A DNA stretch of 64,000 bases, from IMG/VR virus record IMGVR_UViG_3300045988_175036, positions 52,290 through 116,289 of that record. One strand, 5' to 3'. The translations under genes and the position numbers were made by a program. The stretch comes from a virus. The notes beneath the pieces are model-generated. The model ran no database searches. It saw only the letters and a list, made by a program, of their open reading frames with translations, and was not told the DNA's origin. This document shows positions 1 through 64,000 of the stretch, piece by piece. Position 1 is the first letter of the stretch. Every line of letters starts with the position of its first letter.

Positions 1-217
1 AAAAGTTTTTCCCCAAGTCAATATGGGAAAATATTACTTTATTCCCATTCTGTAAAAAAATTTGAACATATTTACTATTCTCCTTATCAAAAGGACACCA
101 AATGATATCCTCTTTTGAGACATATTTTAATAAGGGGGTAATAGCGTTAGGTGGGGTATAGTATTCATCAGAAGCTTTATCCGTTTTTGCTGTTAAATAA
201 CCTTTATTTTGTCCCAT
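1..217 (-). CDS. Adenine DNA methyltransferase-like protein; N-terminal 72 aa only, gene runs off the left edge
   Basis: ATG at 217-215 after GGAGG, overlapping the upstream stop (TAATG). Hand translation MGQNKGYLTAKTDKASDEYYTPPNAITPLLKYVSKEDIIWCPFD. The DEYYTP...IWCPFD N-terminus resembles EcoRI-methylase-like adenine MTases. Not in the ORF track. Confidence 0.4.
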   Translation of the reverse strand, partial: MGQNKGYLTAKTDKASDEYYTPPNAITPLLKYVSKEDIIWCPFDKENSKYVQIFLQNGNKVIFSHIDLGKNF

Positions 218-636
218 TATACCTCCACGATTTTATAGTCGCATCCATCAATAGAACGGATATAATTTAAAACATCTTTATATTCTGGTTTTGTAAACCA
301 GTTATTGAGAAGATAGGTATATGTAACTTTCTTAGCTTTTAAAGCCCTTCCAATTTTTTGATATTGGAGAAGTTTGAAAGCACAAGTTTGTAATTTTTCA
401 TCAACTGAGCCGGCCACTTGTTGATATTTCTTCTCATAAATTTTTAGTTCTCCATTTACAAAATAAGCCTCATCTGGCAATAGCTTCTTAGAAATTAGTT
501 TTCTCCAATCAATCTTTTCTTGAGACAAATACTTATATAGATTATGCTTAGATAAATCTATGCCTTCTTTTTGAGCTTGACAGATTTCTTCCCAAACTAA
601 ACCACTAGAAGTATCTCTAATCATATTCTTCATCAA
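217..636 (-). CDS. hypothetical protein (139 aa)
   Basis: ORF track; start overlaps the stop of the upstream deaminase gene (633-636); no recognised motif. Confidence 0.5.
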   Translation of the reverse strand: MMKNMIRDTSSGLVWEEICQAQKEGIDLSKHNLYKYLSQEKIDWRKLISKKLLPDEAYFVNGELKIYEKKYQQVAGSVDEKLQTCAFKLLQYQKIGRALKAKKVTYTYLLNNWFTKPEYKDVLNYIRSIDGCDYKIVEV

Positions 637-1052
637 ATAATTTTCTCCTTTACATAATCTCCACTTTCATTCAAATAATAAACTGTCTTTATTCCTAGGT
701 CTCGTATCAGTCGCGCGCACGCCGCGCAGGGTCTGCTACAGCCTCTTTCTCCATTTTTGTGTTCTCTATAAACATAGATATTGACTTTATCCCATTCAAT
801 ATCTTTCCCAATAAGAGGAGAAAGTGCAGCGACCTCTGCGTGTTCTCGCGCGATTGAATTCTCGTAGTCATCAAAATTTCGATAAATATTATAACGGTGC
901 TGAAGAGGACGAGTCTTCTGACTATTACAAGCAGAAGAAAGAATCCTGTTGCCACTGACAACAACCGCGCCGACCTTTGTCTGCTTGAAATCAGATAAAT
1001 AACTGACTTCACGCGCGATATTGAAAAAGCGTTCTTCTTTGTGCGTCATCAA
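633..1052 (-). CDS. deoxycytidylate (dCMP) deaminase
   Basis: Zinc-binding signature HAEVAAL ... PCAACARLI of the cytidine/dCMP deaminase family. Confidence 0.85.
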   Translation of the reverse strand: MMTHKEERFFNIAREVSYLSDFKQTKVGAVVVSGNRILSSACNSQKTRPLQHRYNIYRNFDDYENSIAREHAEVAALSPLIGKDIEWDKVNIYVYREHKNGERGCSRPCAACARLIRDLGIKTVYYLNESGDYVKEKII

Positions 1053-1080
1053 ACTAGTCCCCTTTACTCTTTATAAAAAT

Positions 1081-1109
1081 ATTATATCAAAAATTTTAGT
1101 TTTTTTCAA
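1081..1109 (-). promoter_or_regulatory. sigma-A type promoter, conserved cassette
   Basis: Minus strand TTGAAA (1109-1104), 17 nt, TGaTATAAT (-10 at 1086-1081), followed by ATTTTTATAAAGAG. Confidence 0.6.
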
Positions 1110-1311
1110 ATTCTTGCTTTGCTTGTAGATAGCCATTTGTATATGCATCCTTCAATGCCTTTTGGACGTTAGTCCAGACACTAGGGAAAAGACGCATTAT
1201 GACATAGGAAAATTTTATTGGATAGTCAGTTGGATAGAGAAGCAAACTTTCTGAAAGTTTTGTAATCTTTTCTTTTGTTGTGGTGACTTCATTTATTTCT
1301 TTACTTTCCAT
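1096..1311 (-). CDS. hypothetical protein (71 aa)
   Basis: ORF track only. Confidence 0.4.
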   Translation of the reverse strand: MESKEINEVTTTKEKITKLSESLLLYPTDYPIKFSYVIMRLFPSVWTNVQKALKDAYTNGYLQAKQEFEKN

Positions 1312-1322
1312 ATTATTCCTCT

Positions 1323-3551
1323 TTAGTTACAGTGAGAGTAACCGCATTCCTTACAGATATCGCAGCCGCCGCTATGCTCCAAAACCGCGTCGCACTCTGG
1401 ACAACGCTCTCCGAACTTTTGTGATTTCTTTTTCTTTGGTTCCTCTAAATATCCCAATTCTTCTTGAACTTCTTTCCACATATCCATCAGTGCATTGCCT
1501 ATTGCCATTGGGCAACACGCGCCCTTAGATGTATCATGCTTTGTGGCTGTCCTAATAGCATAACTAGGACAAGCACCAGTTGAATTGAGCTGGTCTTGAA
1601 TATCATTTATGCTAACTCCAGCTCTACAGGCAAGAGAAACCATTCGAGATAATCCAACCATATAGTTGGAACATCCCCCCAAACTACCTTTTGTAAAGAA
1701 CACTTCAACTAAATCACCATAAACTGGTTCAAAGAACCCAAGAACATGAGTTGAGCCGCAACCATTGATTATTTTTCTTTTCTTTCCAATCAAGTCGTCC
1801 GCACACTTCATAATTTCTCCACGTTTTAATTCTTTATGAGAAATTTCTTCTTCTTTTTTATTTTCTGTAGTCAAAATGCCAAGGCGCTTACAACCATCTC
1901 TGAACATGGTAATACCTTTACACCCAGACGACCAAGCAAGTAGATACATATGTGCAATATCATCTTTAGTTGCAGAATTTGGCATATTTACTGTAGAACT
2001 AATTGCTGTATCAACATGTTTTTGCATTACAGCTTGTGTTAGCACTCTACTCTGCCAAGAGATATCAGCTGAACCGACAAAATAATCTGGTAGCTCTTTT
2101 GTATTATTTATCTCCATATATTCGCGTGCTGCTTTACAATAAACATCGTAGTAGGCATCTTCTCCATCTGTCATGCCTACTGTTCTTCTTGTATATTTTA
2201 GCGCAAATTCTGGCTCACAACCACCACTTTCTCCTAGTAGAGTAGCTAATGAACCAGTTGGAGCAATTGAAACTAAACTACAATTTCTTAAGCCATATTC
2301 TTTTAGTTTAGTTATTTCATCAGGACTAAAATGAAATTTTATGATATCACTATCAAAAATTTCTTCTTTGTATTTTGGATACGGACCGAACTCTTTTGCC
2401 AATTCGTTGCTTGCAAGGACCGCGCGTCTAAAGATAAGAGAAAAGACATCATCAGTAAATTCAATAGCCTCTGGCGAGCCATATCGGAAGCCGAGCTTCA
2501 TAAGGGCCGTTGCATAGCCAAAGATACCTAGGCCAATATTTCTATAGTTATAAGACATATCTCTTTGCTGTTGTAAAGGGTGTCTGTTATAATTTTCATC
2601 AATAAGTTTATCAAGAGTTTTAATACCAACATCAATTGCCGATAGTAAGTCCGCTGTATTGAGGTGAGCTTGTGGTGTATAAGGGTTTACAATAAATTCA
2701 GAAAGATTCAGGGAAGATAGACAGCAAGCGCCATGTTTGGGGAGCGGTTGCTCGCCACAAGGATTACAAGTCTCAATCTCATAATCTTCATCGAATTGCA
2801 TCAAATTATAATTTCTAAATTTGTTGGTAAAGAGGCAAGCGGGGTCAGCCCAATCATAACAATTATCAACTAGCATTTTGAAAATTTCGATTGGGGTAAC
2901 ATCATATTCTATTTCATGCCCGGAGTAGTTTCGCTTTTCGTGTAGTACTACAACTTCTCCAGTGTCATAATATTTCTCAACAGCTCGCATAAATTCGTCA
3001 TCAAGTTCAAGAGACAAATTGGCTTTTTCAATTTCCCCTTCTTTTGACTTTATTTTTATAAAAGTCTCTGCTTCTTTATGCCGTGCGTCAATAGAAAGCA
3101 TTAGCGCACCCTTGCGCGCACCTCCTTGTGAAGTTCCCGCTGTGACTTCATTGAAAATTTTCATAAAAGGAACAATTCCATCAGAATAGTATTCAGTTTT
3201 TATTGGAGTTCCCTTTGGGCGTAATTTTGTAAGAGAAATTCCTTGGCCGCCTTGTGCTTTGAAAGTAATGCCAATGTCTTTTGCGGCATCCATAATGTCG
3301 TAGTAATCATCTTCAATATACCCTCTTGAATAACAATTGAATAAACTGCCAGTATTATTAAGACCTCTATTTGCTAAAGTGCGCCCGCCCATCAAGAACT
3401 TTTTCTCGATAATTAGTTTTCGTAATTCATTATCTCCTGCACTTACTCTATCTAGCCATTCTTCAAAACTTTCATTATTGTGTCGATATTTACGTTGCCA
3501 GATGTCTTGCGCGAGTTGATTATTTTCTCCAAGCCAATCCTTTACGGTCAT
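1323..3551 (-). CDS. nrdJ: class II (adenosylcobalamin-dependent) ribonucleotide reductase
   Basis: Active-site TCNPCGEQPL. C-terminal Cys-rich zinc finger CPECD...CDICKECGYSHC, typical of class II RNRs. Start refined to ATG 3551 (GGAGG 7 nt upstream, ATGA overlap with the upstream stop). Confidence 0.85.
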   Translation of the reverse strand: MTVKDWLGENNQLAQDIWQRKYRHNNESFEEWLDRVSAGDNELRKLIIEKKFLMGGRTLANRGLNNTGSLFNCYSRGYIEDDYYDIMDAAKDIGITFKAQGGQGISLTKLRPKGTPIKTEYYSDGIVPFMKIFNEVTAGTSQGGARKGALMLSIDARHKEAETFIKIKSKEGEIEKANLSLELDDEFMRAVEKYYDTGEVVVLHEKRNYSGHEIEYDVTPIEIFKMLVDNCYDWADPACLFTNKFRNYNLMQFDEDYEIETCNPCGEQPLPKHGACCLSSLNLSEFIVNPYTPQAHLNTADLLSAIDVGIKTLDKLIDENYNRHPLQQQRDMSYNYRNIGLGIFGYATALMKLGFRYGSPEAIEFTDDVFSLIFRRAVLASNELAKEFGPYPKYKEEIFDSDIIKFHFSPDEITKLKEYGLRNCSLVSIAPTGSLATLLGESGGCEPEFALKYTRRTVGMTDGEDAYYDVYCKAAREYMEINNTKELPDYFVGSADISWQSRVLTQAVMQKHVDTAISSTVNMPNSATKDDIAHMYLLAWSSGCKGITMFRDGCKRLGILTTENKKEEEISHKELKRGEIMKCADDLIGKKRKIINGCGSTHVLGFFEPVYGDLVEVFFTKGSLGGCSNYMVGLSRMVSLACRAGVSINDIQDQLNSTGACPSYAIRTATKHDTSKGACCPMAIGNALMDMWKEVQEELGYLEEPKKKKSQKFGERCPECDAVLEHSGGCDICKECGYSHCN

Positions 3552-3742
3552 TCTTTTTCCTCCGTGTAACAATATTCACAATAGCCATTTATAAAATTGT
3601 GCTGACATTGTGCTTGAAGTTTTTTATTTTCTTCTAATAATTTAGCAACAGTATTATTTAGGGTGAATTTATTTGGTGTTACTAGCTGTTCAATAATACT
3701 ATTATTTTCATCTATTTTTTGTTTTATTTCTAAATTAGTCAT
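3548..3742 (-). CDS. hypothetical small Cys-containing protein (64 aa)
   Basis: ORF track; translationally coupled at both ends. Confidence 0.45.
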   Translation of the reverse strand: MTNLEIKQKIDENNSIIEQLVTPNKFTLNNTVAKLLEENKKLQAQCQHNFINGYCEYCYTEEKE

Positions 3743-4871
3743 TTATAAACATCTCCTTTTCATAATGGACAGAGATTGTCTCGTAGAACATCTTGAAAAG
3801 TTCATAATTCTTTTCACGAATATATATAAAGCTTTTCCGATTTTCCTCAAGGGAAGTCTTTGGAGAGAGAGATTTCTCTGTAAAAATTGGACCAGAATTA
3901 TACTGAGATTTTGCTTTTAGGTAATAATATAATGTGGTCAGTTTTCTATCTTGGCTTTTTTGAAAAAATTCATTCCAAAGTCGAAAAAGGTTTTCTAACT
4001 CTTGTGAAAATGGAGATTCTCTACCAAGAGTAAGTAGAAAATTTATCTTATGAGTAGATAAGTATAAACACTGTCTGTATACAATAGGTAGTGTTTCTAG
4101 GATTTGCTCATCACAAGATGTTGTGGAAAACGGATTATATATAATTTTCCGCGCAGTTCTAGCAGGAATATCATCACATAGTTCTTTTACCATTTTATCA
4201 GGCATCAGGTCTTCATATTGAACTTGGAAAATACCTGAAAGAGGTGGAAGACTAAGCCATTCATAGAGTTCTTCTTTTGTGCTTACAGTTGGCGGAAATT
4301 TCATCCCAATTGGCAACACGTGAATTTTTTCAGGATTATTTACACCAAAACGAGAATTAGATAACTCTTTCAGGAAACTAACGGCTCCTTCAACTTGTCC
4401 AAGGTTATAATCATGAAGAATAATACCTGATGTTTTTGGAAAAATCTGTGCTTTGAGTTGCTTTTCCACAAAGCTATCAATACCATGGCCTTCACGCGAA
4501 AGACGTCCATGTCCTGCGCGTAAAATCCTCTTAAAAGTAGCCTTATCTACTCCGAAGTAACTTTCATATTTTTCATACGGAGAAAAATCAGGGACAATAC
4601 TTTCAATTTCTTTTGAAAAAGGAACATAATTTTCTAATGATACCGCGCGACCACCATATCCTACATTAGGTAAAAAAAGTTCTTTTGGATACAATCTATC
4701 CTCGTAATCTTTTCTTACAAAAAAAGAATTATAGCGTTCTGGCTCCAAAGTAGGAGCCAAAAGCGTTATATCTCTTTTCTTCTTGTAGTAGGCAAGAAGC
4801 TTCGCACACTCAAGATTTGGCATTACATTCCAATAATGAAAAAAATCATAATCATGAATTCCAACTATCAT
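3735..4871 (-). CDS. hypothetical protein (378 aa)
   Basis: ORF track; overlaps its neighbours by a few nt; no motif recognised. Confidence 0.55.
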   Translation of the reverse strand: MIVGIHDYDFFHYWNVMPNLECAKLLAYYKKKRDITLLAPTLEPERYNSFFVRKDYEDRLYPKELFLPNVGYGGRAVSLENYVPFSKEIESIVPDFSPYEKYESYFGVDKATFKRILRAGHGRLSREGHGIDSFVEKQLKAQIFPKTSGIILHDYNLGQVEGAVSFLKELSNSRFGVNNPEKIHVLPIGMKFPPTVSTKEELYEWLSLPPLSGIFQVQYEDLMPDKMVKELCDDIPARTARKIIYNPFSTTSCDEQILETLPIVYRQCLYLSTHKINFLLTLGRESPFSQELENLFRLWNEFFQKSQDRKLTTLYYYLKAKSQYNSGPIFTEKSLSPKTSLEENRKSFIYIREKNYELFKMFYETISVHYEKEMFIND

Positions 4872-7800
4872 TCATCTAACTCCAACCTTGGGCGCATTTT
4901 TATTTTACCATCTGGATAAACTTCTTCAATCAATTCACAAAGATGGTAGGGGGTTGCTTTATATTTTTTCGCGCGGAAGCTATCACCATCACGAATTCCA
5001 CACACTACAATTTTGTTTCCACGTGCAAAAGTAGATTTTTCTTTGACGTGTTTCTTGCCATCCACACCTTTTTCAGAAATTTGGCGATCATAGATATTGA
5101 AGACTTCACCAAAAATCTTTACTGTAACAACCCCATCTGGCGTCAAAAGTGTCACTAATTTCTTCATCTTATCACGGTCAAGAACGGTTCCATAGATACG
5201 ATGAATTTTGAAGATTGGAACACGTTTACCCTTGATTTCAAAAACTCGCTCAATCTCTGGTTCTTCTGCTAAGTCAAAGAAGTTCGAGAAGCCATAATAT
5301 GTGTTATCGACATGTGCGAGTTCGTGTTCATGGAAATAACAAGAAACGCTGTCCATTTCCCATTTACTTATATTTCCAAGGCAATACTTATTCCACACAT
5401 CTTCTGTCAATCGACTATTTACAGAAGAAAGAAGTTTTTGATTATTCTCTTTGACGTAGGGACGAATTCTATCCATTACTTCATCATAGATTTTTTTCCA
5501 CGTGATTTGCTTTATGCCAAAGCCACTTTCCGCGCGAGCGTCCTCAACCAGCTTGTCGATTGAGAAGTTCTTATCAAAGAAAACCATCGCAATGTTATCT
5601 AAAAGGAATAAATCATCTACTTTGGATGTCTTTAGATATTTGTTGAAGTTGAAGACCCGGCGAACAAAATCGTATTCGCTTGGAATAAGTCCAAAATCAA
5701 TCAACATTTTCATATTTTGGAGAGTAATACGTTTCTTTGCGTCGCTAATAAGGTTGATATATTCGTGCATCACTTGTTCGCGTTGGCCGAAACTGTCGAA
5801 AGCGCCGCACTTTATGAGATTTACCATTTGAGGCTTGTTGATTTTTACTTTTGAGAGGAAGTCTGGGATTGAAGTGTAAGGACGATTTTCGATTATTTGT
5901 TTTACAATATCTTGACCGATTTTTGTAATACCATTCATACCAAAACGAATAATTGAATTTTCAACATCTGGAGAAAATGTAAAAGTGGATTTATTTATAT
6001 CTGGTGGAGCAACTGTAATTCCAGCTGCTTGCATTTTTCCAAGCGCCGCGGCAATTTTACCGTAATTACTTACTTTTACTTTTTTCTTCTTTTTAGTTGT
6101 TAAGACTTTATTGACTTCAGTATCATCTTCTTCATCTTCTTCATCGTCATCATCGAATTCTTCTATGCAATCAGTATATTTTTCTATTGTGAACGTGTCC
6201 TCTTCTTCATTTCCATCGTTATCATCACCCTGTTGTTCATTGCCACCACTGTCACTAATTAAGCAAGCACAATTCCAAAAAATAATTGGAAAGCGATAAG
6301 CCAAATTCATTTCTTGCAAAGCCACAAGAGAATATGAAAGGGTGTGCGCACGACAAAATGAGTAACCACGCTGAACACGAAGTAAAATGTCCCAGACATA
6401 ATGAACAAGTTTCATATCACATTTTTTTTCTTGAGCATTTTCAAAATAAGCCTTTTCACATTCGTCAAAAAGCTTACCTTGTTTTTTTGCAATTGCCTTA
6501 CGGCATTTGTCTGCAAAGGTCAGACTATTACCACCAAGTTGTTCTTCTTGTAGAAGCTGCATCATTCCTTCTTGACTTTCACAAATACCATCGGTAATAG
6601 CGTTGTGCGACATTAGCCAATCAATATTGACCTGACTTAGGCCATACGTGCACATCTCTCGTTCCCATTCTATGATATTGGAACGATATCTGGCCCACAT
6701 ATCAAGAGGTTGTTCTGCACCCTTTTCAGGAGCCATGAGACGAATAACTGAATTCAAAACCGCTAATTCACTGACACTTTTTGGATGCGTTAGCGCGATA
6801 CCATTGATACCACTTTGTTTTTCCATTTGAAAAAGACTGGTAATTTTATGCTCCCAAACCATTTGCCACATTTTTGGGGCGGTGCGCTCAAGATTATAAA
6901 TTCCAATGATTTTCTCATAGGTTTCTCGTAATGTTGCTTCTGGTTTTATATAGCCATATTCTACTAATAAATCTAACTCATTATGAATTTTATCAAGGGC
7001 TTCAATAGAGAGCATGTCAATTTTAATGAGTGATACATCCTCGCAATCATGTAACTCAAAAGCAGTAATAATCGTACCATCTGGCGCGCGCATTAGAGCC
7101 GTAGAATTAGTGAAAGGTTCATCAACAAAAATTACTCCGCCAGCATGTATTCCAACTCCACAAATCAGTCCTTCAATTTTAGAAGCTACTGCCCAAACTT
7201 CTGGATAATTTTCCGTCATTTCAAAAACAAATTGTTTGATTGGCTTGAAGTCCTTCTCTTCGTCACCATTCATGCATTGTGATAAAGACCGTAACTGGCC
7301 GCGGTCGGATGGAATTAGTCCAGCTAGATAAGAAGCAATATCAACCTCAATATTGAGGCCGCGACAGGCAGTTAGAATAGCAGACTTGGATTTTTCGGTT
7401 TTGAAGGTTGCCACATTAGACACTCTGTCTTCGCCATAAAAGTCTCGAAACTTTTGAAGGACTTGTGCACGCTTACTTCCTTCGATATCTGTATCACAGT
7501 CAAGAACCGAAGCTCGATCAGGGTTCAAAAAGCGCCAATGGAATACTTTCGTCTCTTCAAGAAGCGGGTTTATTTGAGTAATTCCAAGTACGTATAGTAG
7601 AATAAATCCTGCACCAGAACCCCGCCCTGGCCCAACAAGAGAACCAGCCTCCCAGCACAAATCAATATTTTTTTGAAGATTTAGATAATATGCAGACCAA
7701 TGAGCATTATTTTTGATAGAAGAACGCCAAGTATCATCGAGACACACATTTATTTCTTTATAAGCCTCATCCGTTTGAAGCCCGCGTCGAGATTTTATAC

Positions 7801-8866
7801 CATCAATAACTGCCCAAACAAGATGTCTATCACCAATATAATTAGAATTATAAAAAGTTTCAAGAAGTGGGATTTTATTTTTATAGAAAAGATATTCATC
7901 TTTATTTTGTGGATACTTGTACCACTCTAATTCTGGAATTCTTAGAGGTTTTAGTAGGCTATAATCTTCACAGGTTTCTCTAATCTTAAGGATATTTCTA
8001 TATGCTTTTTCTAATTGTTCCCTTGAAAAATATCCAAAATAACTTTCAAGTTCTTCCGTATTCATCATATACGTAGACACGTAAAAGTCATCAACTTCAC
8101 GGTCGCCATTTTGAGCATTTAGATATGCTTTATGGATAGTGCGGTCTTCTTTCTTTAGGTAATGACTATCAGTTGTAATAATATAGGGGATGTCTAATTC
8201 TTCTGAAAGTTCAAAGAGTCGTTGATTTACATAGACTTGATCTTTATTATGGCTTGGTTGCATTTCAAAGAAAAAATTACCATGTCCAAATAAGTTATCT
8301 AATTGACTAATCCAATTATAAATTTTTGGTAACAACTCTGGTTCAGTCTTCGCACGAAGGAGTTGAGTAGGAAGACAGCCACCCAAACACGCTGATGAAC
8401 CAATAATATGTCCTGGGTTAGCACCAATTATCTCAAATAAATCGCTATAATAAGTCGGAACACGTCTCATGCCTCGCGCCGTATAGCTACGAAGCCAAGC
8501 ACGCGTAGAAAGTTCACGGATTTGTTGGTGACCAATTGCATCTTTTGCAAGAAGAATAAAGTGATAATATTTGTCTTGACCTGCTTTATAATTAGAAGCA
8601 TTGAGGCCATTGCGGCAAAGATAAATCTCATTTCCTAGAATAAGCTTAAAATCAGGATTCTTTTCTTTTACCTTTCGATAATATTTCTCAGCGCGAACTG
8701 CGCCAGAGACGGTTTCATGGTCAGTAATGGCTACTACTTGATGTCCTAGTTCAATTGCATAATCAATCAAATCTTCAGTCTTAATGATACAGTCACGAAG
8801 ACGTTCATTTGACCAGTCAAGATGATTATGTAGAGAACCAGGGTACTTTAGTTTTCGTTCGTCCAT
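4868..8866 (-). CDS. dnaE: DNA polymerase III alpha subunit (DnaE-type, N-terminal PHP domain)
   Basis: PHP motifs (HNHLDWS, AITDHETVSG). 1332 aa with Pol III alpha core similarity throughout. Carries an acidic/Lys insertion (about 6068-6250). Confidence 0.9.
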   Translation of the reverse strand: MDERKLKYPGSLHNHLDWSNERLRDCIIKTEDLIDYAIELGHQVVAITDHETVSGAVRAEKYYRKVKEKNPDFKLILGNEIYLCRNGLNASNYKAGQDKYYHFILLAKDAIGHQQIRELSTRAWLRSYTARGMRRVPTYYSDLFEIIGANPGHIIGSSACLGGCLPTQLLRAKTEPELLPKIYNWISQLDNLFGHGNFFFEMQPSHNKDQVYVNQRLFELSEELDIPYIITTDSHYLKKEDRTIHKAYLNAQNGDREVDDFYVSTYMMNTEELESYFGYFSREQLEKAYRNILKIRETCEDYSLLKPLRIPELEWYKYPQNKDEYLFYKNKIPLLETFYNSNYIGDRHLVWAVIDGIKSRRGLQTDEAYKEINVCLDDTWRSSIKNNAHWSAYYLNLQKNIDLCWEAGSLVGPGRGSGAGFILLYVLGITQINPLLEETKVFHWRFLNPDRASVLDCDTDIEGSKRAQVLQKFRDFYGEDRVSNVATFKTEKSKSAILTACRGLNIEVDIASYLAGLIPSDRGQLRSLSQCMNGDEEKDFKPIKQFVFEMTENYPEVWAVASKIEGLICGVGIHAGGVIFVDEPFTNSTALMRAPDGTIITAFELHDCEDVSLIKIDMLSIEALDKIHNELDLLVEYGYIKPEATLRETYEKIIGIYNLERTAPKMWQMVWEHKITSLFQMEKQSGINGIALTHPKSVSELAVLNSVIRLMAPEKGAEQPLDMWARYRSNIIEWEREMCTYGLSQVNIDWLMSHNAITDGICESQEGMMQLLQEEQLGGNSLTFADKCRKAIAKKQGKLFDECEKAYFENAQEKKCDMKLVHYVWDILLRVQRGYSFCRAHTLSYSLVALQEMNLAYRFPIIFWNCACLISDSGGNEQQGDDNDGNEEEDTFTIEKYTDCIEEFDDDDEEDEEDDTEVNKVLTTKKKKKVKVSNYGKIAAALGKMQAAGITVAPPDINKSTFTFSPDVENSIIRFGMNGITKIGQDIVKQIIENRPYTSIPDFLSKVKINKPQMVNLIKCGAFDSFGQREQVMHEYINLISDAKKRITLQNMKMLIDFGLIPSEYDFVRRVFNFNKYLKTSKVDDLFLLDNIAMVFFDKNFSIDKLVEDARAESGFGIKQITWKKIYDEVMDRIRPYVKENNQKLLSSVNSRLTEDVWNKYCLGNISKWEMDSVSCYFHEHELAHVDNTYYGFSNFFDLAEEPEIERVFEIKGKRVPIFKIHRIYGTVLDRDKMKKLVTLLTPDGVVTVKIFGEVFNIYDRQISEKGVDGKKHVKEKSTFARGNKIVVCGIRDGDSFRAKKYKATPYHLCELIEEVYPDGKIKMRPRLELDE

Positions 8867-8880
8867 TCTCTTCCTCCTTT

Positions 8881-9174
8881 TTATTCGCCAATTATATGGA
8901 AAGTTTTATCTGGAAATACCTTCTTTATTCTAACCCTATCATCATGTTCGGCCACGTCAAAAAAGCTCCATCCCTTATGTAAGCTCATTATTCCTACAAT
9001 TCTCCATGGTTCTTCATCAATTAAATAATAAAGTTCGTCTATTTGAATTTTTTTATAGATATTTTCGTCTTCAAAAAGAATATAATTTTCAATTTCTTCT
9101 AAAGATTGAAGAGTATTAGGGAGTGAAGCAACTAATTCTTTTGTAAAATTTTCAATTTTATAAATTTTTATCAT
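8881..9174 (-). CDS. hypothetical protein (97 aa)
   Basis: ORF track only. Confidence 0.45.
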   Translation of the reverse strand: MIKIYKIENFTKELVASLPNTLQSLEEIENYILFEDENIYKKIQIDELYYLIDEEPWRIVGIMSLHKGWSFFDVAEHDDRVRIKKVFPDKTFHIIGE

Positions 9175-9964
9175 TTTCTTTCTCCCATTGTTCTTTTAGC
9201 CATTTGCGGAGTCTCCATGCAGGCAAATTTGGCGAAGCAACACATTGAAGTAAATTTTTATAATTACATTCTTTTAGCTTTTTTTCTAACCACTCTTTTA
9301 TATTATCGTCACATCTAAAAACTATTTCATTAGGACAGGTTTCACCTTCATCCAATAGCTTTATTGTCCCCCAAGCGGAAACACGGAAGTCCCAAGGATA
9401 ATTTAATATATCATCTGGGTGCTTATATTTACCAGTCCGAAAGATATGCCTGCATTCTAAAATTCCTGAAATGTCATAATTTTGTTTATGTCCATTCTTA
9501 CAATAATGATATATATTCAAGCAACAATGAATTTTTCTTCCGCTATAAGGTAAAATTCCTAAGTCTTCACTATATAATAGTTCAGTGTCTTTCATTGTTC
9601 TATTTTGATTTAATTGACTAATTGGCTGAATGAGTGAAATATATGGCGAATGAGTTAAAGAAGCCTTTATAAATTGAACAGAAAGTTTATTAGCTCTACC
9701 AAAAGGGGGGTTGCCAATCACAAGAGATTTTTCTTCATAAGGGAGTTTTATATCTCTATAATCAGCTTGAATAATATTTGGGCCTTCAGGCAAAATATCA
9801 TAAGCTAATGTGTTATTTGGCAAATAAGCCAGATATGCCCCAGCTCCTGCTGATGGCTCAATAATTCTGTCCCAATCTGTTCCAAGAATTTCAAAAGTTT
9901 TTTCAACGCAGTACTTGGCTATACTATTTTCAGTATAATATTTATCATTTGCAATTTTTCCCAT
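9158..9964 (-). CDS. N6-adenine DNA methyltransferase (gamma-type)
   Basis: SAM-binding motif I IIEPSAGAGAY and catalytic motif IV VIGNPPFGRA. Confidence 0.8.
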   Translation of the reverse strand: MGKIANDKYYTENSIAKYCVEKTFEILGTDWDRIIEPSAGAGAYLAYLPNNTLAYDILPEGPNIIQADYRDIKLPYEEKSLVIGNPPFGRANKLSVQFIKASLTHSPYISLIQPISQLNQNRTMKDTELLYSEDLGILPYSGRKIHCCLNIYHYCKNGHKQNYDISGILECRHIFRTGKYKHPDDILNYPWDFRVSAWGTIKLLDEGETCPNEIVFRCDDNIKEWLEKKLKECNYKNLLQCVASPNLPAWRLRKWLKEQWEKENDKNL

Positions 9965-9965
9965 A

Positions 9966-10481
9966 TCATACCTCTAAGAATTTATTTAGCTCGGAAAAAG
10001 TCATAAAACGGTATTTAGAAAAAGATTGTTTATTTTTCTTGGTTGAGCCAGAAATTGTATAACAGCTTTCTTCTATCCTAGAATGTTGTTTACTTTTAGA
10101 AAATAATTGTTCATTTATAATATCTCTACTAGGAATAAAAAATATCTCTTCTCCGCCATTTTCAGTATCATAATTAACGAAAAGAAAATATTCACACTCA
10201 TATGGATGACATTGATTATAAGTAATTGTTTTCAACGGCAGCCGAGCAGATTTGACCTCTACTCTACCATATTTTTCAGAAAACATATCATGACCAGCGG
10301 AGTTATCTTTTCTCAGAGCTGGAACTTGGCTAAGAATATACGGCTCGCTCCATTCTTCACCAAAGGCTTTATTGGATAAACTTTTTAAGTTTCCATAAGG
10401 ATTTAATTCTGAAATTCTTTTTTCACATTCTGCAATAATTTGTCTCAATTCTGAGACAGAAGTAATTTTTGATAAATCCAT
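9966..10481 (-). CDS. putative PD-(D/E)XK nuclease, possible restriction partner of the adjacent MTase
   Basis: GHDMFSEKYGRVEVKSAR fits D-x10-E-x-K. Its stop lies 1 nt from the MTase start. Confidence 0.4.
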   Translation of the reverse strand: MDLSKITSVSELRQIIAECEKRISELNPYGNLKSLSNKAFGEEWSEPYILSQVPALRKDNSAGHDMFSEKYGRVEVKSARLPLKTITYNQCHPYECEYFLFVNYDTENGGEEIFFIPSRDIINEQLFSKSKQHSRIEESCYTISGSTKKNKQSFSKYRFMTFSELNKFLEV

Positions 10482-10513
10482 AAGAAAATTTCCTTTCCAA
10501 TTTCTTTATTTCT

Positions 10514-10542
10514 ATTATATCACAATTTTCTCTAAAAAGCAA
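10514..10542 (-). promoter_or_regulatory. candidate sigma-A promoter
   Basis: Minus strand TTGCTT, 17 nt, TGaTATAAT, upstream of the nuclease/MTase genes. Confidence 0.45.
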
Positions 10543-12250
10543 ATCTACTATCTTCAATCTCCAAATCAGTTATGAAGATTTGAGGGGTTGTTTTACCTCC
10601 CCATTCGTTTAGATTTGGCTTGCCAACTAAAGTAATATCCATATCACCTGGAAAGTCTTTTAGCTCTCTAATCAAATCTTTCGCGCGGAACTTTACATAG
10701 GTAATTCCATTCTTCTCAATTCGTAAAGTGTCTAAATTCTTTCCAATAATTTTTACATTGTTCTGAGAAACATTCAAATTGGTAATTGCCATAACCGGTT
10801 CTTCATTTTGTTGTCCATAAACTTGCTCAATTGCGCAAAGCTCTTCAATGGCTTCTTCAATTTTTTGGTCGTCAGCGCGCATCACAAAATCTACGTCATA
10901 GTAATTTTCGCCGAAATCAATTTTTGAGAGTTCTTTATTGGCAATTTCATGGAAAGTAGAAAGATTGCGGTCAAGAATACTTACTCCAAGAGCTTGGTCG
11001 TGACCAAGCGTATACTCAAATAGTTTAGTACTAGCCATGAAATTTTTGAAAGATTTTAGTTCTGTATTTCCAGGCGCGCGAGCACTCCCTCGAATATATC
11101 CTTCATTATTGAGACGAGCTACGATTGTAGGGCGTTTATACTTCGATGCGATGCTCATTGCCAGAAGTCCATTCAGTTCTGCGGGAAATACATCATCATC
11201 CTCTAGCCGAATAAATAGAACTTGGTTAGATAATAAATCCTTCTTGAAAATTTTGGCTTCAAGTTTCTCAACCATCTGCTCTTTCATTTTATCTTGGTGA
11301 GACTTAGCGTTCACGCACTCGCGCGTGCTTTCAACACAAAGACGTTCTTTTGTGCCTTTCGCGCCTCGCTTATGACAATCAACCATTACCTCGGGCATTA
11401 CAAAAGATAGATATAAGCGTTCTTTCTCATCCATTGACCCAACTCTAATCATGGCATTGATTAGCGGCACAATATAGAAAGCGACTGTGATTGGAGTGAT
11501 TTTCCCGCCCATTGAATAGTCTTGCTTTTCAAGCAAAGTCCTAAACATTTTATTCTTGATATTTTTGAAGCCAGTTTGAACAAGATATTGATTTTCAACC
11601 TCTAACATTGACATCATATCTGCGACAATGCCTAAAGCACATAAATCAATGTATTCCCAAGCAAGGTCTTTTATAAAAAAGTCGTCAAGCGCGCGACACA
11701 GCTGCCAAGTGACACCAGCCCCACACAAGTCTTTATTCTTATAATTAGGCGAAGTTTGATTATTTACTAAAATCATATTTGAAGGAATAATTGTATTCTC
11801 TTCCTTGATATGGTGGTCCACGCACAATACCGGACAACTAAAACGGGAAATATATTCGCCGTCATTTGTGGCACTATCTGGCGCAATAATTATACTCCAA
11901 TCTTTATCTTCTAACTGTTCCATCAAATCAGAAAAGCCGTGCTGTTTTCCAGAATGAATAAAGTATTGAATTTCTTTTTCTGGATTTAGCCTTTTCAAAT
12001 ATTGATAGATAATGGCAGATGATGTCGCGCCATCAACGTCGCAATCAGCAATTAGTGCATATGGACGTACATCATTGATTGTTAGCTCTATCGCTTTCAC
12101 TGCTCTTTCAATATTTTCTAAGTCGCGCCAGCTTTGAAGGCAACTTTCGTCTGGATGACAAAACTCTTGAATGTCTTGGACTCCTCTCGCGCGAAGGAGG
12201 TTTTCTCCAAAATTTTCTTTTATTTCTGGATTTTTTAGTCGATATCTCAT
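10532..12250 (-). CDS. recJ: RecJ-like DHH-family single-strand DNA exonuclease
   Basis: DHH motifs: IADCDVDGATS, APDSATND, VCVDHH. Confidence 0.75.
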   Translation of the reverse strand: MRYRLKNPEIKENFGENLLRARGVQDIQEFCHPDESCLQSWRDLENIERAVKAIELTINDVRPYALIADCDVDGATSSAIIYQYLKRLNPEKEIQYFIHSGKQHGFSDLMEQLEDKDWSIIIAPDSATNDGEYISRFSCPVLCVDHHIKEENTIIPSNMILVNNQTSPNYKNKDLCGAGVTWQLCRALDDFFIKDLAWEYIDLCALGIVADMMSMLEVENQYLVQTGFKNIKNKMFRTLLEKQDYSMGGKITPITVAFYIVPLINAMIRVGSMDEKERLYLSFVMPEVMVDCHKRGAKGTKERLCVESTRECVNAKSHQDKMKEQMVEKLEAKIFKKDLLSNQVLFIRLEDDDVFPAELNGLLAMSIASKYKRPTIVARLNNEGYIRGSARAPGNTELKSFKNFMASTKLFEYTLGHDQALGVSILDRNLSTFHEIANKELSKIDFGENYYDVDFVMRADDQKIEEAIEELCAIEQVYGQQNEEPVMAITNLNVSQNNVKIIGKNLDTLRIEKNGITYVKFRAKDLIRELKDFPGDMDITLVGKPNLNEWGGKTTPQIFITDLEIEDSRFAF

Positions 12251-13305
12251 TACACTTTTACTCTCTCCTTTATCAGTTGACGAAAGATTTCTTCTCCTTC
12301 ATCAGCTGGGCTGTCTTTCTTTTTTGTTATATTTTTTCTGTCATAAACAAAAGAAAATCTACAATAATTTTTATATTTATTACAAATCTTCCAAAGTTTT
12401 TCAAAATATTCTGTGCTTCCTTCTTTTTCTTCGTTATCCAAACAAAGAATAATTTCTCTTGGGTGCGCGAACCGCATCAAAAGGTCAACTTGGTATTTAT
12501 TGAACTGACTGCCACAAATGGCCACCGCACAATTCGGTGTAGAAAAATTTTCAGAAAGAAGTACAGACTTTTCCGCTTCAAACACATAGCAAATGCCTCT
12601 TTCTTCAATATTTTTCCTATTCTGAAAAAGTCCATACAAATTGAAAGAGAGAGGATGAGAATACCAAGTATTTTCTACCTGAATTGGCATATATTTACCA
12701 ACATTTTCAACTTCCCATTCATCGAGCGCGCGCCCTCTAATTCCAACTAGTTTTCCATTTACATCAAAATGAGGAATAATAATTTTATTCTGAATTGGTG
12801 AATAAAGTATCCCATACTTATCCATTGTTTGTGCCGTAATTCCTTCTTCCAACCATTCAACTGGATAATAATGTTGAAAAGTTTCAAGAACCTTAGAAGA
12901 AAATTCTGGGAGTTCACGTCGGAGTTTTTGTCCGACATACTTGTCTTTATTACTTTTATATTTTGTTTTTAGCTCTTTTTCCTCAGCAAAGTAAGATTGG
13001 TTATAGCTTTGGATAAAACTATAAATATCTTGATACCAATCAAAGACTACTTCACGCGTCTCATACCAATGTTCAACAAATTGAAATATTGACATTGCAC
13101 CGCACGAACTATAGCAGTAAAAAAGATGGGTGTTCTTATAGTAATAAAGTTTCCAAGAAGCCTCGTCTACATTTAGATTGTGACAAGCTGTTTTACAAAG
13201 TAAAAAATCTCCTTTATCAATCCAAGGAACTTCTAACTTATCTAAAATTTTTTCAATATCCTCTGGTTCAAGATTTTCAATTATTTCTTTATAATTGATT
13301 GCCAT
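12250..13305 (-). CDS. dnaG: DNA primase (DnaG-like zinc finger plus Toprim)
   Basis: CHC2-like zinc finger (CKTACHN...FYCYSSCG). Toprim acidic residues (VFEAEKS, CLDNEEKEG). Confidence 0.7.
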   Translation of the reverse strand: MAINYKEIIENLEPEDIEKILDKLEVPWIDKGDFLLCKTACHNLNVDEASWKLYYYKNTHLFYCYSSCGAMSIFQFVEHWYETREVVFDWYQDIYSFIQSYNQSYFAEEKELKTKYKSNKDKYVGQKLRRELPEFSSKVLETFQHYYPVEWLEEGITAQTMDKYGILYSPIQNKIIIPHFDVNGKLVGIRGRALDEWEVENVGKYMPIQVENTWYSHPLSFNLYGLFQNRKNIEERGICYVFEAEKSVLLSENFSTPNCAVAICGSQFNKYQVDLLMRFAHPREIILCLDNEEKEGSTEYFEKLWKICNKYKNYCRFSFVYDRKNITKKKDSPADEGEEIFRQLIKERVKV

Positions 13306-14867
13306 CAGTTCTTTCCTTTCTTGTTGATTTCTTTTAAGAACTCTTCATCTTCTTTTGAAAGCTCCCAATTTACGAGGCCGCGCGCCTCATCTTCTGTGAG
13401 TTCTGGTATAGGCCGCATATAACGGTCTGTCACAAAAAGATCACGTTTGCGAAGCGTTCCAGCATTGAATTGACTCCAAATTCTAACCTGTGTCCATCGA
13501 CCAGAACGAACTTTGAAAACGTCTGTTACCATATCTGGAATAATACCTTGGTCAAGAACTCCATCTTGATTGAGAATTTCAATTTCATCTTTTGTTGGTC
13601 GTGCACAAATTACACCATTGTCTGCTTTGTTGATGGTTGCTCGACCGCCAGCAAGAGAAGCTTCGTTTCGTATATCAGTATTATCATCAGCTTTTGCATT
13701 GACTTGAGTTGAAGTAAAGACACAGACGTTTTGTTCAATTGCAAGGTCTTTGAGAGCAGTAGTCATAAGTAAAAGCAGTTCATCATTACGCAATGAGTGC
13801 CCACGAAATTCTTCAAGCAGTTTTGGAGAAATAAAGATATAATCATAAAATACATATCGACTTCCATAAAGGATTACCTGTTCACGCACCATATTTTTGA
13901 TTTGTTCAATTGATGGGTCGGGAATTCTCATCAACTTCAATGTCTTATAATGCTTGATAATCTTGCGCGCAGTCTCTATTCTCTCTAATTCGTCTTTTGA
14001 AAAATCTCCATAACGGAATCTACTTCTTTCAATTCCGGTCAAATATCCTAGAACCATTTGAATAATTTGTTCTGGCTTTTGCTCTGTCATTATGAAAAGA
14101 ACTGGTTCTGTATTACCTACTCTAATCCATTTTCTTTTATAGTCATCATAATAAAAAGGAAACGCTAATCGACAAGCATCAGCTACAGCCTGCGCGCTCT
14201 TGCCTCCACCACTTCCACTACTACGGATAGTTAGCGCACCAAGTTCCGCCCCATTTATGATATGAGAAAAAATATCTCCATTTACTGGAAGACCAATTCC
14301 TTCTGAAGCTCCGAAGCTATCAATCACATCATCTACTTCTTCTTCTAGGTTCCACGACTGTATTTCATCATTTTCGCTATAATTTTGTTCTAGCTTTAGA
14401 ATTTTAGACTTAACCTTTTGAAGGATTTTTTCAATTGTTAATTCTTCAAAGTTCTTGTTGACTTCAAAGGCTTCTGGCTTTGTTTCATCTTCAATAAAAA
14501 ACTCACTTGTGTCAACGCCCATTTTTTGAAGAGAATTCAATAAGCTAATCTTTTTTAGACGGCGATAATAAAGAAGAAAATTATCTTCGTCTGTATAGTA
14601 TTGCGCGTCTTGGAGGTATTCGATACCATGAGCCGTTTCAAAAGTAACGCGTGCAGACGCATTATTTTTTAGATAACCTTCAATATCAATAGGGGCAATA
14701 CGTGTCGCGCCGTTTCGGTAAAGACCGTCGATTGCGGCGAAAATATATTTATCAAGTTTTGTTTGAAAGTCATCCGGAGTTAGTATATATTTGTCTGTAT
14801 GACTAAGATATTGGGGCTTTGCCATAAGTGCGCCGAGAACTTGCAGCACTGTATTTTTATCTGTCAT
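13305..14867 (-). CDS. dnaB: DnaB-like replicative helicase
   Basis: DnaB-type N-terminal domain (VLQVLGALMAKPQYL). RecA-like core with Walker A SGSGGGKS. Confidence 0.75.
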   Translation of the reverse strand: MTDKNTVLQVLGALMAKPQYLSHTDKYILTPDDFQTKLDKYIFAAIDGLYRNGATRIAPIDIEGYLKNNASARVTFETAHGIEYLQDAQYYTDEDNFLLYYRRLKKISLLNSLQKMGVDTSEFFIEDETKPEAFEVNKNFEELTIEKILQKVKSKILKLEQNYSENDEIQSWNLEEEVDDVIDSFGASEGIGLPVNGDIFSHIINGAELGALTIRSSGSGGGKSAQAVADACRLAFPFYYDDYKRKWIRVGNTEPVLFIMTEQKPEQIIQMVLGYLTGIERSRFRYGDFSKDELERIETARKIIKHYKTLKLMRIPDPSIEQIKNMVREQVILYGSRYVFYDYIFISPKLLEEFRGHSLRNDELLLLMTTALKDLAIEQNVCVFTSTQVNAKADDNTDIRNEASLAGGRATINKADNGVICARPTKDEIEILNQDGVLDQGIIPDMVTDVFKVRSGRWTQVRIWSQFNAGTLRKRDLFVTDRYMRPIPELTEDEARGLVNWELSKEDEEFLKEINKKGKN

Positions 14868-15475
14868 TCAATGTCCTCCAAGTTCCACTTTGGTTTTGCT
14901 TGAGTCTTTTCTTTTTTGACTTTACGGAGAGGAGCTTTCGCGCGGAGCTCTTCACGTTTTTTGATTTCTTCTTCAATAGAAGCAACGATGCCACGATTTT
15001 CTTGTTCTTTGCGCGACCAGTATTCGGTAGATTTGGCGTAAACATATGGAATAATTCCAAGGCCGCCATAGCTTTTCTCCCTATCTCCACCTTGAATTTC
15101 ATAAAAATATTTCAAAGCAAAATAACATCCTTTATATGTTCCTTTTTTCTCTGATTTGATAAAGCTTTTGAAGAAAGCTTCGCATTTGAAAAAATCATAT
15201 TTGATTTTTAGGTCGTGCGCGAGATAGTCATAAATACGGTCGCGCCATTGGTCGTCCTCATTTAGATTCGCTTTCTTCCAATTATCATAACAGGTTTTAT
15301 GATAATAATAATTCTTTGCAGGCATCACATAAATGGTGTCTAATCCATCAAGTTGGGCATCAAAGTATTGCCCACATAGTCGGCATTTGACTTCGTGTTT
15401 CACTCTATCAACTCCAATTCTTTTCCTTTCTAATATTATATCATAAATTTCGTAAAAATACAAATTCAGAGGCAT
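14864..15475 (-). CDS. hypothetical Cys-containing protein (possible helicase-loader position)
   Basis: ORF track. The annotated start lies inside a 14-bp hairpin. An alternative GTG start at 15403 is preceded by GGAG. Confidence 0.45.
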   Translation of the reverse strand: MPLNLYFYEIYDIILERKRIGVDRVKHEVKCRLCGQYFDAQLDGLDTIYVMPAKNYYYHKTCYDNWKKANLNEDDQWRDRIYDYLAHDLKIKYDFFKCEAFFKSFIKSEKKGTYKGCYFALKYFYEIQGGDREKSYGGLGIIPYVYAKSTEYWSRKEQENRGIVASIEEEIKKREELRAKAPLRKVKKEKTQAKPKWNLEDIE

Positions 15476-15497
15476 AGTCTTACACTATGCCTCTGAA
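15465..15497 (-). terminator. perfect 14-bp stem / 5-nt loop hairpin (terminator, attenuator or processing site)
   Basis: TTCAGAGGCATAGT-cttac-ACTATGCCTCTGAA. On the minus strand it is followed by a T-rich stretch. Confidence 0.5.
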
Positions 15498-15508
15498 CAT
15501 ATATCTAT

Positions 15509-16411
15509 TTAGTTCATGCTGTCACGTAGATCGCGCAGGTCAAGAAGAGCTAAGTATAGAAGGTCTACTTGATCTTCAGTAACTTCCGAAAGCTTCATCT
15601 TTCGGCCAAAAATCATCTCAACCTTCTTTGACATTGTGCGAACAATATCCGTCTTATCCTCGTCCGTTTGTGCCTTATTTACAAGCGAAGTCCAAATTTC
15701 ACGAGCTTCGCTCATGGTGGCGTTGAAGTCGTGCTTTTCATTGGTAATAATTGGAGCATTGTCAACAACACGTGCGCCATTCTTTTCTTCCATATCAATT
15801 GCATCAGCCAAAGCTTTTTCAAACTCATGGAAGCCAAAGGGAATACGTGGCGATAAAAAACGGAAACGACTTCCTGCTGTAACCGTCGGAGTAGAGCGAG
15901 TTTGTATCCAGCGCTCACTTTCACCCTTCTCATTCCATGTCTGCGTGATAATCGCGATGACATCGACGAGGCTATTGACGATTTTTAAACAACGGTTATT
16001 AAGGTCAGGCTTCGCACTAATAAGCTTGCCCTCCTCGTCATAAGTCTCTTTCAAGTGACACGTCATAAGAAGGCCATACCGTATCATAGTAATTTTGCGG
16101 AGGGAATTTTCAAATTCTTTCGACAGTTGAGCATATCCCCCGCCATAGGGGATGTCCCCAATCTTAGATACTCCATTTTGCGCACAAACAAATTGTTCAC
16201 ACAAATCAAACAATATGCCAATAGTATCAATGCAAATCGTCTGATATAGTTCTTTTGCTTGCGGTTTTTCAAGCTGTCGAAGAACAAGTTTCCACTCGCT
16301 CCAAGTAGTAACTGGCTGAACCATCGCATTGCCTTGAGCGTTGGTTCCAATCTCAGTCGCTATGATGAGAGCTTTGTCGCTTTGGCAACAAAATTCTGTT
16401 TTACCTATCTT
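15509..16411 (-). CDS. AAA_24 / Sak4-like RecA-fold ATPase, exon 2
   Basis: Begins K-IGKTEF, the second half of a Walker A motif, directly after an in-frame TAA. The remainder resembles phage AAA_24 ATPases. Confidence 0.65.
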   Translation of the reverse strand, partial: KIGKTEFCCQSDKALIIATEIGTNAQGNAMVQPVTTWSEWKLVLRQLEKPQAKELYQTICIDTIGILFDLCEQFVCAQNGVSKIGDIPYGGGYAQLSKEFENSLRKITMIRYGLLMTCHLKETYDEEGKLISAKPDLNNRCLKIVNSLVDVIAIITQTWNEKGESERWIQTRSTPTVTAGSRFRFLSPRIPFGFHEFEKALADAIDMEEKNGARVVDNAPIITNEKHDFNATMSEAREIWTSLVNKAQTDEDKTDIVRTMSKKVEMIFGRKMKLSEVTEDQVDLLYLALLDLRDLRDSMN

Positions 16412-16663
16412 CAATTATGTTATCGTAAGGGCTTTTTATCCCTTACTTCTTATACTTCATTTCGTATAAGTTCAGCATATCTTTTCACCCGCTATTGTGC
16501 GGGGACGCGGCCTCTTGGATGGATTATATCTTTTCACCATCTATGCGTTGCGGCTGGGCTGACTTTACCAGTCCTTCGCCTCTGATTAGCGTCTCAGCTT
16601 TCCAGTTTTTCTCCGCGTTTCTCTATTGATTGTTACCAATCAACCGCCCCAGATTATGGTCGA
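16412..16663 (-). ncRNA. candidate group I-like self-splicing intron (252 nt, no ORF)
   Basis: GC-enriched and ORF-free. 5' exon ends in U, intron ends in G. P1 candidate CGCCU/GGGCG with a U.G pair; P10 candidate AUCU/AGAU. GNRA-capped hairpin UUGAUUG-GUAA-CAAUCAA plus several 5-7 bp stems. Confidence 0.55.
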
Positions 16664-16747
16664 AGGCGCGCCTGCCAAGAGCAGATATTTGCCACGAAGG
16701 TCCCTCGAAATAACATTTGGTTGTAAAGAAAGAATATCAATACCCAT
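16664..16747 (-). CDS. AAA_24 / Sak4-like ATPase, exon 1 (28 codons)
   Basis: ATG 16747 with an AGGGGG RBS. Encodes MGIDILSLQPNVISRDLRGKYLLLAGAP. Joined to exon 2 it gives the Walker A motif GAPKIGKT. Confidence 0.6.
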
Positions 16748-16764
16748 TCCCCTTACCCCCTAAA

Positions 16765-17685
16765 TTAGAAGCCTAGGTCGGCTCCAACATTAGAAAGGGA
16801 ACTAGTTTGCGCGGGAGCCTTATGAGCACTCTTCTTACCTGCATCTGCCTTCATCTGGTCAAGACGAGCCTTGCGCTCGCGCATTGCCTGGACAAGGTCA
16901 TCCATATCGTATGCGGCATCACCTTCAAACGGTTCCTGAGAACCAGCAATTACAACCAGCTCCTTCACAGAAGTGGTCTTCATACGCTCCTGCGGCTCAC
17001 CAAAACCAATCTGCTCAATAATCTTCTCAGTCGTAGAGGAGAAGTTGAGACGAACTGTTGCTTTAAAAGTCTTATCAGTCTCCCAATACTGCTCAATTGC
17101 TGCAACGACGTTGGGATTAGTGGCATGAAGCTTCATAATATCAACCTTGCCGCCATACTGCGGAACAATAGTAGTAATCTCAAGCTTCTTGGGGTCAAGT
17201 TCAACACCCTGCTCATCAACCATCGGCTTGATACTAGAAATAGCAAACATAATAGTAAATTCACAGGATGGCTTGAATTCGCCAGTCGCCTTATTTACAA
17301 AGGAAGCTTGGATACGAGGAGTAGACACAAAACGTCCTTCTTGAGTATAGAACTCATTCATCTTAAGGGTCGCGCCAGTGATACGAATACGATCAGCCTC
17401 TTCTCTACCAACGGCGGCAACGGACTTATACTCCTTCATCACAGTCTCAATACTCGTGTAAGCAGGATTTAGGGTCTTTCCATCCTTCTTATACTTCTGA
17501 GCATAAAGAGAAACTGGAATCTGATAAGTGACAGGTGCACCATTGACTTCCTTGTCAACTTCAACGGTAATCTCGCCGCCGACAGTATCAACCTTCTGTC
17601 CATTCTTCTCAAAAGAGCCATACTTTAGATTTGTCTCTAGTAGAATACCTTCAATCTTACCTCTATTTTCAGCTTGCTTTAGCAT
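16765..17685 (-). CDS. putative ssDNA-binding protein (306 aa)
   Basis: Position within the replication module; C-terminal tip ...GADLGF resembles SSB protein-interaction tails. No strong motif. Confidence 0.35.
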   Translation of the reverse strand: MLKQAENRGKIEGILLETNLKYGSFEKNGQKVDTVGGEITVEVDKEVNGAPVTYQIPVSLYAQKYKKDGKTLNPAYTSIETVMKEYKSVAAVGREEADRIRITGATLKMNEFYTQEGRFVSTPRIQASFVNKATGEFKPSCEFTIMFAISSIKPMVDEQGVELDPKKLEITTIVPQYGGKVDIMKLHATNPNVVAAIEQYWETDKTFKATVRLNFSSTTEKIIEQIGFGEPQERMKTTSVKELVVIAGSQEPFEGDAAYDMDDLVQAMRERKARLDQMKADAGKKSAHKAPAQTSSLSNVGADLGF

Positions 17686-17729
17686 TTATTTTTTTCTCCT
17701 TTTCAATTATTATATTTGGCTCTTCAAAT

Positions 17730-17753
17730 GGCGAGGCCAATAATAGCCTCGCC
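17730..17753 (-). terminator. GC-rich hairpin
   Basis: GGCGAGGC-caataata-GCCTCGCC in an intergenic gap; the following T-run is weak. Confidence 0.35.
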
Positions 17754-17767
17754 TATATGAATTCAAT

Positions 17768-18019
17768 TTACTCTGCGTCGTCAGAAGGGACGAAAGTCTT
17801 GCCAGCGTCAGTTAGAATGGCATATGCGACGGGCTTCTCGGCGCCCTCAACCTCTTCCTTCTCACGAACAACAAGATCCTTCTTAGTAAGGTCGAGAACG
17901 CTCGCGCCAATAGAACGAGCGGAACGACCAGTAGCGTTAGCTAGCTCCTCGATAGACACTTTACCGCCATTATTCTTTAGATACTCAAAAACAATTTGAC
18001 TCTTTTCAGTTAGCTTCAT
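17768..18019 (-). CDS. winged-helix DNA-binding protein (83 aa)
   Basis: wHTH-like pattern: VSIEELANATGRSARSIGASVLDLTKKDLV. Confidence 0.5.
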   Translation of the reverse strand: MKLTEKSQIVFEYLKNNGGKVSIEELANATGRSARSIGASVLDLTKKDLVVREKEEVEGAEKPVAYAILTDAGKTFVPSDDAE

Positions 18020-18125
18020 AATAACAATTTACTCCTTTTTTATTATAAAAATATATATTATAAATGAGCTTATGCCTCATTTATTCCATATCAAATAAGT
18101 TGTCACTCAACTCATTTCATAATAA

Positions 18126-18154
18126 TATTATACTCAAAATTCAAAAGAAAATCA
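18126..18154 (-). promoter_or_regulatory. sigma-A type promoter, conserved cassette
   Basis: Minus strand TTGATT, 17 nt, TATAAT, then ATTATTATGAAATGAG. Confidence 0.55.
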
Positions 18155-20512
18155 AGAATTCAATCCAACTAAATTCTGAATTTTTTCTTTATCTTTCAAT
18201 TTCATTACCTTCACGCCCATCGTTGCGCGCGATAATAAAGGAATTTCATTTATCTTTAGCCGAATTTGAGAAACATTAGAGACTACCAAAACTTCTTTGT
18301 CATCAATTAGCGGTAAGAAATCACAAAGTTTATCTGATTGCTGAATTGATTTTCCTTTTGTTGCGCGGCCGGTCAGCCCAAATTCTTCAATTGAAGTTCG
18401 TTTTGCTGAACCATCTTCAGAAATTGATAAAATCTCTTTAGTCTCTTTTGGAATAACTCGCGCGGAAACAACATAGTCTCCTTCATTGAGCTTCATTCCT
18501 ACAACGCCGCGCGTAACTCGTCCAATCGGACGGATATCAGAAGTGGAAATCATAATAAAGTTGCCAGAGTGGGACAAGACTCCAATATTTTCATCTCTTA
18601 AAATCAAAACAGAGACAATTGTATCATTTTCATCGAGTTTTATTGCCTGTGCACCATTACCTCTTTTTAGGTTATACTCAGACAAGGAAGATTTCTTCAA
18701 AATTCCATTCTTCGTAATAAAGACGATGTTAGAGGCTTGTTGTTCTTTCGATAAAATGACACTAGCACGCACCTGTTCATCTGACTGAAAAGACACAAAT
18801 GTATTGAGGTATTGCTTTTCACCAACTGAAAAATCGCCCATCTTCATTACATAAAAATGACCCTTATCAGTAAAGAACAGAATTTCATTTGTATTTTCTC
18901 CAACAAGCGTATCAACCACATATTCACCTTTATCAAGTTTGAACTTTTGGCCGACGCCGTTGCGCCGTTGAGAATAAAGAGTTGACGTTTCATTGACGAA
19001 AACCGCACCGTCATTTGTAAAGGAGAGAGCTAGTTGCTTACGTTCGATTGTTTCTTCTTCGTTCGAGATATTCAAAATTTTTGTGCGCCGCGCGTCACCA
19101 AATTTCTCAGCGACTTCGCGCAGTCCTCTTTCAATTTCTTTCTTCAAAAGATTTTCATCAGCAAGAATTGCTTCAATGCGTGCGAGTTCTTTTTCTAGTT
19201 CTGTCTTTTCACTCATCAACTTAGAAACATCAAGATGGGTGAGACGAGAGAGTTTTAGGTCAAGGATTGCTTTTGCTTGGGTTTCATCAATATCTAATAG
19301 CCGCTGAAGTCCAATCGACGCATTTTTTGTATCCGCAGCCTTTTTGATAGTCTCAACAACTTTATCAATCATTGAAATCGCTTTGATAAGTGCTTCAAGG
19401 ATATGAAGTCGCGCACGAATTTTGCGTCGATCAAACTGAAAACAATTTATATAAACAGTTTTCTCGTGGTCAAGGTGCGATTGGAATAGCGCACGCTGTC
19501 CCATCACAACAGGATAGAGGCCCTTATCAAGAACCGTCATATTGATGGCAAAGAAAGTTTCAAGAGAAGTATTCTTATAAAGATATTTCAAAACTCTCTC
19601 AGGAGAAGACCCTTTCGAGAGAAAAATTCTCAAGTCTGCGTGTTCACCGGTATAGTCAGCAAAATCACGAATACCACAGCTTTCATTTTCTTCAATTAGA
19701 TTTGCAAGTTCTTTACAGATGGTATTTGTAAAAGTTGAATACGGCATTTCTCTAACGATAAAACATCTATCTTTTGATTCCCATTCGATGCTCGCGCGCA
19801 CTTTACACGCGGAACCATTTCCAACTAAAAGACTTTTTCTAACTTCATCTTTATTTAGAAGTGTCGCGCCTGTTGGAAAGTCTGGGTAACAAAGAATTTC
19901 ATCATCTGGAATATTAGGGTTCCAAAGAAGCTTTATCATTGCTTCATTGGTTTCTCTAAGATTAAGTGGTGGCAAACTACTTGACATACCACTGCCAATC
20001 GAAATACAACCATTGACGCCATTCCAAAAACCTTTCGCGGGAAGTACTTTTGGGAATTTTCCTTCCATATCATAGGTGTCTTCCCATTCATCAATAATTC
20101 CTTTTTCCAAGTCTTTCAAAAGTTGATATGCAATTTCAGACCCGCGCAGTTCAACATAACGGTCAGCAGAGTGGTCATTCGGGTTCATCAAAGTACCATA
20201 GTTGCCATTAGCTTCTTGGAGGGGAACTCGATAAGCAAAAGGTTTAGCCATACGAATAAGTGTGCCATATGCAGAGGCAGGTCCATGTGTATAACTAAAG
20301 CTAGTAGCCTGTGCGACTGACTTTGCGGCCTTTTTGAAAGGCTTATCATAAGTGAGCTTTGCAAGGTATTGCGCATGAAGAAGCTTTCGCGCGCCCCACT
20401 TACAGCCATCGCGCGCGTCAGGTAGTGCGCGGCGTTGGAGGTTATAGCCAGCAAAATCGAGGAAATCTTCCTCAAAGACTTCTTGTGCATCTCTATCAAT
20501 AAAATCTTCCAC
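18152..20512 (-). CDS. type II DNA topoisomerase, A subunit (GyrA/ParC-like)
   Basis: 786 aa. N-terminal ...RRALPDARDG.K...RK... breakage-reunion domain followed by beta-pinwheel-like C-terminal repeats. Confidence 0.85.
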   Translation of the reverse strand: MEDFIDRDAQEVFEEDFLDFAGYNLQRRALPDARDGCKWGARKLLHAQYLAKLTYDKPFKKAAKSVAQATSFSYTHGPASAYGTLIRMAKPFAYRVPLQEANGNYGTLMNPNDHSADRYVELRGSEIAYQLLKDLEKGIIDEWEDTYDMEGKFPKVLPAKGFWNGVNGCISIGSGMSSSLPPLNLRETNEAMIKLLWNPNIPDDEILCYPDFPTGATLLNKDEVRKSLLVGNGSACKVRASIEWESKDRCFIVREMPYSTFTNTICKELANLIEENESCGIRDFADYTGEHADLRIFLSKGSSPERVLKYLYKNTSLETFFAINMTVLDKGLYPVVMGQRALFQSHLDHEKTVYINCFQFDRRKIRARLHILEALIKAISMIDKVVETIKKAADTKNASIGLQRLLDIDETQAKAILDLKLSRLTHLDVSKLMSEKTELEKELARIEAILADENLLKKEIERGLREVAEKFGDARRTKILNISNEEETIERKQLALSFTNDGAVFVNETSTLYSQRRNGVGQKFKLDKGEYVVDTLVGENTNEILFFTDKGHFYVMKMGDFSVGEKQYLNTFVSFQSDEQVRASVILSKEQQASNIVFITKNGILKKSSLSEYNLKRGNGAQAIKLDENDTIVSVLILRDENIGVLSHSGNFIMISTSDIRPIGRVTRGVVGMKLNEGDYVVSARVIPKETKEILSISEDGSAKRTSIEEFGLTGRATKGKSIQQSDKLCDFLPLIDDKEVLVVSNVSQIRLKINEIPLLSRATMGVKVMKLKDKEKIQNLVGLNS

Positions 20513-20523
20513 TATAATCCTCC

Positions 20524-22395
20524 TTATTCACAAATATTTGAAAAATCAACATTCTTCATAATAAATTGCTTTCTTTCTTCTACGTTTGGTCCCATCAGCA
20601 TATTCATCATCTCTGAATATCTTTCAAAGTCTTCAATTTGAACGCGTTCCCACCTGCGCTGGGCGCCAAAAACACTTTCTTTTGTTTCTTGAGGCGTATT
20701 CTCACCAATACCTTTTTTACGACTAATTTCTTTTGGCTTTCCATTTTTCTTTAGAAGCATATCTCTTTCTTCTTCACTAAACGCATAGAGGGTCTTATCT
20801 TTATATCGTAAAACAAAAAGGGGCATTTTCATTCTAAACAAACGCCCTTCTTTTATAAACTGAGGACACATATAGAAGAAAAGCGTTGTAATTAGATTTG
20901 AAATGGATGCACCATCAACGTCAGCGTCAGAAGCGCAAGCGACATATTGGTAACGAAGCTTTTTTGAGTTATAATTATTGAAGAAACCACAGCCTAGCGC
21001 AGAAAAAATTGCCTTGACTTCCTCATTCTGTAGAATTTTTTCTTGGTCATGCTTCAGAGCAGAAATGATTTTGCCTCGGATGGGAAGAAGGGCTACTCGA
21101 TCGATAGGTCGGCCTTGGGCGAGTGCGCCAAGAGCACTATCACCCTCTGTTATAGCTAAAATTGAGCCGTTCTCTGGCCCATGAATTTGGCAGTCCTTCA
21201 ATTTATCGGCAAGAATTGCACGTTTTTTCTTTTCGTTGTTGATTTCTTTTTCTGTCTCTAAGACTTGGCGGCGCGCACGTTCCGCAGCAGCATCGGCTTT
21301 TACTTCTTTCAAAAGTAAGTCCAAAATTTTCTGAAATTCATCAGAATGTTTTCGCTCAAAATCTTCAAGCATTTGGGTGGTCGCGCGCTGGCAGAGACCT
21401 CTAAGTTCAGGCGTATTTACCTTCGTCTTGGTTTGATTAGCAAAAGACGGATTTGGTACTTTACAGCTGACAGCATAAAGTAAACCTTTGCGTAAAGTAT
21501 CAGGAGAGCCTTCTCCTTTGATTTTCTTCTTGAAGAAGTTCGTCAAAGCTGTTTTTACGCCAGTTAGAGATGTTCCACCATTCGAATTTTCAAGTCCATT
21601 CGTAAAAGTAAAAGAAGTCTCAGCACGACTATCTGTCCATTCCATTACAATTTCAGTTTCAATTTGGTCTTCCTTTAGAATAATATGAAGTGGAGTCTTG
21701 TGAATTGTCTTCGCACCACTATTTTTGAGAAAATCAAGTAAACCATTTTTAGATTGGTACTCTATTTTTTCACCCGTCAAATCATTATTGAGAATGAAAA
21801 CAATTTGAGGATAAAGATATGACCAATCACGGCACATTTTTTTAATATCTTCAAATTTTATTGAAATTGGTTCAAGATGATATACTTCTTGAGATGGGAT
21901 GAAGGAAACAATTGTCCCATGATATTTTGAGTCAGTGGGAGAAATCATAAAACTTTCTTTGATACCTTTTTCTAGGCAGAGATAAGCCACTTGCCCATCA
22001 CGAGTACTCCACACTTCAAAGATATCACTAGTGAGAGCAGTGCCTTTTGCTCCAATACCGTTCAATCCGGCCACGTTCTGATAAACTTTATCAGAAAATT
22101 TACCGCCAGAATGGGGCATTGTATAAATAGCTTCAAGGGCTTCTGTGCCATCCTCACGCTTACCAAATGGCGCGCCACGTCCATTATCGCGGATTGTAAC
22201 TCGATTATTTTTAGAAAGAGTGACTTCAATTTCATTGCCATAGCCCATAGTCGCTTCGTCTATGGAATTCGTAATAATTTCACGGATACATTGAAGAACA
22301 CCTTGATTATCTTCACTACCCATATACATTGCCGCGCGCGAGCGTATTGCATCACGGAATGAGAGCGTTTCTATCGAATTAGCATCATAACTCAT
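20524..22395 (-). CDS. type II DNA topoisomerase, B subunit (GyrB/ParE-like ATPase plus Toprim)
   Basis: GHKL ATPase motifs (EIITNSIDEA, DNGRGAP, GLNGIGAKG). Toprim motifs (ITEGDSA, DADVDG). Confidence 0.85.
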   Translation of the reverse strand: MSYDANSIETLSFRDAIRSRAAMYMGSEDNQGVLQCIREIITNSIDEATMGYGNEIEVTLSKNNRVTIRDNGRGAPFGKREDGTEALEAIYTMPHSGGKFSDKVYQNVAGLNGIGAKGTALTSDIFEVWSTRDGQVAYLCLEKGIKESFMISPTDSKYHGTIVSFIPSQEVYHLEPISIKFEDIKKMCRDWSYLYPQIVFILNNDLTGEKIEYQSKNGLLDFLKNSGAKTIHKTPLHIILKEDQIETEIVMEWTDSRAETSFTFTNGLENSNGGTSLTGVKTALTNFFKKKIKGEGSPDTLRKGLLYAVSCKVPNPSFANQTKTKVNTPELRGLCQRATTQMLEDFERKHSDEFQKILDLLLKEVKADAAAERARRQVLETEKEINNEKKKRAILADKLKDCQIHGPENGSILAITEGDSALGALAQGRPIDRVALLPIRGKIISALKHDQEKILQNEEVKAIFSALGCGFFNNYNSKKLRYQYVACASDADVDGASISNLITTLFFYMCPQFIKEGRLFRMKMPLFVLRYKDKTLYAFSEEERDMLLKKNGKPKEISRKKGIGENTPQETKESVFGAQRRWERVQIEDFERYSEMMNMLMGPNVEERKQFIMKNVDFSNICE

Positions 22396-22589
22396 TTATC
22401 TTCCTCCAAAATTTGATATCCTTCAAATCTATCGTGATACATTGGATAATAGAATTTATCATCAAAGAAGTAACCAACAATTTTAAGTGGTGGGATAGTA
22501 TTTGGAAAGACGACTAAATCCAAGGGATATTTTTCTTTTGCTTCCTCTAGCGTAGCAAACTTTCTCATTTTATTCTCCTTTCTATCCAT
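22392..22589 (-). CDS. hypothetical protein (65 aa; likely starts at ATG 22568)
   Basis: ORF track; AAGGAG RBS precedes the second ATG. Confidence 0.45.
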   Translation of the reverse strand: MDRKENKMRKFATLEEAKEKYPLDLVVFPNTIPPLKIVGYFFDDKFYYPMYHDRFEGYQILEEDK

Positions 22590-22597
22590 TTTCTTTT

Positions 22598-22626
22598 AGT
22601 ATAACATAAAAAGAGGAAGAAATCAA
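22598..22626 (-). promoter_or_regulatory. leftward promoter of the replication operon
   Basis: Minus strand TTGATT (22626-22621), 17 nt, TATACT (22603-22598). Confidence 0.55.
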
Positions 22627-22650
22627 ATTTCTTCTATATTCATTATAAAT

Positions 22651-22670
22651 GCGCGCGTCGCGCCTGCGCG
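22651..22670. promoter_or_regulatory. GC-only 20-mer in the divergent control region
   Basis: GCGCGCGTCGCGCCTGCGCG embedded in AT-rich intergenic DNA between the two divergent promoters, next to a -10-like TATAAT on the minus strand. Confidence 0.35.
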
Positions 22671-22712
22671 TAATCTAAATTCATTCAAAAATCAAATTTC
22701 TATTTGAAAAAA

Positions 22713-22741
22713 TTTGAAAAAAGCCTGAAAAAGGACTATAA
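22713..22741 (+). promoter_or_regulatory. sigma-A type promoter, conserved cassette
   Basis: TTGAAA (22713-22718), 17 nt, TATAAT (22736-22741). Confidence 0.65.
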
Positions 22742-22771
22742 TATAGATAGAAACTAGAAAGAAGGTGAAAA

Positions 22772-22931
22772 TGTGAAAAAAGATATGATAATTCGTTTTA
22801 TGCTTGATGCAGAGTTAGACGCACGAATTCGCGAATATTGTGAAGAAAACGACATGAAGATTAGTTATTTTTTGAGAGTAGCCGCGCGCGAGTATATGAA
22901 AAATCATCCGACAGAAGAGGAGTGGACATGA
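22772..22931 (+). pseudogene. ribbon-helix-helix (CopG/Arc-like) regulator with the frame broken by +1 at 22859-22865
   Basis: GTG 22772: VKKDMIIRFMLDAELDARIREYCEENDMKI, then TAG. In the +1 frame from 22863: SYFLRVAAREYMKNHPTEEEWT, then TGA, with an ATGA overlap onto the next gene. Together these form a complete RHH fold. Confidence 0.5.
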
Positions 22932-23248
22932 AAGACTATCTTTTGATTGATAAAAAAGAATATTTGAGAATGAATGAAGTTCGAGAGCGTTTTGGAGATG
23001 ACTATGCTATGGACTTTGCCTTTGGACTTCTTGATAATGCTTTTGAAAAATCAGAAAAGCAAAAAAAAGAAAAAGAAAAAGTCTTTGAATGTTATAGCAT
23101 CGGCCTTTCAAACTTTCTAACTAAAAAGGGCTTCCAAATTATTGGAACTCGTCCTAACACAAAAAATCCAAATTGGGATGTTTGGCTTTTTGAACGGACG
23201 CCAGATATTGAACGCGCGCAGTCTGAGTATTCTCACCGCAAGAACTAA
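22928..23248 (+). CDS. hypothetical protein
   Basis: ORF track (22922 GTG). ATG 22928 has GAGGAG 6 nt upstream. Confidence 0.5.
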   Translation: MKDYLLIDKKEYLRMNEVRERFGDDYAMDFAFGLLDNAFEKSEKQKKEKEKVFECYSIGLSNFLTKKGFQIIGTRPNTKNPNWDVWLFERTPDIERAQSEYSHRKN

Positions 23249-23251
23249 GGG

Positions 23252-23938
23252 GTGAAGACTGTGAGTGTTCCAAATCAAAAAATTATTAGAATAGAAAAAG
23301 ATAAATATCAAAGTAGATTTCTTCAAATCGGAGATGAACAATGGAAAAAAGCTTTTCAGTCTATGAGGCCAACTGTATTTGGTTTGTATTTATACTTGGC
23401 TTCAAATAAAGATGGATATTTATTAGAGCTTAGCGCCGCGGCCGTCGAGCGAGAAATCGGCATAAAGAAAACTGCGTATCATACTGCTCTCAAAGATTTG
23501 GAAGAAAAAGGATATTTGAAGAAAGAGCAAGGAAACACTTATGCTTTTTCACCTTCGCCAAAGTTCGCAAACACGAACTCCGCAAATACGAACTCCGCAT
23601 TTGCGAACTTAGAAGTTCACAAATGCGAACTCCCGACTCCGCAAATGCGAACTTCCTACTCCGCAAATGCGAACTTAGAAGTTCGCGGGCGCGATATAGA
23701 AATAGATAATATAAATAAAATAAATAAAATAGATATTACAGATATTGAAAAGGAAAAATTGGAAGGGTTATTTGGAAAGGACGGTGCGCTTCTCAAAGGA
23801 GAAGGCTGGATTGATACTTATATCCCTAATTTTTACGACCTCGCGCGCGAAAAGCAAATCGAAGTGCTTTCTACTACTCCAATTTTTGATTTGGCAGTTT
23901 CTCAAGCAGAATATGTAGTTGATAAAATTTTGAATTAG
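23252..23938 (+). CDS. replication-initiator-like wHTH protein with the origin inside its linker-coding region
   Basis: N-terminal wHTH (FGLYLYLASNKDGYLLELSAAAVEREIGIKKTAYHTALKDLEEKGYL). The low-complexity linker is encoded by iterons plus an AT-rich tract. Confidence 0.55.
   Translation: MKTVSVPNQKIIRIEKDKYQSRFLQIGDEQWKKAFQSMRPTVFGLYLYLASNKDGYLLELSAAAVEREIGIKKTAYHTALKDLEEKGYLKKEQGNTYAFSPSPKFANTNSANTNSAFANLEVHKCELPTPQMRTSYSANANLEVRGRDIEIDNINKINKIDITDIEKEKLEGLFGKDGALLKGEGWIDTYIPNFYDLAREKQIEVLSTTPIFDLAVSQAEYVVDKILN
23566..23684 (+). repeat. iteron array, six direct 14-bp repeats, consensus CGCAAATGCGAACT
   Basis: Copies start at 23566, 23581, 23596, 23618, 23640 and 23662 (spacing 15, 15, 22, 22, 22). 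Two GAACTT-AG-AAGTTC inverted repeats lie at 23605-23618 and 23671-23684. Confidence 0.75.
23694..23760 (+). other. AT-rich tract (candidate DNA-unwinding element)
   Basis: ATATAGAAATAGATAATATAAATAAAATAAATAAAATAGATATTACAGATATTG, immediately after the iterons. Confidence 0.5.
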
Positions 23939-24000
23939 AATTTTATCCTAAGTGGCATAACATCATGATATGCCACACTACGAACTCGAAAGGAGCTAAA

Positions 24001-24234
24001 ATGGAAGATATTGAAAAGCGCGAACAGCTAATCAAAGGTTACGAAGGTCAGATTCGTTACCTTCAAAAGCGTATTCAAAAAAATGCAAACAATAAAGCAA
24101 AAAATCGACGAACAAAGCGTGATCCCGACAAAGATACTGCGCATTGTCACTTACTTATCGAAAAATGGCAAGAGCGCATTGACAAATGTAAAAATGGAGA
24201 ACCGCTTGATTTTCTAGGCAAATCTTTGCTCTAA
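24001..24234 (+). CDS. hypothetical basic protein
   Basis: ORF track frame; start refined to ATG 24001 after AGGAG. Confidence 0.45.
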   Translation: MEDIEKREQLIKGYEGQIRYLQKRIQKNANNKAKNRRTKRDPDKDTAHCHLLIEKWQERIDKCKNGEPLDFLGKSLL

Positions 24235-24246
24235 GGAGAAAAAAAT

Positions 24247-24606
24247 ATGACAAAATATGAAATTTACGATACAATCATTTCGCGCGCGATTATCAACCTA
24301 ATTAGTCTCGCGCGTCGGCATAACAACGAAATAATCCTCAAAAATTTTCATCCTCATAATATTATTCATCTTTTTATGTTTGAAATGGCGGCCATTGCTT
24401 CTAATAATTATGAACATGAGAAAATTACACTAAAACTAGAGATGCCATGGTATAGAAAAATTTTCGCGCCGAAACGTATTCGTTGCGTGCAGTCAGTTCG
24501 CGCAGTTGAAGATGGCATCAATATTCAAGAATTTCTTGATTTTACAAAGAGCGAATTTGAAGATATCTCATATGAAGAAATTTGGAAGGAGTATTACGCC
24601 CAATGA
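24247..24606 (+). CDS. hypothetical protein (119 aa)
   Basis: ORF track only. Confidence 0.5.
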   Translation: MTKYEIYDTIISRAIINLISLARRHNNEIILKNFHPHNIIHLFMFEMAAIASNNYEHEKITLKLEMPWYRKIFAPKRIRCVQSVRAVEDGINIQEFLDFTKSEFEDISYEEIWKEYYAQ

Positions 24607-25067
24607 ATTATTCAATTTACACGGATGGCGCGTGTTCTAATAATGGGAAAGAAAATGCAGCTGGAGGTTTTGCTTTTATTATTGTTGACAGCGAAGGCAT
24701 ACTCAGATATGAATTTGCCATGCCTGTAGAAAATGCTACTAATAATATTTGTGAACTTTCTGCTGTTTTTGGAGCTTGTAGCTTCTTCGATGCTTACACC
24801 CCCAAAGAGAACACCGCTATCATTTATAGTGATAGCGCCTACATTATCAATTGTATTACTCAAAAATGGTATAAGAAATGGCAAACTAATGGTTGGCGCA
24901 ACTCAAAGAAAGAACCAGTTGCAAATCGTGAACTTTGGGAACGTCTTATTCCCTATTTTGAAAATCCACGTTTTTCTTTTGAGAAGGTAAAGGGCCATTC
25001 TGGCAAAAAAGATTGGAATGACTATGTAGATAGACTTGCTGTGGAGGCGAAGAAAACAAAACTATGA
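24603..25067 (+). CDS. rnhA: ribonuclease HI
   Basis: YTDGACSNNG ... SDSAY ... KVKGHSG ... NDYVDRLA (DEDD catalytic pattern). ATGA overlap with the upstream stop. Confidence 0.85.
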   Translation: MNYSIYTDGACSNNGKENAAGGFAFIIVDSEGILRYEFAMPVENATNNICELSAVFGACSFFDAYTPKENTAIIYSDSAYIINCITQKWYKKWQTNGWRNSKKEPVANRELWERLIPYFENPRFSFEKVKGHSGKKDWNDYVDRLAVEAKKTKL

Positions 25068-26029
25068 TTACTATAGGTATTCCTGTCTATAAGGCACGCG
25101 ACACTCTTCCCTATTGCCTTGATGCTTTAGTAGCTCAAACGCGTAAAATGTTCCTAGTTACTTTGTGTCAAGACTGTGACGGAGAAGATTATAGCGATAT
25201 TATTGAGACATATCGTGCGCGCGGGCTTCATATTCGTCTAATTTCTACTCTTGAAAATAGCGGACCAGGCGTCGCGCGTCAAACAATTATTGACAATGAA
25301 ACCCAGAGTGACTACATTATGTTCTGTGATAGTGACGACATACTTCAACCTCGTGCAGTTGAACAACTTTATCGTGAAGCAAAGCGAAATAACGCTGATG
25401 TAGTCTGTGGCTCATTTATACATGAAGAGAATTTTGGGCCAGGGCCTTCTCTCCCAGTAGATAGAATTCCTTGTACTTGGCTGCATGCCAAAATATATCG
25501 TCTTGATTATTTGAGAAAAAATAATATCCGTTTTCTCCCTGAGCTTCGACTCAATGAAGACAGTTATTTCAATTTAGTAGCTTGTAACTGTACTGATAAG
25601 ATGTATAAATTAGACGAATATTTTTATATTTGGCGCTCAAACCCAAATTCGCTTACTCGTCAAGACAAAGGAACTTTTTTCCAACGCAGTAATGGTCAAT
25701 ACATCTATGGTCAGGTAAAGGGCTTGAAAAAAATTTATGAGATTAGAGGAGACATTCCTGCACCAGTTTTATGTCAGACTCTCATCAATATTTACAATGC
25801 TATGATGGAGCAAGTCTATCGTAAAGTTGATGACTATTCTTATTTAGATGAGCTTCTTTCTCTAAAACAGAATTCATTTATTCAAGATTTTCTAAAAGAT
25901 GGAAACAACTGGCCCTATTTCGTCAATAACGTGAAAGCTGCGTGCATCTATGATAATGAAGTTGTATACTTCTACAAGTTGCGTTTCGTTGATTTTATCA
26001 CTAACTATATAATGGAGGATAAAAAATGA
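25064..26029 (+). CDS. family 2 glycosyltransferase
   Basis: ITIGIPVYKARDTLPYCLDALVAQT and the DSDD motif of GT-A/GT2 enzymes. Confidence 0.8.
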   Translation: MITIGIPVYKARDTLPYCLDALVAQTRKMFLVTLCQDCDGEDYSDIIETYRARGLHIRLISTLENSGPGVARQTIIDNETQSDYIMFCDSDDILQPRAVEQLYREAKRNNADVVCGSFIHEENFGPGPSLPVDRIPCTWLHAKIYRLDYLRKNNIRFLPELRLNEDSYFNLVACNCTDKMYKLDEYFYIWRSNPNSLTRQDKGTFFQRSNGQYIYGQVKGLKKIYEIRGDIPAPVLCQTLINIYNAMMEQVYRKVDDYSYLDELLSLKQNSFIQDFLKDGNNWPYFVNNVKAACIYDNEVVYFYKLRFVDFITNYIMEDKK

Positions 26030-26625
26030 TTTATGTTGTAAATGGTGCTCCTCGCTCTGGTAAAGATACGTTTTGCTCAATGACCGCCAAATTTATGGGA
26101 GAAGGATATGTAAGAGTTTATTCTACTGTTGATTATGTAAAAATAATTGCGGCTACTGCATTCGGATGGAATGGAGAAAAGACGCCTCGCGCGCGTAAAT
26201 TTCTCAGTGACTTGAAGGACCTTTTGACCGAATGGAACGATATTCCCTTTAAAGACATTCAGAAAAAAGTATATGAAACAACAGAGGATTGGGATTATTA
26301 CGGAATCGATAGTAAAAGATGCGCAATTTTTATTATGTGTCGTGAACCAGAGGAAATAAAAAAAATTGTTGAACGACTGGATGCGCGAACGATTCTTGTA
26401 AGGCGGAACAGTGCTGAATGCGAAGAAGTTTCAAACCATGCTGATGCAGAGATTCTTGATTATAAATACGATATTGAAATTGAGAATAATGGTTCTTTGA
26501 AAGATTTGGCTTTTGAGGCTTTGAAGTTTGTTGAGGATGAAGACTTAATGTTCAGGCATTGGGTTACTTTTCATGTAAAAGATAGTGGTGAAGTTATTGA
26601 AGTAGAAAAGGAGCTAAACTTTTGA
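26026..26625 (+). CDS. P-loop kinase, dNMP-kinase-like
   Basis: N-terminal Walker A VVNGAPRSGKDTF, as in phage deoxynucleoside monophosphate kinases. Confidence 0.5.
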   Translation: MIYVVNGAPRSGKDTFCSMTAKFMGEGYVRVYSTVDYVKIIAATAFGWNGEKTPRARKFLSDLKDLLTEWNDIPFKDIQKKVYETTEDWDYYGIDSKRCAIFIMCREPEEIKKIVERLDARTILVRRNSAECEEVSNHADAEILDYKYDIEIENNGSLKDLAFEALKFVEDEDLMFRHWVTFHVKDSGEVIEVEKELNF

Positions 26626-26900
26626 CTAATCGAGAATTTTTGAAAAATTTTTCTGAGAAGGATTTTGTGAGATGGCTCGCCGGTTTTGAACTAGTTGAGA
26701 ACGCGCCATGGTTTCAGTGGTTGGATAAGGAATATTGTCAGAAATGCCCTCCAATTATAGGACGCTTGGAGGGTCACGACTACGACCAGTCGTTTGCACC
26801 ATGCGAGTTTGAAGTGGATGAGTGTCCCTATGGAGTGGCAGATTTGACAAATGAAGAGTTGATTGAAATGTGGCTAGATGCTAAAAGGGAAGAAATTTGA
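26622..26900 (+). CDS. hypothetical protein (92 aa)
   Basis: ORF track only. Confidence 0.5.
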   Translation: MTNREFLKNFSEKDFVRWLAGFELVENAPWFQWLDKEYCQKCPPIIGRLEGHDYDQSFAPCEFEVDECPYGVADLTNEELIEMWLDAKREEI

Positions 26901-26925
26901 ATTCTTCCCTTCTTTTTGATATAAT
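26897..26925 (+). promoter_or_regulatory. sigma-A type promoter
   Basis: TTGAAT, 17 nt, TGaTATAAT, then AAAAGAAAAAGGAAG. Confidence 0.6.
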
Positions 26926-26949
26926 AAAAGAAAAAGGAAGTGATAGAAT

Positions 26950-28005
26950 TTGGAGCTAAGCAAAACTCAAGAAGAAATTTTGGCGTCATCTGCTTCTGTT
27001 GTATTTGTTCAATCTTGTGCGAGTAGCGGGAAAACGAGATTATTGACTGAGAAAATTCGCCAATCTATCTCGCGTGCGAAAAAGCTGGTAGCTTTTACTT
27101 TTACAAACATGGCGGCAGCAGAAATTCGTAGTAGATTGAATGTTGAAAATAGTGATGTAATTTGGATCGGCACTATCCATTCTTACTGCGCGAGATGCTT
27201 GTTGCGCGCGGGAATTACAGAAGCAGGAAAGTATTTGAATAATGAAAATTTTGATGGTCTTTTTGACCTTGCGCGAAGCCATCCAAGGGCTTTTCCTTCT
27301 TTAGACATTTGCCTACTGGATGAAGCGCAGGATAGTAATGAAGATCAATTCAATTTTATTTTTTCAATTATCAAAAGTGCGGAATACTTTGTAGTTTATG
27401 ATGAGCGGCAGTCTATTTATCGATGGAATGGAAGTAGACCAGATCTTTTGAAATATTGGGCTTACGAACTAAACGCTTCTATTTATTCAATGGATGAAAA
27501 TTATCGTAATGGTAGCGATATTCTTGATTTTGCGCGGGATATTATTAGAAAAAATAAAATGAGTGATTTATCTATTCCGATGCGTGGAGTGCGTGGGAGG
27601 GTCATTGAAGTTCCTTTTTCTATCAAGTATCTTGTTGATGAAATCAAGTCCACTTCTAATTATGGCGATTGGATGGTGCTCGCGCGCACGAATGCGGAAG
27701 TAGATAATATTTTTGATAAGTTGACTGATGCTGGAATTCCATGCGATACATTCAAGCAAGGTGACCTGTCAAAAGATGAGCTAAGCGAAAAAATGAAAGC
27801 AGATACTGTGAAGGTTCTTACCATTCACTCAAGCAAAGGACTTGAGACACGCTATGTAGCTGTATATGATAGCCGGATGTGGAACGAAGAAGAAGTCTGT
27901 ATTTCTTATGTTGCGGCGACTCGCGCGCGTGATCGCCTAATTTGGTTTACTAAACCAGTTGTAAAAAAGAAACCTCGAAGAAACTCAATGACGAGTTGGG
28001 AGTAA
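26950..28005 (+). CDS. UvrD/Rep-family helicase (compact, 351 aa)
   Basis: Walker A CASSGKT, Walker B LLDEAQD, and the C-terminal motifs TIHSSKGLE and YVAATRARDRL. Confidence 0.75.
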   Translation: MELSKTQEEILASSASVVFVQSCASSGKTRLLTEKIRQSISRAKKLVAFTFTNMAAAEIRSRLNVENSDVIWIGTIHSYCARCLLRAGITEAGKYLNNENFDGLFDLARSHPRAFPSLDICLLDEAQDSNEDQFNFIFSIIKSAEYFVVYDERQSIYRWNGSRPDLLKYWAYELNASIYSMDENYRNGSDILDFARDIIRKNKMSDLSIPMRGVRGRVIEVPFSIKYLVDEIKSTSNYGDWMVLARTNAEVDNIFDKLTDAGIPCDTFKQGDLSKDELSEKMKADTVKVLTIHSSKGLETRYVAVYDSRMWNEEEVCISYVAATRARDRLIWFTKPVVKKKPRRNSMTSWE

Positions 28006-28007
28006 AT

Positions 28008-28934
28008 ATGGAAAAAATATCAGCATTACTTTTTATGGTTTCTGCTGTTGTTTTTCTAATTCTTTTCATTGGACAAAAAAAGAAAATAAAGCAAAAAAAT
28101 TATGAAATTGAGCAACTAAAAGAAAAGAATAAAAAAGATGCTGAAAATTTTTGGAAAGACTTGGATGTGGCAGAACAAAAAGTTTATGAAGATAATCACA
28201 AAAAGAGAAATGAGCGACTTCAGCAATTGAATGAAATTATTGCTAAGCAAGAAACTTTTCAAGTGAATAGAAAATCTTCAATTGAAGAAGAAATCCAAGA
28301 ACTCCGTTTACAAAAGCTTCAGCAGCTTCAAAATCAGCTTATCATAGATAAAGCGCAAATTGACCAAGATAAAAGAGATTATGAATTAGAACTTGAAAAG
28401 GTGAAGTGCGAACTTTCTCAATTTCAAGCAAAGCGCCAAGCAGTGAATGAAGCGATTCGGCGCGAGCGTGAAGTTGAGGAAAAAGAGGATTTCTATCGCA
28501 TTTGTCTTTTGCCAGAAGAAATTGAAGATATAGAAGTCTTGAAAAGTTTGGCACCAAGGCTTCGGCATCGTGAAATAGTTCCAAAACTAATGTGGGATAC
28601 AATGGTTTCGCGTGCGACGAAGGAAATGATAAAGCGAGTAACAGGTGGCCGCGCAGTTGGTGGTATTTACAAAATTACCTATATTCCAACTGGTGAATCT
28701 TATATTGGGAAAACGACTGATTTTGGAACACGTTGGCAATCACACGTCCAAACCGCGCTTGGTATGGAGAAAGTTGCTCGTTCAACTCTTCATGTACATA
28801 TGGCTTCTCATGGAATTCAAAACTATACTTTTGAAATTTTGGAAGAGGTTGCGCGCGAAAAGCAAACAGAAAGAGAAAAATTTTATATTGAGCTTTATGG
28901 GACGCAAAAACAGTTGAATATGAGGATTGGTTGA
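28008..28934 (+). CDS. N-terminal transmembrane (TM) helix, long coiled coil, C-terminal GIY-YIG nuclease domain
   Basis: Hydrophobic N-terminus ISALLFMVSAVVFLILFI, about 150 aa rich in E/K/Q heptads, then GGIYKITYIPTGESYIGKTTDFGTRWQSH. Confidence 0.65.
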   Translation: MEKISALLFMVSAVVFLILFIGQKKKIKQKNYEIEQLKEKNKKDAENFWKDLDVAEQKVYEDNHKKRNERLQQLNEIIAKQETFQVNRKSSIEEEIQELRLQKLQQLQNQLIIDKAQIDQDKRDYELELEKVKCELSQFQAKRQAVNEAIRREREVEEKEDFYRICLLPEEIEDIEVLKSLAPRLRHREIVPKLMWDTMVSRATKEMIKRVTGGRAVGGIYKITYIPTGESYIGKTTDFGTRWQSHVQTALGMEKVARSTLHVHMASHGIQNYTFEILEEVAREKQTEREKFYIELYGTQKQLNMRIG

Positions 28935-29245
28935 TGGATTTCAAAGTATTAGTAATTACAGATAAACCTGATTATTGGTTTGATTATTTTCGAGAAGGGC
29001 TGCATGACTTTTGTATTATTTCAGGCTCTAGCAGGAATATAAAAGCAAAGAATGGTTTCTTTTCAGCTAAAATTTGTAGAAATTATAATGATGGAATGAG
29101 AGGGTATGACCCAGATAAAATTATTTTTGATAAAGATGTTTCAGTTGAAGATTTTTGCTCAATTAGCGCTTTACTTGCTCATAGGAAAAGAATAGCGTTT
29201 ACAAAAAATTCCACTAGACAGTCAGTGTATGTTGAGGAGTTTTGA
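28931..29245 (+). CDS. hypothetical protein (104 aa)
   Basis: ORF track only. Confidence 0.5.
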   Translation: MMDFKVLVITDKPDYWFDYFREGLHDFCIISGSSRNIKAKNGFFSAKICRNYNDGMRGYDPDKIIFDKDVSVEDFCSISALLAHRKRIAFTKNSTRQSVYVEEF

Positions 29246-29246
29246 T

Positions 29247-29489
29247 ATGAGTAATGAATATAAAGATTATTATGAAGGAATAAAAAGCGTAAATGATGAT
29301 ATTTATGGTCAACTAATAGAAGGCGATGTTTGTCTTAATATGGAAGATTTAGCATACTTTTTACCTGAACTTAATACCTATGGAATTCATCAACTCCGAA
29401 TTGACCAGATTGATAAAGAATATTTTGTAATTGATGTTGACGATAAAACAAGGTGGGAGTGGAACAATAATGAAGAAAATTCTATGTGA
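29247..29489 (+). CDS. hypothetical protein
   Basis: ORF track frame; ATG 29247 after GAGGAG. Confidence 0.45.
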   Translation: MSNEYKDYYEGIKSVNDDIYGQLIEGDVCLNMEDLAYFLPELNTYGIHQLRIDQIDKEYFVIDVDDKTRWEWNNNEENSM

Positions 29490-29700
29490 TTTGTGTAAAA
29501 GAGACATCAAAGAAGAGAAAGATATATGGTATATCCAAATTCCTTTTTATCAAAAAGATGGCGTTTATGTAAATGGTAAGCTTATTGGTGAATTTGGTTC
29601 TTACTTAGGCTATAAGATAATTGAGCTTTGTCCAACTTGTGCGGATTCCTTCGCACGATGTATCGAAGAGCAAATGAAGGAATTAGGAATGGAAATTTGA
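29470..29700 (+). CDS. zinc-ribbon protein
   Basis: CDLC ... CPTC pairs; ATG 29470 after GGAG. Confidence 0.45.
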   Translation: MKKILCDLCKRDIKEEKDIWYIQIPFYQKDGVYVNGKLIGEFGSYLGYKIIELCPTCADSFARCIEEQMKELGMEI

Positions 29701-29724
29701 TTTCTATCTTTTTTCTGATATAAT
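29697..29724 (+). promoter_or_regulatory. sigma-A type promoter
   Basis: TTGATT, 16 nt, TGaTATAAT, then AAAAGAAAAAGAAAGG. Near-duplicate of the 26897 promoter. Confidence 0.6.
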
Positions 29725-29750
29725 AAAAGAAAAAGAAAGGAAGATTTGGA

Positions 29751-30842
29751 ATGAGTTTTATAATTGATGGCGTTGATTTTGAAAATCTTGAAGCTGAGAA
29801 GTATTGGAGTTTTACTTCTTCCTATACGCCTGAAAGAAAGAAACGAGAAGCAATCAACATGGTTTATTCTGGAGATTATCTTGGGGCGCGGAAGATGGAC
29901 GGAGCGTATTATCGAGCTATAATCTCTGAGGATGGCGAACTTCGTCTACAAGGCCGATCTAAGTCCGTAAAGGGAGGATACCTAAACAAAATTGATTGGG
30001 TTCCTCATTTGAAGTCTTTCTTTGAGGCTCTTCCGCGAGGAACCTGTTTACTTGGCGAAGTCTACTTCCCAAAGAATGAAGGTTCTTATAACACAACTAC
30101 AATTATGGGCTGTCTTGCGCCTAAAGCAGTCGCGCGCCAAGAAACAGGAGAAAAACTTCACTATTATGTTTTTGATATTTGGGCTTATGACGGAGAAAGC
30201 TATTTGAATAAGACAGCAGAAGAGCGTTTTACAATGATTCAGAATCTTCCCAAGTCAGATTATGTTGAGTTTGCTCAATACTATGAAGGCGCTGAGTTGT
30301 GGCAGAAATATCAAGAAATTTTGGCTGAAGGTGGAGAAGGTGTTGTTATTACTCGACGTGATTCTAAACCACAACCCGGTAAACGCAGCGTGCGGAAGAC
30401 TCTTAAACTGAAGAAAGAACTTCAAGAAACACTTGATGTCTTTATCTATGGTGGAAATCCTCCGACCCGTCTTTATTCTGGAAAAGAAATCGAAAACTGG
30501 CAGTATTGGCAAAATACTGTTACGCATGAACTTATGTGCGGCGACCATTATAAGGAATATTTTGAGGGTGATACAATTGAACCTGTCACAAAAATGTATT
30601 ATATGCGTGGTGCTGGTAGTCTAAAGATTGGCGCGTATAAGGATGGAAAACCGGTTCAGATTGGTAGTTTGAGTGGTTTAGATGATGAGATTTTGTTGAA
30701 TTGGAAGGACTATATTGGGAAGGTCGCAGAGGTTACTTGTATGGAGGTTCTGCCTACAGGAGGATTGCGCCATAGTCGTTTCTTAGGTTGGCGCGTCGAT
30801 AAGGTTCCTCGCGATTGCCAGTGGGAGACAATTTTTGGTTGA
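29751..30842 (+). CDS. ATP-dependent DNA ligase
   Basis: Motif I RKMDG, III LLGEVYF, IIIa YYVFDIW, IV EGVVIT, V LKLKK, VI LRHSRFLGWRVDK. Confidence 0.85.
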   Translation: MSFIIDGVDFENLEAEKYWSFTSSYTPERKKREAINMVYSGDYLGARKMDGAYYRAIISEDGELRLQGRSKSVKGGYLNKIDWVPHLKSFFEALPRGTCLLGEVYFPKNEGSYNTTTIMGCLAPKAVARQETGEKLHYYVFDIWAYDGESYLNKTAEERFTMIQNLPKSDYVEFAQYYEGAELWQKYQEILAEGGEGVVITRRDSKPQPGKRSVRKTLKLKKELQETLDVFIYGGNPPTRLYSGKEIENWQYWQNTVTHELMCGDHYKEYFEGDTIEPVTKMYYMRGAGSLKIGAYKDGKPVQIGSLSGLDDEILLNWKDYIGKVAEVTCMEVLPTGGLRHSRFLGWRVDKVPRDCQWETIFG

Positions 30843-31240
30843 GTAAATTTGAAGAAAAAATCGCGCGTATCCTTACAGATGCGCGCGTCCCTTTTATAAG
30901 GGAAAAGACTTTCAAAGACCTCAAGCATGGCTATCTTCGTTTTGATTTCTATCTCCCTCAAAAAGAGGTTTGCTATGAACTAGATGGGTTCCAGCACTTT
31001 GAGTATACAAAATTTTTCCACAAAAAGCGAAGTGATTTTACAAAGGCACAAGAGCGCGACCGTATAAAAAATTCTTACTGTCTCGCGCATAAGATATCTC
31101 TTTATCGGATTCCTTATTGGGAAATAGATAATGTTCATTGCGTAGACGACTTATTTCAAGAGAAGTTTCTTGTCCATTCAAAATATCATAATGACGACAT
31201 CTATCGAGAGTATCGCAAAAGAATGAAGGAATCTAAATAA
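30839..31240 (+). CDS. DUF559/Vsr-like endonuclease-fold protein
   Basis: LRFDFYLP...CYELDGFQH...RDRIKN pattern. Candidate TTG start at 30839 overlaps the ligase stop. Confidence 0.5.
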   Translation: MSKFEEKIARILTDARVPFIREKTFKDLKHGYLRFDFYLPQKEVCYELDGFQHFEYTKFFHKKRSDFTKAQERDRIKNSYCLAHKISLYRIPYWEIDNVHCVDDLFQEKFLVHSKYHNDDIYREYRKRMKESK

Positions 31241-31254
31241 TTTTCGACTTCTCT

Positions 31255-31743
31255 TTGGGAAGAAATAAGCGGGAGGAGTTCCAATTGAATTTTTCTAGTA
31301 TTGCCAGCGCAATTGGTGGGTTCCTTGTTCTAATTTATTTAGTGTGGCAAGTTGTTGTAAAATTCTGCGGAGAAAAAGAATGGTTTAGTAAACGTCGAAA
31401 AGAGCGTCAAAAACAAAAGGAAGAAGAAAATAAAAAGCAGTTCAAAGAGACTATCAAAGAAGTAATTGAGCCAATGCTTTTGGAACTAAAAGAAAGAGAC
31501 AACGAACAAGATAGAAAATTGACTTGTCTTATTCATTCTTCTAATGATATGATGCGCGCGGAAATAGTAAAAATTTATTATCGTTATCTTCCACATAAGA
31601 AAATGCTTCAACACAGCCGCGAGCTCTTGAATAAGCTATTTCATGATTATCACGACCAAGGTGGTAATAGTTTCATTGAAGATATGTATAATGAAATGAA
31701 AACTTGGCCAGTTGTTAATAATGACAAAGATTTGAGGGAATAA
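31255..31743 (+). CDS. membrane-anchored hypothetical protein
   Basis: ORF track; N-terminal TM segment IASAIGGFLVLIYLVWQVVV. Confidence 0.5.
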   Translation: MGRNKREEFQLNFSSIASAIGGFLVLIYLVWQVVVKFCGEKEWFSKRRKERQKQKEEENKKQFKETIKEVIEPMLLELKERDNEQDRKLTCLIHSSNDMMRAEIVKIYYRYLPHKKMLQHSRELLNKLFHDYHDQGGNSFIEDMYNEMKTWPVVNNDKDLRE

Positions 31744-31744
31744 A

Positions 31745-31777
31745 AAGAAAGGACACATCGAAAGACGTGTCCTTTTC
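31745..31777. terminator. bidirectional intrinsic terminator between convergent genes
   Basis: GGACAC-N10-GTGTCC flanked by an A-run and a T-run. Confidence 0.55.
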
Positions 31778-31780
31778 TAC

Positions 31781-32065
31781 TTATTTACCTTTTACGCGCT
31801 CAATGATTTCAGCCACTGCGCTGGAACCTGACATTAGGACTAGGCCAGTCATAATTTTACCTGCTATAGTCGTCGCTTTGACAAGACCGCACGCGAGAAT
31901 GAGGTCAAGATTGAAGGAGAAGACTAGCGCGAAAGCAAATATTGCGGAAACACCAATAGTAATCCATTTGCTGAAAGAGAATTTGCCCCAAATTTCGTCT
32001 TTTCCTCTTTGAATCAAATACCACATAACACTAGAAAGCGCAATAATAAGTGTTAAAACATTCAT
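31781..32065 (-). CDS. holin-like small membrane protein
   Basis: Three hydrophobic segments with a charged C-terminus. ATG 32065 has GGAGG 8 nt upstream. Confidence 0.45.
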   Translation of the reverse strand: MNVLTLIIALSSVMWYLIQRGKDEIWGKFSFSKWITIGVSAIFAFALVFSFNLDLILACGLVKATTIAGKIMTGLVLMSGSSAVAEIIERVKGK

Positions 32066-32066
32066 T

Positions 32067-32702
32067 TTATTTTCCTCCATTTTTCCAAGTATATCCACCA
32101 GCCGTTAGACGTTTTCCACGGCAGACTTCGCTAATATGATTATACCAAATCCCAGTAGCTAATTGTGCGTCTTTATATGAAGTATATGAAGCTATAAAAT
32201 TTCCTTGTAAGTCATACTGCTCTACAATATGCTTTTGTTTTGCAGTGCGAATAGCATAGCCTCTTTTCTTAATATCTTCTTCTGAAAGTTTTAATTCTTG
32301 TTTTATATAAAAAGAAATTGTTTCTATAGTTGAATTGGTTAATTTTCGAATATCTCTAATACAATATCCGTTTTGATATAAATCAATTATAGTTGAAATT
32401 TCTTTTTGGGTTAGGAAGCGAGTTCCTTCGCCGCCTCTAGTTGAATTATAACCTTCTTCATAAGAATTATAAAAATCAATCCAATAAATTTCTCGTTCAT
32501 TGATAATATCATTAGAACATTCTTCAATTGATTCAATAGAAAAGTTTTTTACTCCATATTTTCTAAAGGCCCGATAGATTTTGAAATCTTTATCTTTAAT
32601 ACTATTAAGATGTTCTTTCCATCGTTCTTCAATAGTTCTGGTTGTTTTTCCAACGTAAACTTTATCATTTATAGTATTTGTAATTTTATAAATAAATCCC
32701 AT
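32067..32702 (-). CDS. GIY-YIG homing endonuclease (free-standing)
   Basis: GFIYKITNTINDKVYVGKTTRTIEERWKEH plus a C-terminal DNA-binding-like region. Opposite orientation to the flanking genes. Confidence 0.8.
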   Translation of the reverse strand: MGFIYKITNTINDKVYVGKTTRTIEERWKEHLNSIKDKDFKIYRAFRKYGVKNFSIESIEECSNDIINEREIYWIDFYNSYEEGYNSTRGGEGTRFLTQKEISTIIDLYQNGYCIRDIRKLTNSTIETISFYIKQELKLSEEDIKKRGYAIRTAKQKHIVEQYDLQGNFIASYTSYKDAQLATGIWYNHISEVCRGKRLTAGGYTWKNGGK

Positions 32703-32830
32703 AAGTCCTCCACCTTATAATAAATGATGACGCTTATCCTGGAGGGGATATTGCTCCATAAGTAGCTAATTTATGGCTCCCGTCATATTTCTAAAGAAAA
32801 GAGGTCTCACATATTCCATAATCCATAAAT

Positions 32831-32859
32831 TTGAAACTTTTGAAAAATTTTGATATAAT
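32831..32859 (+). promoter_or_regulatory. sigma-A type promoter, conserved cassette
   Basis: TTGAAA, 17 nt, TGaTATAAT, then ATTTATAGAAAATAAAGGAGG. Confidence 0.7.
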
Positions 32860-32888
32860 ATTTATAGAAAATAAAGGAGGCAGAAAGA

Positions 32889-33179
32889 ATGGCTCGTGTA
32901 ACACAAGAGGATATAATTCATATCAATGATGTTTATTATAAGTGTCGAACTTATGCAGAAACTGCGCGGCAGACTGGTTTTTCTGCCTCTACAGTAAAAA
33001 AGTATGTTATTTCAGGTTATGAGCCAGCAGAGACAGTCAAAGTAGAAAAATTTGATAGACCTTTGCCTAAGTTTGACCCAATGATTTTTGTTCAAAAAGA
33101 GGATTGGGCTTCATTCTGTGAATATACGGTAGAAGAGGCTGCGCGCATTGAAGAGCTTTGGAAGGAGATGGCGTTATAA
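32889..33179 (+). CDS. HTH protein (96 aa)
   Basis: YAETARQTGFSASTVKKYV helix-turn-helix. Confidence 0.5.
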   Translation: MARVTQEDIIHINDVYYKCRTYAETARQTGFSASTVKKYVISGYEPAETVKVEKFDRPLPKFDPMIFVQKEDWASFCEYTVEEAARIEELWKEMAL

Positions 33180-33550
33180 TGGAGAAGTATTTTTATCTTG
33201 AGGAAAGCCCCTATCTTCCTACTTACTGTATGCTTTATACCAATATTGAGAAGATGCCTTTTCCAAATGGAATTAGAGGCTCTTATTCAATGATGGCTGC
33301 GCGGGTTCTTGGATTAGATTATGCAGACTTCTTGAGGTTTGCGCGCGACATCCTTGAAGCAAAGATTATGGGTAAAGGTGAATGCTATCCTCGTGCATAT
33401 TTTAGAAAAACTCCTGAAGTCCTTCAGATGGTAAAGCTATTGAATAAGCGGATGGAATTGATTATGGATATGCGCGCGAAGCCATACAATTTAGAAAAAA
33501 GAATTGATGGGTCAATCATAAAGGAGAATTTTGATGTATCTAACAGTTGA
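33179..33550 (+). CDS. hypothetical protein
   Basis: ORF track frame; TAATG overlap at 33177-33181. Confidence 0.5.
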   Translation: MEKYFYLEESPYLPTYCMLYTNIEKMPFPNGIRGSYSMMAARVLGLDYADFLRFARDILEAKIMGKGECYPRAYFRKTPEVLQMVKLLNKRMELIMDMRAKPYNLEKRIDGSIIKENFDVSNS

Positions 33551-34448
33551 GTTGCTACGAAAATATGGTGCGCATCAAGATAAAATCCAAGAATTTGTTG
33601 GAAGATTTCCAAATGGTGTTGAAGCACTAGACTTTCTTGAAGAAATTGGCCCTGAAGCGATTGCTGGTAATTATAGTCCATGGCTTGAGGCATTATACTG
33701 GGGTTACCGAATGCTACCCTGGACCACCAAAGAAAAAGAGAAATACTGTGAAGTTTTGAATATTGATAGTTCTTCTAGCGTCTATGAAAGTTATGATGTA
33801 GAAGAAAGTGAAAAAGTTATTCATTCTGATCACATTTATTTGAGCGGAAACATTGATAACTGTAGTAATATTAGAAATAGTAATTACGTTGCTTCTAGTG
33901 CTACAGTTGAAGGAAGTGACGGTGTCCTAAAGTCAGAATATATTGTGAATAGTAGTCTAGTTGATACTGGAATGGACATTCAAAGTTCAAAAGAAATTTA
34001 TAAAGCATCACATGTGAAGAAAAGTCAGAAGTGCGCGCGAGTCGATAGTATTGAGAATTGCGTCGGAATTTTCAGTTCTTCTGGATGTGAAGAGGTCTAT
34101 TACTCTTCTTTTATGAAGAATTGTCATCATTGTCTTTTCTGTGATGATATTGAGGATGCTTCTTTTAGAATCTTCAACCAACCAGTGCCTGAGAAGGATT
34201 TCTTCGTAATTCTTTCGATGGTTGAGAGCTATTTTGATAACAAGCTTGAACCTTTGATTGAAACTACAGTAAATGACGAATTTTATTTTGGCCTTGATTG
34301 GCATGTTTCGACGCACTTTACAAAGATTTACAGAAGCCTGTCGCAGGAGGTTTTCAATCAACTTTATAGACTACCTGGTTATAATGACTGGCTGATGTAT
34401 CAGATTACATTGAATACTCTGAGTTTTCGAGATTTGAAAAATAGCTAA
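33534..34448 (+). CDS. hypothetical protein with a repetitive S/N/C-rich central region
   Basis: ORF track; AAGGAG 7 nt before ATG 33534. Confidence 0.5.
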   Translation: MYLTVELLRKYGAHQDKIQEFVGRFPNGVEALDFLEEIGPEAIAGNYSPWLEALYWGYRMLPWTTKEKEKYCEVLNIDSSSSVYESYDVEESEKVIHSDHIYLSGNIDNCSNIRNSNYVASSATVEGSDGVLKSEYIVNSSLVDTGMDIQSSKEIYKASHVKKSQKCARVDSIENCVGIFSSSGCEEVYYSSFMKNCHHCLFCDDIEDASFRIFNQPVPEKDFFVILSMVESYFDNKLEPLIETTVNDEFYFGLDWHVSTHFTKIYRSLSQEVFNQLYRLPGYNDWLMYQITLNTLSFRDLKNS

Positions 34449-34462
34449 ATTTCGAGTATAAT
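34434..34462 (+). promoter_or_regulatory. sigma-A type promoter, conserved cassette (drives the RNA island)
   Basis: TTGAAA, 17 nt, TATAAT, then ATTTATACAAAATGG. Confidence 0.65.
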
Positions 34463-34496
34463 ATTTATACAAAATGGTTGAGGAAAGGAAAAAGAA

Positions 34497-34631
34497 ATGA
34501 CTTATCATTGGAAGACAGAAGTAGCAATTCTTGAAAATCGCATCCATCTTCTTGAACAGCGTGGAGATAACGTGCCAATTGTCTCAAAGTTGAAGCGACG
34601 ACTAAGAAAGCTATTATCTAGCTCTTATTGA
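34497..34631 (+). CDS. small ORF (44 aa, basic C-terminus), not in the ORF track
   Basis: AGGAAAGGAAAAAGAA then ATG. Encodes MTYHWKTEVAILENRIHLLEQRGDNVPIVSKLKRRLRKLLSSSY. Confidence 0.35.
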   Translation: MTYHWKTEVAILENRIHLLEQRGDNVPIVSKLKRRLRKLLSSSY

Positions 34632-34957
34632 GCTATTTGGCGCACGACAGAAACTTACCGTGAATGTCTGAAGTGGCCTCAGTTGGGAAGGCTTACCAGC
34701 TTTATAAAAACCGAGCAATCAAGACAAAGTATTAGCTACACTTTGAGGAAGCAAAGAGGTGGGCGGGAGTCGGCTCTCCCGTAGCTAGAAACCGATTACA
34801 GGGTTAAGCGCAAGACGCTTAGGCCAAGCTATGATGTCATATTTCCGGGGCAATTTCGGTAGTATGACGGAGCTTTTGTCAAGGGTTAGGAGATTTCCAC
34901 AGATTGCCTAGGGGTCTACCTCGTAGGAGACTACCGAAAGAAAATCTCCATCTTTAT
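34632..34957 (+). ncRNA. ORF-free GC-enriched structured spacer A
   Basis: Hairpins GGGAG-tcgg-CTCCC and TAAGCG-caaga-CGCTTA. Long-range pair TCGGTAGT (34856) with ACTACCGA (34931). Downstream of the 34434 promoter. Confidence 0.4.
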
Positions 34958-35052
34958 CCTGCCTTAGCACAACGGTAGTGCAACCGGTTTATGCCCGGCA
35001 TACGGCTCCAGATTAGGGCGCGATCTCGGTTCGAATCCGAGGGGCAGGACCA
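34958..35052 (+). tRNA. atypical 95-nt tRNA-like gene; anticodon loop UUUAUGC (UAU, Ile-type) with a 25-nt extra arm and encoded CCA
   Basis: Acceptor CCTGCCT/GGGCAGG, D arm GCAC-AACGGTA-GTGC, anticodon stem CCGG/CCGG, T arm CTCGG-TTCGAAT-CCGAG. The extra region does not fit class I or class II rules. Confidence 0.5.
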
Positions 35053-35255
35053 AAGGTATCCAAACTACCTTAATCGTTTGGTGAGGACTCAAGTTACTAA
35101 AGTTAGGTCAGCTTGACATCCAACAGAGACGACCTACACAGGTGAGACAGGTGAGAATGACGGCTTAGTCCTTTCTTGAATAAACAGAACCTGACCCGTT
35201 TTGGCGCCAAGGGTGAACGCTGCTTGAAGGTAAAGAAAGGCAATAAATTTTATAT
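35053..35255 (+). ncRNA. ORF-free structured spacer B
   Basis: No ORF; GC-enriched; lies between two tRNA(-like) genes. Confidence 0.35.
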
Positions 35256-35332
35256 GGGAGCATAGCTCAGTTGGTTAGAGCGCATGACTGTTAATCATGA
35301 TGTCGAAGGTTCAAGTCCTTCTGTTCCCGCCA
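35256..35332 (+). tRNA. tRNA-Asn (GUU)
   Basis: GGGAGCA TA GCTC AGTTGGTTA GAGC G CATGA CTGTTAA TCATG ATGTC GAAGG TTCAAGT CCTTC TGTTCCC G CCA. Confidence 0.9.
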
Positions 35333-35617
35333 AATGATGGCGAGTAGTGCGAATAGAAAAGATAAGAACGAAATAGTACCTTTTATGGTGGATAAACCTA
35401 TTATTCACTTATTGAATCTATTGGAGTCACGCACGGCTCCGCTTGCTATCATTACCAACGGATAAAACTTGTTGTGAGCAAACTTACAAGTTACCTTTTT
35501 GACCTCACAAACAACTATGCAAGCATATCTTACGCGCAAACTAGATATGACTCCCTCTGGGAGAAAGGTGATTGCGCGGCCGGTTAGCGCTCCTGTCTAA
35601 GTTCAAAGCGCGTTATA
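35333..35617 (+). ncRNA. ORF-free structured spacer C
   Basis: No ORF; GC-enriched; lies between tRNA genes. Confidence 0.35.
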
Positions 35618-35684
35618 TCCCCTTTTAGTGTAATGGTTAGCACAGCAATTGAGGGCAAGAGTGGTTCGATCCCACAGAGGGGAG
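35618..35684 (+). tRNA. degenerate tRNA-like element lacking an anticodon arm (67 nt, no CCA)
   Basis: Acceptor TCCCCTT/GAGGGGA, D arm GTGT-AATGGTTA-GCAC, T arm GTGG-TTCGATC-CCAC. Only about 16 nt (containing CAATTG) sit where 23 are expected. Confidence 0.3.
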
Positions 35685-35764
35685 TCAAAGATAAAATTAT
35701 CTTTTCTACACGGAGAAACTATTGATTCCGAAAACTATCCAATACAAATTGAAAGGAAATTTTT

Positions 35765-36025
35765 ATGGAAAAGATTTTTGAACTCTGTAAAGAGCGTGAT
35801 ATCAGGTGTTATTTCAGTTATTGGAAGCTCGACGATTCTATTCATTTTGCTTTCACTAGAACATTTGCTGGCCAAGATTGTAAATTTATACAGGTCGTTC
35901 CGATCAAGGATATTAATAATAATTCTCATGTTATCGGACAGTACATTGCAGAACTTATTGAAGACAAGCTGTCGGATGAGAATTGTAGAAAAATGATTCT
36001 CGACAGAATTGAAAAGCTTCTTTGA
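35765..36025 (+). CDS. hypothetical protein (86 aa) inside the RNA island
   Basis: ORF track; AT-rich like the other coding DNA; AAAGGA RBS. Confidence 0.4.
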   Translation: MEKIFELCKERDIRCYFSYWKLDDSIHFAFTRTFAGQDCKFIQVVPIKDINNNSHVIGQYIAELIEDKLSDENCRKMILDRIEKLL

Positions 36026-36097
36026 AATCTATTTTTATAATAAGAAAAATAGGTACACTACTTCTTTTATGTTTCGTAGTAGCTGGATTTATAAATA

Positions 36098-36175
36098 TCC
36101 TCTATTGGTGTAATGGTAGCACACTTCCCGTCAAGGAAGAGGGGTCGGTTCGATTCGATATCCTGCATAGAGGAC
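36098..36175 (+). tRNA. degenerate tRNA-like element
   Basis: Perfect acceptor TCCTCTA/TAGAGGA and D arm GTG-TAATGGTAG-CAC. Anticodon stem CTTCC/GGAAG has a 6-nt loop CGTCAA. The T arm is disrupted (GTCGG-TTCGATT-CGATATCCTGCA). Confidence 0.3.
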
Positions 36176-36361
36176 GGCTTGACACAGCCGGAGTGTTATC
36201 TCTGGCATACGGATTAGCGTATGCAAAGCATTTGTCTTCGGATGGTAAAATGCGAGAGAAGTCATCCCCTTGAACTTCTCACTACATACATCCCCAGCGG
36301 TTGTTATGCTGAGACCGATGGCGCGACGGTCGTTTATAATATCGCGCCATTTGTCTAAAAT
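36176..36361 (+). ncRNA. ORF-free structured spacer D
   Basis: Hairpins GCATACG-gattag-CGTATGC (36205-36224) and ATGGCGCGA-N15-TCGCGCCAT (36318-36350). 36185-36217 resembles 34981-35016. Confidence 0.35.
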
Positions 36362-36397
36362 GCGGGTGTAGTATAATGGTTATTATGTCTGCCTTCC

Positions 36398-36861
36398 TTC
36401 TAAACTTAATGCGTTAGATATATATGGAGCAATTATCAACTCAATTTAAAGGCGATGTGACTGAACTTTTAGTTAGTGCATATTTACTAAAATTAGGTTA
36501 TGTAGTATCTAAACCTTTAACCCAAGATAGTAAATATGATTTAATTGTAGATATTAACCATAAGTTAATTCGTATTCAGGTTAAAACTGCAAGACTAAAT
36601 GATCGGACCATTGGCAAAAGTATTAAGTTTAATTGTAGAAGTACCACAAACAATGTAAGAGAATGCAAACAGCGATATTATTCGCCAGAAGATGTAGATT
36701 ATTTTGCAACATATTGGGATAATGTAGTATATTTAATCCCAGTTACTGAATGTAGTGCTGAGAAAATTTTATGGATAGATAAGCCTACATATAAAAACAG
36801 TTGTTTTGCAAATGATTATCTGGCAGAGGAGGTATTACAACGCATTTAAGCATTGGAAGGG
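36398..36861 (+). mobile_element. homing-endonuclease cassette / atypical tRNA intron
   Basis: The ORF fills 426 of 464 nt. The ends form a helix: 36405-36415 with 36839-36850, and 36393-36397 with 36855-36859. Confidence 0.6.
36424..36849 (+). CDS. PD-(D/E)XK homing endonuclease, I-Ssp6803I-like
   Basis: FKGDVTELLVSAYLLKLGYVVSKPLTQDSKYDLIVDINHKLIRIQVKTAR matches the intron-associated PD-(D/E)XK endonuclease family pattern. Confidence 0.7.
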   Translation: MEQLSTQFKGDVTELLVSAYLLKLGYVVSKPLTQDSKYDLIVDINHKLIRIQVKTARLNDRTIGKSIKFNCRSTTNNVRECKQRYYSPEDVDYFATYWDNVVYLIPVTECSAEKILWIDKPTYKNSCFANDYLAEEVLQRI

Positions 36862-36984
36862 AAGCAGAAGATGGGGCTTCGATTGCCCTCACTCGCTCCA
36901 CCGCCCCATGGGAAGTTTGCCTCCAATAAGTCTCATGACCACTACTAGATTGCACTAGTTGACTGAATAAAGGTGGTTTTATAT

Positions 36985-37061
36985 GCACTTGTAGCTCAGT
37001 TGGTAGTAGCAATTGCCTTTTAAGCAATGGGTCGGGCATTCGAGTTGCCCCAAGTGCACCA
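36985..37061 (+). tRNA. tRNA-Lys (UUU)
   Basis: GCACTTG TA GCTC AGTTGGTA GTAGC..., anticodon arm CAATTGC CTTTTAA GCAATGG, T arm GGGCA TTCGAGT TGCCC, then CAAGTGC A CCA. Confidence 0.9.
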
Positions 37062-37141
37062 CTTTATTTGGAATCAATAGCTTGTCCACCTTTGGGCGAC
37101 CCGTAATAGCCGGACATTTGAAAATTTCTTCTCGTAAATGT

Positions 37142-37170
37142 TTGAAATTTTTCTGATTTTTTGATATAAT
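37142..37170 (+). promoter_or_regulatory. sigma-A type promoter, conserved cassette
   Basis: TTGAAA, 17 nt, TGaTATAAT, then ATTTACAGAAAGTGAGGG. Confidence 0.65.
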
Positions 37171-37196
37171 ATTTACAGAAAGTGAGGGAAACGAAA

Positions 37197-37373
37197 ATGG
37201 AAACTGAAACTCCGTGGAAGCCCGAAGTAAAGAAAATGTCTCCCGAACAACTTGAGAAGTGGACGGCGCTCCGTAAAAAGTGTCAAGTCTTTCCTTCTCG
37301 AAAACCATATTCGCGCAAAATCAAACATAAAAATCGAGAAAAAGAAAAAGAAAAAGAAGAAAACGAAATTTGA
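37197..37373 (+). CDS. small, highly basic protein (58 aa)
   Basis: ORF track frame; ATG 37197 after GAGGGA. Encodes METETPWKPEVKKMSPEQLEKW...KEKEKEENEI. Confidence 0.35.
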   Translation: METETPWKPEVKKMSPEQLEKWTALRKKCQVFPSRKPYSRKIKHKNREKEKEKEENEI

Positions 37374-37398
37374 AAAACTTCTAAAATTTTGGTATAAT
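37370..37398 (+). promoter_or_regulatory. sigma-A type promoter, conserved cassette (drives 1.6 kb of non-coding RNA)
   Basis: TTGAAA, 17 nt, TGgTATAAT, then ATTTATACAAGATGAGAG. Confidence 0.65.
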
Positions 37399-37489
37399 AT
37401 TTATACAAGATGAGAGAGAGAGGAACTGGTCTTTTCCTTTCTACCAGTTCCTCTCTCAGAAAGTCCTAATGTGGCTTACTTGAAAACTA

Positions 37490-37563
37490 TCCGATGTAGT
37501 TCAACTGGTTAGAACACCGCATTGATAAAGCGGAGCTGTCGGTTTGAGATCCGGCCTTCGGGT
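37490..37563 (+). tRNA. tRNA-Ile (GAU)-like, irregular
   Basis: D arm GTTC-AACTGGTTA-GAAC and anticodon loop TTGATAA. There is an A.A pair at 31:39, an 8-nt T-loop (GTCGG-TTTGAGAT-CCGGC), a U.U mismatch in the acceptor stem, and no CCA. Confidence 0.45.
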
Positions 37564-37959
37564 AGTTGGTAAGCAGTCCCAAGCCTGCATAAACACAGAG
37601 GGAGACTAATAGCGGTATTACAGTGGCCAATGTAATATCCAAAATTTCGAGACAGGCAAGTCTTCAGGCAGTAGATGTCTGATAAAACAACGACGGCGAA
37701 GGAGTCGCGACCTTCGGAGGAGCCGAGATAAACCTACGGGGAACCGCCATCGGAGAAAAGGAATTTATTAGTCAAATCAGTTTCGTGGTTCTGGGACTCA
37801 AAACCACCTCGCGCAGTTCTTACGGCGCAATATAAATAGGATGGGCGCTATCTGACATGGCGTGACGTTCAGAAGTTTCGATGCGTGGGCTTACCTATAA
37901 AACTCATGCTGGGTCTTTGGAGCCTTTTACCTCCTGTGTGAAACAAAAGGCTCGTATAT
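37564..37959 (+). ncRNA. ORF-free structured spacer G (about 395 nt)
   Basis: Hairpins ATTACA-N8-TGTAAT, CGAAGG-N8-CCTTCG, GTGGTT-N11-AACCAC and GAGCCTTTT-N17-AAAAGGCTC (37918-37952). Confidence 0.4.
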
Positions 37960-38045
37960 GCAAGTGTGGTGGAAATGGCATACACATCTGATTCAAGCTC
38001 AGATGCCCACTGGGATTAAGGGTTCGACTCCCTTCACTTGTACCA
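37960..38045 (+). tRNA. tRNA-Leu (CAA), class II
   Basis: GCAAGTG ... TCTGA TTCAAGC TCAGA, 14-nt variable arm TGCCCACTGGGATT, T arm AAGGG TTCGACT CCCTT, then CACTTGT A CCA. Confidence 0.85.
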
Positions 38046-38966
38046 GAAATTCGTGTCCCGCTAAGCTCTATAATGATTGTGGCGAGGCTAAGGCGTTGGC
38101 AGATAAGGGGCAACCGCACGAATTAGAATATTGCGCAGGTCGTCTAACAGTAGGACGCCAGACTCATTATCTGGAGACAACGTGCAACTCGTTCGTGCGC
38201 AACCATTCGCTTTGGCGAAACTCTCGTAGAGGATGGATTTTACGGTTCAACTACCACCGGCTTCCGAGCCCGACCGCTATGGCTGACAACGAAGATATGT
38301 GGCTTTGTCATTTGCCGAGAGTATAATAAATAAAAACGAAAGCAAACCGTTTATTTGTTCCTTGAAAATAAAATATCTTAGAACTCGATGACAAACATTC
38401 TGTGACTAGGAATGTCGAGGCGTTTTGAAAAGGGCGGCAGACAACGAACAAGGATACTTGTGGATACTGACCGGTGCGCGTGACGTGAGTTGCGTGCCAG
38501 AGAGGATGGACTCCCAACCCTAAGAGGCGGCATCGAGATTAACGCGAGTAAAGGTAGGACGCGCGTCGCTGGCGTAATAGAGGCTTTCAAGATAATTGAG
38601 AGCTGAATCCTAATCTCCCTTAGTTGGTGACTGTGGGTAAATCATTTGATTAGGAAATAACCACAAGCCAGTTTGTTGTGAAGCGAAGAAATTCGTGTAT
38701 AAGACGTGTATGTGGCCTCTGAGTAGCCAAAGACAAGCACAATAATGATTATTGATAATAAAAATCAAGAACTTGCTGAATGGCTGGTGAAAGGTTCTGG
38801 TAATCAATCCAGAAGAGACTACGCGCACGAAGGTGCGGCTATGGGAAGTATGCGCGGGACGCTGCGTATGCTCAGCCCCATGGTGCTCTTGACTGAATAT
38901 ACTTGAAGTTAGTTTTCGGTAGGTTGAAGAACCCATAGATATTTTATTTTCAGGGAACAAATCCCT
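38046..38966 (+). ncRNA. large ORF-free structured region H (about 920 nt), candidate giant ncRNA(s)
   Basis: GC-enriched; only short overlapping track ORFs on both strands. Long-range pair 38048-38055 with 38117-38124. GAAATTCGTGT is repeated at 38046 and 38688. Ends at the 38967 terminator. Confidence 0.45.
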
Positions 38967-38994
38967 TTTGACGGAAAGGAACGTCAAAATTTTG
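38967..38994 (+). terminator. intrinsic terminator closing the RNA island
   Basis: TTTGACG-gaaaggaa-CGTCAAA followed by ATTTT. Confidence 0.5.
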
Positions 38995-39016
38995 AAATGA
39001 TAGGAGAGGAACTATT

Positions 39017-39307
39017 ATGGCAAGATTTTATAGCGATATTACAAACAAGCTCTACGATAGCATGGATGACCTTGAAGAGGCTGAAAAGAAGATTATCGCA
39101 AAACAAGAAGAGAAAAGAGTGGCAGAACAGAAGCGTGCAGACGAGCGCAAAGTTCGCGCACAGGAAATTGATGAACTGCAAAAGACTTATGTAGAGGCAC
39201 GAAAGGCGTATACAGAAGCTCTTGAGAAATTCTGTAATGATTACGGAACTTTTCACACCTCCATTTCTTCTGATAATCTTTTCGATTTTCTTTGGAGTTG
39301 GATGTAA
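39017..39307 (+). CDS. coiled-coil protein (96 aa)
   Basis: ORF track; AGGAGAGG RBS; E/K-rich helix. Confidence 0.55.
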   Translation: MARFYSDITNKLYDSMDDLEEAEKKIIAKQEEKRVAEQKRADERKVRAQEIDELQKTYVEARKAYTEALEKFCNDYGTFHTSISSDNLFDFLWSWM

Positions 39308-39312
39308 TAGGA

Positions 39313-39341
39313 ACGCGCCCTTGACTGGGCGCTTTCTTTTT
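39313..39341 (+). terminator. intrinsic terminator
   Basis: GCGCCC-ttgact-GGGCGC followed by TTTCTTTTT. Confidence 0.65.
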
Positions 39342-39371
39342 ATCAAAATAGAAATATAAAGGAGAAAACGA

Positions 39372-39572
39372 ATGACGCTTTATTTCGACAATGGATATGA
39401 GCCGAGGCGGCCTATTGGTCATCCTAGCACTAAGGAAAGTGCGTATCAACTGGTTTACAAGTTTTTAGAGGAGCACAACTATAAGGCCCCCTATACAAGA
39501 GAATGGACAAATGACATCAATGAGACTTGGATTGATGTTGGAAGCCACACAGAATTCTTTATTTGGTGCTAA
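39372..39572 (+). CDS. hypothetical protein (66 aa)
   Basis: ORF track; AAAGGAG RBS. Confidence 0.5.
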   Translation: MTLYFDNGYEPRRPIGHPSTKESAYQLVYKFLEEHNYKAPYTREWTNDINETWIDVGSHTEFFIWC

Positions 39573-39644
39573 TTTATCAAGATTATTTGGCGCGCGACTA
39601 CTTAGGGATAGAAAGAAAAATATATCCCAGAAAAGGAGAATAGA

Positions 39645-40283
39645 ATGAAGAAAAATGAAGATATCGGACTACTACCGCTAGTCCAAATTCCAGAAAGCGC
39701 GAATTATTCACTTCCCGACGATAATCTCCTGTCGTTCTACAATGATTTGGAAGAACGATTACTTTGGGTAACAGATGGAATTGATAGCTGTTCCTTGAAT
39801 ATTATTCATTATATTTTGAAGTGGAATCGTGAAGATAAGGGGATTGAGCTTTCCGCGCGAAAGCCTATTCGTCTTCTCATTTTTAGCCCCGGTGGAGAGC
39901 TTGATGTTTTTACTGCCATCGGCAATATTATTCGCCTTTCAAAAACTCCTGTTATTGGTATCAATATTTCGTGCGCTTATAGTGCCGCGGCGATGATACT
40001 TTTAATGTGTCATAAGAGATATGCTTTGAGCAGTGATGTTTCTGTTCTTTTCCATCAAGGAAGTTGTTCCGGCATTCAGGGAACTTATGATCAGATTGCT
40101 AATTTTATGAAAGAATATGATGAGCAAGTTTCTCGTCTTTCTCAGGTTATTCTCGATAGAACTTCATTTACAAAAGAAGAAGTAGATGAAAAGATGAAGA
40201 GCGATTGGTATGTATCCGCGCGCGAAGGCGTTGAACGCGGCGTATATGATGGTATTATTTCTTCTATCGATGAATTGATTTGA
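39645..40283 (+). CDS. ClpP-like (S14) serine protease
   Basis: IFSPGGELDVFTAIGNII ... CAYSAAAMILL ... LFHQGS (Ser/His of the ClpP family). Confidence 0.8.
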   Translation: MKKNEDIGLLPLVQIPESANYSLPDDNLLSFYNDLEERLLWVTDGIDSCSLNIIHYILKWNREDKGIELSARKPIRLLIFSPGGELDVFTAIGNIIRLSKTPVIGINISCAYSAAAMILLMCHKRYALSSDVSVLFHQGSCSGIQGTYDQIANFMKEYDEQVSRLSQVILDRTSFTKEEVDEKMKSDWYVSAREGVERGVYDGIISSIDELI

Positions 40284-40293
40284 GGAGGACTTT

Positions 40294-41112
40294 ATGGATT
40301 ATACTGGCATTAGGGATTTGAAGCTAAATTCAGAGGAATTAGCTCAATTTTATCAAGGTGACTATCCAATTCGAGACTTATTAGAGAATCAATATGTTTT
40401 TATCAGAGACGAAACTGATAAGATAGCTGATAAGTTCTTTTGGCGCGCGGGGCACTTAGAAAGAGTTCCGTTTCTTACAATCAAAAATGATTTCTGTGGC
40501 ACTATTAAGCCGCGCAATCCATATCAAGAATGCGCGATACATATGTTGAATGATAGAAAAGCGCCAGTAAAAGTTTTTACGTCTGTTTATGGTGGAGGCA
40601 AAGACTTCTTGATGTCCGCGCAGGCTCTCTCTCTAATCGAAAAAGGAGTTTTTGAAAAGCTCGTTTATATTCGTCCAAATGTTTCATTAGGAGATATCCC
40701 AGATATTGGATATTTGAAGGGCGATGAGTTTGCGAAATTGAGCTGGACACTGGCTCCACTTTGGGATAAGTTTGGTGGTCGAGAAACGGTTGAAGAAATG
40801 TGCCAAAATAACCAGATTGAACTTGTTCCATTACCGCATATTCGTGGTCGCTCATTCAATAATGCACTTGTTTATGTAAGTGAGGCGCAAAACATTACAA
40901 GAGAAATCGCACGCCTTATCATTTCTCGTATTGGTGAGAACAGCGAAATTTGGTATAATGGAGATTATCGCCAGGTTGATAGACGAATGTATGATGCAGA
41001 TAACGGTTTGCGCGCGACTATTGACAGTTTGGCAGGTAATTCTCTTTTTGAAATGGTTTATTCTCCTGTTACAGAGCGCTCCATGGTTGCACGATTGGCG
41101 GAAATAATTTGA
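40294..41112 (+). CDS. PhoH-like protein with a degenerate Walker A
   Basis: KPRNPYQECAI...; VYGGGKD replaces GxxGTGKT; then LGYLKGDEFAK, PLPHIRGRSF, VSEAQN and GDYRQVD. Confidence 0.7.
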   Translation: MDYTGIRDLKLNSEELAQFYQGDYPIRDLLENQYVFIRDETDKIADKFFWRAGHLERVPFLTIKNDFCGTIKPRNPYQECAIHMLNDRKAPVKVFTSVYGGGKDFLMSAQALSLIEKGVFEKLVYIRPNVSLGDIPDIGYLKGDEFAKLSWTLAPLWDKFGGRETVEEMCQNNQIELVPLPHIRGRSFNNALVYVSEAQNITREIARLIISRIGENSEIWYNGDYRQVDRRMYDADNGLRATIDSLAGNSLFEMVYSPVTERSMVARLAEII

Positions 41113-41156
41113 AAATCAGCACCGGCTTCCTGCGGCGCTGTCTATATATATCGTAG

Positions 41157-41185
41157 GGAGAGGGCGTGAGTCCTCTCCTTATTTT
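41157..41185 (+). terminator. intrinsic terminator
   Basis: GGAGAGG-gcgtgagt-CCTCTCC followed by TTATTTTA. Confidence 0.6.
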
Positions 41186-41199
41186 ATGGAGTGAGATAA

Positions 41200-42882
41200 A
41201 TGGCATATCAATCTGTCTATTGGAAAAAATATGATAGGTCAAAGATGTTTTCTCAAATGGATGTCTTTTATAATTATCTTGGAGAAGACCCCGCGCGGCC
41301 TTCACTGGCAGTTTTGAAAGGAATGGCAGAAGACAGTTTCAATCGCCACTTGAATCAGATAAGAGAAATCTCAAAAAATGTTGAACCTTACAGGCGTATT
41401 GCTGAGACAGAAAAGGAAAAGGAATTAGCTCTTTTGCGCGAGGTATTTGGGCAAGACCTTCATATAAATCTTCAAGACCAAAATGATGTAAAGTCGTTGA
41501 TTGAGGCATTGAACAGTGTTTTGAATATAAAAGATGTATATAATAGGAATGTTCGAACTTTGGAGCTTTCTAAGGGTGGTATGAAAAGCGTTGTATCTTT
41601 CTTCCCAACCTATTTTCTCCAAGTTTGGAATGAACAGTGGGAAGACATCTATTTAGCGACTTGTGACATGTTCGCGCGAGGAAAAATTACATTGGAAGAT
41701 GCCTTGAAAAAAGAGGTCAATAAAAGAATTGATAATATGACAATTGAAGCAATAGAGAGAATGTTGTCCGCGCGAGCTGAGATGAAGGATATGCGCGAAG
41801 ACGATAAATATAATAAAGCTTACCAAGAATTACTTGACGCAATTAGGGCTCTTCCAAGGTATAGAAATGAAATCATCGAAAGAATTCGTTCAATTTATCA
41901 GCTAGACAAGCTAAGCGACAGTATTACAGAGCAAATCAAAGGGGAAGGGCATATAACAAAGAAACAAATAGAAAAGAAACTAAAAAATTCTGCTAAAAAA
42001 CCAGTTGAAATTCAATCAGCTTCGCGCGGAGGATTGACTTTAGAGGCTATTGAGAAAATGGTTTTCAATATGATTGGAGACAAAATAGAAGCCAATGGTG
42101 GAATGGCTAGAACCATTCATACTGGTAAGATTGGTAATATGAAAGCAGATAATATTATGACAATCGGTCTTGCTCCTTCCATCATTGATGAATGGATTGA
42201 TGACATTATGGAGATTTCTGGTTCATCGCGTGCAGATAATATAGAAAGAATTCGACGTCTTGGAGAATTGACACAAAATGCAGATAAAGGTTTTATAATC
42301 TATTCTAGTGATAAAAATTATACTTTGAATCAAAGGTTTCGTGAGCAATTTGGTTTTTCTGCCGGATCGGCACTGTCCGCTCAATCATTCTATGATGTCA
42401 CGCGCAATGTAAATAAGAACGCGCGCACTTTTACTGGTTTATTGGTCAATACAATTGGCGGAGCTATAATGGATACCGAAGGAACACGTGACCGCTTAGC
42501 AGAGATTATTGCAGAGGACATTGCTGTAATGCTTTTTGATGATTATCAGACAATTGGTGATTTTAGAGGGAAAGTAGGAGCTAGTGCTATTCATATAATG
42601 AATTTAGGTAATATAATGATACCACTTTCCGTCTTTTTGACGATGTTTGCTAATGCAGTCGAGCAAGCGGAGAGTGAACCTTCTGATTTTGTGAAGGTCG
42701 CAATTATGACACCTGAAATTGAATTCAAAACATATTCAGAGCAACTGGAATGGCAGGCTAGGAATGAGGCGACTTCTAGTGAAGCTTGGAGCTTCCAGCG
42801 GGAGCAAACTTTACAAAAGATTCGTATTTCGGTTCGTTTCTTCCGAGAATTCCGTTCTTTCATCACCACGCTCGGTCAATAA
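41200..42882 (+). CDS. hypothetical protein (560 aa)
   Basis: ORF track; GGAG RBS; no motif recognised. Confidence 0.55.
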   Translation: MAYQSVYWKKYDRSKMFSQMDVFYNYLGEDPARPSLAVLKGMAEDSFNRHLNQIREISKNVEPYRRIAETEKEKELALLREVFGQDLHINLQDQNDVKSLIEALNSVLNIKDVYNRNVRTLELSKGGMKSVVSFFPTYFLQVWNEQWEDIYLATCDMFARGKITLEDALKKEVNKRIDNMTIEAIERMLSARAEMKDMREDDKYNKAYQELLDAIRALPRYRNEIIERIRSIYQLDKLSDSITEQIKGEGHITKKQIEKKLKNSAKKPVEIQSASRGGLTLEAIEKMVFNMIGDKIEANGGMARTIHTGKIGNMKADNIMTIGLAPSIIDEWIDDIMEISGSSRADNIERIRRLGELTQNADKGFIIYSSDKNYTLNQRFREQFGFSAGSALSAQSFYDVTRNVNKNARTFTGLLVNTIGGAIMDTEGTRDRLAEIIAEDIAVMLFDDYQTIGDFRGKVGASAIHIMNLGNIMIPLSVFLTMFANAVEQAESEPSDFVKVAIMTPEIEFKTYSEQLEWQARNEATSSEAWSFQREQTLQKIRISVRFFREFRSFITTLGQ

Positions 42883-42883
42883 T

Positions 42884-42912
42884 TTGAAAATCAAAAAAAA
42901 TTATGATATACT
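42884..42912 (+). promoter_or_regulatory. sigma-A type promoter, conserved cassette
   Basis: TTGAAA, 17 nt, TGaTATACT, then ATTTATAGAAAGTAG. Confidence 0.65.
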
Positions 42913-42944
42913 ATTTATAGAAAGTAGAAAGGAAAGAGAATATC

Positions 42945-43598
42945 ATGAAGCCTTCTTTTGAATTGGTTGCCTCTATTATTGATGAGCTTATTGAAGATAC
43001 TGATTATGGTAACATTTATGATTATGTTTTCGACGGTGCTAGTGATATTAGTTGTTGGCTTTACGAGGTAGAGAACTATACTCATTTTGAGATGGCACAC
43101 GGTTATACAAAAATTGTCATTGAAAGCGATAGATTAGGTGATTGGGTTTTGAAAATTCCCATCATCAGGAAAAGAAAAGATTTTTGCGCAATCGAGGTTG
43201 CTAATTATAAAGCCGCCTGTGAGGCTGGACTTGAGAGATTTTTTGCTCCTACTTTTTTCTTTGCTGAAATTTCAAATATTCCAGTTTATATTCAGAAAAA
43301 AGTTTATTGCTGCGAAGGCGATGTTAGTGATAACTTCTATGATTGGACTGCACGACAGATGGAAGAAAGTCGCTACGAGTATGATACCGATGATGAATTT
43401 GATGATGCCGTTTATGAAGAGGCTTCTAATCTAACCACCCAGAGTTCTTTGCGCGCGATGTTTGAAGAAACAAATGACCTTGAAGACATTGATAAGCTTT
43501 ATTGTTTTTGTAATAAATTTCATATCAACGACCTTCATTCTGGAAATTACGGTTTTGATAACGGCCGCGCGGTTATTATAGATTTCTCTGGTTTCTAA
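42945..43598 (+). CDS. protein-kinase-like fold protein (217 aa, ends just after a DFG-like motif)
   Basis: WVLKIP (VAIK-like Lys), HINDLHSGNYG (HxDLHxxN catalytic loop), IIDFSGF (DFG-like). Confidence 0.4.
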   Translation: MKPSFELVASIIDELIEDTDYGNIYDYVFDGASDISCWLYEVENYTHFEMAHGYTKIVIESDRLGDWVLKIPIIRKRKDFCAIEVANYKAACEAGLERFFAPTFFFAEISNIPVYIQKKVYCCEGDVSDNFYDWTARQMEESRYEYDTDDEFDDAVYEEASNLTTQSSLRAMFEETNDLEDIDKLYCFCNKFHINDLHSGNYGFDNGRAVIIDFSGF

Positions 43599-43668
43599 TT
43601 TTTAGAGAACACTAAAGAAAAACCCACTTTAGAATAAGGTCTATTGATTTCGTCGAAAAGGAGGAAAA

Positions 43669-44223
43669 ATGAAAGTAAGAAAAGTGATTATTGCTTTGAT
43701 ACTTTCTTTTCTTCTCTTCTCTAATACAAGCGCGCACTGCCTCAAAGAGATTGAGATAACAGCACGCGCGCAAATAGCAATTACACAATGTGAACTACTA
43801 AAAATTTCAAATAAAGTTATTTTGGATGCATTCCAAATTCCAAGCGTCCCTGCCAATGGCGAAATGCCAAAAAGTGGGGAAGAAATAGAGAAAGAAGAAA
43901 ATGAAATTGAAATTCTAGCAAAATTACTGTTTTGTGAAGCGGGCGCGACTTCCTGGGATTGTCAAGTTTACGTTTGTTCTGCCATTCTAAATCTATCAGA
44001 ATATACTGGACGTTCAATTTGGGATATTGCGCATGATATCAATACTATGGCGGTTGCGCCGTATGTTGATTATGCCAGTCCACTCCCTACGCAGTATGAT
44101 ATAATTGAATATGTGATGGAAGAAGGAAAGATTGAAGGAGTAATGTTCTTTAGAACAAGTTATTATCATCCTTTTGGAACACCAATTTGTTCTATTGATA
44201 ATGTTTATTTTTCTTCTCCATAA
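43669..44223 (+). CDS. secreted SleB/CwlJ-like cell-wall hydrolase
   Basis: Signal peptide, then LLFCEAGATSWDCQVYVCSAILNL, resembling the Hydrolase_2 core. Confidence 0.5.
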   Translation: MKVRKVIIALILSFLLFSNTSAHCLKEIEITARAQIAITQCELLKISNKVILDAFQIPSVPANGEMPKSGEEIEKEENEIEILAKLLFCEAGATSWDCQVYVCSAILNLSEYTGRSIWDIAHDINTMAVAPYVDYASPLPTQYDIIEYVMEEGKIEGVMFFRTSYYHPFGTPICSIDNVYFSSP

Positions 44224-44232
44224 GGAGGGATA

Positions 44233-44982
44233 ATGAATCAAATTATTTTGCCTCATGGTAATGGCGCGCCAGGTATTTCAAATTTGCCAGAGTATGGTCT
44301 TGGCGTAGATACAAAAAATTTTTTGCTTTACTATAGAAAAAATAATGAAATAGTGCCAATCAACGCGCCTGCGCAAATTTTTGTCTCAGGAAGTGAACCA
44401 ACTGGCGATAAAGATATGATTTGGTTTGACGATAGCGCACAAGAAGAAATTTACTTTATGAAAATAAAGAGGAAGGGAGCTTCAGAATGGTTTACTCCGC
44501 TAACTGATTTGGTTAGTGGGACTTCTGGAATTTTGAGAATAAACAAAGGTGGAACTGGTAGGAGTTCTTGGACTCAAGGCCAGATAGTTTATTCTCCTAA
44601 TGGAAGTTCTCTTGGTCAAATTCCAAATGAAGCTGGTGCGCTATATTGTGATGGTTCAAAGCCGCCTAAGTTTGGAACTTTGCCTATTATAAGAGGAGGC
44701 ACTGGTGCGACTTCTAAAAGTGGCGCGCAGAAAAATCTAGGAATTCAATATGGCACAGCCAGTATTACAACCAAAACCTCTGGTTCTAATTCTACTGTTA
44801 GTGTAACTTTTCCAACTGCATTTTCATCTGTACCGAAAGTTATTGTCAGCCAAGTATTCAATGATAAAAATATTGTGATACTAAAAGACAATATTAGTGC
44901 TACAGGTTTTACTGCTATTCTTGAAAGTAGTTTTTCTAGTGTAGTAACTAGGAAATTTGATTGGTTAGCAATCTCAACATAA
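44233..44982 (+). CDS. tail-fibre-like protein with a C-terminal H-type-lectin-like domain
   Basis: GGTG repeats (INKGGTGRSS, IRGGTGATS). C-terminus VTFPTAFSSVPKVIVSQVF...ATGFTAILES. Confidence 0.5.
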   Translation: MNQIILPHGNGAPGISNLPEYGLGVDTKNFLLYYRKNNEIVPINAPAQIFVSGSEPTGDKDMIWFDDSAQEEIYFMKIKRKGASEWFTPLTDLVSGTSGILRINKGGTGRSSWTQGQIVYSPNGSSLGQIPNEAGALYCDGSKPPKFGTLPIIRGGTGATSKSGAQKNLGIQYGTASITTKTSGSNSTVSVTFPTAFSSVPKVIVSQVFNDKNIVILKDNISATGFTAILESSFSSVVTRKFDWLAIST

Positions 44983-45030
44983 GTTCGAAAGGAGGCGAGA
45001 AAAATTTCTACTTCAACTACGCCCTCTAAT

Positions 45031-46020
45031 TTGGTAATAAACAAATTTCCAAATAGAGAAGTTTATGAAAAGATAAAAGAAAAGGGGAGTCTTGGCGCGG
45101 ATGACGTAAATGTCTTGGAGGATTATCCTGGACTGGAATGGAAGAGAGAATATTCTTCTACTGCAACTTATGTCAAAGGTGATATTGTCTATTACGAGAA
45201 TATGCTCTATGTAATGGCTAGTGCAAGTGTAATTGGCGCAATTCCAGGAATCGATAATGATTGGATAGATTTTGCTAAGCGCTCTGTTACTAGTTCTGAT
45301 GTTACAAACGCTCTTGGTTTTACTCCAGCGGATAGCACAAAAGTATTGCCTTTGAGTGGTGGCACTTTGACAGGCAATTTGACTGGCAAGTATATTATTG
45401 GAACTTGGCTTCAAGCTACTGACGCAGGTCACTTAGCTACCACGCCGACAAAAATTCCAGTTTTTGATGACAAAGGATGGATTTATTATAGAACTCCAGC
45501 AGAGATTCTAAAAGACATTGGAGCAAGTTCTGGCTATACGCTGACCGAGGCCGATAAGACGGAGATTGCGGGGAAAGTCGTAGCCGATGGGACAGAATTC
45601 ACGCTTTCAGACTTTCCGACCGCGCTCAAAAATCCGAATGCGCTGACATTTACGGGAGCGGCGACGGGGACTTACGATGGCTCTGCGGCTCTGACGGTTA
45701 ACATTCCGGCGGGCGGGTCTTCCGGATCCGGCGGAGCACTCAAGGCGATGAGCGCCGTGGCGGGGTACATCGGCATCCCCGCGGCGGAGCTGCCGGAAAA
45801 CGGCGTGGTGTGGATGTGCTTTGGCTCCGGCGACAGCACGGAGCTGTATACCGGCACGGTGACGATCCAGGATGCCTGGATCGCAGTTAACGATATGCTT
45901 GTGATCACAAACGGGACAGTAAACCCGCTCAATCAGGTATCGTGGGTCAGCGATGGCCTCGCGATATACGGACTGTCGACAAATGACTACCGGGGCGTGT
46001 ACATGGTCACAGGCGGATAG
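45031..46020 (+). CDS. tail fibre protein, chimeric (AT-rich N-terminal half, high-GC C-terminal half)
   Basis: LSGGTLTGNLTG ... YRTPAEILKDIGA fibre motifs. Composition switches at about 45535. Confidence 0.6.
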   Translation: MVINKFPNREVYEKIKEKGSLGADDVNVLEDYPGLEWKREYSSTATYVKGDIVYYENMLYVMASASVIGAIPGIDNDWIDFAKRSVTSSDVTNALGFTPADSTKVLPLSGGTLTGNLTGKYIIGTWLQATDAGHLATTPTKIPVFDDKGWIYYRTPAEILKDIGASSGYTLTEADKTEIAGKVVADGTEFTLSDFPTALKNPNALTFTGAATGTYDGSAALTVNIPAGGSSGSGGALKAMSAVAGYIGIPAAELPENGVVWMCFGSGDSTELYTGTVTIQDAWIAVNDMLVITNGTVNPLNQVSWVSDGLAIYGLSTNDYRGVYMVTGG

Positions 46021-46028
46021 GAGGGCAT

Positions 46029-46118
46029 ATGGGCATCACAAAACTCAAGGATATTGATGCGAGCGGGCTGAGCGAGCTGGTGGGACTCTACGTTGAGGTG
46101 GTAAGCGATGGCGACTAA
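46029..46118 (+). CDS. small ORF (29 aa), not in the ORF track
   Basis: AGGAGGG 5 nt before the ATG. Encodes MGITKLKDIDASGLSELVGLYVEVVSDGD. Overlaps the next start. Confidence 0.3.
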   Translation: MGITKLKDIDASGLSELVGLYVEVVSDGD

Positions 46119-47907
46119 GGTACTTGTAAGAAATGGAAAATTTGCTACATATGGTGACAAGGTTGTGGAGGTGGAGGCGACCGGCGCAGCTATTTCCGGT
46201 AGTCCTATTGTGGACAATAACTTAGAAAACACTGTACAGTATCGCCAGATGAATGCGGCGGCGGCGTTTATCGCCAATGTGGACTACACCGAAAACGCTA
46301 ACGATTACTCCGTTACGAAGGTCACGCCATATTACTCGGCTACGACGGCCTACAGTAAGGAAGAACCGGATGGGTTGAAGATCAAAGTTCCGTCCAACAC
46401 CGCACTCACGGTTGCACAGGGCGGTAAGACCAGAAGCGACGCGATTTCCGGAGCTGGCGTGATCTACAACATGGAGCCGCTGAAGGCCGGTACATTTTCC
46501 TTCGGCGGCAAAACCTATAAGATTGTGCCAGAGGGTGGAGTGCGTATGATCTACACACCCAGTGTGTGGAACGTCCGTGACCTCGGCGGCTGGGCTTGCA
46601 CCGGTGGCCGCGTGAAGTACGGAAAGATATTCAGAGGCGGACATTTTGGCAATATTTCCGCCGTTGACAAGGCAATGATTGTAGACTGGCTCGGCGTTGC
46701 AACGGATATTGACCTGCGTAACAACGGCGAAACTGGCGGCATTACTGCATCCCCGCTTGGCGGCAGAGTGGAGTATTATCACCAGTCGCTGGATTTTTAC
46801 GCCAACGCAGTCAGCACCAGCACAGCCTCAGTCCGGACGGTAGCAGTCCTAAAAAAGGTTATGGCTTGCGTGGCCGCAAACAAGCCATGCTATTTCCACT
46901 GCATGAGTGGCGCAGACCGAACGGGAACAATCGCCTACCTTCTGCTTTCGCTGCTGGGTGTATCGCAGAGCGACAAGGATAAGGACTACGAGTTGACGGC
47001 TTTTTCGGATGAAGCAGACGGAAAGCGGTTCAGGAACAGCAATTACAACGTCACCAATGGAAATGGGTGGTATCCGCTCATCAAATATTTCCGTGACACA
47101 TACGCTGGCGAAAATGACAATGAAAAGGTTGTGGCGTGGGCGGTCGCCAATGGGATTGCATCTGCGGAAATCAACGCTTTTCGTGCGGCCATGATTTCCG
47201 GGGACGCTGGCGAAGTCGTTGTGCCGCCGCAGGAGTACACTGTCACAAACATCCTGACCGGCTGCACCAGCAGCAATGCAGCAACGACCGTCACGGAGGG
47301 TGACAGCTACTATGCAATCATCACCGCCAGCAGCGGATATACAATGTCCGGCGCGACAGTTCATGTCAAGATGGGTGGCACGGATGTGACGGCGCTGTAC
47401 TATGCAGATGGCATTATCAACATACCGGATGTCAGCGAGAATATTGAGATTACCATCACGGCGGCGGTGTATGTGCCAACTTATACCAACGTACTGCCGA
47501 CAGCCGTAGACCCGAGCACTAAGAGCGGCGTATGGGACGGGAAAGGCTATCGCAATGGCGCATATGCGTCCTCGGCAAAGCCGTACTATGGCACAGATGC
47601 AGCTTACTGGTGTACTGGCGCTATTGCGCTACAGCCGTCTGATGTCATCTATGTCAAGGGTGCAACGCTCGAAGGCAGCGGACATGCACGCTTAGGTGCT
47701 TTTTCGGGCGCTGCTGGCGGTTGCTATTTCTGCAAGGAGTACGCAGCGTTGTCCGGTCTAGCCATGGTGACAAAGCTGGGCGACAAATACTACAAGATAG
47801 TGCTCGATCACAGCTATGCAAACTATACCAACATTGGCTACATCATGTTCTCAGCTCAAGGCACGGGCGATGGCGTTGTGGTGACAAAGAACGAGGTAAT
47901 TGAATAA
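46108..47907 (+). CDS. fibre-associated protein with a Y_phosphatase3-type CX5R tyrosine-phosphatase-like domain
   Basis: VWNVRDLGG, IDLRNNGE and YFHCMSGADRTGT (Cys codon at 46900-46902). Ig-like and beta-rich C-terminal half. Confidence 0.75.
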   Translation: MATKVLVRNGKFATYGDKVVEVEATGAAISGSPIVDNNLENTVQYRQMNAAAAFIANVDYTENANDYSVTKVTPYYSATTAYSKEEPDGLKIKVPSNTALTVAQGGKTRSDAISGAGVIYNMEPLKAGTFSFGGKTYKIVPEGGVRMIYTPSVWNVRDLGGWACTGGRVKYGKIFRGGHFGNISAVDKAMIVDWLGVATDIDLRNNGETGGITASPLGGRVEYYHQSLDFYANAVSTSTASVRTVAVLKKVMACVAANKPCYFHCMSGADRTGTIAYLLLSLLGVSQSDKDKDYELTAFSDEADGKRFRNSNYNVTNGNGWYPLIKYFRDTYAGENDNEKVVAWAVANGIASAEINAFRAAMISGDAGEVVVPPQEYTVTNILTGCTSSNAATTVTEGDSYYAIITASSGYTMSGATVHVKMGGTDVTALYYADGIINIPDVSENIEITITAAVYVPTYTNVLPTAVDPSTKSGVWDGKGYRNGAYASSAKPYYGTDAAYWCTGAIALQPSDVIYVKGATLEGSGHARLGAFSGAAGGCYFCKEYAALSGLAMVTKLGDKYYKIVLDHSYANYTNIGYIMFSAQGTGDGVVVTKNEVIE

Positions 47908-47938
47908 GAAGAAGCGATCATAATCTATTTTTCAAAAT

Positions 47939-47967
47939 TTGAAAAATTCTCAAAACCATGCTATACT
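47939..47967 (+). promoter_or_regulatory. sigma-A type promoter, conserved cassette
   Basis: TTGAAA, 17 nt, TGcTATACT, then ATCTATAGAAAATAAAAG. Confidence 0.65.
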
Positions 47968-47996
47968 ATCTATAGAAAATAAAAGAAGAAAGGAGT

Positions 47997-48764
47997 GTGA
48001 AAAACTTGGCAAAAGCTAGTGACATTATAAAACTCGCAAAAACTTACGTCGGAACAAAAGAGTCTCCCGCAAATTCTAACAATGTAGTGTTCAATACTCA
48101 CTACTATGGCCGCGAAGTATATGATGGCCTGTGGGGCTGCTCATTTCCTTGGTGCGCTACGTTTGTTTGGGACATTTTCCGAATGGCTGGAGCTTCTAGT
48201 CTTTTTTATTATGGAAAGAAAACTGCCAGTTGCTTCGCTATCCAATCATGGGGTCAGCAACAAAAGCTCCAAGTCGGTCGAGATGGTGGCCAATGCGGTG
48301 ACATCGTTCTTTTTGACTGGAATGCTAATGCCCAACCTGACCATGTTGGGCTTATTATTTCTCATAATGACGATGGTTCTTATCAAACGATTGAAGGCAA
48401 TACTTCGGTTACTAGTAATTCAAACGGTGGCGAAGTCCAAATTAGAACTCGCCCCAAGTCTTGTATTATGATGATTATTCGACCGAAATATGAACCAGAG
48501 ACTTCTAATCCGACCCCAACACCAGTAAAGGAGGAAAAAGTAAACGTGGAACTACCAGTCCTAAAGAAAGGCAGCAGCAATAAGTCTGTTCACGCCGCGA
48601 TGGTTCTAATGAAGGAAAAGGGATATTATCCATATACAATTCCTGCTTGGGATAACCTATTTGGCGCGAAGATGGAAGAGGGTGTAAAGAGGATGCAGAG
48701 GGAGCATAATCTTGGCGTTGATGGCATCATCGGCGCGAATTCCTGGAACTTCCTTCTAAAGTAA
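47997..48764 (+). CDS. endolysin: CHAP domain plus C-terminal PG_binding_1
   Basis: CSFPWCATFVWDIF and DHVGLII (CHAP Cys/His); GVDGIIGANSWNFLL. TTG 48006 is better spaced from the AGGAG than GTG 47997. Confidence 0.8.
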   Translation: MKNLAKASDIIKLAKTYVGTKESPANSNNVVFNTHYYGREVYDGLWGCSFPWCATFVWDIFRMAGASSLFYYGKKTASCFAIQSWGQQQKLQVGRDGGQCGDIVLFDWNANAQPDHVGLIISHNDDGSYQTIEGNTSVTSNSNGGEVQIRTRPKSCIMMIIRPKYEPETSNPTPTPVKEEKVNVELPVLKKGSSNKSVHAAMVLMKEKGYYPYTIPAWDNLFGAKMEEGVKRMQREHNLGVDGIIGANSWNFLLK

Positions 48765-48775
48765 ATATAAAAGAG

Positions 48776-48810
48776 CCCCGAAGACTTTAGTTGTCTTCGG
48801 GGTTTATTTT
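48776..48810. terminator. bidirectional intrinsic terminator at the convergence point
   Basis: CCCCGAAGAC-tttagtt-GTCTTCGGGG followed by TTTATTTT. Confidence 0.75.
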
Positions 48811-49050
48811 GTTCCATAGCTCTTCCATTTTTTCTGCACAGCAATAATCAACCCAAAACCAATGGAAGATTAGCTCAATTACGTGTTCTGTGTCAGGAAA
48901 ATTTTCAGCGACTCGACGCACCATTTGATCTGCGAATTCCTCTATTGGAGTATCATAGAGATTTAGATGGGTTTCGTTTGCTACGCACTCTATCCAAAGG
49001 TAGAAAGAATAAATGTCTTGGATAATGGAGAAAAATTGGTCTTTTTTCAT
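48787..49050 (-). CDS. hypothetical protein
   Basis: ORF track frame; ATG 49050 after GAGGA. Confidence 0.45.
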   Translation of the reverse strand: MKKDQFFSIIQDIYSFYLWIECVANETHLNLYDTPIEEFADQMVRRVAENFPDTEHVIELIFHWFWVDYCCAEKMEELWNKINPEDN

Positions 49051-49084
49051 TCGTTTTCCTCGGTAGAAGAAGTTTGAGTTGCCA

Positions 49085-49558
49085 TTATATCGCATCAGCC
49101 TCTGTCCAAGTTTTTATTGTAATTGTCGCGCCGCCTCCGCTAGAGGAACCGGGCGCAGTATAGAGTAAACCATTTGCGTCTACTCCAACAGATTGTGTCA
49201 TTGCGCTAGTTTTTACAACTGGTTTTACTCCTCCTAGAACAGATGCAGATGCTGTTGGGAGAGTATAGTCCGCTGGAACTTTTGTTATTTGGTCAAGGAT
49301 AGATTTATTAGAGTGAGAGTGGCGCGCTGTTGTATTTGCATTGACATCGGTTGTTGTGGGTACAGTGATTGTTTTTTCTTCACTACCGTCATAGGTTGTA
49401 GTAGCCGCGCCTTGAATTACTTTCATAGAGTAGGGATTTTTTAGAGAGGTCGGTATTTGAGTGTTCTCTAGTCCGATAATTGCGTCTTGAATCTCGTTGA
49501 GATTTTGCGCGGTTATTGCTGTCTCGCGTGAGACATATGTTCGTTTTTTAAGTGCCAT
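49085..49558 (-). CDS. tail-fibre-like protein
   Basis: LKNPYSMKVIQGAATTTYDGS parallels LKNPNALTFTGAATGTYDGS in the 45031 gene. Gly/Ser-rich C-terminus. Confidence 0.5.
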   Translation of the reverse strand: MALKKRTYVSRETAITAQNLNEIQDAIIGLENTQIPTSLKNPYSMKVIQGAATTTYDGSEEKTITVPTTTDVNANTTARHSHSNKSILDQITKVPADYTLPTASASVLGGVKPVVKTSAMTQSVGVDANGLLYTAPGSSSGGGATITIKTWTEADAI

Positions 49559-49629
49559 TTTAGATAAAATCACCTCACAGATAATTTCTCTCTTTTGGAA
49601 GTAGAAAATTATCTGTGAGGCTTGACATT

Positions 49630-51918
49630 TTAGGCTTCGGTGACTTCAGTTGCGGTTAGAGCACCAGTATCATCAACTGTTATTTTGAATTTTTTAGTGG
49701 AATTAGGCGTTGAGGAGGAGATTAGGATTCCATCATAGACGTGCGCAGCAGTGATATAGTTACTATCATTTTCAAGCTTAGATATTTTTGAGGGTGTATG
49801 GTCATCAACATATTTCTTAGTAGCAGGATGGTAGTCTGCCGTCGGGGTGAAAGCTGCCGTGTTGGTAGTTGTGAGAACATCGACTGCTTTCCAAGAAATT
49901 GGTTTGTGATTATTCCATGCTTGGACTGATAAAATAGAACCAGTTTTTATGTCACTGTCATTGAGTACATTAAAAATGCCATCACAATCAAAGGACTGGA
50001 ACTCCCAGTCTCCTTTAAAGGAGTTATCAACGAGCATAGCGCTTAGTTTGGCTACTATAAGATTATCAGCAGTATACCCAGAAGTTGAGAATACTAAATT
50101 ATATTTGTCGTTATACTCATTATAATGCCAGTTAATAAGGATTAGTCCGTATACATTATTTACAACCCTCAGACCTTGATTAGCCGCATCATATATTTCT
50201 TTTGCTGTTTTATTGGATGTCCAGTGATTTGGTCCGCTAGTAAAATCGACAAGGAACAATTTAGTATTCAAATTAATTTCTTTATCCATCACCACAGTGT
50301 CTGCTGCGCCGTTTTGACCTTGAGTAATTTTAAGGCGCTTGTAGATGCTGTTAGAGACAGTTGAGAAATAAAATGATACAATGTCAGATGAGTCCTTTTC
50401 AAAAGATTCATAGTGGTATGTTTCGTCGTTATAGAATAGAGGACAGATGAATTGAGCTTTAGACGGTTCCTTTGTAGCAAGAAAACCACCGAATAATTCA
50501 ACAGCATTTGGCGGGCTACATAGAAGCGTTCCATTGTTAGATTTAGTAATTAACACAGATTTAATGATTGCTTGTGGGATTTCTCCACTCTCCACGTAAG
50601 TAAAATCGATACCAGATGAACTGGCTTTATATTTTATATCAACATAGCTAATAACTGGTACTAAACCACTGCCAAATCCGTCAGGCGCTGTATTTATATC
50701 AACGACCATAGGACTTGCGATAATCCACGTCATTTGAACGTTTGCAATTTCTCCGCTATCGTTTCTGTCTACTACTAAACCATTTGGAGATAGCAGTGAT
50801 TCATCTAAGTTTATAGAATAGTCATTTGGATTCTCGCTTTTTGCGAGAGCTGCTTTGACCTCGTCCCAGGTTCGATCAGTGGACCAGGTTTTGGTATCTT
50901 GGTTGTAAGTTGGGGTGATGATAAAGAGAGAATTGCCACCACCTTCAAAAGTCCAGGCGATGGGGGACGGAGTTACGCTTCGCATATTCCATGTAAAATT
51001 GCCTTTCTTACCATCTGCTGTGGAAACTAGGTATTTAAAAACCGGATAATTGTTATCATGATAATATCCTATATACGTTACAATTACAGGATAACTAGTG
51101 GCAGTAAAACCTAAAGTGGCTTCTATGGTGCTATTAGAAGATGCGAATATCATAGTATTTCCTTTAGACCTGGTAATATCCCCCGCTAATGTATTTTTAT
51201 CTATGATGTTATTATTGACGTTTCCATTAATTTCTCTACGTATAAAAGGCTTATTTGAATCACGATCAATGACGATATAGTTAACTGTGTCTCCATCTGG
51301 CGTGTTGCTAAGACTATCGGCCTTAATACCACCAACTGTTTCATTGGTAGCTACAGGAATAAAGTCTGAAGGTAATGGCACTGCAACTTTAATTATAATA
51401 TACCAATCATCATTTTTAAATGTAATGGTATTTCCAGTTTTATTTTCGATTTTAATATCAAATTTACTGGAACCAGAAGAAAAATAAATTCGCGGAGTCA
51501 ACTTCAGTCCATTGTCTGCTGTTATAGGTTTGCAAGTATAAGGATTCGTGCTATTAGTAAATGCTAATAAATATTTTTTACCTTCAAAGTACATCACTAA
51601 ACAATTTTCTCTACTTTTTTCAAGTAAGAGTTGACCGGTTATGCCTTCAGAATAAGTAAATATACGATACGTCACTTCGTCATCTTTATAAGTAGAAGTG
51701 GTGCCTTCTCCAGGTTTAGAAGTAGAAGTAGCTGCTACTTCCTCTCTGTAATAACCGACCCTATTTTTGATATAATCCTTCGCGGTTTCATCATTCTGAT
51801 CCCAATCTGCTTGAACTTGACTCTCTTCAACCGCTGTATCTACTAAGCCCTCTAATACTGCTCTATTAGTATTATGTGGCGTCTCCATTACATAGTCTAT
51901 AACATCTTGCTTTGACAT
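49630..51918 (-). CDS. large virion/tail-fibre-like structural protein (762 aa)
   Basis: N-terminal ADWDQNDETAKDYIKNR motif, common in Firmicute phage fibre proteins. AGAGGTG RBS. Confidence 0.55.
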   Translation of the reverse strand: MSKQDVIDYVMETPHNTNRAVLEGLVDTAVEESQVQADWDQNDETAKDYIKNRVGYYREEVAATSTSKPGEGTTSTYKDDEVTYRIFTYSEGITGQLLLEKSRENCLVMYFEGKKYLLAFTNSTNPYTCKPITADNGLKLTPRIYFSSGSSKFDIKIENKTGNTITFKNDDWYIIIKVAVPLPSDFIPVATNETVGGIKADSLSNTPDGDTVNYIVIDRDSNKPFIRREINGNVNNNIIDKNTLAGDITRSKGNTMIFASSNSTIEATLGFTATSYPVIVTYIGYYHDNNYPVFKYLVSTADGKKGNFTWNMRSVTPSPIAWTFEGGGNSLFIITPTYNQDTKTWSTDRTWDEVKAALAKSENPNDYSINLDESLLSPNGLVVDRNDSGEIANVQMTWIIASPMVVDINTAPDGFGSGLVPVISYVDIKYKASSSGIDFTYVESGEIPQAIIKSVLITKSNNGTLLCSPPNAVELFGGFLATKEPSKAQFICPLFYNDETYHYESFEKDSSDIVSFYFSTVSNSIYKRLKITQGQNGAADTVVMDKEINLNTKLFLVDFTSGPNHWTSNKTAKEIYDAANQGLRVVNNVYGLILINWHYNEYNDKYNLVFSTSGYTADNLIVAKLSAMLVDNSFKGDWEFQSFDCDGIFNVLNDSDIKTGSILSVQAWNNHKPISWKAVDVLTTTNTAAFTPTADYHPATKKYVDDHTPSKISKLENDSNYITAAHVYDGILISSSTPNSTKKFKITVDDTGALTATEVTEA

Positions 51919-51987
51919 TTATTTCACCTCTTAAAAATAATATCTCTACTATAGTAGGTGGGATTCCTATCTAGTAACTTGACTAAT

Positions 51988-52016
51988 TTGAAAAACAACC
52001 AAAAATCTGATATAAT
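51988..52016 (+). promoter_or_regulatory. sigma-A type promoter, conserved cassette
   Basis: TTGAAA, 17 nt, TGaTATAAT, then ATTTATAGAAAATGAAGGAGG. Confidence 0.7.
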
Positions 52017-52043
52017 ATTTATAGAAAATGAAGGAGGAAAACG

Positions 52044-52301
52044 ATGAGTATCTTCAAGAAAATTTCTCAAAAATTGGAGTATGCGAAGATGAAGAATGCA
52101 ACAATTACCCCGAAGGGAATTTGCTTCCGTGAGTATTGTCAAAAAATCCGTGACCATAAATGGACACCTGCCGATACTATTGAGGCATATGAAGAGGAGA
52201 TTAGCATCGTGCGCGACCTCCTTGAACAGGGGAAATATGTAATTTGTCGAGAGGACGTGGCGGATTATCTGTTCCAGCTGCTTTTGGAAGTAAAGGAGTA
52301 A
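52044..52301 (+). CDS. hypothetical protein (85 aa)
   Basis: ORF track; GGAGG RBS. Confidence 0.55.
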   Translation: MSIFKKISQKLEYAKMKNATITPKGICFREYCQKIRDHKWTPADTIEAYEEEISIVRDLLEQGKYVICREDVADYLFQLLLEVKE

Positions 52302-52310
52302 TAAGATAAG

Positions 52311-52562
52311 ATGAGATACAAGAATTATGAACTAAGAAAAACAGAAGATCATGAGTGGGAAATTGTTCAATGGTTTCCTAATAATCTAGTTGAGAGCTGC
52401 ATTGTTGTAATGATTCTTAGATGGGATACACGAAGTGGTTCTTTGAAGATTGACCCAATAACCTCTCGCATTATTCCAACGTACAGTGTAAGAAATTTTG
52501 ATAAATGGCTTGATATCTGTCTAAAGTTTATTGAGCTTTCTGAGGAGGATGAGGAGAAATGA
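52311..52562 (+). CDS. hypothetical protein (83 aa)
   Basis: ORF track only. Confidence 0.5.
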   Translation: MRYKNYELRKTEDHEWEIVQWFPNNLVESCIVVMILRWDTRSGSLKIDPITSRIIPTYSVRNFDKWLDICLKFIELSEEDEEK

Positions 52563-52735
52563 AGTTGAAGATACTAATTTTTGGAATTCTTGGGTATCTT
52601 GGCGCAATTTTTGGTTGGAATGCATGGGCTTCTATCAATAATTATCCGCATTGGCTTATTTATATTGTTGAGTTCACGATGCTTGGCGTTTATATGTTTG
52701 CCTGCTGGAAAGGAGATAAGAGCGATGACGACTAA
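52559..52735 (+). CDS. small two-TM membrane protein (58 aa), not in the ORF track
   Basis: ATGA overlap with the upstream stop. Encodes MKLKILIFGILGYLGAIFGWNAWASINNYPHWLIYIVEFTMLGVYMFACWKGDKSDDD. Confidence 0.5.
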   Translation: MKLKILIFGILGYLGAIFGWNAWASINNYPHWLIYIVEFTMLGVYMFACWKGDKSDDD

Positions 52736-52931
52736 GGAAATTTGTGCGAACCTTGATAAAATTATCGATAGCGTTCCGGACACTGATATTCAGAGAATCG
52801 CGCGTGAAGCTCTTACTAGACTGCGCCATCAAGAAGAGGAGTTACACACAATGCGAGAAGTGTCGATCGCGCACAAAGAGCTGATTGGCGCGCTCTATCA
52901 TCAAATTGATACAATTGAAAGGGGAATTTGA
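52725..52931 (+). CDS. hypothetical protein (68 aa)
   Basis: Internal ATG of track ORF 52581-52931, preceded by AAGGAG. The upstream part of the track ORF overlaps the 52559 gene out of frame. Confidence 0.5.
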   Translation: MTTKEICANLDKIIDSVPDTDIQRIAREALTRLRHQEEELHTMREVSIAHKELIGALYHQIDTIERGI

Positions 52932-52932
52932 T

Positions 52933-53184
52933 ATGAAGCCTAATACTTTCGTTCTTGATCGCAACAAGTTCAAGACTAAGGAAGAATTCAATACCACCAT
53001 TGGCAATGCTATTCGTATGTTCACGGATGCAGACTATCAAGTAAAGGCGTACTGGGATGATATTGGCGTCGGTATTTTTGTAATTGAGTATGACCACGCG
53101 AAACCCGAATTCGGCATTACTCTTGAGTGGCATGATGAAATGGAAGATAGAGTTATGAATGACAGGGAAGAGGATTACGACTAA
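52933..53184 (+). CDS. hypothetical protein (83 aa)
   Basis: ORF track frame; start at ATG 52933. Confidence 0.5.
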   Translation: MKPNTFVLDRNKFKTKEEFNTTIGNAIRMFTDADYQVKAYWDDIGVGIFVIEYDHAKPEFGITLEWHDEMEDRVMNDREEDYD

Positions 53185-53185
53185 T

Positions 53186-53214
53186 TTGAATTTCTAGTAA
53201 AATTATGGTATAAT
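53186..53214 (+). promoter_or_regulatory. sigma-A type promoter, conserved cassette
   Basis: TTGAAT, 17 nt, TGgTATAAT, then TTTATTAGAAAATGAG. Confidence 0.65.
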
Positions 53215-53249
53215 TTTATTAGAAAATGAGATAAGAAAGGATTGATACT

Positions 53250-53504
53250 ATGGCTGGTTATCGTAGAACGTCGAAGTATTCAGTGGAGGACACTCAGAAA
53301 TGGACAATTGAAGCAATGCTTACTCTTTCCGAAGAAAAACGCGCAATGACATGCGAAGAGTTGCGCACGACTAATATCCAGCTAGTATCAGTCACTCCGC
53401 AGAAGCTCGCGCGATGTCTTAGTTCTCTTTGCGATTTAGGAACGATTCGTAAGGAAAAGGGCAAGGACGGCCGTATGCGTTATTGGTTCGTGGAGGCAAT
53501 GTAA
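53250..53504 (+). CDS. winged-helix protein (84 aa)
   Basis: LARCLSSLCDLGTIRKEKGKDGRMRYWF. Confidence 0.5.
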   Translation: MAGYRRTSKYSVEDTQKWTIEAMLTLSEEKRAMTCEELRTTNIQLVSVTPQKLARCLSSLCDLGTIRKEKGKDGRMRYWFVEAM

Positions 53505-53728
53505 TGGAGACAAAAGAGGTAGTCAAAAAGATTCTTGAGGAAAGTAGTTGTCAATCTTCTAAGTCGATTAGCGCGATGGCAATGCGCAAATTCAGAATTG
53601 AGGTAACTCCGGCGCAAGTTTCTGGTGTACTGCGCGCGATGATAGCGCGCGGAGAAGCTGCTTGTTCTAGTAATGGTAGTGGCCAGAGAGTATATTGGCT
53701 CGTAAAACATGAATGGGAGGAGAAATAA
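53504..53728 (+). CDS. winged-helix protein (74 aa)
   Basis: TAATG overlap with the upstream stop; AQVSGVLRAMIARGEA...GQRVYWL. Confidence 0.5.
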   Translation: METKEVVKKILEESSCQSSKSISAMAMRKFRIEVTPAQVSGVLRAMIARGEAACSSNGSGQRVYWLVKHEWEEK

Positions 53729-53729
53729 A

Positions 53730-53981
53730 ATGGTTCGTTTCAAAGTTGTTCTTGGATGGTGGGAAGATCCACTCGATGGCGGCAAGTCTACTTATACGGA
53801 AAAGACTTTCAAGGGAGTAGCTTCTGGCCCCTCTGCCACGGAAGCTCTCGCCCAGATTGAAGAGTATTACGGTGCCGACGAAATTCAAAACGTCACACTC
53901 GAATACACTGACGATATGGATACTCCCATTTATGATGTAACGAATGAAGAAGAAGAGGCTTGGCTAACAAAGGAGGATTAA
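53730..53981 (+). CDS. hypothetical protein (83 aa)
   Basis: ORF track frame; GGAGGAG RBS. Confidence 0.5.
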   Translation: MVRFKVVLGWWEDPLDGGKSTYTEKTFKGVASGPSATEALAQIEEYYGADEIQNVTLEYTDDMDTPIYDVTNEEEEAWLTKED

Positions 53982-53982
53982 T

Positions 53983-54432
53983 ATGAGCATTGATTATACC
54001 TTTTATATGAAGACAGCTAACAAAGAGTTTTATCCGATTGCTTCTTTTGGTGGCGGTTCTATGGTTGGCGAAGCTTTGAACATCCAGTTCAGAAGCAGTA
54101 ACTTTTGCAATAGACGAGTACTTCATGAAGAGGAGCTGCGCCAGATGGTTGCTGAGAGAAACAATCGCGCGCGCGAACATAAAGCAATGATTCGTAAGTA
54201 TCAGAAACGACAGGAAGAAATTGGCAGTTGGACGAATTCTACAGATGAAAAATATAGTCTGATTACTGAACTCGATGACATGATTGATGAGGAAAAGTGT
54301 GATATGGACTACTGCACGCGCAGTGCGGATTTCTTTGAATTCCTTTTGGATTTTATTGATATGGCGAAATACGCTAGTCCGGATGACCCTAAGATTGATC
54401 CTGAAGACTATATCTATTGGGAGATGACCTGA
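53983..54432 (+). CDS. hypothetical protein (149 aa)
   Basis: ORF track; AAGGAGG RBS. Confidence 0.55.
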   Translation: MSIDYTFYMKTANKEFYPIASFGGGSMVGEALNIQFRSSNFCNRRVLHEEELRQMVAERNNRAREHKAMIRKYQKRQEEIGSWTNSTDEKYSLITELDDMIDEEKCDMDYCTRSADFFEFLLDFIDMAKYASPDDPKIDPEDYIYWEMT

Positions 54433-54821
54433 TGGGGAAGCCCATTACACATCTAACTTGGGCGCTTTTTACTAGTTGGCGCCCATCAGTTTTCTTCGAA
54501 GACCTCTATATTTGGTTTAGAAGACTTATTTTTCTTCTTCGACATGGATATTGCCCGCAGGCTAGATTTGAAATGTTTGAGTGGCATCGTCAGGTAATGA
54601 ATGAACTTCTTACCCACTTTCGAAATAATCATTCTGGCGTTCCTTATCTTATTGATGAAGAAGACAATCAAAAAAATGAAGAGACATGGAATAATATTAT
54701 TGACCAGATGTCATTAGCACTTAGGGAAATGGGTGACAATGTTGACTACCGTGCGCGCGAACATGCCAAGAAGAGATTTTTCCGCCTTTTCTCTGAATAT
54801 TACTTCTACCTGTGGGACTAA
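54432..54821 (+). CDS. hypothetical protein (129 aa)
   Basis: ORF track frame; TGATG overlap with the upstream stop. Confidence 0.5.
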   Translation: MGKPITHLTWALFTSWRPSVFFEDLYIWFRRLIFLLRHGYCPQARFEMFEWHRQVMNELLTHFRNNHSGVPYLIDEEDNQKNEETWNNIIDQMSLALREMGDNVDYRAREHAKKRFFRLFSEYYFYLWD

Positions 54822-54851
54822 GCTCTCACAGGTCTTTTTTACGTTACAAAT

Positions 54852-54880
54852 TTGAATTTTGGCCATAAAAATGGTATAAT
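54852..54880 (+). promoter_or_regulatory. sigma-A type promoter, conserved cassette
   Basis: TTGAAT, 17 nt, TGgTATAAT, then ATCTATACAAGATAAGG. Confidence 0.65.
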
Positions 54881-54912
54881 ATCTATACAAGATAAGGAAA
54901 GGAAAAGAAAAA

Positions 54913-55110
54913 ATGGTAGTTTCATTCAAGACTAATTCGGATATTACGCTGGAGAATCATGACTTCTCCAAGAGGCAGTGGCGTAAAATTTGTAAGGCAC
55001 TCGGCGCACAAGATGATGATAATGTTCTATGGATTGAAATTCCAGCAAATACTGTGGAGTTGGTTTGTAAGCCTACCAAAAGCGAATTGGAAGAGTGGAA
55101 CAGACGATAA
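54913..55110 (+). CDS. hypothetical protein (65 aa)
   Basis: ORF track only. Confidence 0.45.
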   Translation: MVVSFKTNSDITLENHDFSKRQWRKICKALGAQDDDNVLWIEIPANTVELVCKPTKSELEEWNRR

Positions 55111-55184
55111 TTACACTTAGAAAAGCTGAAGAACGAATTAAGCGAACCGCAGTATAGACTGATATTTTGAAAGGAGAAGAAGGT

Positions 55185-56000
55185 ATGCCTGTAAATGATG
55201 AACTTGGTAAAAGAATGAAAGAGTTTTATGAATCGGTTCCTAAGACTCGACTTGTGCGGAAAACCCCCGTTGCAATTCGTATCGATGGTAAGGCTTTTCA
55301 TACATTCACACGTGGTTTCGAGAAGCCGTTTGATAGGGTTTTAATGAAGGCAATGCAAGAGACAATGAGATATTTGTGTAAGAATATTCAGGGTTGTGTA
55401 TTCGGCTATACACAGAGTGACGAAATTACGCTTATTCTTATTGATTATCAGAAGCTTGACTCTGATGCTTGGTTTGGCTATGAAGTTCAAAAGATTTGCA
55501 GCATCTCCGCATCGATGGCAACTATGGCGTTCAATAGATATTTTAAAGAACTAATTGAGGATTGCTGTATGACTGATCCGAGAGCATCTTTCGAAACTAG
55601 AAATGTATATATCGATGCTTGCGAACGTGGGGCAATGTTTGATGCTCGTTGCTTCAATATCCCAAAGGAAGAAGTCTGCAATCTGATCTATTGGCGCCAG
55701 CTCGATGCAATCCGTAATTCTATTCAGATGGTCGGTCAAGCATTTTTCTCGTCGAAGGAACTTCATGGCAAGTCCTGCAATAAGATTCTGGACATGCTTC
55801 ACGAGGAGAAGAATGTCAATTGGCATAATTTCCCGATTGCCTGTCAGAGAGGGGTTGCTTGCTTGAAAATTGCTCAAAGAGTTAATATTGCCGGAACTAT
55901 GGACACTATCTCGACTTGGGATATTGATTTTAATATACCAATTCTTAAAGGCGATGACCGTAAGTATGTTGATGATTTGATTTATGTAAAGGAGGATTAA
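55185..56000 (+). CDS. Thg1-like protein (tRNA-His guanylyltransferase / 3'-5' polymerase family)
   Basis: VAIRIDGKAFHTFTRGFEKPFD and GYTQSDEITLIL contain the catalytic Asp and Asp-Glu residues of the Thg1/TLP family. ATG 55185 follows AAGGAG. Confidence 0.75.
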   Translation: MPVNDELGKRMKEFYESVPKTRLVRKTPVAIRIDGKAFHTFTRGFEKPFDRVLMKAMQETMRYLCKNIQGCVFGYTQSDEITLILIDYQKLDSDAWFGYEVQKICSISASMATMAFNRYFKELIEDCCMTDPRASFETRNVYIDACERGAMFDARCFNIPKEEVCNLIYWRQLDAIRNSIQMVGQAFFSSKELHGKSCNKILDMLHEEKNVNWHNFPIACQRGVACLKIAQRVNIAGTMDTISTWDIDFNIPILKGDDRKYVDDLIYVKED

Positions 56001-56005
56001 ATGAG

Positions 56006-56215
56006 ATGAAAAAGTATTCTTATTTCGATGTTCCTACACAGGTACAGTTTTGGGATTATACCTACGGGCGTCATCGTAGTGGTATTGCCTATCGAGATGA
56101 AATTATCTGCGGGTGTTGCGGAGGTGTCTTCAGAATTAGCGAAATCTATGAGCTTGCGCCGGATGCGCTCCTAGGAGACCCTATCATTGTCTATGATGAT
56201 TGGGTAGCTTTTTAG
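56006..56215 (+). CDS. hypothetical protein (69 aa)
   Basis: ORF track only. Confidence 0.45.
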   Translation: MKKYSYFDVPTQVQFWDYTYGRHRSGIAYRDEIICGCCGGVFRISEIYELAPDALLGDPIIVYDDWVAF

Positions 56216-56243
56216 CTCTGCGATTTTTGGGAGGAATAATAAA

Positions 56244-56519
56244 ATGGGAATGAATAAAGTAGAACTTACAAATGTGGTAGAAGTGACTTATTGCAAGGAT
56301 ACAGATAGAAATAATGCTTGTAATACTTTGCTAACTGCTATGGTTTATGTGCCTGAAGATTCTTTACCTCCTATGAGTGAAGAAGAAAAGAAATATGGCC
56401 GTCTTCTTGATGTGTACTTTAAGAAAGCTTCCAAGATTCTGGAAAATGAAATTGGGCCAATCCATATTTATCCAATTCACAGTTTCCGTTTTATGGGAGA
56501 CATGACTGTAGTGTATTAA
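56244..56519 (+). CDS. hypothetical protein (91 aa)
   Basis: ORF track; GGGAGG RBS. Confidence 0.5.
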   Translation: MGMNKVELTNVVEVTYCKDTDRNNACNTLLTAMVYVPEDSLPPMSEEEKKYGRLLDVYFKKASKILENEIGPIHIYPIHSFRFMGDMTVVY

Positions 56520-56543
56520 GAGAATTATTCAGGAGGTTAAATA

Positions 56544-56888
56544 ATGGGTACCACTGGTAAATTCTTTAATAAATGTGAAGAGACTGATAGAAAAGGAGAA
56601 AATATGATTGAACTGACTCATTATGATGATGGAAAGAAAAGCTTTCAATCTCATGAGGTAAGCATTAAGGAAAAGTGCTTTTATAATGCGGAGTATGATG
56701 TAACAAGTCATAATGTTTTCTCTTTGATTGGATATGGCGAAACAAAAGAAGAAGCCCTGGAAGATTACAAGAAGAAATTCGGTTATGTTATGGATGAGTT
56801 ACGAGCTTTTGAACGGATGCTATTTGAAACCGACGTGCTGGAAAACAGCATGGTTGAAGTAGACGCTGGAGGAAATGAAATCAAATAA
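56544..56888 (+). CDS. hypothetical protein (114 aa)
   Basis: ORF track; CAGGAGG RBS. Confidence 0.5.
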   Translation: MGTTGKFFNKCEETDRKGENMIELTHYDDGKKSFQSHEVSIKEKCFYNAEYDVTSHNVFSLIGYGETKEEALEDYKKKFGYVMDELRAFERMLFETDVLENSMVEVDAGGNEIK

Positions 56889-56967
56889 GAGTTTATAAAA
56901 CTCACAGAAAACAACTACGGTGCAACATAATTCGGAAGCTTAGAGAGGTATATGAGGAGGTAGAACA

Positions 56968-57336
56968 ATGGATGTAGTAAAGTTTATTGAGGAACGCAAC
57001 AGAATGTGCAGGAGTTTTGATACTGAATGTTATGGGTGTCCTGCTTCTAATTGCGAGGGTGAGTTGTTATATTGCGCAGTTGGTCAAGACTCAACAGTGG
57101 ATGCTAAAGCTCAGATTGCTATTGTCGAGAAGTGGTCTGCTGCGCACCCGCACAAGACGAGGCAAAGTGTGTTTTTGGAACGGTGGCCTGAAGCGGAAGT
57201 TGACGAGAATGGAATTTTGACACTGTGTCCGGCACCTATTTCCTCTACTCACAGGAACAAATATGGCGGATGCGCAAATTATGGTGCAAAATGCACTGAC
57301 TGTTGTCGTGAGTTTTGGTTACATGAGGTAGAGTAA
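56968..57336 (+). CDS. Cys-rich hypothetical protein (122 aa)
   Basis: ORF track; GAGGAGG RBS. Confidence 0.5.
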   Translation: MDVVKFIEERNRMCRSFDTECYGCPASNCEGELLYCAVGQDSTVDAKAQIAIVEKWSAAHPHKTRQSVFLERWPEAEVDENGILTLCPAPISSTHRNKYGGCANYGAKCTDCCREFWLHEVE

Positions 57337-57662
57337 TGACAGAATATATCAAACGAGAAGAACTGATGGAATTCCCTATCCGTCGTAATCATTATGACAG
57401 AAAGAACGGCAATAAGCATTTTATAAACGGCATTGAAACGGTGCTGGAATACGCCGAGAACTTACCAGCCGCTGAGGTTGCGCCGGTGGCGCATGGACGG
57501 TGGATTAAAGACAATGATAGTTTTCAGACAGACGATTATTATTGTTGCTATTTTGATTATACTTGTAGTGAGTGTGGCGAGATCGTCAATAATAGATATA
57601 AATTGCCAAATTATTGCCCCGATTGTGGGGCGAAGATGGATGGAAAAACGGGAGATAAATGA
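57336..57662 (+). CDS. zinc-ribbon protein (108 aa)
   Basis: CSECG ... CPDCG. Confidence 0.5.
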   Translation: MTEYIKREELMEFPIRRNHYDRKNGNKHFINGIETVLEYAENLPAAEVAPVAHGRWIKDNDSFQTDDYYCCYFDYTCSECGEIVNNRYKLPNYCPDCGAKMDGKTGDK

Positions 57663-58051
57663 TGATTACACTTAGAGAAGTTGAGGAACGAATTGAGCGC
57701 GGTGATACACCGGAGATTATCCGAGAATTCCTTGAGGAGGCCGCGCGCAGTGGTGAAATGTTTGATAGTGAGTTGGTCCGTTTTATTTGTACTGGTTTTG
57801 GTGGTGAGGATTATGGTGAAAATATTGACTATTTCTACCAAGACTTTGATGACAGTTCGCGCTGGTCGATTATTCGCACAGAAATTGTCCGTTTCAACTC
57901 AGACCAATACTACTCTTTTTGGTCTGAAGACGGTTTGACTGAGATGCAAGAAAATGAATGGTATGACCAGAAACCGCTGATTGCTCGACAGAAGAAAATT
58001 GAAAAGCTGATTTGGGTAGAGGAGAAAATTGAGAATGACGCTAATTCCTGA
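57659..58051 (+). CDS. hypothetical protein (130 aa)
   Basis: ORF track only. Confidence 0.5.
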   Translation: MMITLREVEERIERGDTPEIIREFLEEAARSGEMFDSELVRFICTGFGGEDYGENIDYFYQDFDDSSRWSIIRTEIVRFNSDQYYSFWSEDGLTEMQENEWYDQKPLIARQKKIEKLIWVEEKIENDANS

Positions 58052-58229
58052 AGTGAAGCGATATGCGCAAAAGTGTTATTTTTGTGGTAGAATCCATGAT
58101 AATGAAAATCCTGTGGCTTTTGAACTCGATATCAATGAAACAAGAATTCCAAAGGAAGAAGCAAAGTTTTTGAGGAAGTCGGTTTATTGCTGTAAGGAGT
58201 GCTTACAGAAGGAGTGGATGGCGACGTAA
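58035..58229 (+). CDS. small Cys-containing protein
   Basis: ORF track frame; start at ATG 58035; CYFCG ... CCKEC. Confidence 0.45.
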   Translation: MTLIPEVKRYAQKCYFCGRIHDNENPVAFELDINETRIPKEEAKFLRKSVYCCKECLQKEWMAT

Positions 58230-58543
58230 TGGAGATTTTGAATACGTTTGAATATGTAGAAAAAAATCCAGGATGGCAAATCGCAATTCTCGTTGTCCTT
58301 GGAATTGTGCTTATTTTCTTTGAAGTATTTTTTGCTTGTCAAGAACAGTGGTGTAGAAGTTGGGCTTGCGCGTTTGGAGCATTTATTTTCTTTGGACTCG
58401 CTTTGTATCCGACAAAGAGAGTAGAAACTCGATATGAGTGCGCGATTGATGATACGGCTTCTTTTATAGAAATTATGGAAAATTACGATGTTGTTGGTCG
58501 GCGCGGAGACTTGTGGATTTTGGAGGACAAAGCAGATGAGTAA
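58229..58543 (+). CDS. two-TM membrane protein (104 aa)
   Basis: TAATG overlap with the upstream stop; hydrophobic segments WQIAILVVLGIVLIFFEVFF and ACAFGAFIFFGLALY. Confidence 0.5.
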   Translation: MEILNTFEYVEKNPGWQIAILVVLGIVLIFFEVFFACQEQWCRSWACAFGAFIFFGLALYPTKRVETRYECAIDDTASFIEIMENYDVVGRRGDLWILEDKADE

Positions 58544-58772
58544 TGTTCGCTTTAATATTTACCTACAAAGAGAAAATCTTCACTTTGGTGTCAAAGATGG
58601 TATTACCTTGGATGAGCTTGCTTCTGTTCTTTCTTCTTTCTTTGAAAGTGAAGAGAATTGGCATAAAATGAAAGAGTGCTGGCTTGAAAATGGGAAGTCT
58701 AAGGACTTTCGGTGTTTGATGAAGGAAGCTCTACTTGGAGCTTATGACACTTTCTGTATCGAAATAATTTGA
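58536..58772 (+). CDS. hypothetical protein (78 aa)
   Basis: ORF track frame; start at ATG 58536. Confidence 0.45.
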   Translation: MSNVRFNIYLQRENLHFGVKDGITLDELASVLSSFFESEENWHKMKECWLENGKSKDFRCLMKEALLGAYDTFCIEII

Positions 58773-58784
58773 AAGAGAACTACT

Positions 58785-58943
58785 ATGAGAAAAATTACTA
58801 TTGACGTCGATGAGTGGATCAAGGATGCAGAGAAAGGAAAGTATAAAATCAATACATCTGCTTATGCAAAGGGTTGTAATGATGTTTTAGACTATTATAT
58901 TCAAAAACTCAAAGAGGAAGCAAATAAGTTGGAACTTATTTAG
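58785..58943 (+). CDS. small ORF (52 aa), not in the ORF track
   Basis: Fills the gap between neighbouring genes. Encodes MRKITIDVDEWIKDAEKGKYKINTSAYAKGCNDVLDYYIQKLKEEANKLELI. Confidence 0.35.
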   Translation: MRKITIDVDEWIKDAEKGKYKINTSAYAKGCNDVLDYYIQKLKEEANKLELI

Positions 58944-59011
58944 AGAAAAGACTTAATGGTCTCTATTTTTGAAAGGACAAATTAAATTTGTGTGGTGAAG
59001 AAAATTTGAAG

Positions 59012-59293
59012 ATGAATATTTATAGAATTTGGGCTGATGATTGGCTTGGCTATGATACCTATGATAGCGCTATTGTTGTAGCTAAGGACGAAGAGTCTGC
59101 GCGACATATTCATCCGCAAGGAGCGGCGCGTGGGTGGAATAAGCAGACTAATCGTTATGATAAATTGTGGTATGAGAGTGATGAGACTCTTGATAATTGG
59201 ACAATGCCAGAAAGGGTAAGTGTTAGACTAGTTGGGACAACAGACTTATTTCCAGAGGGAACAGTTCTGTGCGCGAGTTATAATGCGGGGTAA
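59012..59293 (+). CDS. hypothetical protein (93 aa)
   Basis: ORF track frame; start at ATG 59012. Confidence 0.45.
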   Translation: MNIYRIWADDWLGYDTYDSAIVVAKDEESARHIHPQGAARGWNKQTNRYDKLWYESDETLDNWTMPERVSVRLVGTTDLFPEGTVLCASYNAG

Positions 59294-59298
59294 TTGAA

Positions 59299-59493
59299 AT
59301 GATTTGGATGTATTGTCCGAAGTGTGGCGCGCCGATGAGAAGTGTAACGACTGGTTGGATTTGCACGGAACTCGGTTGCGGATGTAAACTTGATGTATAT
59401 GGAAATCCGTATACTAATACAATCTATTCTGTGGATTATAGTTATGAAGTAGATGAAAGTAACCAAGGTCAAAAGGATATTGTTTTAGAATAA
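59299..59493 (+). CDS. zinc-ribbon protein (64 aa)
   Basis: CPKCGAPM ... CTELGCGC. Confidence 0.45.
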   Translation: MIWMYCPKCGAPMRSVTTGWICTELGCGCKLDVYGNPYTNTIYSVDYSYEVDESNQGQKDIVLE

Positions 59494-59522
59494 AAGAAAA
59501 GTAATAGAAAGGATTTTTGAAA

Positions 59523-59993
59523 ATGAAAAAGTTTATTTGTGTTCTTGTTTGTTTGCTGATGATTATGAGCTGCGCTTACGGGTGCGCGCGGCCATCGATT
59601 GAGACTGCGCCGGAGACAATTGTTTCTGAGCCAGAGACGTCCGCGCCCACTGAAATCGAGGCGACGGTCTCGCGCGAAGATGAATTAGTTGAACTGGAAG
59701 AAACGTTCATCGACAGTTTTGGTGAAGATAATGTTTCTTTCTGGTGGTCTGATGAAGGCGATGCATATTTCATCACTATTTGGTGCGATTTTACTTTTGA
59801 TGAATTTTATGAGTTTGATATGAATAGTGAAACTCGTGATAATCTTGATTTTCTTTGCTTGATGGGCAATTCTGTTACAAACGTTGACACTTTTCTTACA
59901 CTTTATAGTAAAGCAGAGGGCGTCATTTATGCTTCTTATAATGGCGCAGATTTTACAAGAGAAGCTCTTATTTCTCAGGGAGCAAACAACTGA
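59523..59993 (+). CDS. putative lipoprotein
   Basis: Signal peptide with lipobox-like residues: FICVLVCLLMIMSCAYGC. Confidence 0.5.
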   Translation: MKKFICVLVCLLMIMSCAYGCARPSIETAPETIVSEPETSAPTEIEATVSREDELVELEETFIDSFGEDNVSFWWSDEGDAYFITIWCDFTFDEFYEFDMNSETRDNLDFLCLMGNSVTNVDTFLTLYSKAEGVIYASYNGADFTREALISQGANN

Positions 59994-60103
59994 TGAACTG
60001 GTGGCAAGCTATTCTTTGCGGAGTTGGCGTTCTCGCAGTGGGAACGCTAATTCTCTATTTGACTTGGGCCATCTATGGCTGGATTACAAAAGGAGATAAG
60101 TAA
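59993..60103 (+). CDS. small single-TM ORF (36 aa), not in the ORF track
   Basis: TGATG overlap upstream and TAAATG junction downstream. Encodes MNWWQAILCGVGVLAVGTLILYLTWAIYGWITKGDK. Confidence 0.4.
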   Translation: MNWWQAILCGVGVLAVGTLILYLTWAIYGWITKGDK

Positions 60104-60658
60104 ATGGCAATTCGTTATATTAGTGACCTTCATTTCGGTCATTCTAACATTATTCGCTTTGATATGCGTCCCTTTGAATCAACAGAAGAAATGGACAGAG
60201 AGCTAGTAAAAAGATGGAATGATGTTGTTGATAAAGATGACCAGGTTTATGTGTTGGGTGATATGTTTTGGAAGAAAGCAGACGAAGCTATTCCTATTCT
60301 CAAAGAACTAAAAGGCAATAAGTTTCTTGTGCGCGGGAACCATGATAGAATTGGAGACCGAAATTTCGACAAGTGCTTCGCGCGCATCACAGATTATACA
60401 GAAGTAAAGGATGAAGGGCGCCATGTAATTCTTTGCCACTACCCAATTTTTGCCTTCAAGAACCACTATTATGATGGTTGGTATCATCTTTATGGGCATG
60501 TTCATAATACATGGGAGGAAAAAATTTGTGATGACGTTCGCGCGCGAATGAATGAGTGGGGAATTCGTTGTGAGATGAGAAATGCTGGCTGTATGATGCC
60601 ATATATGGACTATGCGCCCAGAACACTGGATGAAATTTTTGGAGCTGAGGAAACGTAA
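60104..60658 (+). CDS. calcineurin-like metallophosphoesterase
   Basis: ISDLHFGH, VLGDMF, VRGNHD and GHVH motifs. Confidence 0.75.
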   Translation: MAIRYISDLHFGHSNIIRFDMRPFESTEEMDRELVKRWNDVVDKDDQVYVLGDMFWKKADEAIPILKELKGNKFLVRGNHDRIGDRNFDKCFARITDYTEVKDEGRHVILCHYPIFAFKNHYYDGWYHLYGHVHNTWEEKICDDVRARMNEWGIRCEMRNAGCMMPYMDYAPRTLDEIFGAEET

Positions 60659-60685
60659 AGTGACCTCAGCTTCACTTTTATTTTA
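60641..60685 (+). terminator. intrinsic terminator
   Basis: AGCTGAGG-N13-CCTCAGCT followed by a T-rich tail. Confidence 0.5.
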
Positions 60686-60693
60686 TATGACAG

Positions 60694-60722
60694 ATTTGAA
60701 AAATAACCGGAAATCTGGTATA
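60694..60722 (+). promoter_or_regulatory. sigma-A type promoter, conserved cassette
   Basis: TTGAAA, 17 nt, TGgTATAAT, then ATATATACAAGATGAG. Confidence 0.65.
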
Positions 60723-60760
60723 ATATATATACAAGATGAGAAAAGAAAGGAAGAAATAAT

Positions 60761-60976
60761 ATGACTAGAAAGCGTTACATCAAAAAAGCTCGTTATCTTC
60801 TTTGGCGTTTGCTTCAGCTTCCGTGTAATCAGAAGAATTCAAAGAAGGATTTTTATTGGAGCCAGTGGCAAAAAGACGTACCGACGCCTTCTGAAATGAG
60901 ATGCTCTTATGATGAAGCGTGGGCGAAAGTTTTGGAAAGTATTAGAGCCATTGAGGGAATGGAGGATTTCGAATGA
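60761..60976 (+). CDS. hypothetical protein (71 aa)
   Basis: ORF track only. Confidence 0.45.
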   Translation: MTRKRYIKKARYLLWRLLQLPCNQKNSKKDFYWSQWQKDVPTPSEMRCSYDEAWAKVLESIRAIEGMEDFE

Positions 60977-61257
60977 AACTTTGGATTGATGATACCCATC
61001 CCGCGCCGACCGGTTTTGTTCGGGTCAAGACAGCCAACGCGGCCAAAGCAGCGATTAGATGTTATGAGAGGGCGTTTTCTGGTGAGGATACAATTGTGAT
61101 TAGTATTGGTGATGACGTTGAAATTTTGAAGTGGCTTGAAGAGACGAAGTTTGTTGACACCGGTTATTTCTTCCATTTTCATTCGAAGAATACCATTGGG
61201 GCAAAGATTATTGAGAAAAATGGTTGGCGAGAAATTCATAGCTTGGAGGTAATTTAG
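60973..61257 (+). CDS. hypothetical protein (94 aa)
   Basis: ORF track; ATGA overlap with the upstream stop. Confidence 0.5.
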   Translation: MKLWIDDTHPAPTGFVRVKTANAAKAAIRCYERAFSGEDTIVISIGDDVEILKWLEETKFVDTGYFFHFHSKNTIGAKIIEKNGWREIHSLEVI

Positions 61258-61258
61258 A

Positions 61259-61537
61259 ATGGCGCGATATCTTGTGATGAAGAGAGATAATGACATCGGG
61301 GTAGTAAAGGAAGAACAAAGCCAGATTGTTTCGTTATCTTTTGGCGACTTTATTGAAGAGCTGGCATCTCCTCACTATGAGCGATATGGTGTTAGGTCTA
61401 TTGACTACTGGGATATTGATGAGGAAAGCGACGATGTTGAGGCCTTTGAAAGGCTTTGGAACTTTTGCGGTTATTCGATTGATGATTTCGTTGGACTTTT
61501 TAGTTCATATGATTCGTATGATGGAGTTGATATCTAA
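61259..61537 (+). CDS. hypothetical protein (92 aa)
   Basis: ORF track only. Confidence 0.5.
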   Translation: MARYLVMKRDNDIGVVKEEQSQIVSLSFGDFIEELASPHYERYGVRSIDYWDIDEESDDVEAFERLWNFCGYSIDDFVGLFSSYDSYDGVDI

Positions 61538-61839
61538 TGGGCAGAGTCTTGATTCTTCAAATTGATGATGAGTATTGTGTTTATCTTGAAAGTCGTTATT
61601 ATAATAGGAAAAGATTTGATAGTCTGCGCGAGTTCTTTTCGACTATGATGTTCGCGCACGTTGAAGAATTTGAAGCGCGCACTCTAAACTATATGTTTGT
61701 GAAAGATAATAAGGAAAGAGTTGTCTTTGAAAAAATTTTCGGTGATGAACTGATGTCGGCGCAAGAGCTGAGCGAAGGTTTGAGTCTGCTTTGGGATTCA
61801 AAAGATGCCGACGAAGGTTTTGGTGATATTTTTGATTGA
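61537..61839 (+). CDS. hypothetical protein (100 aa)
   Basis: ORF track only. Confidence 0.5.
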   Translation: MGRVLILQIDDEYCVYLESRYYNRKRFDSLREFFSTMMFAHVEEFEARTLNYMFVKDNKERVVFEKIFGDELMSAQELSEGLSLLWDSKDADEGFGDIFD

Positions 61840-61856
61840 AAAAGGAGAGAAAGAAA

Positions 61857-62066
61857 ATGAAGGTTTATATGATTGGTCAGTACCAGTTTGATGGAAGTGA
61901 GCCCTCTTATCGTTGTTTCTATGAAGAGTCTGACGCTAAGAGTTGTGCGCGCGAACTGATTGAGGAGAGCGAAGATGATGAGGAAGCTATGGAAGTAACG
62001 TGGGACGATTTTCTTGATCGATGGGATTGTTGGGTTTGCTTTATGGAAGTATTGGAGGTAGAGTAA
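61857..62066 (+). CDS. acidic hypothetical protein (69 aa)
   Basis: ORF track frame; ATG 61857 after AAGGAG. Confidence 0.45.
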   Translation: MKVYMIGQYQFDGSEPSYRCFYEESDAKSCARELIEESEDDEEAMEVTWDDFLDRWDCWVCFMEVLEVE

Positions 62067-62067
62067 A

Positions 62068-62550
62068 ATGGAAAATTATCTTGTGCCGAATGGACAGAAA
62101 ATTGAGCTGACACCGGAACAGTATCAAGAGGTTTGTAATGCGGTTTCGCCGAAGAAGTCTCCTTTTGGTAGAAAAGAAAGGAATGAAATTTATTACTATA
62201 TTGACGATGATGGTTTTGTACACTCTGATAAAGAACAAGGATGGCCTGCTGATACCTTACGCTACGGAAATGCTAATTATTGCTCGGATAGGAAGTTGAT
62301 GAAGAAGCGTTCGAATTATGAGGCACTAGAACGAGTTCTTTGGCGCTTTTCAGAAGAGAACGGCGGCGCAGGCGTTTGCTCTATTTGTTATGATAGCCAA
62401 ACGGGAGATTGGAAAACTATTGTGAAAACGGGAAATATTTCTATGTTTGGTCCGACTTTCTGTTGTAAGAAAGTCGCATCGCGCGCAATTGAAGTGGCTA
62501 AGGAATGGCTTTCGGAGAATTACTTTGCGCCTGAGGACGTATTCTTTTGA
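62068..62550 (+). CDS. hypothetical protein (160 aa)
   Basis: ORF track only. Confidence 0.5.
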   Translation: MENYLVPNGQKIELTPEQYQEVCNAVSPKKSPFGRKERNEIYYYIDDDGFVHSDKEQGWPADTLRYGNANYCSDRKLMKKRSNYEALERVLWRFSEENGGAGVCSICYDSQTGDWKTIVKTGNISMFGPTFCCKKVASRAIEVAKEWLSENYFAPEDVFF

Positions 62551-62639
62551 GATTGGCTGGCAAAACCCCTATATAAAATTTTACTAGAAAGGAGTGACAT
62601 AAAATAGATAAGATTGAAGGACTTGAAAATAAAGTTTGG

Positions 62640-63068
62640 ATGGACGCCGCAAAACGATTATCTCTATCGGCTTTTGAAATTTATCTTTATCTTGTGTCTA
62701 ATAATGGGAATATACAAAAATTATCGCCAAAAGATATTGAGAATAGTTTAGGAATAAAGAGGGCAACTTATTATGAAGCGCTTGGAAAGCTAGAAGAAGT
62801 AGGTTATTTATATAGAGAGAATGGCGTTTTGAAGTTTCGTACCTTACTTCTTGAAAAAGAAAAAGCAATTTCTATAACAGAAGAAGAAGCTAAGATTTTT
62901 GGAAAACTGAGCTTGTGGGGCATTAGAGTTTGGGCTTTTTCTCATTTCAATCATGGTGTTGTCTCGCCTCAAGAAGTTCTTGATTGGTATGAAATTACTA
63001 CTGATTGCCGTAAGAATGTTCGCGCGGGCATTCAAGATTTAGAAAATAATGGACTGATTGAGAGGTAG
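62640..63068 (+). CDS. wHTH protein, paralog of the 23252 initiator N-terminal domain
   Basis: LSAFEIYLYLVSNNGNIQKLSPKDIENSLGIKRATYYEALGKLEEVGYLYRE aligns with FGLYLYLASNKDGYLLELSAAAVEREIGIKKTAYHTALKDLEEKGYLKKE. Confidence 0.55.
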   Translation: MDAAKRLSLSAFEIYLYLVSNNGNIQKLSPKDIENSLGIKRATYYEALGKLEEVGYLYRENGVLKFRTLLLEKEKAISITEEEAKIFGKLSLWGIRVWAFSHFNHGVVSPQEVLDWYEITTDCRKNVRAGIQDLENNGLIER

Positions 63069-63088
63069 AATTTCTACCTCTCTTTTAT
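63061..63088 (+). terminator. intrinsic terminator
   Basis: GAGGTAGA-att-TCTACCTC followed by TCTTTTATT. Confidence 0.65.
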
Positions 63089-63112
63089 TATAAAACTGTA
63101 AAAACCATTCTC

Positions 63113-63222
63113 CCTGATTTTTAAAAGTCAGTCTGACTGACTTTTATGATGCGATTACAAAAGTCAGTCTGACTGATTTTTAAAAGTCAGTCCGCATGGT
63201 TTTTAAAAGTCAGTCAGACTGA
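63113..63222. repeat. array of AAAAGTCAGTC half-sites arranged as 23-bp palindromes
   Basis: Perfect palindrome AAAAGTCAGTCTGACTGACTTTT at 63122-63144. A 1-mismatch copy at 63158-63180, a half-site at 63181-63191, and an inverted copy at 63204-63222. Confidence 0.8.
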
Positions 63223-63254
63223 CGAGAAAAATAAAAGAAATAAATAAAATAAAT

Positions 63255-63301
63255 AAAAAAAGAACGAAAAAGAAAAAAAAGAAAGGAGCGCAAAGCGCTC
63301 C
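63255..63301 (-). terminator. intrinsic terminator (minus strand)
   Basis: GGAGCGC-aaa-GCGCTCC, followed on the minus strand by a long T-rich run. Confidence 0.6.
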
Positions 63302-63302
63302 C

Positions 63303-63662
63303 TCAAGAAGGATAGGGAATAAAATCATAATGAACCTTTGAACTTTCACGCAACTTGAGATAGCCAGTAGCAACCAGTAGATTGAAAGCAGTTTGATAAG
63401 CAGTTTTCTTTACCCCTAATGTAGCAGAAAGTTCTTCTGGACTCAATCCTATTGTATATCCGTCTTCATTTTTAAAAAAATATTCCCAAAGGAGACCGCA
63501 TAATGGGTTTCCTGTACGCTTGACTACAAGACAAACGTCAGCCCAATAAGCTATAATCATAGAGCCTCCCGCGCCGTCAATTCGTCCATTTTTCATTTTC
63601 TTATGATTAGTGACTCGGCGCTGGTTTGGGTAAAAATTCTGATTCTGATTCTGATTTGGCAT
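63303..63662 (-). CDS. wHTH protein, third paralog of the same family
   Basis: LLWEYFFKNEDGYTIGLSPEELSATLGVKKTAYQTAFNLLVATGYLKLRE. N-terminal Q/N repeat. Confidence 0.55.
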   Translation of the reverse strand: MPNQNQNQNFYPNQRRVTNHKKMKNGRIDGAGGSMIIAYWADVCLVVKRTGNPLCGLLWEYFFKNEDGYTIGLSPEELSATLGVKKTAYQTAFNLLVATGYLKLRESSKVHYDFIPYPS

Positions 63663-63672
63663 TTGAATTACC

Positions 63673-63846
63673 TCATTTTTTCTTTTGAGAGTATTCGCGC
63701 ATTGTTTCTCTCAATTCAAAAGTATCTTCAAATATCCAGTTAGAAAATGTTGGGCGAGAAATGTCTTGGATAACTTTGAGTATTTTGAAGTCGCGTGCGG
63801 TCAAATACTCAGCAAGGCGTTTACTATAGATGCGTATGGTTTTCAT
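63673..63846 (-). CDS. small DUF5659-like protein (57 aa), not in the ORF track
   Basis: GGAGG RBS. Encodes MKTIRIYSKRLAEYLTARDFKILKVIQDISRPTFSNWIFEDTFELRETMREYSQKKK. Confidence 0.5.
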   Translation of the reverse strand: MKTIRIYSKRLAEYLTARDFKILKVIQDISRPTFSNWIFEDTFELRETMREYSQKKK

Positions 63847-63876
63847 TCTAACCTCCGATATTTATTTTCTATTTTT

Positions 63877-63905
63877 ATTATACTTTTTTTTAGTTGGAAA
63901 TTCAA
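63877..63905 (-). promoter_or_regulatory. sigma-A type promoter, conserved cassette
   Basis: Minus strand TTGAAT, 17 nt, TATAAT, then AAAAATAGAAAATAAATATCGGAGG. Confidence 0.6.
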
Positions 63906-64000
63906 GTTTCGCAAAATTCTTTTTGCTCAATCATCATTGCCAACCAATCCCTAAATTGAGCATAGCTCATGGCGCGCGCGACCTCGTTTTCTATTACAAC
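63902..64000 (-). CDS. C-terminal end of a gene entering from the right edge
   Basis: Open minus-strand frame ...VVIENEVARAMSYAQFRDWLAMMIEQKEFCET, ending in a stop. The frame cannot be confirmed from the window alone. Confidence 0.3.
   Translation of the reverse strand, partial: VVIENEVARAMSYAQFRDWLAMMIEQKEFCET

Follow-up and report, generated by a model that had tools for sequence, protein, structure and literature searches.

Alternating C/G tracts of 5 to 8 nt are strongly over-represented in this viral genome and throughout the broad phage clade to which it belongs, and we conclude that a fixation bias, either weak selection or motif-specific gene conversion, maintains them as a DNA-level word. 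Selection and motif-specific biased gene conversion are inseparable with the present data. The reading that we tentatively prefer, at a probability of about 40%, is that the tracts are a selected DNA-level word and act as recognition sites for a factor encoded by the phage clade.

The window (the whole 64,000-nt stretch of DNA that was analyzed) contains 66 copies of GCGCGC and 86 copies of CGCGCG (exact counts, overlapping occurrences included). Merging both hexamers gives 89 maximal alternating C/G runs of at least 6 nt, which matches the roughly 90 (CG)3 sites counted by hand in an earlier note on this DNA. Nine of the 10 example positions given in that note are correct to within 2 nt, but there is no site at 27228, and the nearest hexamers lie at 27204-27210. 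The G+C content of the window is 38.7% rather than ~35%, and the expected number of each hexamer, put earlier at about two, is ~3.3 for independent bases at window composition and 6.5 (GCGCGC) or 5.4 (CGCGCG) under a dinucleotide (M1) model. When runs of 5 nt are included, the window has 193 tracts at a mean spacing of one per 330 bp (104 of 5 nt, 42 of 6 nt, 34 of 7 nt, 11 of 8 nt, and one each of 9 and 10 nt).

The enrichment outlasts both dinucleotide-aware and codon-aware null models, according to k-mer counts checked against Markov models and codon shuffles. Coding sequence contains 60 copies of GCGCGC and 80 copies of CGCGCG, compared with 16.5 ± 3.8 (z = 11) and 14.7 ± 3.6 (z = 18) after synonymous-codon shuffling within genes, and with 8.4 and 7.9 after codon permutation. 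The overall excess in coding sequence over the synonymous shuffle is 4- to 5-fold, and all six motif-by-frame classes are 3- to 6-fold above this null. No dipeptides are more over-represented than Ala-Arg and Arg-Ala, and the codon pairs GCG-CGC and CGC-GCG are at 4 to 6 times expectation. GCG and CGC had been described as atypical codons for this genome, but they are not rare, accounting for 28% of Ala codons and 22% of Arg codons, respectively. Among the codons of their families that end in G or C, GCG, CGC, and GGC are used most. No tetramers in the window are more over-represented than GCGC (2.76 times M1) and CGCG (2.86 times M1), and an order-3 Markov model predicts 63 GCGCGC and 54 CGCGCG. 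That this model already predicts so many hexamers indicates that they are the tail of a run-length effect.

The enriched unit is the alternating C/G run of 5 to 8 nt. In the window, maximal runs of 2, 3, and 4 nt occur at 0.8 to 1.1 times expectation, so that isolated GCGC and CGCG are not enriched, while runs of 5, 6, 7, and 8 nt occur at 3.2, 5.7, 20, and 29 times the M1 expectation and at 1.8, 3.0, 6.1, and 7.0 times that of the synonymous shuffle. The hexamer is not the unit that it was taken to be. The BssHII-type palindrome, GCGCGC, falls below its pentamer-based expectation (66 versus 91). Pooled over 71 loci (1.33 Mb), there are 1,274 runs of 5 nt, 642 of 6 nt, 400 of 7 nt, and 135 of 8 nt, above which there is an abrupt ceiling, runs of at least 9 nt being nearly absent (15 of 9 nt and 1 of 10 nt). 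Among dinucleotide repeats, CG alone is affected: there is no excess of AT, AC, GT, AG, or CT repeats, and the counts of (AC)n, (GT)n, and (AT)n do not exceed expectation. Microsatellite slippage is rejected based on the ceiling at 8 nt and the lack of enrichment of any other dinucleotide repeat; in addition, relatives differ in their tracts by substitutions, chiefly C>T and G>A.

The tracts and other features of the window to which we refer are the following.

7084..7091, unstranded: 8-nt tract, (GC)4, within the DnaE (Pol III alpha) gene
12726..12733, unstranded: 8-nt tract, (GC)4, within a primase-like gene
18152..22395, minus strand: phage-encoded GyrA and GyrB; relatives with a related GyrA are tract-enriched
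22651..22672, unstranded: intergenic GC island, TGCGCGCGTCGCGCCTGCGCGT, separating two divergent gene blocks
39590..39596, unstranded: intergenic 7-nt tract upstream of the prohead protease gene
46108..47907, plus strand: receptor-binding-like cassette of the tyrosine-phosphatase family, 53% G+C, with no (CG)3
49630..51918, minus strand: ORF of 762 aa, 37% G+C, with no tracts of at least 5 nt (7.1 expected)
54166..54175, unstranded: longest tract, (CG)5, within an ORF
63972..63980, unstranded: 9-nt tract at the window edge

The (CG)4-5 runs reported earlier are thus real at 7084-7091, 12726-12733, and 54166-54175. Tracts occur in every reading frame and outside coding sequence as well, and the pooled enrichment over M1 (71 loci, 1.33 Mb) is 10.6-fold in non-coding and 6.6-fold in coding sequence. 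The GC island, which includes the hairpin GCGCG-CGT-CGCGC, is an example of non-coding tracts; the sites at 22651 and 39590 are intergenic, as the earlier note said, but the one at 22883 is inside a small unlisted ORF. A site at 16666 had been placed at the 5' splice site of an intron. It lies in the first exon-like piece of the AAA_24 gene, which does look split, but an Rfam e-value scan detected no known intron family.

Tract spacing in the genome fits a Poisson process and is uniform along genes, and the density per 4 kb is roughly even except in imported regions, with no clustering at one end. Neither clustering, hairpin pairs, nor a preference for gene position was detected among the window tracts, and pairs less than 50 nt apart number 15 and 17, versus 13.9 and 12.9 expected. 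Flank logos and a ±80-nt profile at ~2,700 sites revealed no longer hidden motif or repeat family, no flanking context beyond ~5 nt, and no periodicity, including a 10.5-bp GC periodicity around the tracts; the sole flank preference is for T at -1 and A at +1. Odd-length runs have a sense-strand bias of 77:49 in the window, and across the 71 loci the sense-strand GCGCG:CGCGC ratio is 971:627, or 1.55:1. The lack of (CG)3 from the high-GC module is confirmed, with no hexamer between 44729 and 49321. The cassette within this stretch matches, at 87% nucleotide identity, a gene that gut bacterial contigs of 63 to 65% G+C carry in a prophage-like element. It was imported recently and has yet to acquire the signature. 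The tract-free 762-aa ORF is probably another recent acquisition.

The enrichment is common to all sampled phages of a broad clade defined by an SPbeta-like replication module and its own gyrase, which spans 28 to 41% G+C and many metagenomes from gut and rumen. Tracts in this clade are ~10 times commoner than chance, at roughly one per 300 to 600 bp, and the signature holds across different regimes of GATC and TTAA avoidance. All 50 loci whose DnaE is at least 60% identical are enriched, with the exception of one lineage (L051, contig IMGVR_UViG_3300031992_000100) in which GCGC has been purged altogether, and 79 of the 80 loci with a related GyrA (42 to 99% identical) are tract-enriched. Contigs IMGVR_UViG_3300045988_176959, _174094, and _178038 are examples of enriched members, and metagenome 3300045988 contains related contigs by the hundreds. 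In L068 and L092, the two outlying lineages that have a GyrA homologue close to DnaE, tetramer enrichment is intermediate, at 2.0- and 1.7-fold. This association between gyrase and enrichment is by descent and is confounded with common ancestry, and no functional link is shown by it.

Outside the clade the signature disappears. The sister lineage L044 (contig IMGVR_UViG_3300035498_000744) and ~79 large, Thg1-carrying phages that co-occur in the same metagenomes (0 to 4 hexamers each) are not enriched or avoid the motif. The closest characterized phage by replication module, the Bacillus phage SPbeta, and its relatives have a Sak4-like/helicase/primase-like/RecJ-like/DnaE module syntenic with that of the present clade (DnaE 38% identical) and genomes of similar size (~100 to 135 kb). 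SPbeta, however, lacks CGCG over 44 kb, where 19 copies are expected, and encodes a multispecific C5-methyltransferase, whereas the present clade adds GyrA/GyrB, is CG-tract-enriched, and has no C5-methyltransferase that we could find. Temperate phages of 58% G+C with a related endolysin are at 0.7 times expectation and show neither the signature nor GATC avoidance. A further endolysin relative, from 'Alloiococcus sp. CFN-8', is too remote, at 40% identity, to be of use. Inheritance from the host was checked in putative host DNA of 63 to 65% G+C, in which the tracts are at 0.8 times its own M1 expectation, a value from a small sample (~22 kb from each of seven near-identical contigs) whose host assignment is indirect. 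A 560-aa protein had no match among GenBank phages by megablast or tblastn, and a prophage search of genome contigs with the same protein returned nothing. The earlier proposal of a lineage-specific signature rather than a general GC effect is therefore supported: the signature belongs to the clade rather than to the habitat or the host.

Variation among close relatives shows how the tracts are gained and lost. Among 2,408 singleton SNPs in nine genomes (majority-polarized), GCGCG/CGCGC has 82 losses and 31 gains, compared with 137:117 for other G/C-only 5-mers (Fisher p = 8e-4), and in a second subclade the loss/gain ratio is 14:4, compared with 31:71 for controls (p = 3e-4). When variants are polarized with an outgroup (16% divergent), the tract loss/gain ratio goes from 41:5 for singletons to 24:5 at low frequency and 25:18 for high-frequency derived variants (p = 0.001), a trend that is in part a general GC-favoring fixation bias or a polarization artefact, since control G/C-only words also shift toward gains, from 51:33 to 39:54 at high frequency. 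Counted on shared columns, tracts are similarly numerous in every genome, their number being stationary; the 31 gains are 3 times the 10 predicted from a context-free mutation spectrum. Individual tracts are barely more conserved than background, with high site turnover, and third-position mutability in runs of at least 5 nt (0.19) is not clearly below that in shorter runs (0.21 to 0.26), so that any selection per site must be weak. Hypermutability of the m5C type is rejected, because the tracts are no more mutable than shorter CG/GC contexts. The sites GATC, TTAA, GTAC, and CATG, which show classical avoidance in the window genome, have gain-biased young variants and the reverse trend, from 25:45 to 36:22. 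Restriction-site avoidance (PMC6286503) concerns words of this class, short G/C palindromes targeted by type II enzymes, and leaves a population-genetic footprint of the same kind, but here the sign is reversed: the word is in excess, and young variants are biased toward its loss. In most comparable phages, among them SPbeta and many of the co-occurring gut phages, GCGC and CGCG are avoided.

A fixation bias of this kind could also come from motif-specific biased gene conversion or a mismatch repair resembling very-short-patch (VSP) repair, with the tract itself having no function. T:G mismatches in alternating CG within recombination heteroduplexes would be repaired to C:G, giving the tract a transmission advantage. 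We consider this unlikely, although what the data show is a fixation bias and not selection as such, recombination is frequent in these strongly mosaic genomes, the phage encodes recombination proteins and nucleases (listed below), and gains exceed the context-free prediction threefold. Vsr-type repair has shifted word frequencies in E. coli, and the Dcm/Vsr system of that species is similar in that a fixation or repair bias raises a short C/G palindrome independently of any function of the word. The pathway is well established in bacteria (PMC2715241). However, VSP repair depletes T-containing neighbors and requires a C5-methyltransferase and Vsr, whereas here the neighbors stand at 1.02 (GTGC/GCAC), 1.15 (TGCG/CGCA), 1.02 (CACG/CGTG), and 1.06 (ACGC/GCGT) relative to M1, and no homologue of either enzyme was found among the ORFs searched; that runs of 4 (GCGC, CGCG) are unenriched would also be odd for a 4-bp-specific repair. 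An equilibrium mutational bias of the replication or repair machinery acting with no selection, which the earlier note had listed, is very unlikely. The clade does have its own DnaE polymerase and repair-type genes, and both the high site turnover and the excess of gains would fit, but such an equilibrium implies equal numbers of young gains and losses, whereas new variants are loss-biased in all three comparisons (82:31, 14:4, and 41:5) with control words balanced, and SPbeta-like phages, whose replication module is homologous, go the other way. Codon usage and codon pairs are ruled out by the synonymous and codon-permutation shuffles, by the distribution over frames, and by the 10.6-fold enrichment in non-coding DNA. 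The wider explanation by codon or codon-pair usage or by host-inherited composition gains something from the preference for GCG, CGC, and GGC and from a GC-rich putative host, but the excess is equal in the three frames and, relative to composition, is absent from the putative host DNA sampled, the endolysin-sharing temperate phages, and the ~79 co-occurring phages, which leaves it next to no probability.

Functions of other kinds were also weighed. A Chi-like role, in which a GCGCG/CGCGC core would attenuate a host AddAB/RecBCD-type nuclease, protecting ends and stimulating recombination-dependent replication, is improbable. Firmicute Chi sequences have GCG cores (AGCGG, GAAGCGG, and GCGCGTG), and the enriched 5- to 8-mers are of the size of Chi sites. 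Chi in lambdoid phages that lack Rec modules is likewise a many-fold over-represented word located within genes in any frame, its enrichment being interpreted as selection on word density and not on single sites, and enrichment of short words by selection is documented across phage genomes (PMC3784561, PMC12315714). Chi is, however, asymmetric, strongly oriented, clustered at one end, and defined by the host, whereas the present word is palindromic, unoriented apart from the slight sense bias of odd-length runs, uniformly distributed, and defined by the clade. It is over-represented in a phage with its own recombination genes, which Chi-rich phages lack (PMC12315714), and not in the small sample of putative host DNA; it is kept across subclades with evidently different hosts; and the Chi words of Lactococcus, Bacillus, and Staphylococcus show no enrichment in the phage, the Lactococcus-type GCGCGTG occurring 6 times versus 8.4 expected. 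We are also doubtful of a structural role, in which the tracts would be Z-DNA-prone supercoil sinks or 'GC clamps' in gyrase-supercoiled, AT-rich DNA. Alternating CG has the strongest stacking and is a classical Z-former, (CG)3 is the minimal Z-alpha substrate, and the enrichment co-distributes with phage GyrA/GyrB, being intermediate in L068 and L092. The Z-DNA idea of the earlier note is nevertheless weakened by the ceiling, since Z-formation improves with length, and by the fact that GT/AC and other alternating purine-pyrimidine repeats are unenriched; the tracts have neither a 10.5-bp periodicity nor an extended context of the gyrase type (compared with PMC6379681), shared ancestry confounds the gyrase link, and a sequence scan found no Z-alpha-like protein. 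A role at the RNA level, in which self-complementary GC tracts would pair and so stabilize or organize AU-rich phage mRNAs, seems quite improbable. The tracts are independent of frame and occur in intergenic parts of operons, any tract can pair with any other, and GCGCG exceeds CGCGC on the sense strand, but close pairs are not in excess, the flanks have no extended complementarity, and Ala GCG codon use would also give a sense-strand bias.

A reader of the tracts was sought with Pfam and PHROGs among ~75 window ORFs and ~20 flanking ORFs (roughly 95 kb), a search that covered all but ~20 kb of the genome and in which many ORFs matched no family. It identified one DNA methyltransferase, of the adenine type with an NPPF motif, several GIY-YIG/HNH nucleases, and Sak4-like (AAA_24), RecJ-like, UvrD-like, and RuvC-like recombination and repair genes, but no C5-methyltransferase or Vsr in the window and ~30 kb of flanks. 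A sequence scan for Z-alpha-like proteins (regular expression N..Y...P.W) found none, and three wHTH paralogues do not have the signature. A clade-specific protein of 378 aa has a confident predicted fold to which Foldseek gave no assignment. The gyrase literature consulted describes no preference of the enzyme for alternating CG. The suggestion in the earlier note that enrichment means positive function stands insofar as the polymorphism data favor a fixation-biasing force over drift; its recognition site for a phage enzyme stays an inference, since this search found no protein that reads or modifies the motif.

The data show that AT-biased point mutation continually removes tracts and that a fixation bias brings them back, with numbers stationary and sites turning over. 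On our preferred reading, that of a selected word recognized by a clade-encoded factor, the bias would be weak natural selection on tract density, and the tracts would be scattered over the duplex as sites that a factor recognizes or binds, this factor being encoded by the phages of the clade and not by the host. Candidate readers would lie in the replication, topology, or modification machinery of the clade. The benefit would be quantitative, with each site dispensable, as is suggested by the imported genes that lack tracts and by the purging of GCGC in the L051 lineage.

An extension of this reading, which is unlikely on present evidence, is that the tract is the target of a new clade-encoded DNA-marking or DNA-binding system that has been selected in hundreds of gut and rumen phages. 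Marking might consist of a new cytosine or guanine modification, binding might involve a dedicated architectural or topology factor, and the clade-specific proteins of unknown fold beside the replication genes may be possible parties. If this is true, the system would allow a lytic phage with AT-rich DNA (~37% G+C) to replicate in Clostridia of ~64% G+C, and positive selection would act on tract density genome-wide. To favor a short, palindromic word of the restriction type over an entire phage genome is the reverse of the usual avoidance of palindromes, and such word selection has few precedents besides Chi. The paired footprints, in which avoided words have gain-biased young variants and favored words have loss-biased ones, separate word selection from mutation bias in a comparison that is simple, general, and applicable to metagenomic phage populations. 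The signature marks a large uncultured family of 100- to 140-kb gut and rumen phages and can be used for recognizing its members, and it points to a DNA transaction that is open to direct testing.

The window is 38.7% G+C and contains 66 copies of GCGCGC and 86 of CGCGCG (exact counts, overlaps included), which collapse to 89 maximal alternating C/G runs of at least 6 nt (42 of 6 nt, 34 of 7 nt, 11 of 8 nt, and one each of 9 and 10 nt). This agrees with the ~90 hexamer sites estimated by hand in an earlier note. Nine of its ten example coordinates are right, the exception being 27228, where there is no site; its long runs (7084, 12726, and 54166) and its intergenic cases (22651 and 39590) are present, and hexamers are absent from the high-GC module, as it claimed. 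Independent bases predict ~3.3 copies per hexamer, and a first-order (dinucleotide) Markov model (M1) predicts 6.5 GCGCGC and 5.4 CGCGCG. In predicted coding sequences, which are simple longest-ORF calls, there are 60 GCGCGC and 80 CGCGCG, versus 16.5 ± 3.8 and 14.7 ± 3.6 in a synonymous shuffle that leaves every protein and the codon usage of every gene unchanged, and ~8 per hexamer under codon permutation. Because the observed hexamers are far above these nulls, the enrichment survives the dinucleotide- and codon-aware models under which the earlier note had allowed that it might disappear.

In higher-order models, the excess of hexamers is seen to be the tail of an effect on run length. With order 3, 63 GCGCGC and 54 CGCGCG are expected, and the BssHII-type palindrome GCGCGC is below its pentamer-based expectation (66 versus 91, z = -5.7), as is TCGCGA (5 versus 17.8). 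Among 71 related loci (1.33 Mb), runs of 5, 6, 7, 8, 9, and 10 nt number 1,274, 642, 400, 135, 15, and 1, respectively, which places a sharp upper limit at 8 nt. We use "tract" for a maximal alternating C/G run of at least 5 nt, with core words GCGCG and CGCGC.

Observed/expected ratios of alternating C/G runs
2 to 4 nt: 0.8-1.1x under both M1 and the synonymous shuffle
5 nt: 3.2x M1; 1.8x synonymous shuffle
6 nt: 5.7x M1; 3.0x synonymous shuffle
7 nt: 20x M1; 6.1x synonymous shuffle
8 nt: 29x M1; 7.0x synonymous shuffle

All three reading frames are 3- to 6-fold enriched, Ala-Arg (90 versus 56) and Arg-Ala (80 versus 56) are among the most over-represented dipeptides, and the codon pairs GCG-CGC and CGC-GCG occur at 4 to 6 times the level given by independent codon choice. 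This frame-independent enrichment, with the dipeptide and codon-pair excess, indicates a DNA-level pressure able to shape protein sequence. In the 71 pooled loci, noncoding DNA is at 10.6x M1 and coding DNA at 6.6x. The 193 tracts in the window have Poisson spacing and are evenly placed along genes; their only flanking preference is a T before and an A after the run, and there is no periodic G+C signal within ±80 nt. A GC-rich island at 22651-22672 carries the perfect hairpin GCGCG-CGT-CGCGC and could be an operator, terminator, or origin element; it lies in an AT-rich intergenic region, where the replication block and the rightward block diverge.

The source of the window is an uncultured phage of ~90 to 120 kb, with near-identical contigs in IMG/VR and ENA. 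Its replication module is SPbeta-like (Sak4-like, DnaB-like, primase-like, RecJ-like, and DnaE), and it also has GyrA/GyrB, RNR, ligase, dCMP deaminase, and dNMP kinase genes, tRNAs, and ROOL and drum RNAs.

Features of the window
3735-4871 (-): protein of 378 aa, specific to the clade; its gene lies between those for RNR and DnaE
9158-9964 (-): gamma-class methyltransferase, 268 aa
16414-16746 (-): Sak4-like AAA_24 gene, split in appearance into a short exon-like ORF starting at 16746 (MGIDILSLQPNVISRDLRGKYLLLAGAP...) and a main ORF from 16414; for the ~250- to 330-nt insert, Rfam gives no intron family at E<1
23252-23938, 62640-63068, and 63303-63662: three winged-helix paralogues with the common motif LSP..IE..LGIKK.TY..AL..LEE.GYL, each adjoining a divergent or early-gene intergenic region
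27996-28934 (+): protein of 312 aa that ends in a GIY-YIG nuclease domain, preceded by a 220-aa N-terminal domain without assignment; the gene overlaps the end of a UvrD-like helicase gene
30815-31240: free-standing HNH homing-type endonuclease
32067-32702: free-standing GIY-YIG/NUMOD1 homing-type endonuclease
34826-38953: noncoding RNA island of drum RNA (34826-34953, 57 bits), six tRNA hits, including a 95-nt tRNA-Ile(TAT), Asn, Lys, Ile(GAT), and Leu(CAA), and full-length ROOL RNA (38360-38953, 286 bits)
46108-47907 (+): receptor-binding-like cassette, 53% G+C, "tyrosine phosphatase family"
49630-51918 (-): 762-aa ORF on the other strand from the genes beside it, without a hit in Pfam or PHROG
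55167-56000: Thg1-like (tRNA-His guanylyltransferase family) gene, ~60% aa identity across >250 gut/rumen phage contigs of 60 to 230 kb and very varied G+C (L115-L194)

Every sampled phage whose DnaE is at least 60% identical is enriched, with hexamers at 3.5-39x M1 across 29 to 41% G+C and many metagenomes, the sole exception being L051 (IMGVR_UViG_3300031992_000100). Similarly, 79 of 80 loci with GyrA relatives (41 to 99% identical) are enriched. In the DnaE tree, from which L051 was left out because its DnaE match is partial, the non-enriched relative L044 (IMGVR_UViG_3300035498_000744) is sister to the enriched clade. L051 is a divergent clade member (DnaE 66% identical) with 0 GCGC, 5 CGCG, and 3 GGCC in 20 kb, and has apparently purged its tracts under HhaI/HaeIII-type restriction, an apparent loss that shows the tracts to be dispensable. 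SPbeta has 0 CGCG versus 19 expected, and ~79 co-occurring large phages, found via the shared Thg1-like gene, show no enrichment and often avoid GCGC/CGCG. Two probable imports in the window also lack tracts: the 46108-47907 cassette and the 49630-51918 ORF (0 versus 7.1 expected), which is likely a recent acquisition. GATC (47 versus 270 expected), TTAA (104 versus 580), GTAC, and CATG are very strongly avoided in the window. Enriched subclades differ in GATC, TTAA, and CATG avoidance; that of TTAA is limited to some subclades and that of GATC is nearly clade-wide (L021-L284), as expected for host-specific restriction pressure.

The 46108-47907 cassette has a counterpart gene, at 89% (aa) and 87% (nt) identity, in a 15-kb prophage-like or GTA-like element (L195-L202) within human-gut bacterial contigs of 200 to 400 kb and 63 to 65% G+C, flanked by SLH/LRR protein genes; the single GTDB match comes from a MAG carrying the label "uncultured Anaerotruncus sp." This similarity implies a phage of ~37% G+C that would infect a host of ~64% G+C, a putative pairing that tRNAs for AT-rich codons and dCMP-deaminase/dUTPase genes would fit. 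TTAA is depleted in the putative host DNA, as in the phage. GCGC, CGCG, and the hexamers are there at 0.6-0.85x dinucleotide expectation (~22 kb per contig; host assignment indirect), and therefore the anomaly is not inherited from that putative host, a source that the earlier note had raised.

The window was aligned with eight close relatives and a ninth limited to 13 kb (94 to 99% identity); five or more genomes cover 42 kb of the alignment, which yields 2,408 singleton SNPs.

Singleton losses and gains by word
GCGCG/CGCGC: 82 losses, 31 gains
GCGC/CGCG: 126 losses, 58 gains
Other G/C-only 5-mers (control): 137 losses, 117 gains
Other G/C-only 4-mers (control): 214 losses, 203 gains
GATC: 17 losses, 34 gains
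TTAA: 17 losses, 27 gains
GTAC + CATG: 25 losses, 40 gains

Tract words differ from control words (Fisher, p = 8e-4 and 9e-5), and a second subclade replicates this (loss:gain 14:4 versus 31:71, p = 3e-4). Some singletons may be recombinational imports. When variants are polarised with an outgroup of 84% identity, which is imperfect at 16% divergence, tract loss:gain falls as derived alleles become commoner: singletons 41:5, low-frequency alleles 24:5, high-frequency alleles 25:18 (p = 0.001). Avoided sites show the opposite trend with derived-allele frequency (25:45 to 36:22), and control G/C words a weaker one of the same sign as the tracts (51:33 to 39:54). On shared columns, all genomes and the outgroup have similar tract counts. 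Loss-biased young variants, nearly balanced high-frequency alleles, and stable counts together indicate that the tracts are eroded by mutation and restored by a fixation bias, a pattern with which an equilibrium mutational bias is incompatible. Constraint on single sites is weak: individual tracts exceed background conservation only slightly, and at third positions they vary (0.19) about as much as shorter CG/GC contexts do.

These results show that the tracts are a DNA-level, clade-specific, fixation-biased word of 5 to 8 bp. We propose that weak selection would act on the density of tract sites, which a putative factor encoded by the clade may read on duplex DNA. No protein reading the tracts was identified in the window and ~30 kb of flanking genome, a search that covered all but ~20 kb of the genome, probably structural genes, and that also yielded no C5-methyltransferase, Vsr, or Z-alpha-like protein. 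The only methyltransferase found, at 9158-9964, was missed by Pfam, has the gamma-class amino-methyltransferase motifs YYTE..., EPSAGAGAY, and NPPFGR, and is probably an orphan N6-adenine DNA methyltransferase; just 6 of 50 related loci carry its gene. Of 50 enriched loci, 47 encode the 378-aa protein; L044 and SPbeta-like phages lack it. It has a confidently predicted alpha/beta fold (pLDDT 89.7) and no Cys motif, and nothing informative matched it, the only matches being weak radical-SAM/TIM-barrel-like ones.

A nonfunctional bias through motif-specific gene conversion or VSP-like repair would fit the fixation bias, but we consider it unlikely: the expected depletion of T-containing neighbours is absent, and the genes it requires, for a C5-methyltransferase and Vsr, were not found in the window or its ~30-kb flanks. 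A Z-DNA or supercoiling role is improbable. The tracts co-distribute with the phage gyrase, which common descent alone could give; however, their length is limited to 8 nt, other dinucleotide repeats (AT, AC, GT, AG, and CT) show no such enrichment, and no gyrase-type extended motif surrounds them (cf. PMC6379681). Chi enrichment resembles the tract case as density selection on a short word, yet a Chi-like role is just as improbable, failing on orientation and end-clustering; in the ~22 kb per contig of indirectly assigned host DNA, the hexamers are at 0.6-0.85x expectation. This phage also has its own recombination genes, unlike the documented Chi-rich phages (PMC12315714, PMC3784561). A role at the RNA level, with nothing specific in its support, is very improbable.

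Tract enrichment is the reverse counterpart of the restriction-site avoidance that acts in the same genomes on GATC, TTAA, GTAC, and CATG. By the features tested, the tracts belong to neither the Chi nor the restriction-avoidance family, and we found no description of this enrichment in the literature searched. We regard them as a putatively selected genomic word that is palindromic, unoriented, and phage-clade-specific. For a restriction-type palindrome, so robust an enrichment is unexpected; its footprint of selection is clear, although a nonfunctional conversion bias may, less probably, account for it.

Follow-up and report, generated by a model that had tools for sequence, protein, structure and literature searches.

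Three introns (I1-I3) of the orf142 gene of Staphylococcus phage Twort, which belong to subgroup IA2, reportedly self-splice in experiments, and one of them is said to be represented by a crystal structure. A helix located between P7 and P3' (P7.1) is a hallmark of subgroup IA as a whole. That group I introns occupy conserved motifs in the replication and structural genes of phages is a classical observation. Splicing has been documented for the DNA polymerase introns of the Bacillus phages Bastille and W.Ph. (PMC11878797), which are related to phage Megatron (Bastille-type; Herelleviridae, Bastillevirinae), and it is the Megatron sequence that was used for comparison in this study. The IA2 introns of phages have been described as heterogeneous, with a P7 helix that is rarely predicted automatically (PMC11878797). 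In prophages of the Bacillus cereus group and in Staphylococcus phages, tape-measure, terminase and other genes are interrupted by group I introns (PMC2504315; PMC11934314). Judging from their description, these published introns resemble the element analysed here: they are small members of subgroups IA1 and IA2 that sit in the best-conserved motifs of phage genes, some of them with homing-endonuclease ORFs and others without, and a single gene often contains several. A full-text literature search did not retrieve a Sak4-like ATPase gene as an intron host, and a search for the literal core sequences of our element returned unrelated primer matches only.

The DNA analysed in this study (referred to below as the window) is a stretch of 64,000 nt from the IMG/VR virus record IMGVR_UViG_3300045988_175036. 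According to a preliminary description of this DNA, a group I-like intron of 252 nt splits the Walker A motif of a gene encoding an AAA_24/Sak4-like ATPase. This proposal is supported by the exon junction, by a covarying fold and by homology to proven introns. We estimate at about 90% the probability that the insert is an ORF-less, self-splicing group I intron, whose removal from the transcript of the window copy would restore the ATPase reading frame. The gene and the intron are located on the minus strand, and the coordinates of all their parts are therefore given in descending order.

Exon 1 of the ATPase gene (16747-16664) starts with an ATG at 16747, reads MGIDILSLQPNVISRDLRGKYLLLAGAP and comprises 28 codons, the last of which encode ...RGKYLLLAGAP; its terminal nucleotide is a U at 16664. 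The start codon is preceded by a Shine-Dalgarno-like GGGGG run (16760-16756), and relatives contain AGGAGG 8 nt upstream of their ATG. This agrees with the upstream exon of 28 codons and the ribosome-binding run that had been proposed, with the reservation that the ORF as listed (16747-16640) has 35 codons for amino acids, since its frame extends for seven codons into the insert before a stop is reached. The intron (16663-16412; 252 nt) begins at 16663 and ends with a G at 16412. Exon 2 (16411-15509) opens with KIGKTEF, runs to the stop codon of the gene and, together with exon 1, encodes a protein of 328 aa. As had been noted previously, the 301-aa ORF listed at 16414-15509 starts with TTG immediately downstream of an in-frame TAA. 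It opens TTG-AAG-ATA-GGT-AAA-ACA, where TTG corresponds to the last three nucleotides of the insert. Stop codons are present in all three frames of the insert, in keeping with its description as ORF-free. The claim that it is enriched in GC holds in relation to the window (44.4% vs 38.7%), but not in relation to the host gene, since the GC content of exon 2 is 43.0%.

Joining nucleotide 16664 to 16411 produces GCG CCT|AAG ATA GGT AAA ACA and thereby restores a Walker A motif, GAPKIGKT. In its joined form, the protein of 328 aa matches the Pfam AAA_24 profile (PF13479; E = 1.9e-31) over positions 4-195 of 195, with an alignment that spans the junction, as well as PHROG 124 (Sak4-like ssDNA annealing protein; E = 1.9e-43); both matches support the junction. 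The full-length PF13479 match, including the Walker A signature GxxxxGK[ST], was obtained with the joined protein only. Since the AAA_24 match crosses the junction, and since shuffled sequence folds less well than the insert (z = -3.3 for the insert), this split pattern is not a product of chance.

A search of a protein collection identified intron-less homologs of 328 aa (87-88% identity), which read LLLAGAPKIGKT. They have the same N-terminus as exon 1, and the context of the junction (...RGKYLLLAGAPKIGKT...) is exactly as predicted. The same search returned truncated gene calls of 301 aa and 271 aa originating from intron-bearing relatives. The DNA encoding the 328-aa homologs is contiguous over the junction, with GCTCCT|AAGATT in one genome (L123) and GCTCCG|AAGATA in three others (L124-126). 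The intron-less relatives have a common gene order, comprising a YorF-like gene, the AAA_24 gene, a 180-aa ORF and DnaB. Alignment with intron-less homologs, which had been suggested earlier as a way of verifying the intron, thus revealed the predicted junction at the level of both protein and DNA.

Metagenome contigs were also scanned for the exact predicted ligated sequence GGCGCGCCTAAGATAGGTAAAAC. One contig matched (L132; OKXB01000134.1, 89.9 kb). Its identity to the window is 98.5% from 18085 down to 16664, after which its sequence resumes directly at 16411. L132 is therefore a natural intron-less allele, the breakpoints of which coincide exactly with the splice sites proposed. Reading CCT|AAG, its junction is compatible with a U at position -1 together with a G at the intron end, but not with a C at -1 and a U at that end, which is the sole alternative boundary that would yield an identical protein. 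The boundaries of the 252-nt insert are thus exactly those first proposed, with the intron-less proteins, the contiguous DNA and the L132 contig in agreement.

These data bear on the possibility that the insert does not splice at all, being for instance a small mobile element or a spacer between genes, and that the gene is truly split into one part encoding a 35-aa peptide and another encoding a 301-aa protein starting from the TTG at 16414. This is how public gene callers annotate the locus (P0006 and P0007 are 301-aa products), and no intron is found there by Rfam. However, such a division would cut the P-loop between GAP and KIGKT, so that neither piece has a Walker A motif. Moreover, the insert has a covarying group I-type fold that is homologous to proven introns, and its boundaries obey the rules of a U at -1, a terminal G, P1, P9.0 and P10. 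We regard a truly split gene as very improbable.

The pairings expected at the splice sites of a group I intron are present. In P1, exon CGCCU (16668-16664) is paired with the internal guide GGGCG (16649-16645), and U16664 forms with G16649 the U.G wobble at the 5' splice site that the preliminary description had pointed out. The P10 guide AUCU (16654-16651), also recognised at that time, is complementary to AGAU in exon 2 (16410-16407) and is separated from the P1 guide by a single unpaired G. The same arrangement of P1 was found in several members of the intron family described below, including the second intron of the ATPase gene of L077 (a relative 97.8% identical to the window) and the third ATPase-gene intron, carried by L132. 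The second intron of L077 contains an analogous P10 pairing (AAAG/CUUU). The U at -1 and the 3'-terminal G hold in the three ATPase-gene introns for which intron-less alleles or the continuity of the protein define the junctions.

The 3' end of the intron is set by P9.0, in which AA (16472-16471) pairs with UU (16414-16413). Across the family, the two bases that follow GCUG covary with the two bases that precede the terminal G (AA/UU, AG/CU, GA/UC and AC/GU). This was the case in 31 of 43 distinct members, compared with 23.6 on average, and 28 at most, for permuted partners in 2000 trials. The terminal G of the window intron is thereby placed at 16412. When 5' splice sites were predicted automatically from an open frame and P1/P10 pairing, tens to hundreds of solutions were obtained per locus, and junctions defined by homologs were used instead, with only clear single cases of the prediction being cited; for the window it preferred an incorrect site located 14 nt further upstream, where P1 would be rich in G.U pairs and LAGAP would be deleted.

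The insert has the core topology of a group I intron, with P3-P8 and P4-P6 domains, a P3/P7 pseudoknot, A-rich J4/5 and J5/4, and helices in the canonical order. The hairpin capped by GUAA (a GNRA loop), which had been noticed previously, constitutes P2 (16644-16625), located in a region that is variable among the members of the family. The long-range ACGCGG/CCGCGU pairing, also reported previously, corresponds to P3 (16618-16613 with 16510-16505); it covaries, and it encloses P4, P5, P6, P6a, the 5' strand of P7, and P7.1. Helix P4 consists of 4 bp (CUGG/UCAG; 16605-16602 with 16585-16582) and is separated by AA/AA internal loops (J4/5 and J5/4) from P5 (AGC/GCU; 16599-16597 with 16590-16588). 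These are followed by P6 (GGC/GCC; 16580-16578 with 16554-16552), P6a (16574-16568 with 16562-16556) and P7.1 (GAUGG/CCAUC; 16541-16537 with 16522-16518). The P8 hairpin (CCCGC/GCGGG) occupies positions 16503-16488. The 3' domain contains P9 (16470-16464 with 16455-16449), P9.1 (16446-16440 with 16431-16425) and, before the terminal G, the conserved GAUAACA (16424-16418). Our first guess for P6 (GCG/CGC) was replaced by GGC/GCC once the family alignment had been consulted.

Covariation was examined in two alignments. In the first of these (A2; 26 compact family members) compensatory changes were observed in every helix drawn. As many as 91.6% of the cells were paired, compared with 68.0% after shuffling (none of 500 shuffles reached the observed value), and 38 of 52 pairs had changes on both sides; slid-register controls gave 30-45%. 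The second alignment (A3) comprised 42 matches aligned to the covariance model, a fitting which biases it towards the structure; here 93.2% of the cells were paired (64.7% after shuffling) and 41 of 47 pairs were double-changed, while slid-register controls gave 31-46%. Helices P9 and P9.1 were paired in 97-100% of cases, with many double changes. P7.1 was paired in 100%, with four of its five pairs covarying, and many members add an inner hairpin to it. The weakest helix was P8 (64-70% of cells paired in A2 and A3), which results from variation in its length and register across the family. Compensatory changes in P8 were nevertheless found in the close relatives L127 and L129, and in some relatives an endonuclease ORF is located at P8. 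Another observation made in A2 was that the sequence of J3/4 (UUAAG vs A/G-AAAA) co-varies with the identity of the P6 pairs (ACC/GGG vs GGY/GCC or GUG/CAC). An explanation may lie in the J3/4-P6 base triples of group I introns, or simply in the descent of subfamilies.

The P7 pseudoknot, presumed to bind guanosine, could not be placed in the preliminary description. From position and flanks, its probable strands are GCAUA (16546-16542) and UAUGC (16479-16475). The 5' strand is preceded by J6/7 (GCAAC; 16551-16547), whereas the 3' strand follows J8/7 (UGAAAAGA; 16487-16480) and is itself followed by UGAAC. The position and the flanks match those of the Twort and Megatron introns, which contain GACUA(U)/(A)UAGUC at this site, and the difference between these introns and that of the window therefore amounts to two compensatory base-pair changes between families. 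In the window P7, a C-G pair lies beside the presumed G-binding G-C pair, where the near-universal consensus is A-U. Within the family P7 is invariant, which is partly due to the fact that members were selected with strings from both of its strands. Another candidate for P7, GUCAGC/GCUGA(A)C, was rejected because it lacks conservation in the homologous insert of L001, a human gut phage. The S-like sequence AAGAUAUAAUCC (16533-16522) lies in the loop and the 3' strand of P7.1, and its resemblance to an S element is by chance only.

A search with the Rfam group I models, which had also been suggested for verification, did not detect the insert. The Intron_gpI model of Rfam 15 (RF00028) gave no match on a 286-nt slice of the window even at E = 10, and none in L001; nor was a group I match found in two permissive Rfam scans around the insert or in a whole-window scan at the gathering threshold. 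The weak microRNA and snoRNA hits near the insert were either chance matches or were caused by a hairpin located downstream of the ATPase gene (see below). In the same run, RF00028 detected the Twort orf142 introns, used as a positive control, with scores of 101, 97 and 64 bits, which indicates that the negative result is specific to the family of the window intron. The RF00028 consensus has a P4 of 6 bp (UGCGGG) and a P7 of AGACUA/UAGUCU, compared with a P4 of 4 bp and CGCAUA/UAUGCU in this family. A match to RF00028 is a matter of detection and does not define a group I intron biochemically.

It was solely this negative Rfam result that led us to consider other ways in which the insert might be skipped, namely a group II intron, translational bypassing or excision at the DNA level; nothing specific speaks for any of them. 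Group II introns are very much longer than the 252 nt of the insert, and the group II families of Rfam gave no match here. Conversely, the insert is far longer than known bypass gaps; the gap in gene 60 of T4 measures about 50 nt. The insert is also devoid of terminal repeats, and its covarying fold matches the topology of group I introns. These mechanisms are, in our opinion, extremely unlikely.

The relationship with introns of proven activity became apparent when structure was taken into account. A sequence-only search of Twort with the family profile (nhmmer) gave matches that were collinear but not significant (E = 1.2 and 4.2). A covariance model built only from the family of the window intron (R1) aligned over its full length with Twort introns 2 (35.6 bits, E about 1e-10) and 3 (24.6 bits, E about 2.5e-7), and partially with intron 1. 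It also recognised both halves of the I-BasI DNA polymerase intron of Megatron (27.6 and 50.7 bits; E about 6e-8 and 4.5e-15).

The order of elements in the Megatron intron is the same as in that of the window: P3, an A-rich J3/4, P4-P5 with AA/AA loops, P6-P6a, J6/7 ending with CAAC, P7, a P7.1 hairpin, a conserved CCACGAG before P3', and P8. They are followed by J8/7 (GAAGAUA in Megatron and AAAGAUA in the window intron), then UGA(A/C)C in both, P9 (GAAA-type loop), GAAG, P9.1 (AUAAA-rich loop) and finally CGAUAACA, which precedes the terminal G. In the 3' domain the identity between the window intron and the Bastille-type intron reaches about 80%. The Megatron intron differs in having a canonical P7 (GACUA/UAGUC), a P4 of 6 bp and an HNH endonuclease ORF in P8, whereas the window intron has GCAUA/UAUGC, a P4 of 4 bp, no ORF, and a different host gene. 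With the Twort introns it shares J6/7 (GCAAC), the UGAAC that follows P7', hairpins P9 and P9.1, and ...UAACAUAAUUG as its ending. Both also contain extra helices between P7 and P3', a feature of subgroup IA; in Twort these are P7.1 and P7.2 (an insert of 31 nt), accompanied by a P7 of GACUAU/AUAGUC, whereas the window intron has a single P7.1. On the basis of the detection of the Twort and Megatron introns by R1, the shared layout and the P7.1 helix, we have filed the element as a subgroup IA-type (IA2/IA3-like) group I intron with an unusual P7, whose closest counterparts are the Bastille and Twort introns.

If the window intron acts as these relatives do, its transcribed RNA would fold into a core composed of the P3-P8 and P4-P6 domains, joined by the P3/P7 pseudoknot. 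A free guanosine bound in P7 would attack the phosphate that follows U16664, held in P1 by its U.G wobble with the internal guide. The same site would next be occupied by the terminal G16412, placed by P9.0 and by the P10 pairing with exon 2. Ligation of the exons would then create GCGCCU-AAGAUAGG, and thus a complete 328-aa ATPase with GAPKIGKT. Both this chemistry and the splicing of the window copy are inferred.

The element might, on the other hand, be a group I intron by descent, the window copy of which splices poorly or no longer splices, with the ATPase gene being a pseudogene or expressed at a very low level. The absence of a homing-endonuclease ORF, the non-canonical P7 and the short P4 are compatible with such a relic, as is the fact that some phage introns are spliced only in infected cells and not in vitro (PMC11878797). 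However, the window copy obtained the highest score (220 bits) among the 42 matches of the family covariance model in the 34 sources searched, and the exons are still open, with 87-88% identity to the intron-less homologs. In addition, the Walker A intron has been kept at the same site in at least four diverged relatives, and copies in L127, L129 and L077 carry compensatory changes in P8 and P9.1. A poorly splicing relic is therefore improbable, and an active self-splicing intron is the explanation which we prefer.

The window intron belongs to a widely distributed family. In a BLASTN comparison with phage genomes, the last 75 nt or so of the insert were about 80% identical to sequences in phages of Staphylococcus, Bacillus, Clostridium, Clostridioides, Enterocloster, Arcanobacterium and Alicyclobacillus, as well as in uncultured gut phages. 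In the phage collection these matches lie in unannotated gaps or under annotated terminase, tape-measure and capsid CDSs. A scan of IMG/VR with a core 14-mer, followed by BLAST, revealed at least 40 loci, in which the match often extends over insert positions 44-252. Related inserts were found in about 76 phage records and at least 40 virome loci. The genes split by members of the family encode terminase, tape-measure and capsid proteins, DNA polymerase and the Sak4-like ATPase. In L001, for example, a homologous insert divides the large terminase gene just 5' of the Walker B motif. The window contains a single copy, with no others detected by either BLAST or the covariance model.

Some virome contigs carry paired introns of this family (L001 3517-4608, L027 3346-3934, L049 8798-10035 and L002 3859-4478). 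In L001 the compact terminase intron is accompanied, about 1 kb downstream, by a second intron with an HNH/DUF7487 ORF, and in L027 two compact copies are separated by only about 150 nt.

It is conceivable, although we put this forward tentatively and consider it rather doubtful, that the window intron and its relatives constitute a separately undescribed compact subclass of phage group IA introns, defined by a P7 of GCAUA/UAUGC, a P4 of 4 bp and a single P7.1, which is invisible to RF00028 and abundant in phages of the gut and of Firmicutes. If this were true, the annotation of many genes for terminase, tape-measure, capsid, polymerase and Sak4 proteins would be wrong, presenting them as split or as containing inserts that are read through. 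As regards the locus described here, the annotation should be that of an intact ATPase gene encoding 328 aa, and not that of a 301-aa protein lacking half of its P-loop plus an orphan ORF of 35 aa. Truncated products of this kind (301 aa and 271 aa) are already present in public gene calls. Since the Rfam model used by most pipelines overlooks this common phage family of group I introns, genes in many genomes of Firmicutes and gut phages have probably been mis-called. The wider interest of our observations lies only in this widespread family with a variant P7 that is missed by RF00028; the understanding of how group I introns work is unchanged by the window intron.

The Sak4-like gene of this phage lineage can be regarded as a small natural experiment in intron mobility, with three conserved sites that are filled or vacant in near-identical genomes, i.e. 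a presence/absence polymorphism among close relatives. Besides the same 252-nt intron, L077 contains a 1239-nt intron (L077 11389-12627) at the Walker B codons (IDTVGI|LYD). It belongs to the same family and carries an ORF for a 330-aa LAGLIDADG_3 protein in the P7.1 loop. The corresponding site is vacant in the window, between 16215 and 16214. L132 is without the Walker A intron and has a third intron of the family, of about 1.09 kb and with an ORF, at KIVNGL|VD (L132 2297-3383), which corresponds to window position 15966 or thereabouts. The larger members of the family carry ORFs of the LAGLIDADG_3, LAGLIDADG, HNH or I-HmuI-like type in the P7.1 or P8 loops. The window copy, with no homing-endonuclease ORF of its own, probably spreads or persists passively by recombination, or by means of endonucleases supplied in trans by related introns.

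The exon-1 flank GGCAGGCGCGCCT (16676-16664) is common to all intron-containing alleles, whereas the intron-less alleles compared (L123-L126) mostly have GGCCGGCGCTCCG or GCTGGCGCTCCT at this place. L132 is an intron-less allele, yet its exon-1 flank is of the intron type. This pattern fits either a constraint imposed by P1 pairing or co-conversion during homing.

Several other features of the window are also worth recording. Just 3' of the ATPase stop codon (15508-15454, minus strand) there is a long, perfectly paired hairpin (UUCAGAGGCAUAGU-GUAAG-ACUAUGCCUCUGAA) with a U-rich run after it, which looks like an intrinsic terminator, as far as can be judged from the sequence. It was this hairpin that gave rise to spurious microRNA hits in the permissive Rfam scan. 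The plus strand contains an array of six tRNAs (34958-38201), with Rfam tRNA matches at 34958, 35256, 36985, 37490, 37960 and 38133. Directly 5' of this array there is a drum RNA (RF02958, 56.9 bits; 34826-34953, plus strand). The tRNA cluster is adjoined by a full-length ROOL RNA (Rfam RF03087, 285.9 bits; 38360-38953, plus strand), a large structured RNA of unknown function.

Follow-up and report, generated by a model that had tools for sequence, protein, structure and literature searches.

What does a gut/rumen phage make from 4.5 kb of strongly promoted and largely ORF-free DNA, and what becomes of the tRNA gene within it that is interrupted by an endonuclease gene? The region lies in a 64,000-nt stretch of viral DNA (the window) and is an operon of tRNAs and structured RNAs (Table 1). 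Taken as a whole, it is best explained as a phage tRNA and non-coding-RNA expression island with a ribozyme-free intron in tRNA-Gly, a reading that we hold to be reasonably probable. The split tRNA-Gly is the most unusual and most interesting feature of the region.

A preliminary description had three promoter cassettes firing into the island and a hairpin terminator closing it, and both are present. A promoter scan gave 11/12 sigma-70 matches at 34434, 37142 and 37370, and the extended cassette TTGAAA-N17-TATAATATTTA occurs five times in the window against zero expected, three of the five copies being inside the island. The terminator was read from the sequence; an automated hairpin scan reported it at 38966-38989 on the minus strand only. 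The RNA parts are GC-enriched as described (0.44-0.49, compared with 0.33-0.40 in flanking coding DNA), and dips to 0.30-0.35 coincide exactly with the small ORFs and the endonuclease ORF. These four (44, 86, 58 and 141 aa), already singled out in that description, are the only credible ORFs. Other long ORFs, of 120-125 aa, were rightly discounted as genes, since they overlap tRNA, S8 or ROOL DNA or cross the terminator on the minus strand into the next gene. From its own consensus promoter, present in three copies, the phage would transcribe the plus strand as far as the terminator. The precursor would most likely be cleaved at tRNA ends by host RNase P and RNase Z, freeing about seven tRNAs for A/U-rich codons (AUA, AAY, GGA, AAA, UUG and AUG) and at least three stable structured RNAs: drum, a new pseudoknot RNA of about 140 nt (S8) and ROOL.

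Table 1. Features of the island, in window coordinates.
Feature	Position	Strand	Remarks
Promoter cassette P1	34434..34462	+	TTGAAA-17-TATAAT, then ATTTATACAA
Small ORF, 44 aa	34497..34631	+	kept in relatives; no family match
drum RNA (RF02958)	34826..34953	+	full model 1-112; 56.9 bits, gathering score 43
tRNA-Ile(UAU)	34958..35052	+	19-nt enlarged variable region; encoded CCA
tRNA-Asn(GUU)	35256..35332	+	canonical
tRNA-like relic	35618..35684	+	anticodon arm truncated; ARAGORN with relaxed threshold only
Small AT-rich ORF, 86 aa	35765..36025	+	frameshift-free in 6 relatives; no family match
tRNA-like relic	36099..36175	+	Rfam tRNA 22.5 bits, sub-threshold; anticodon and T arms aberrant
Spacer S4	36171..36361	+	four simple 5-8 bp hairpins; fold z -4.0
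tRNA-Gly(UCC) exon 1	36362..36397	+	nt 1-36, anticodon at its end
Intervening sequence, 464 nt	36398..36861	+	no ribozyme; 426 nt coding
I-Ssp6803I-type PD-(D/E)XK homing endonuclease, 141 aa	36424..36849	+	PF11645 84 bits; PDB 2OST 8e-10
tRNA-Gly(UCC) exon 2	36862..36900	+	nt 37 to CCA
tRNA-Lys(UUU)	36985..37061	+	canonical
Promoter cassette P2	37142..37170	+	
Small ORF, 58 aa	37197..37373	+	rich in lysine and glutamate; kept in all relatives
Promoter cassette P3	37370..37398	+	
Long 5'-proximal hairpin just 3' of P3	37415..37458	+	about 15 bp in consensus; enclosing segment 37399-37488 z -3.3
Aberrant tRNA-like element	37489..37564	+	ARAGORN: Ile-GAU; Rfam 44.7 bits
Twister-ribozyme relic and covarying hairpin	37566..37642	+	relic P4-L4-AUAAA-P2'-GAGGG at 37573-37605; hairpin 37614-37640
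tRNA-Leu(CAA)	37960..38045	+	canonical type II
tRNA with CAU anticodon, Met or Ile2-like	38132..38205	+	Rfam 43.7 bits; ARAGORN at relaxed threshold only
S8 RNA, ~140 nt	38215..38355	+	P1 ACTCTCG/CGAGAGT; P2 CCAC/GTGG; pseudoknot ACGGTT/AACCGT
ROOL RNA (RF03087)	38360..38953	+	full length, model 1-574; 285.9 bits, gathering score 99.1
Hairpin terminator	38966..38989	+	TTTTGACG-GAAAGGAA-CGTCAAAA-TTTTG; T run 3' of hairpin; read from sequence

The Rfam search and ARAGORN gave six to seven tRNAs and two tRNA relics. Four canonical tRNAs and four aberrant elements had been claimed: Asn, Lys and Leu are indeed canonical and Gly is real but split, while the aberrant elements number five (34958, 35618, 36099, 37489 and 38132). 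The counterpart of tRNA-Ile(UAU) in relative L002 is a normal tRNA of 76 nt. An A/T-rich TATAT leader precedes six of the nine tRNA(-like) 5' ends, a majority as described.

The tRNA-Gly gene is split exactly 3' of anticodon nucleotide 36 by an insert of which only 38 nt (26 + 12 nt) lie outside the ORF. The preliminary description noted this homing-endonuclease ORF and missed its place within the anticodon loop. In seven relatives (L003-L008 and L012) 36397 is joined directly to 36862, and splicing tRNA-Gly in silico reproduces exactly the intronless alleles found in L004, L005 and L012. The insert RNA would form a rod: positions +1 to +6 of the insert pair with -9 to -4, its final three nucleotides, GGG, pair with the anticodon UCC, and the ORF is enclosed by a further stem of 36405-36415 with 36839-36850. 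When the whole precursor of 539 nt is folded, its minimum-energy structure is this same rod, with pair probabilities of 0.80-0.99 in the junction helix. The endonuclease AUG lacks a Shine-Dalgarno (SD) sequence upstream; GAGGAGG stands at 36825-36831, 16 nt 5' of the stop codon. Rfam returned no group I or II intron at E<=5 at this locus and none at E<=0.5 in 10 other intron loci. We found no description in the literature of such a tRNA intron, with a homing endonuclease and without a self-splicing ribozyme.

Related inserts, twenty of them distinct, interrupt tRNA genes for Gly, Thr, Ser, Asn and Asp. Endonucleases 37-94% identical to that of the island occupy the same position. The junction helix common to all twenty is 90% paired, compared with 58% in shuffles (0 of 500 reach 90%) and 29-46% when the helix is slid; nine of ten pairs change on both sides, and G-U pairs are many. 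An SD-like motif is found upstream of the AUG in 0 of 25 cases and at the 3' end of the ORF in 22 of 25, where conservation is of the nucleotide sequence and spans different reading frames. The same element lies within tRNA-Asn of Enterococcus phage EFP01. Its predicted junction sequence is matched over at least 80% of its length by 31 records, 29 of them other Enterococcus phages; among the matches listed, 10/10 cover the junction uninterrupted, over annotated or unannotated tRNA-Asn.

Pairing of the anticodon with the last three intron bases, and of the intron's 5' end with its 3' end, sets the two junctions 3 bp apart with a 3' stagger. From this model we infer that proteins may remove the insert. 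The rod would be the substrate of excision by a double-strand RNA endonuclease of host or phage origin, or by the encoded nuclease itself, and an RNA ligase would then join the exons. The endonuclease may be translated from the folded or circularised intron, the 3'-located SD being brought to the AUG. We identified no candidate for the excising RNA endonuclease or for the RNA ligase; a single ligase was seen (29751-30842), and its best matches are ATP-dependent DNA ligases. PMC3424549 gives the family only as homing endonucleases, with no further detail used here. To our knowledge, DNA cutting is the only known activity of PD-(D/E)XK homing endonucleases of this family.

The insert might instead stay unspliced, as a selfish gene that knocks out a dispensable phage tRNA-Gly and whose helices serve the endonuclease mRNA through stability, RNase III processing or translational control. 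It is carried by just 2 of 11 island variants, which may mean that tRNA-Gly is not needed and has simply been disrupted, and relatives differ freely in their tRNA content. The failure to identify a ribozyme, a splicing enzyme or an ORF-less mini-intron fits this reading, as does family member L027, whose anticodon stem is broken. However, anticodon and intron-terminal triplet covary in tRNAs of five identities, and the midpoint of the helix coincides exactly with the exon-intron junction; mRNA stability alone would require neither. The reconstructed exons are intact cloverleaves in 20/21 cases, here identical to intronless alleles, and endonucleases as divergent as 37% identity persist at the same position. 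We consider an unspliced insert somewhat unlikely.

The insert can be set beside two known intron systems. PDB 2OST is I-Ssp6803I, which we take to be encoded by a group I intron of Synechocystis tRNA-fMet; there, as here, a PF11645 endonuclease lies within a tRNA anticodon loop. I-Ssp6803I reportedly cuts DNA beside the anticodon triplet, leaving 3-nt 3' overhangs, the same geometry as the insert's two RNA junctions. The Synechocystis intron has a ribozyme core of about 200 nt. Self-splicing here, by an unrecognised very small ribozyme of rod plus tRNA body or by a group I intron with its core overlapping the ORF, would agree with the residence of this founding member in a group I intron and with CAAAC and GCATTG, which form a conserved asymmetric internal loop beside the splice sites. 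It is nevertheless highly improbable: the non-coding part is so short, the ORF interior is 30% GC, the encoded proteins have diverged down to 37-40% identity, and Intron_gpI has no match in 11 loci. There is also no conserved terminal G, the last intron base being G, T, A or C and the last exon base C or T.

Archaeal bulge-helix-bulge introns with homing-endonuclease ORFs are spliced by EndA and RtcB and released as circles. Like the insert, they are ribozyme-free, have the ORF closed off by a stem, and have a short helix whose two strands carry one splice site each, with a 3' stagger; release as a circle, as in these introns, would explain the SD at the 3' end of the ORF. They differ in having a central helix of 4 bp rather than 3, flanked by 3-nt bulges where the neighbours here are paired, and in lying at position 37/38 rather than 36/37. 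We know of no EndA homologue in bacteria or their phages.

The preliminary description proposed the spacers as candidates for large ornate or new RNAs, which holds for ROOL, drum and S8. The Rfam search that it had proposed returned the first two at full length, and both are retained in 8/8 relatives scanned. ROOL (fold z-score -5.3) is already known to adjoin phage and prophage tRNA arrays (Weinberg 2017, PMC5737381; Kretsch 2025, PMC12286853). The island copy is likewise on the same strand directly 3' of tRNAs and differs in nothing essential; it is the last gene of the promoter-to-terminator unit. The drum RNA has the conserved blocks GGAGC, GGGUU, CCACA, UAGG and CCGAAAGAAAA. In published drum RNAs the 3' end is a Rho-independent terminator (PMC5737381), whereas here 4 nt separate the drum RNA from a downstream tRNA, so that tRNA processing would generate the 3' end.

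S8 has no Rfam match and is, as judged from covariation, a pseudoknotted RNA. A covariance model search found 12 copies from about five phage lineages, each with tRNAs on both sides or with a tRNA on one side and ROOL on the other; S8 lies directly 5' of ROOL in 6/10 relatives. P1 and P2 are 99.2% paired, compared with 72% in shuffles, and in 9/11 pairs both partners have changed. The pseudoknot was left out of the covariance model and is 95.8% paired, compared with 82%.

The other spacers are not ornate RNAs. They are a mosaic among close relatives of simple covarying hairpins, tRNA relics and a truncated twister, mostly without thermodynamic signal, and about 1.3 kb of them is present in just 0 to 9 of 10 close relatives. 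The dense hairpins that had been described are borne out by fold z-scores in S4, around 37415-37458 and in S3 (z -2.4). In S1, S2 and S6 folding is no better than in shuffles or coding controls, which may mean that some of the spacer sequence has no function. Conservation with covariation, which the spacers were expected to show, is seen in S8, in two of the four S4 hairpins (compensatory changes in L007 and L012) and in hairpin 37614-37640, also with compensatory changes. Everything besides ROOL, drum and the tRNAs could be debris of decayed tRNAs, ribozymes and endonuclease scars spread by recombination, even S8 and the hairpins having no role of their own. Module presence from 0/10 to 10/10 among close relatives, the relics at 35618 and 36099, the truncated twister and the unremarkable folding of S1, S2 and S6 all suit such a reading. 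It is unlikely, however, in view of these compensatory changes and of S8, which retains three helices through fully compensatory changes at a fixed place between tRNAs, and a tblastn search of the window's spacers turned up no remnants of endonucleases.

Islands of the ten close relatives span 3.0-6.5 kb, differ in which modules they contain, and have GIY-YIG and HNH endonuclease genes between their tRNAs. The island would thus also be a landing zone for homing-endonuclease genes, which would account for its mosaic, spacer-rich layout. The relatives' genes resemble the free-standing homing endonucleases of T4/T5-type phage tRNA regions and give the same mosaic pattern; those endonucleases adjoin tRNA genes, whereas the PD-(D/E)XK gene here sits within one.

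The twister relic (22.8 bits, under the gathering score of 39.9) is invariant among relatives and homologous to a type-P1 twister of relative L035 (58 bits). It shares with known twisters (Rfam clan CL00120) the P4/L4 motif UCCCAAGC, then AUAAA and GAGGG, but lacks the cleavage site and the 5' strands of P1 and P2, in whose place the tRNA-like element stands.

The tRNA-Gly(UCC) gene of the island is interrupted by a 464-nt insert, located between anticodon nucleotide 36 and nucleotide 37. In intron mode, ARAGORN reported a single tRNA-Gly with a 464-nt intron; the spliced form is a cloverleaf in which the anticodon loop has 7 nt and the CCA is encoded. With the insert removed, the gene is identical to the intronless alleles of three relatives (L004, L005 and L012). 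Ten close relatives, with flanking proteins 94–100% identical to those of the window, made up the comparison set; position 36397 is joined directly to 36862 in seven of them (L003–L008 and L012), and only L009 shares the insert. Such presence/absence polymorphism at an exact site is a homing signature, the uninterrupted allele being carried by the seven relatives and by ten Enterococcus phages listed in full.

Almost the entire insert is coding. An ORF of 426 nt (~30% GC) specifies a 141-aa protein and leaves 26 and 12 nt of non-coding sequence. The protein matches PF11645 with 84 bits (cut-off 26.1) and I-Ssp6803I (PDB 2OST) with an E-value of 8.3e-10, and residues D39, D43, Q52 and K54 of the D...QxK motif are invariant across 18 sequences. 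Its 167 homologues share 52–94% identity, and every context that could be reconstructed has the gene at the same site in tRNA-Gly(UCC), Thr(UGU/AGU), Ser(GCU), Asn(GUU) or Asp(GUC) of large phages. Rfam gave no match to Intron_gpI or other intron families at E≤5 in 34000–39500, nor did intron family models at E≤0.5 in ten other intron-bearing loci. Given 38 non-coding nucleotides and no intron family match, the insert cannot be recognised as an intron of group I or group II. The ends likewise argue against group I, as the terminal G and the 5′-exon U are not conserved among 20 members (last intron base G, T, A or C; last exon base C or T). No Gly-type mini-intron lacking the ORF turned up in a search for such elements. 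To our knowledge, every tRNA intron described from bacteria and phages is a self-splicing one of group I, and we found no description of phage tRNA introns without a ribozyme in the open-access literature searched.

The same element occurs in Enterococcus phage EFP01 (KY549443.1; L127 1433–1970, record 105243–105780), a cultured Schiekvirus of Enterococcus faecium. Its tRNA-Asn(GUU) is split after nucleotide 36 by a 463-nt insert (105278–105740) encoding a PF11645 endonuclease; the ORF is annotated as ‘hypothetical protein’ and the tRNA has no annotation. At least 80% of the predicted uninterrupted junction sequence was matched by each of 31 phage records, 29 of them from other Enterococcus phages. 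The ten listed in full contain it in one uninterrupted piece, which lies over an annotated tRNA-Asn in nine.

At the RNA level, all members share one architecture, a rod. The intron ends in three bases complementary to the anticodon (GGK with UCC; ACA or AUA with UGU; AGC with GCU and GUU; GGC with GUC), and intron positions +1 to +6 or +7 pair with −4 to −10. A conserved asymmetric internal loop, CAAAC opposite GCATTG, follows, and a second stem of 5–13 bp then joins the leader to the stop-codon region, with the ORF looped out. To evaluate the junction helix, 20 distinct junction constructs were aligned without gaps, their splice sites being taken from tRNA numbering only. The helix is 90% paired, compared to 58% in shuffles (0 of 500 reach 90%) and 29–46% in slid controls, and both sides have changed in 9 of 10 pairs. 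The many G-U pairs indicate a constraint on the RNA of the + strand. The second stem differs wholly in sequence between members, and its pairing is always kept. The minimum-energy fold of the whole 539-nt precursor is the same rod, with junction-helix pair probabilities of 0.80–0.99. In this fold, one continuous helix would carry a junction on each of its two strands, with a separation of 3 bp and a 3′ stagger.

The Shine–Dalgarno (SD) motif of the endonuclease gene is displaced. Among 25 distinct members, the 20 nt preceding the AUG never contain an SD-like motif, but in 22 the final 35 nt of the ORF include GGAGG or GAGG. This motif is conserved at the nucleotide level despite a different reading frame (L040 compared to L041). 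Relative to the second stem, the motif precedes the 3′ strand by a median of 6 nt and the AUG follows the 5′ strand at a median distance of 8 nt, a placement suggesting that only folding of the RNA or circularisation of the intron juxtaposes the two.

The insert therefore has an exact insertion site, intact exons, no known ribozyme, a covarying rod and a displaced SD. We consider it probable that it is spliced at all and, if it is, a protein route is strongly favored. Each intron would essentially be an I-Ssp6803I-type endonuclease gene placed after anticodon nucleotide 36, with the rod formed with the anticodon as splicing substrate. A dimeric protein nuclease would cut both rod strands at two sites 3 bp apart, possibly the encoded nuclease itself acting on an RNA mimic of its own DNA site, and a ligase would then join the tRNA exons. 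The translated form may be the excised, possibly circular or stem-closed intron, as only there would SD and AUG meet. I-Ssp6803I reportedly cuts DNA beside the anticodon, leaving a 3-nt 3′ overhang; the rod junctions have the same stagger, and the exon side of the rod would mirror the DNA half-site. The ligase encoded in the window was considered as an RNA ligase candidate and set aside, as its best matches are ATP-dependent DNA ligases.

The element resembles two known systems in part. The Synechocystis tRNA-fMet intron has a like endonuclease and location, whereas the intron here is without a ribozyme. Archaeal endonuclease-bearing BHB introns share the logic, with splice sites on opposite strands, a 3′ stagger and an ORF looped out by a closing stem. 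However, the BHB geometry of two 3-nt bulges and a 4-bp helix does not apply: the central helix here has 3 bp (anticodon and last three intron nucleotides), and the flanking 33:37 and +1:−4 positions are paired in nearly all members rather than bulged.

A widespread ribozyme-free intron with a precise covarying junction helix has one of two implications. The first is an unknown protein-based route of tRNA splicing in bacteria or phages, which might provide a natural substrate for bacterial RNA ligases such as RtcB. The second is that a selfish gene keeps an elaborate RNA structure for another reason, as would be the case under the chief rival explanation, an unspliced insert that selfishly disrupts a dispensable tRNA, which we regard as unlikely. 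The full splicing model is less likely than not: an undescribed class of ribozyme-free tRNA introns in Firmicutes phages, cut by protein at the rod and religated, with a circular or stem-closed intron uniting SD and AUG, carried by gut and rumen Oscillospirales phages and by the Enterococcus Schiekvirus EFP01. If true, it would be tRNA splicing in the bacterial world by archaeal or eukaryotic-like logic. The presence of the element in a cultured phage makes the question directly testable. The main value of the island lies in this ribozyme-free endonuclease intron family and secondly in the S8 RNA described below; the split tRNA matters more than either the S8 candidate family or the ROOL and drum RNAs.

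S8, a spacer of ~140 nt, has no Rfam match at E≤5, and nhmmer linked it to two unrelated phage contigs. Pattern scans of metagenomes returned three lineages only, already known; reaching beyond these required a covariance model, which found 12 copies in about five lineages. P1 is ACTCTCG/CGAGAGT here and AGAGTGC/GCACTCT, AGTTCGT/ACGAACT or ATGCTC/GAGCAT in other lineages; P2 is CCAC/GTGG, CTAC/GTAG or CTCC/GGAG; and the pseudoknot is ACGGTT/AACCGT, TCGGTT/AACCGA, TCGTTT/AAACGA or TCAGTTT/AAACTGA. In an alignment fitted to the covariance model, and thus leaning towards structure, P1 and P2 are 99.2% paired compared to 72% in shuffles and 27–47% in slid controls, with both sides changed in 9 of 11 pairs. 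The pseudoknot, which is outside the model, is 95.8% paired (82% in shuffles). RNAalifold on the raw MAFFT alignment missed P1 because that alignment is out of register. In every lineage, S8 either has a tRNA 0–40 nt away on each side or sits between a tRNA and ROOL, so it would be freed as a discrete RNA by tRNA processing. S8 is a candidate new RNA family. It extends the set of RNAs without an explained role (ROOL, GOLLD, drum), and we know of no function for any of these three.

The preliminary description of the region as promoter-driven, GC-enriched, largely non-coding and terminator-closed was confirmed. Its three promoters match sigma-70 at 11 of 12 positions on the + strand in a promoter scan. 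The cassette, TTGAAA-N17-TATAATATTTA, has five copies in the 64-kb window compared to none in 100 shuffles, and with three of them inside the island this 4.5-kb stretch is fed by three; the two copies outside are exact. Non-coding parts of the island have a GC content of 0.44–0.49, compared to 0.33–0.40 in flanking genes, and minima of 0.30–0.35 coincide exactly with the small ORFs. Direct reading of the sequence bore out the closing terminator, TTTTGACG-N8-CGTCAAAA-TTTTG; the automated hairpin scan reported this hairpin for the − strand only. The longest ORFs (120–125 aa) are spurious: some overlap DNA of tRNAs, S8 or ROOL, and others, on the − strand, extend through the terminator into the next gene. 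The three small ORFs and the flanking 305-aa and 96-aa proteins had no match in Pfam or PHROGs.

The source of the window is a large phage of about 100–120 kb with its own Pol III alpha, gyrase, DnaB, RNR, DNA ligase, PhoH and ClpP. Blastn of the island against 50,697 GenBank phages gave matches of tRNA size only, indicating no annotated close relative there. Elsewhere in the window, directly after a UvrD-like helicase gene, an ORF of 312 aa has a GIY-YIG domain at its C-terminus and may be a further homing endonuclease or a fusion.

Features of the island and related elements in the window
Feature	Position	Strand	Basis
312-aa GIY-YIG ORF	27996–28934		
Ligase	29751–30842		
Promoter cassette, outside island	32831–32864	+	exact copy
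Island	34434–38994	+	
Promoter cassette	34434 (start)	+	promoter scan
S1 spacer	34632–34825		
drum RNA (RF02958)	34826–34953		Rfam, 56.9 bits (gathering score 43), model 1–112 of 112
tRNA-Ile(UAU), enlarged variable arm	34958–35052		ARAGORN/Rfam
S2 spacer	35053–35255		
tRNA-Asn(GUU)	35256–35332		ARAGORN/Rfam
Degenerate tRNA-like relics	35618–35684, 36099–36175		relaxed threshold
S4 spacer	36171–36361		
tRNA-Gly(UCC), split	36362–36900		ARAGORN, intron mode
Insert	36398–36861		comparison to relatives
Endonuclease ORF	36424–36849		PF11645
SD-like motif in ORF	36825–36831		
tRNA-Lys(UUU)	36985–37061		ARAGORN/Rfam
Promoter cassette	37142 (start)	+	promoter scan
Promoter cassette P3	37370 (start)	+	promoter scan
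Aberrant ‘Ile-GAU’ tRNA-like element	37489–37564		ARAGORN/Rfam
S6 spacer	37565–37959		
Twister-P3 match	37566–37642		22.8 bits (gathering score 39.9)
tRNA-Leu(CAA)	37960–38045		ARAGORN/Rfam
tRNA with CAU anticodon	38132–38205		ARAGORN/Rfam
S8 RNA (candidate)	38215–38355		covariance model
ROOL RNA (RF03087)	38360–38953		Rfam, 285.9 bits (gathering score 99.1), model 1–574 of 574, E 1.6e-64
Terminator	38966–38989		sequence reading
(T)ATAT leaders	35247–35255, 35609–35617, 36092–36098, 36976–36984, 37951–37959, 38124–38131		
Promoter cassette, outside island	51988–52021	+	exact copy

The tRNA set combines ARAGORN and Rfam, six tRNAs reaching Rfam gathering thresholds. A (T)ATAT leader lies directly 5′ of six of the nine tRNA or tRNA-like genes, as had been noticed, and may be a processing context or the boundary of recombining modules. 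Large ornate RNAs had been proposed for the spacers, and one is present, a full-length ROOL 154 nt 3′ of a tRNA within the phage tRNA island. ROOL beside phage tRNA arrays is a published context of the family (PMC5737381; PMC12286853), and other members form a homo-oligomeric nanocage by cryo-EM (PMC12286853). The ROOL identification holds, though there is nothing unusual in it. ROOL, drum and the overall island are of known kinds. The drum RNA has its conserved blocks. In contrast to the published drum description, its 3′ neighbour is a tRNA beginning after 4 nt and not a terminator; sequence reading and scanning found no hairpin and T run, and hence no Rho-independent terminator, at the drum 3′ end. 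Both RNAs are retained in all eight relatives scanned. The island is a compact promoter-to-terminator case of tRNAs that would be expressed together with ROOL, drum and one more conserved RNA.

The proposal was not borne out for the other spacers. S1, S2 and S6 have unremarkable fold z-scores, between −0.5 and −1.25, on a par with coding controls, and the suggestion of new RNA classes is supported for the covarying S8 and not for these three. Clear fold z-scores were obtained for ROOL (−5.3), S4 (−4.0), the segment with a hairpin after P3 (−3.3) and S3 (−2.4). S4 consists of simple hairpins, two of which have their pairing preserved by compensatory changes in relatives L007 and L012.

The sub-threshold twister match within S6 is best read as a relic. 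Its P4-L4-AUAAA-P2′-GAGGG half is invariant across all relatives, and this half (relic at 37566–37605) is homologous to a type-P1 twister in a more distant relative (L035 5950–6016, 58.2 bits). Here the tRNA-like element takes the place of the cleavage site and of the strands that would form P1 and P2, and the part 3′ of the twister half evolves as a plain hairpin. A type-P3 twister was rejected on three counts: a covarying hairpin holds the GCCAAU motif in its loop, three changes in the P3 stem are uncompensated, and the complete L035 homologue is type P1, with P1/P2 5′ strands from upstream sequence absent in the window. A complete twister (CL00120) was rejected as well, since changes in L007 disrupt P2 and L2. 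A pattern scan for the module found close relatives only. In other phage tRNA islands, the L035 match and one at L043 2566–2616 (41.1 bits) fall just under the type-P1 gathering score of 67.2.

The island is a mosaic. The relatives come from human-gut and rumen metagenomes, and the binning of related elements puts them in MAGs of Oscillospiraceae, Acutalibacteraceae and Ruminococcus. Among the ten relatives, island length varies from 3.0 to 6.5 kb, and single window segments are kept in anywhere from none to all ten. Segments absent from the window encode free-standing GIY-YIG and HNH homing endonucleases between tRNAs. This presence and absence of modules, together with endonuclease genes between the relatives' tRNAs, indicates that the long, unusual spacers are largely the product of endonuclease-driven recombination, which likewise occurs in T4- and T5-type tRNA regions. 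The window spacers themselves are not endonuclease scars, as tblastn with the relatives' GIY-YIG and HNH proteins found no decayed copies in the island.

Phage tRNA islands of this kind recurrently gather self-cleaving ribozymes and homing endonucleases. In a separate contig (L027 1–6432; ENA ERZ27249389 NODE_39), PF11645 inserts occupy neighbouring tRNA genes, Asp (1557–1964) and Gly (3001–3432, with a degenerate anticodon stem), followed by a GIY-YIG gene and then by a DUF2828 gene apparently split by a NUMOD3 endonuclease ORF. Another phage tRNA island has an HDV-like ribozyme match (CPEB3 model; L092 6260–6347) of 40.3 bits, over the gathering score of 35, ~300 nt 5′ of its S8 copy. Other intron-bearing phage tRNA islands gave further matches: a GOLLD-like match at L037 5976–6395 (108 bits, under the gathering score of 150; E 1.6e-27) and sub-threshold Y-RNA-like (YrlA) matches at L029 164–283 and L036 1010–1129.
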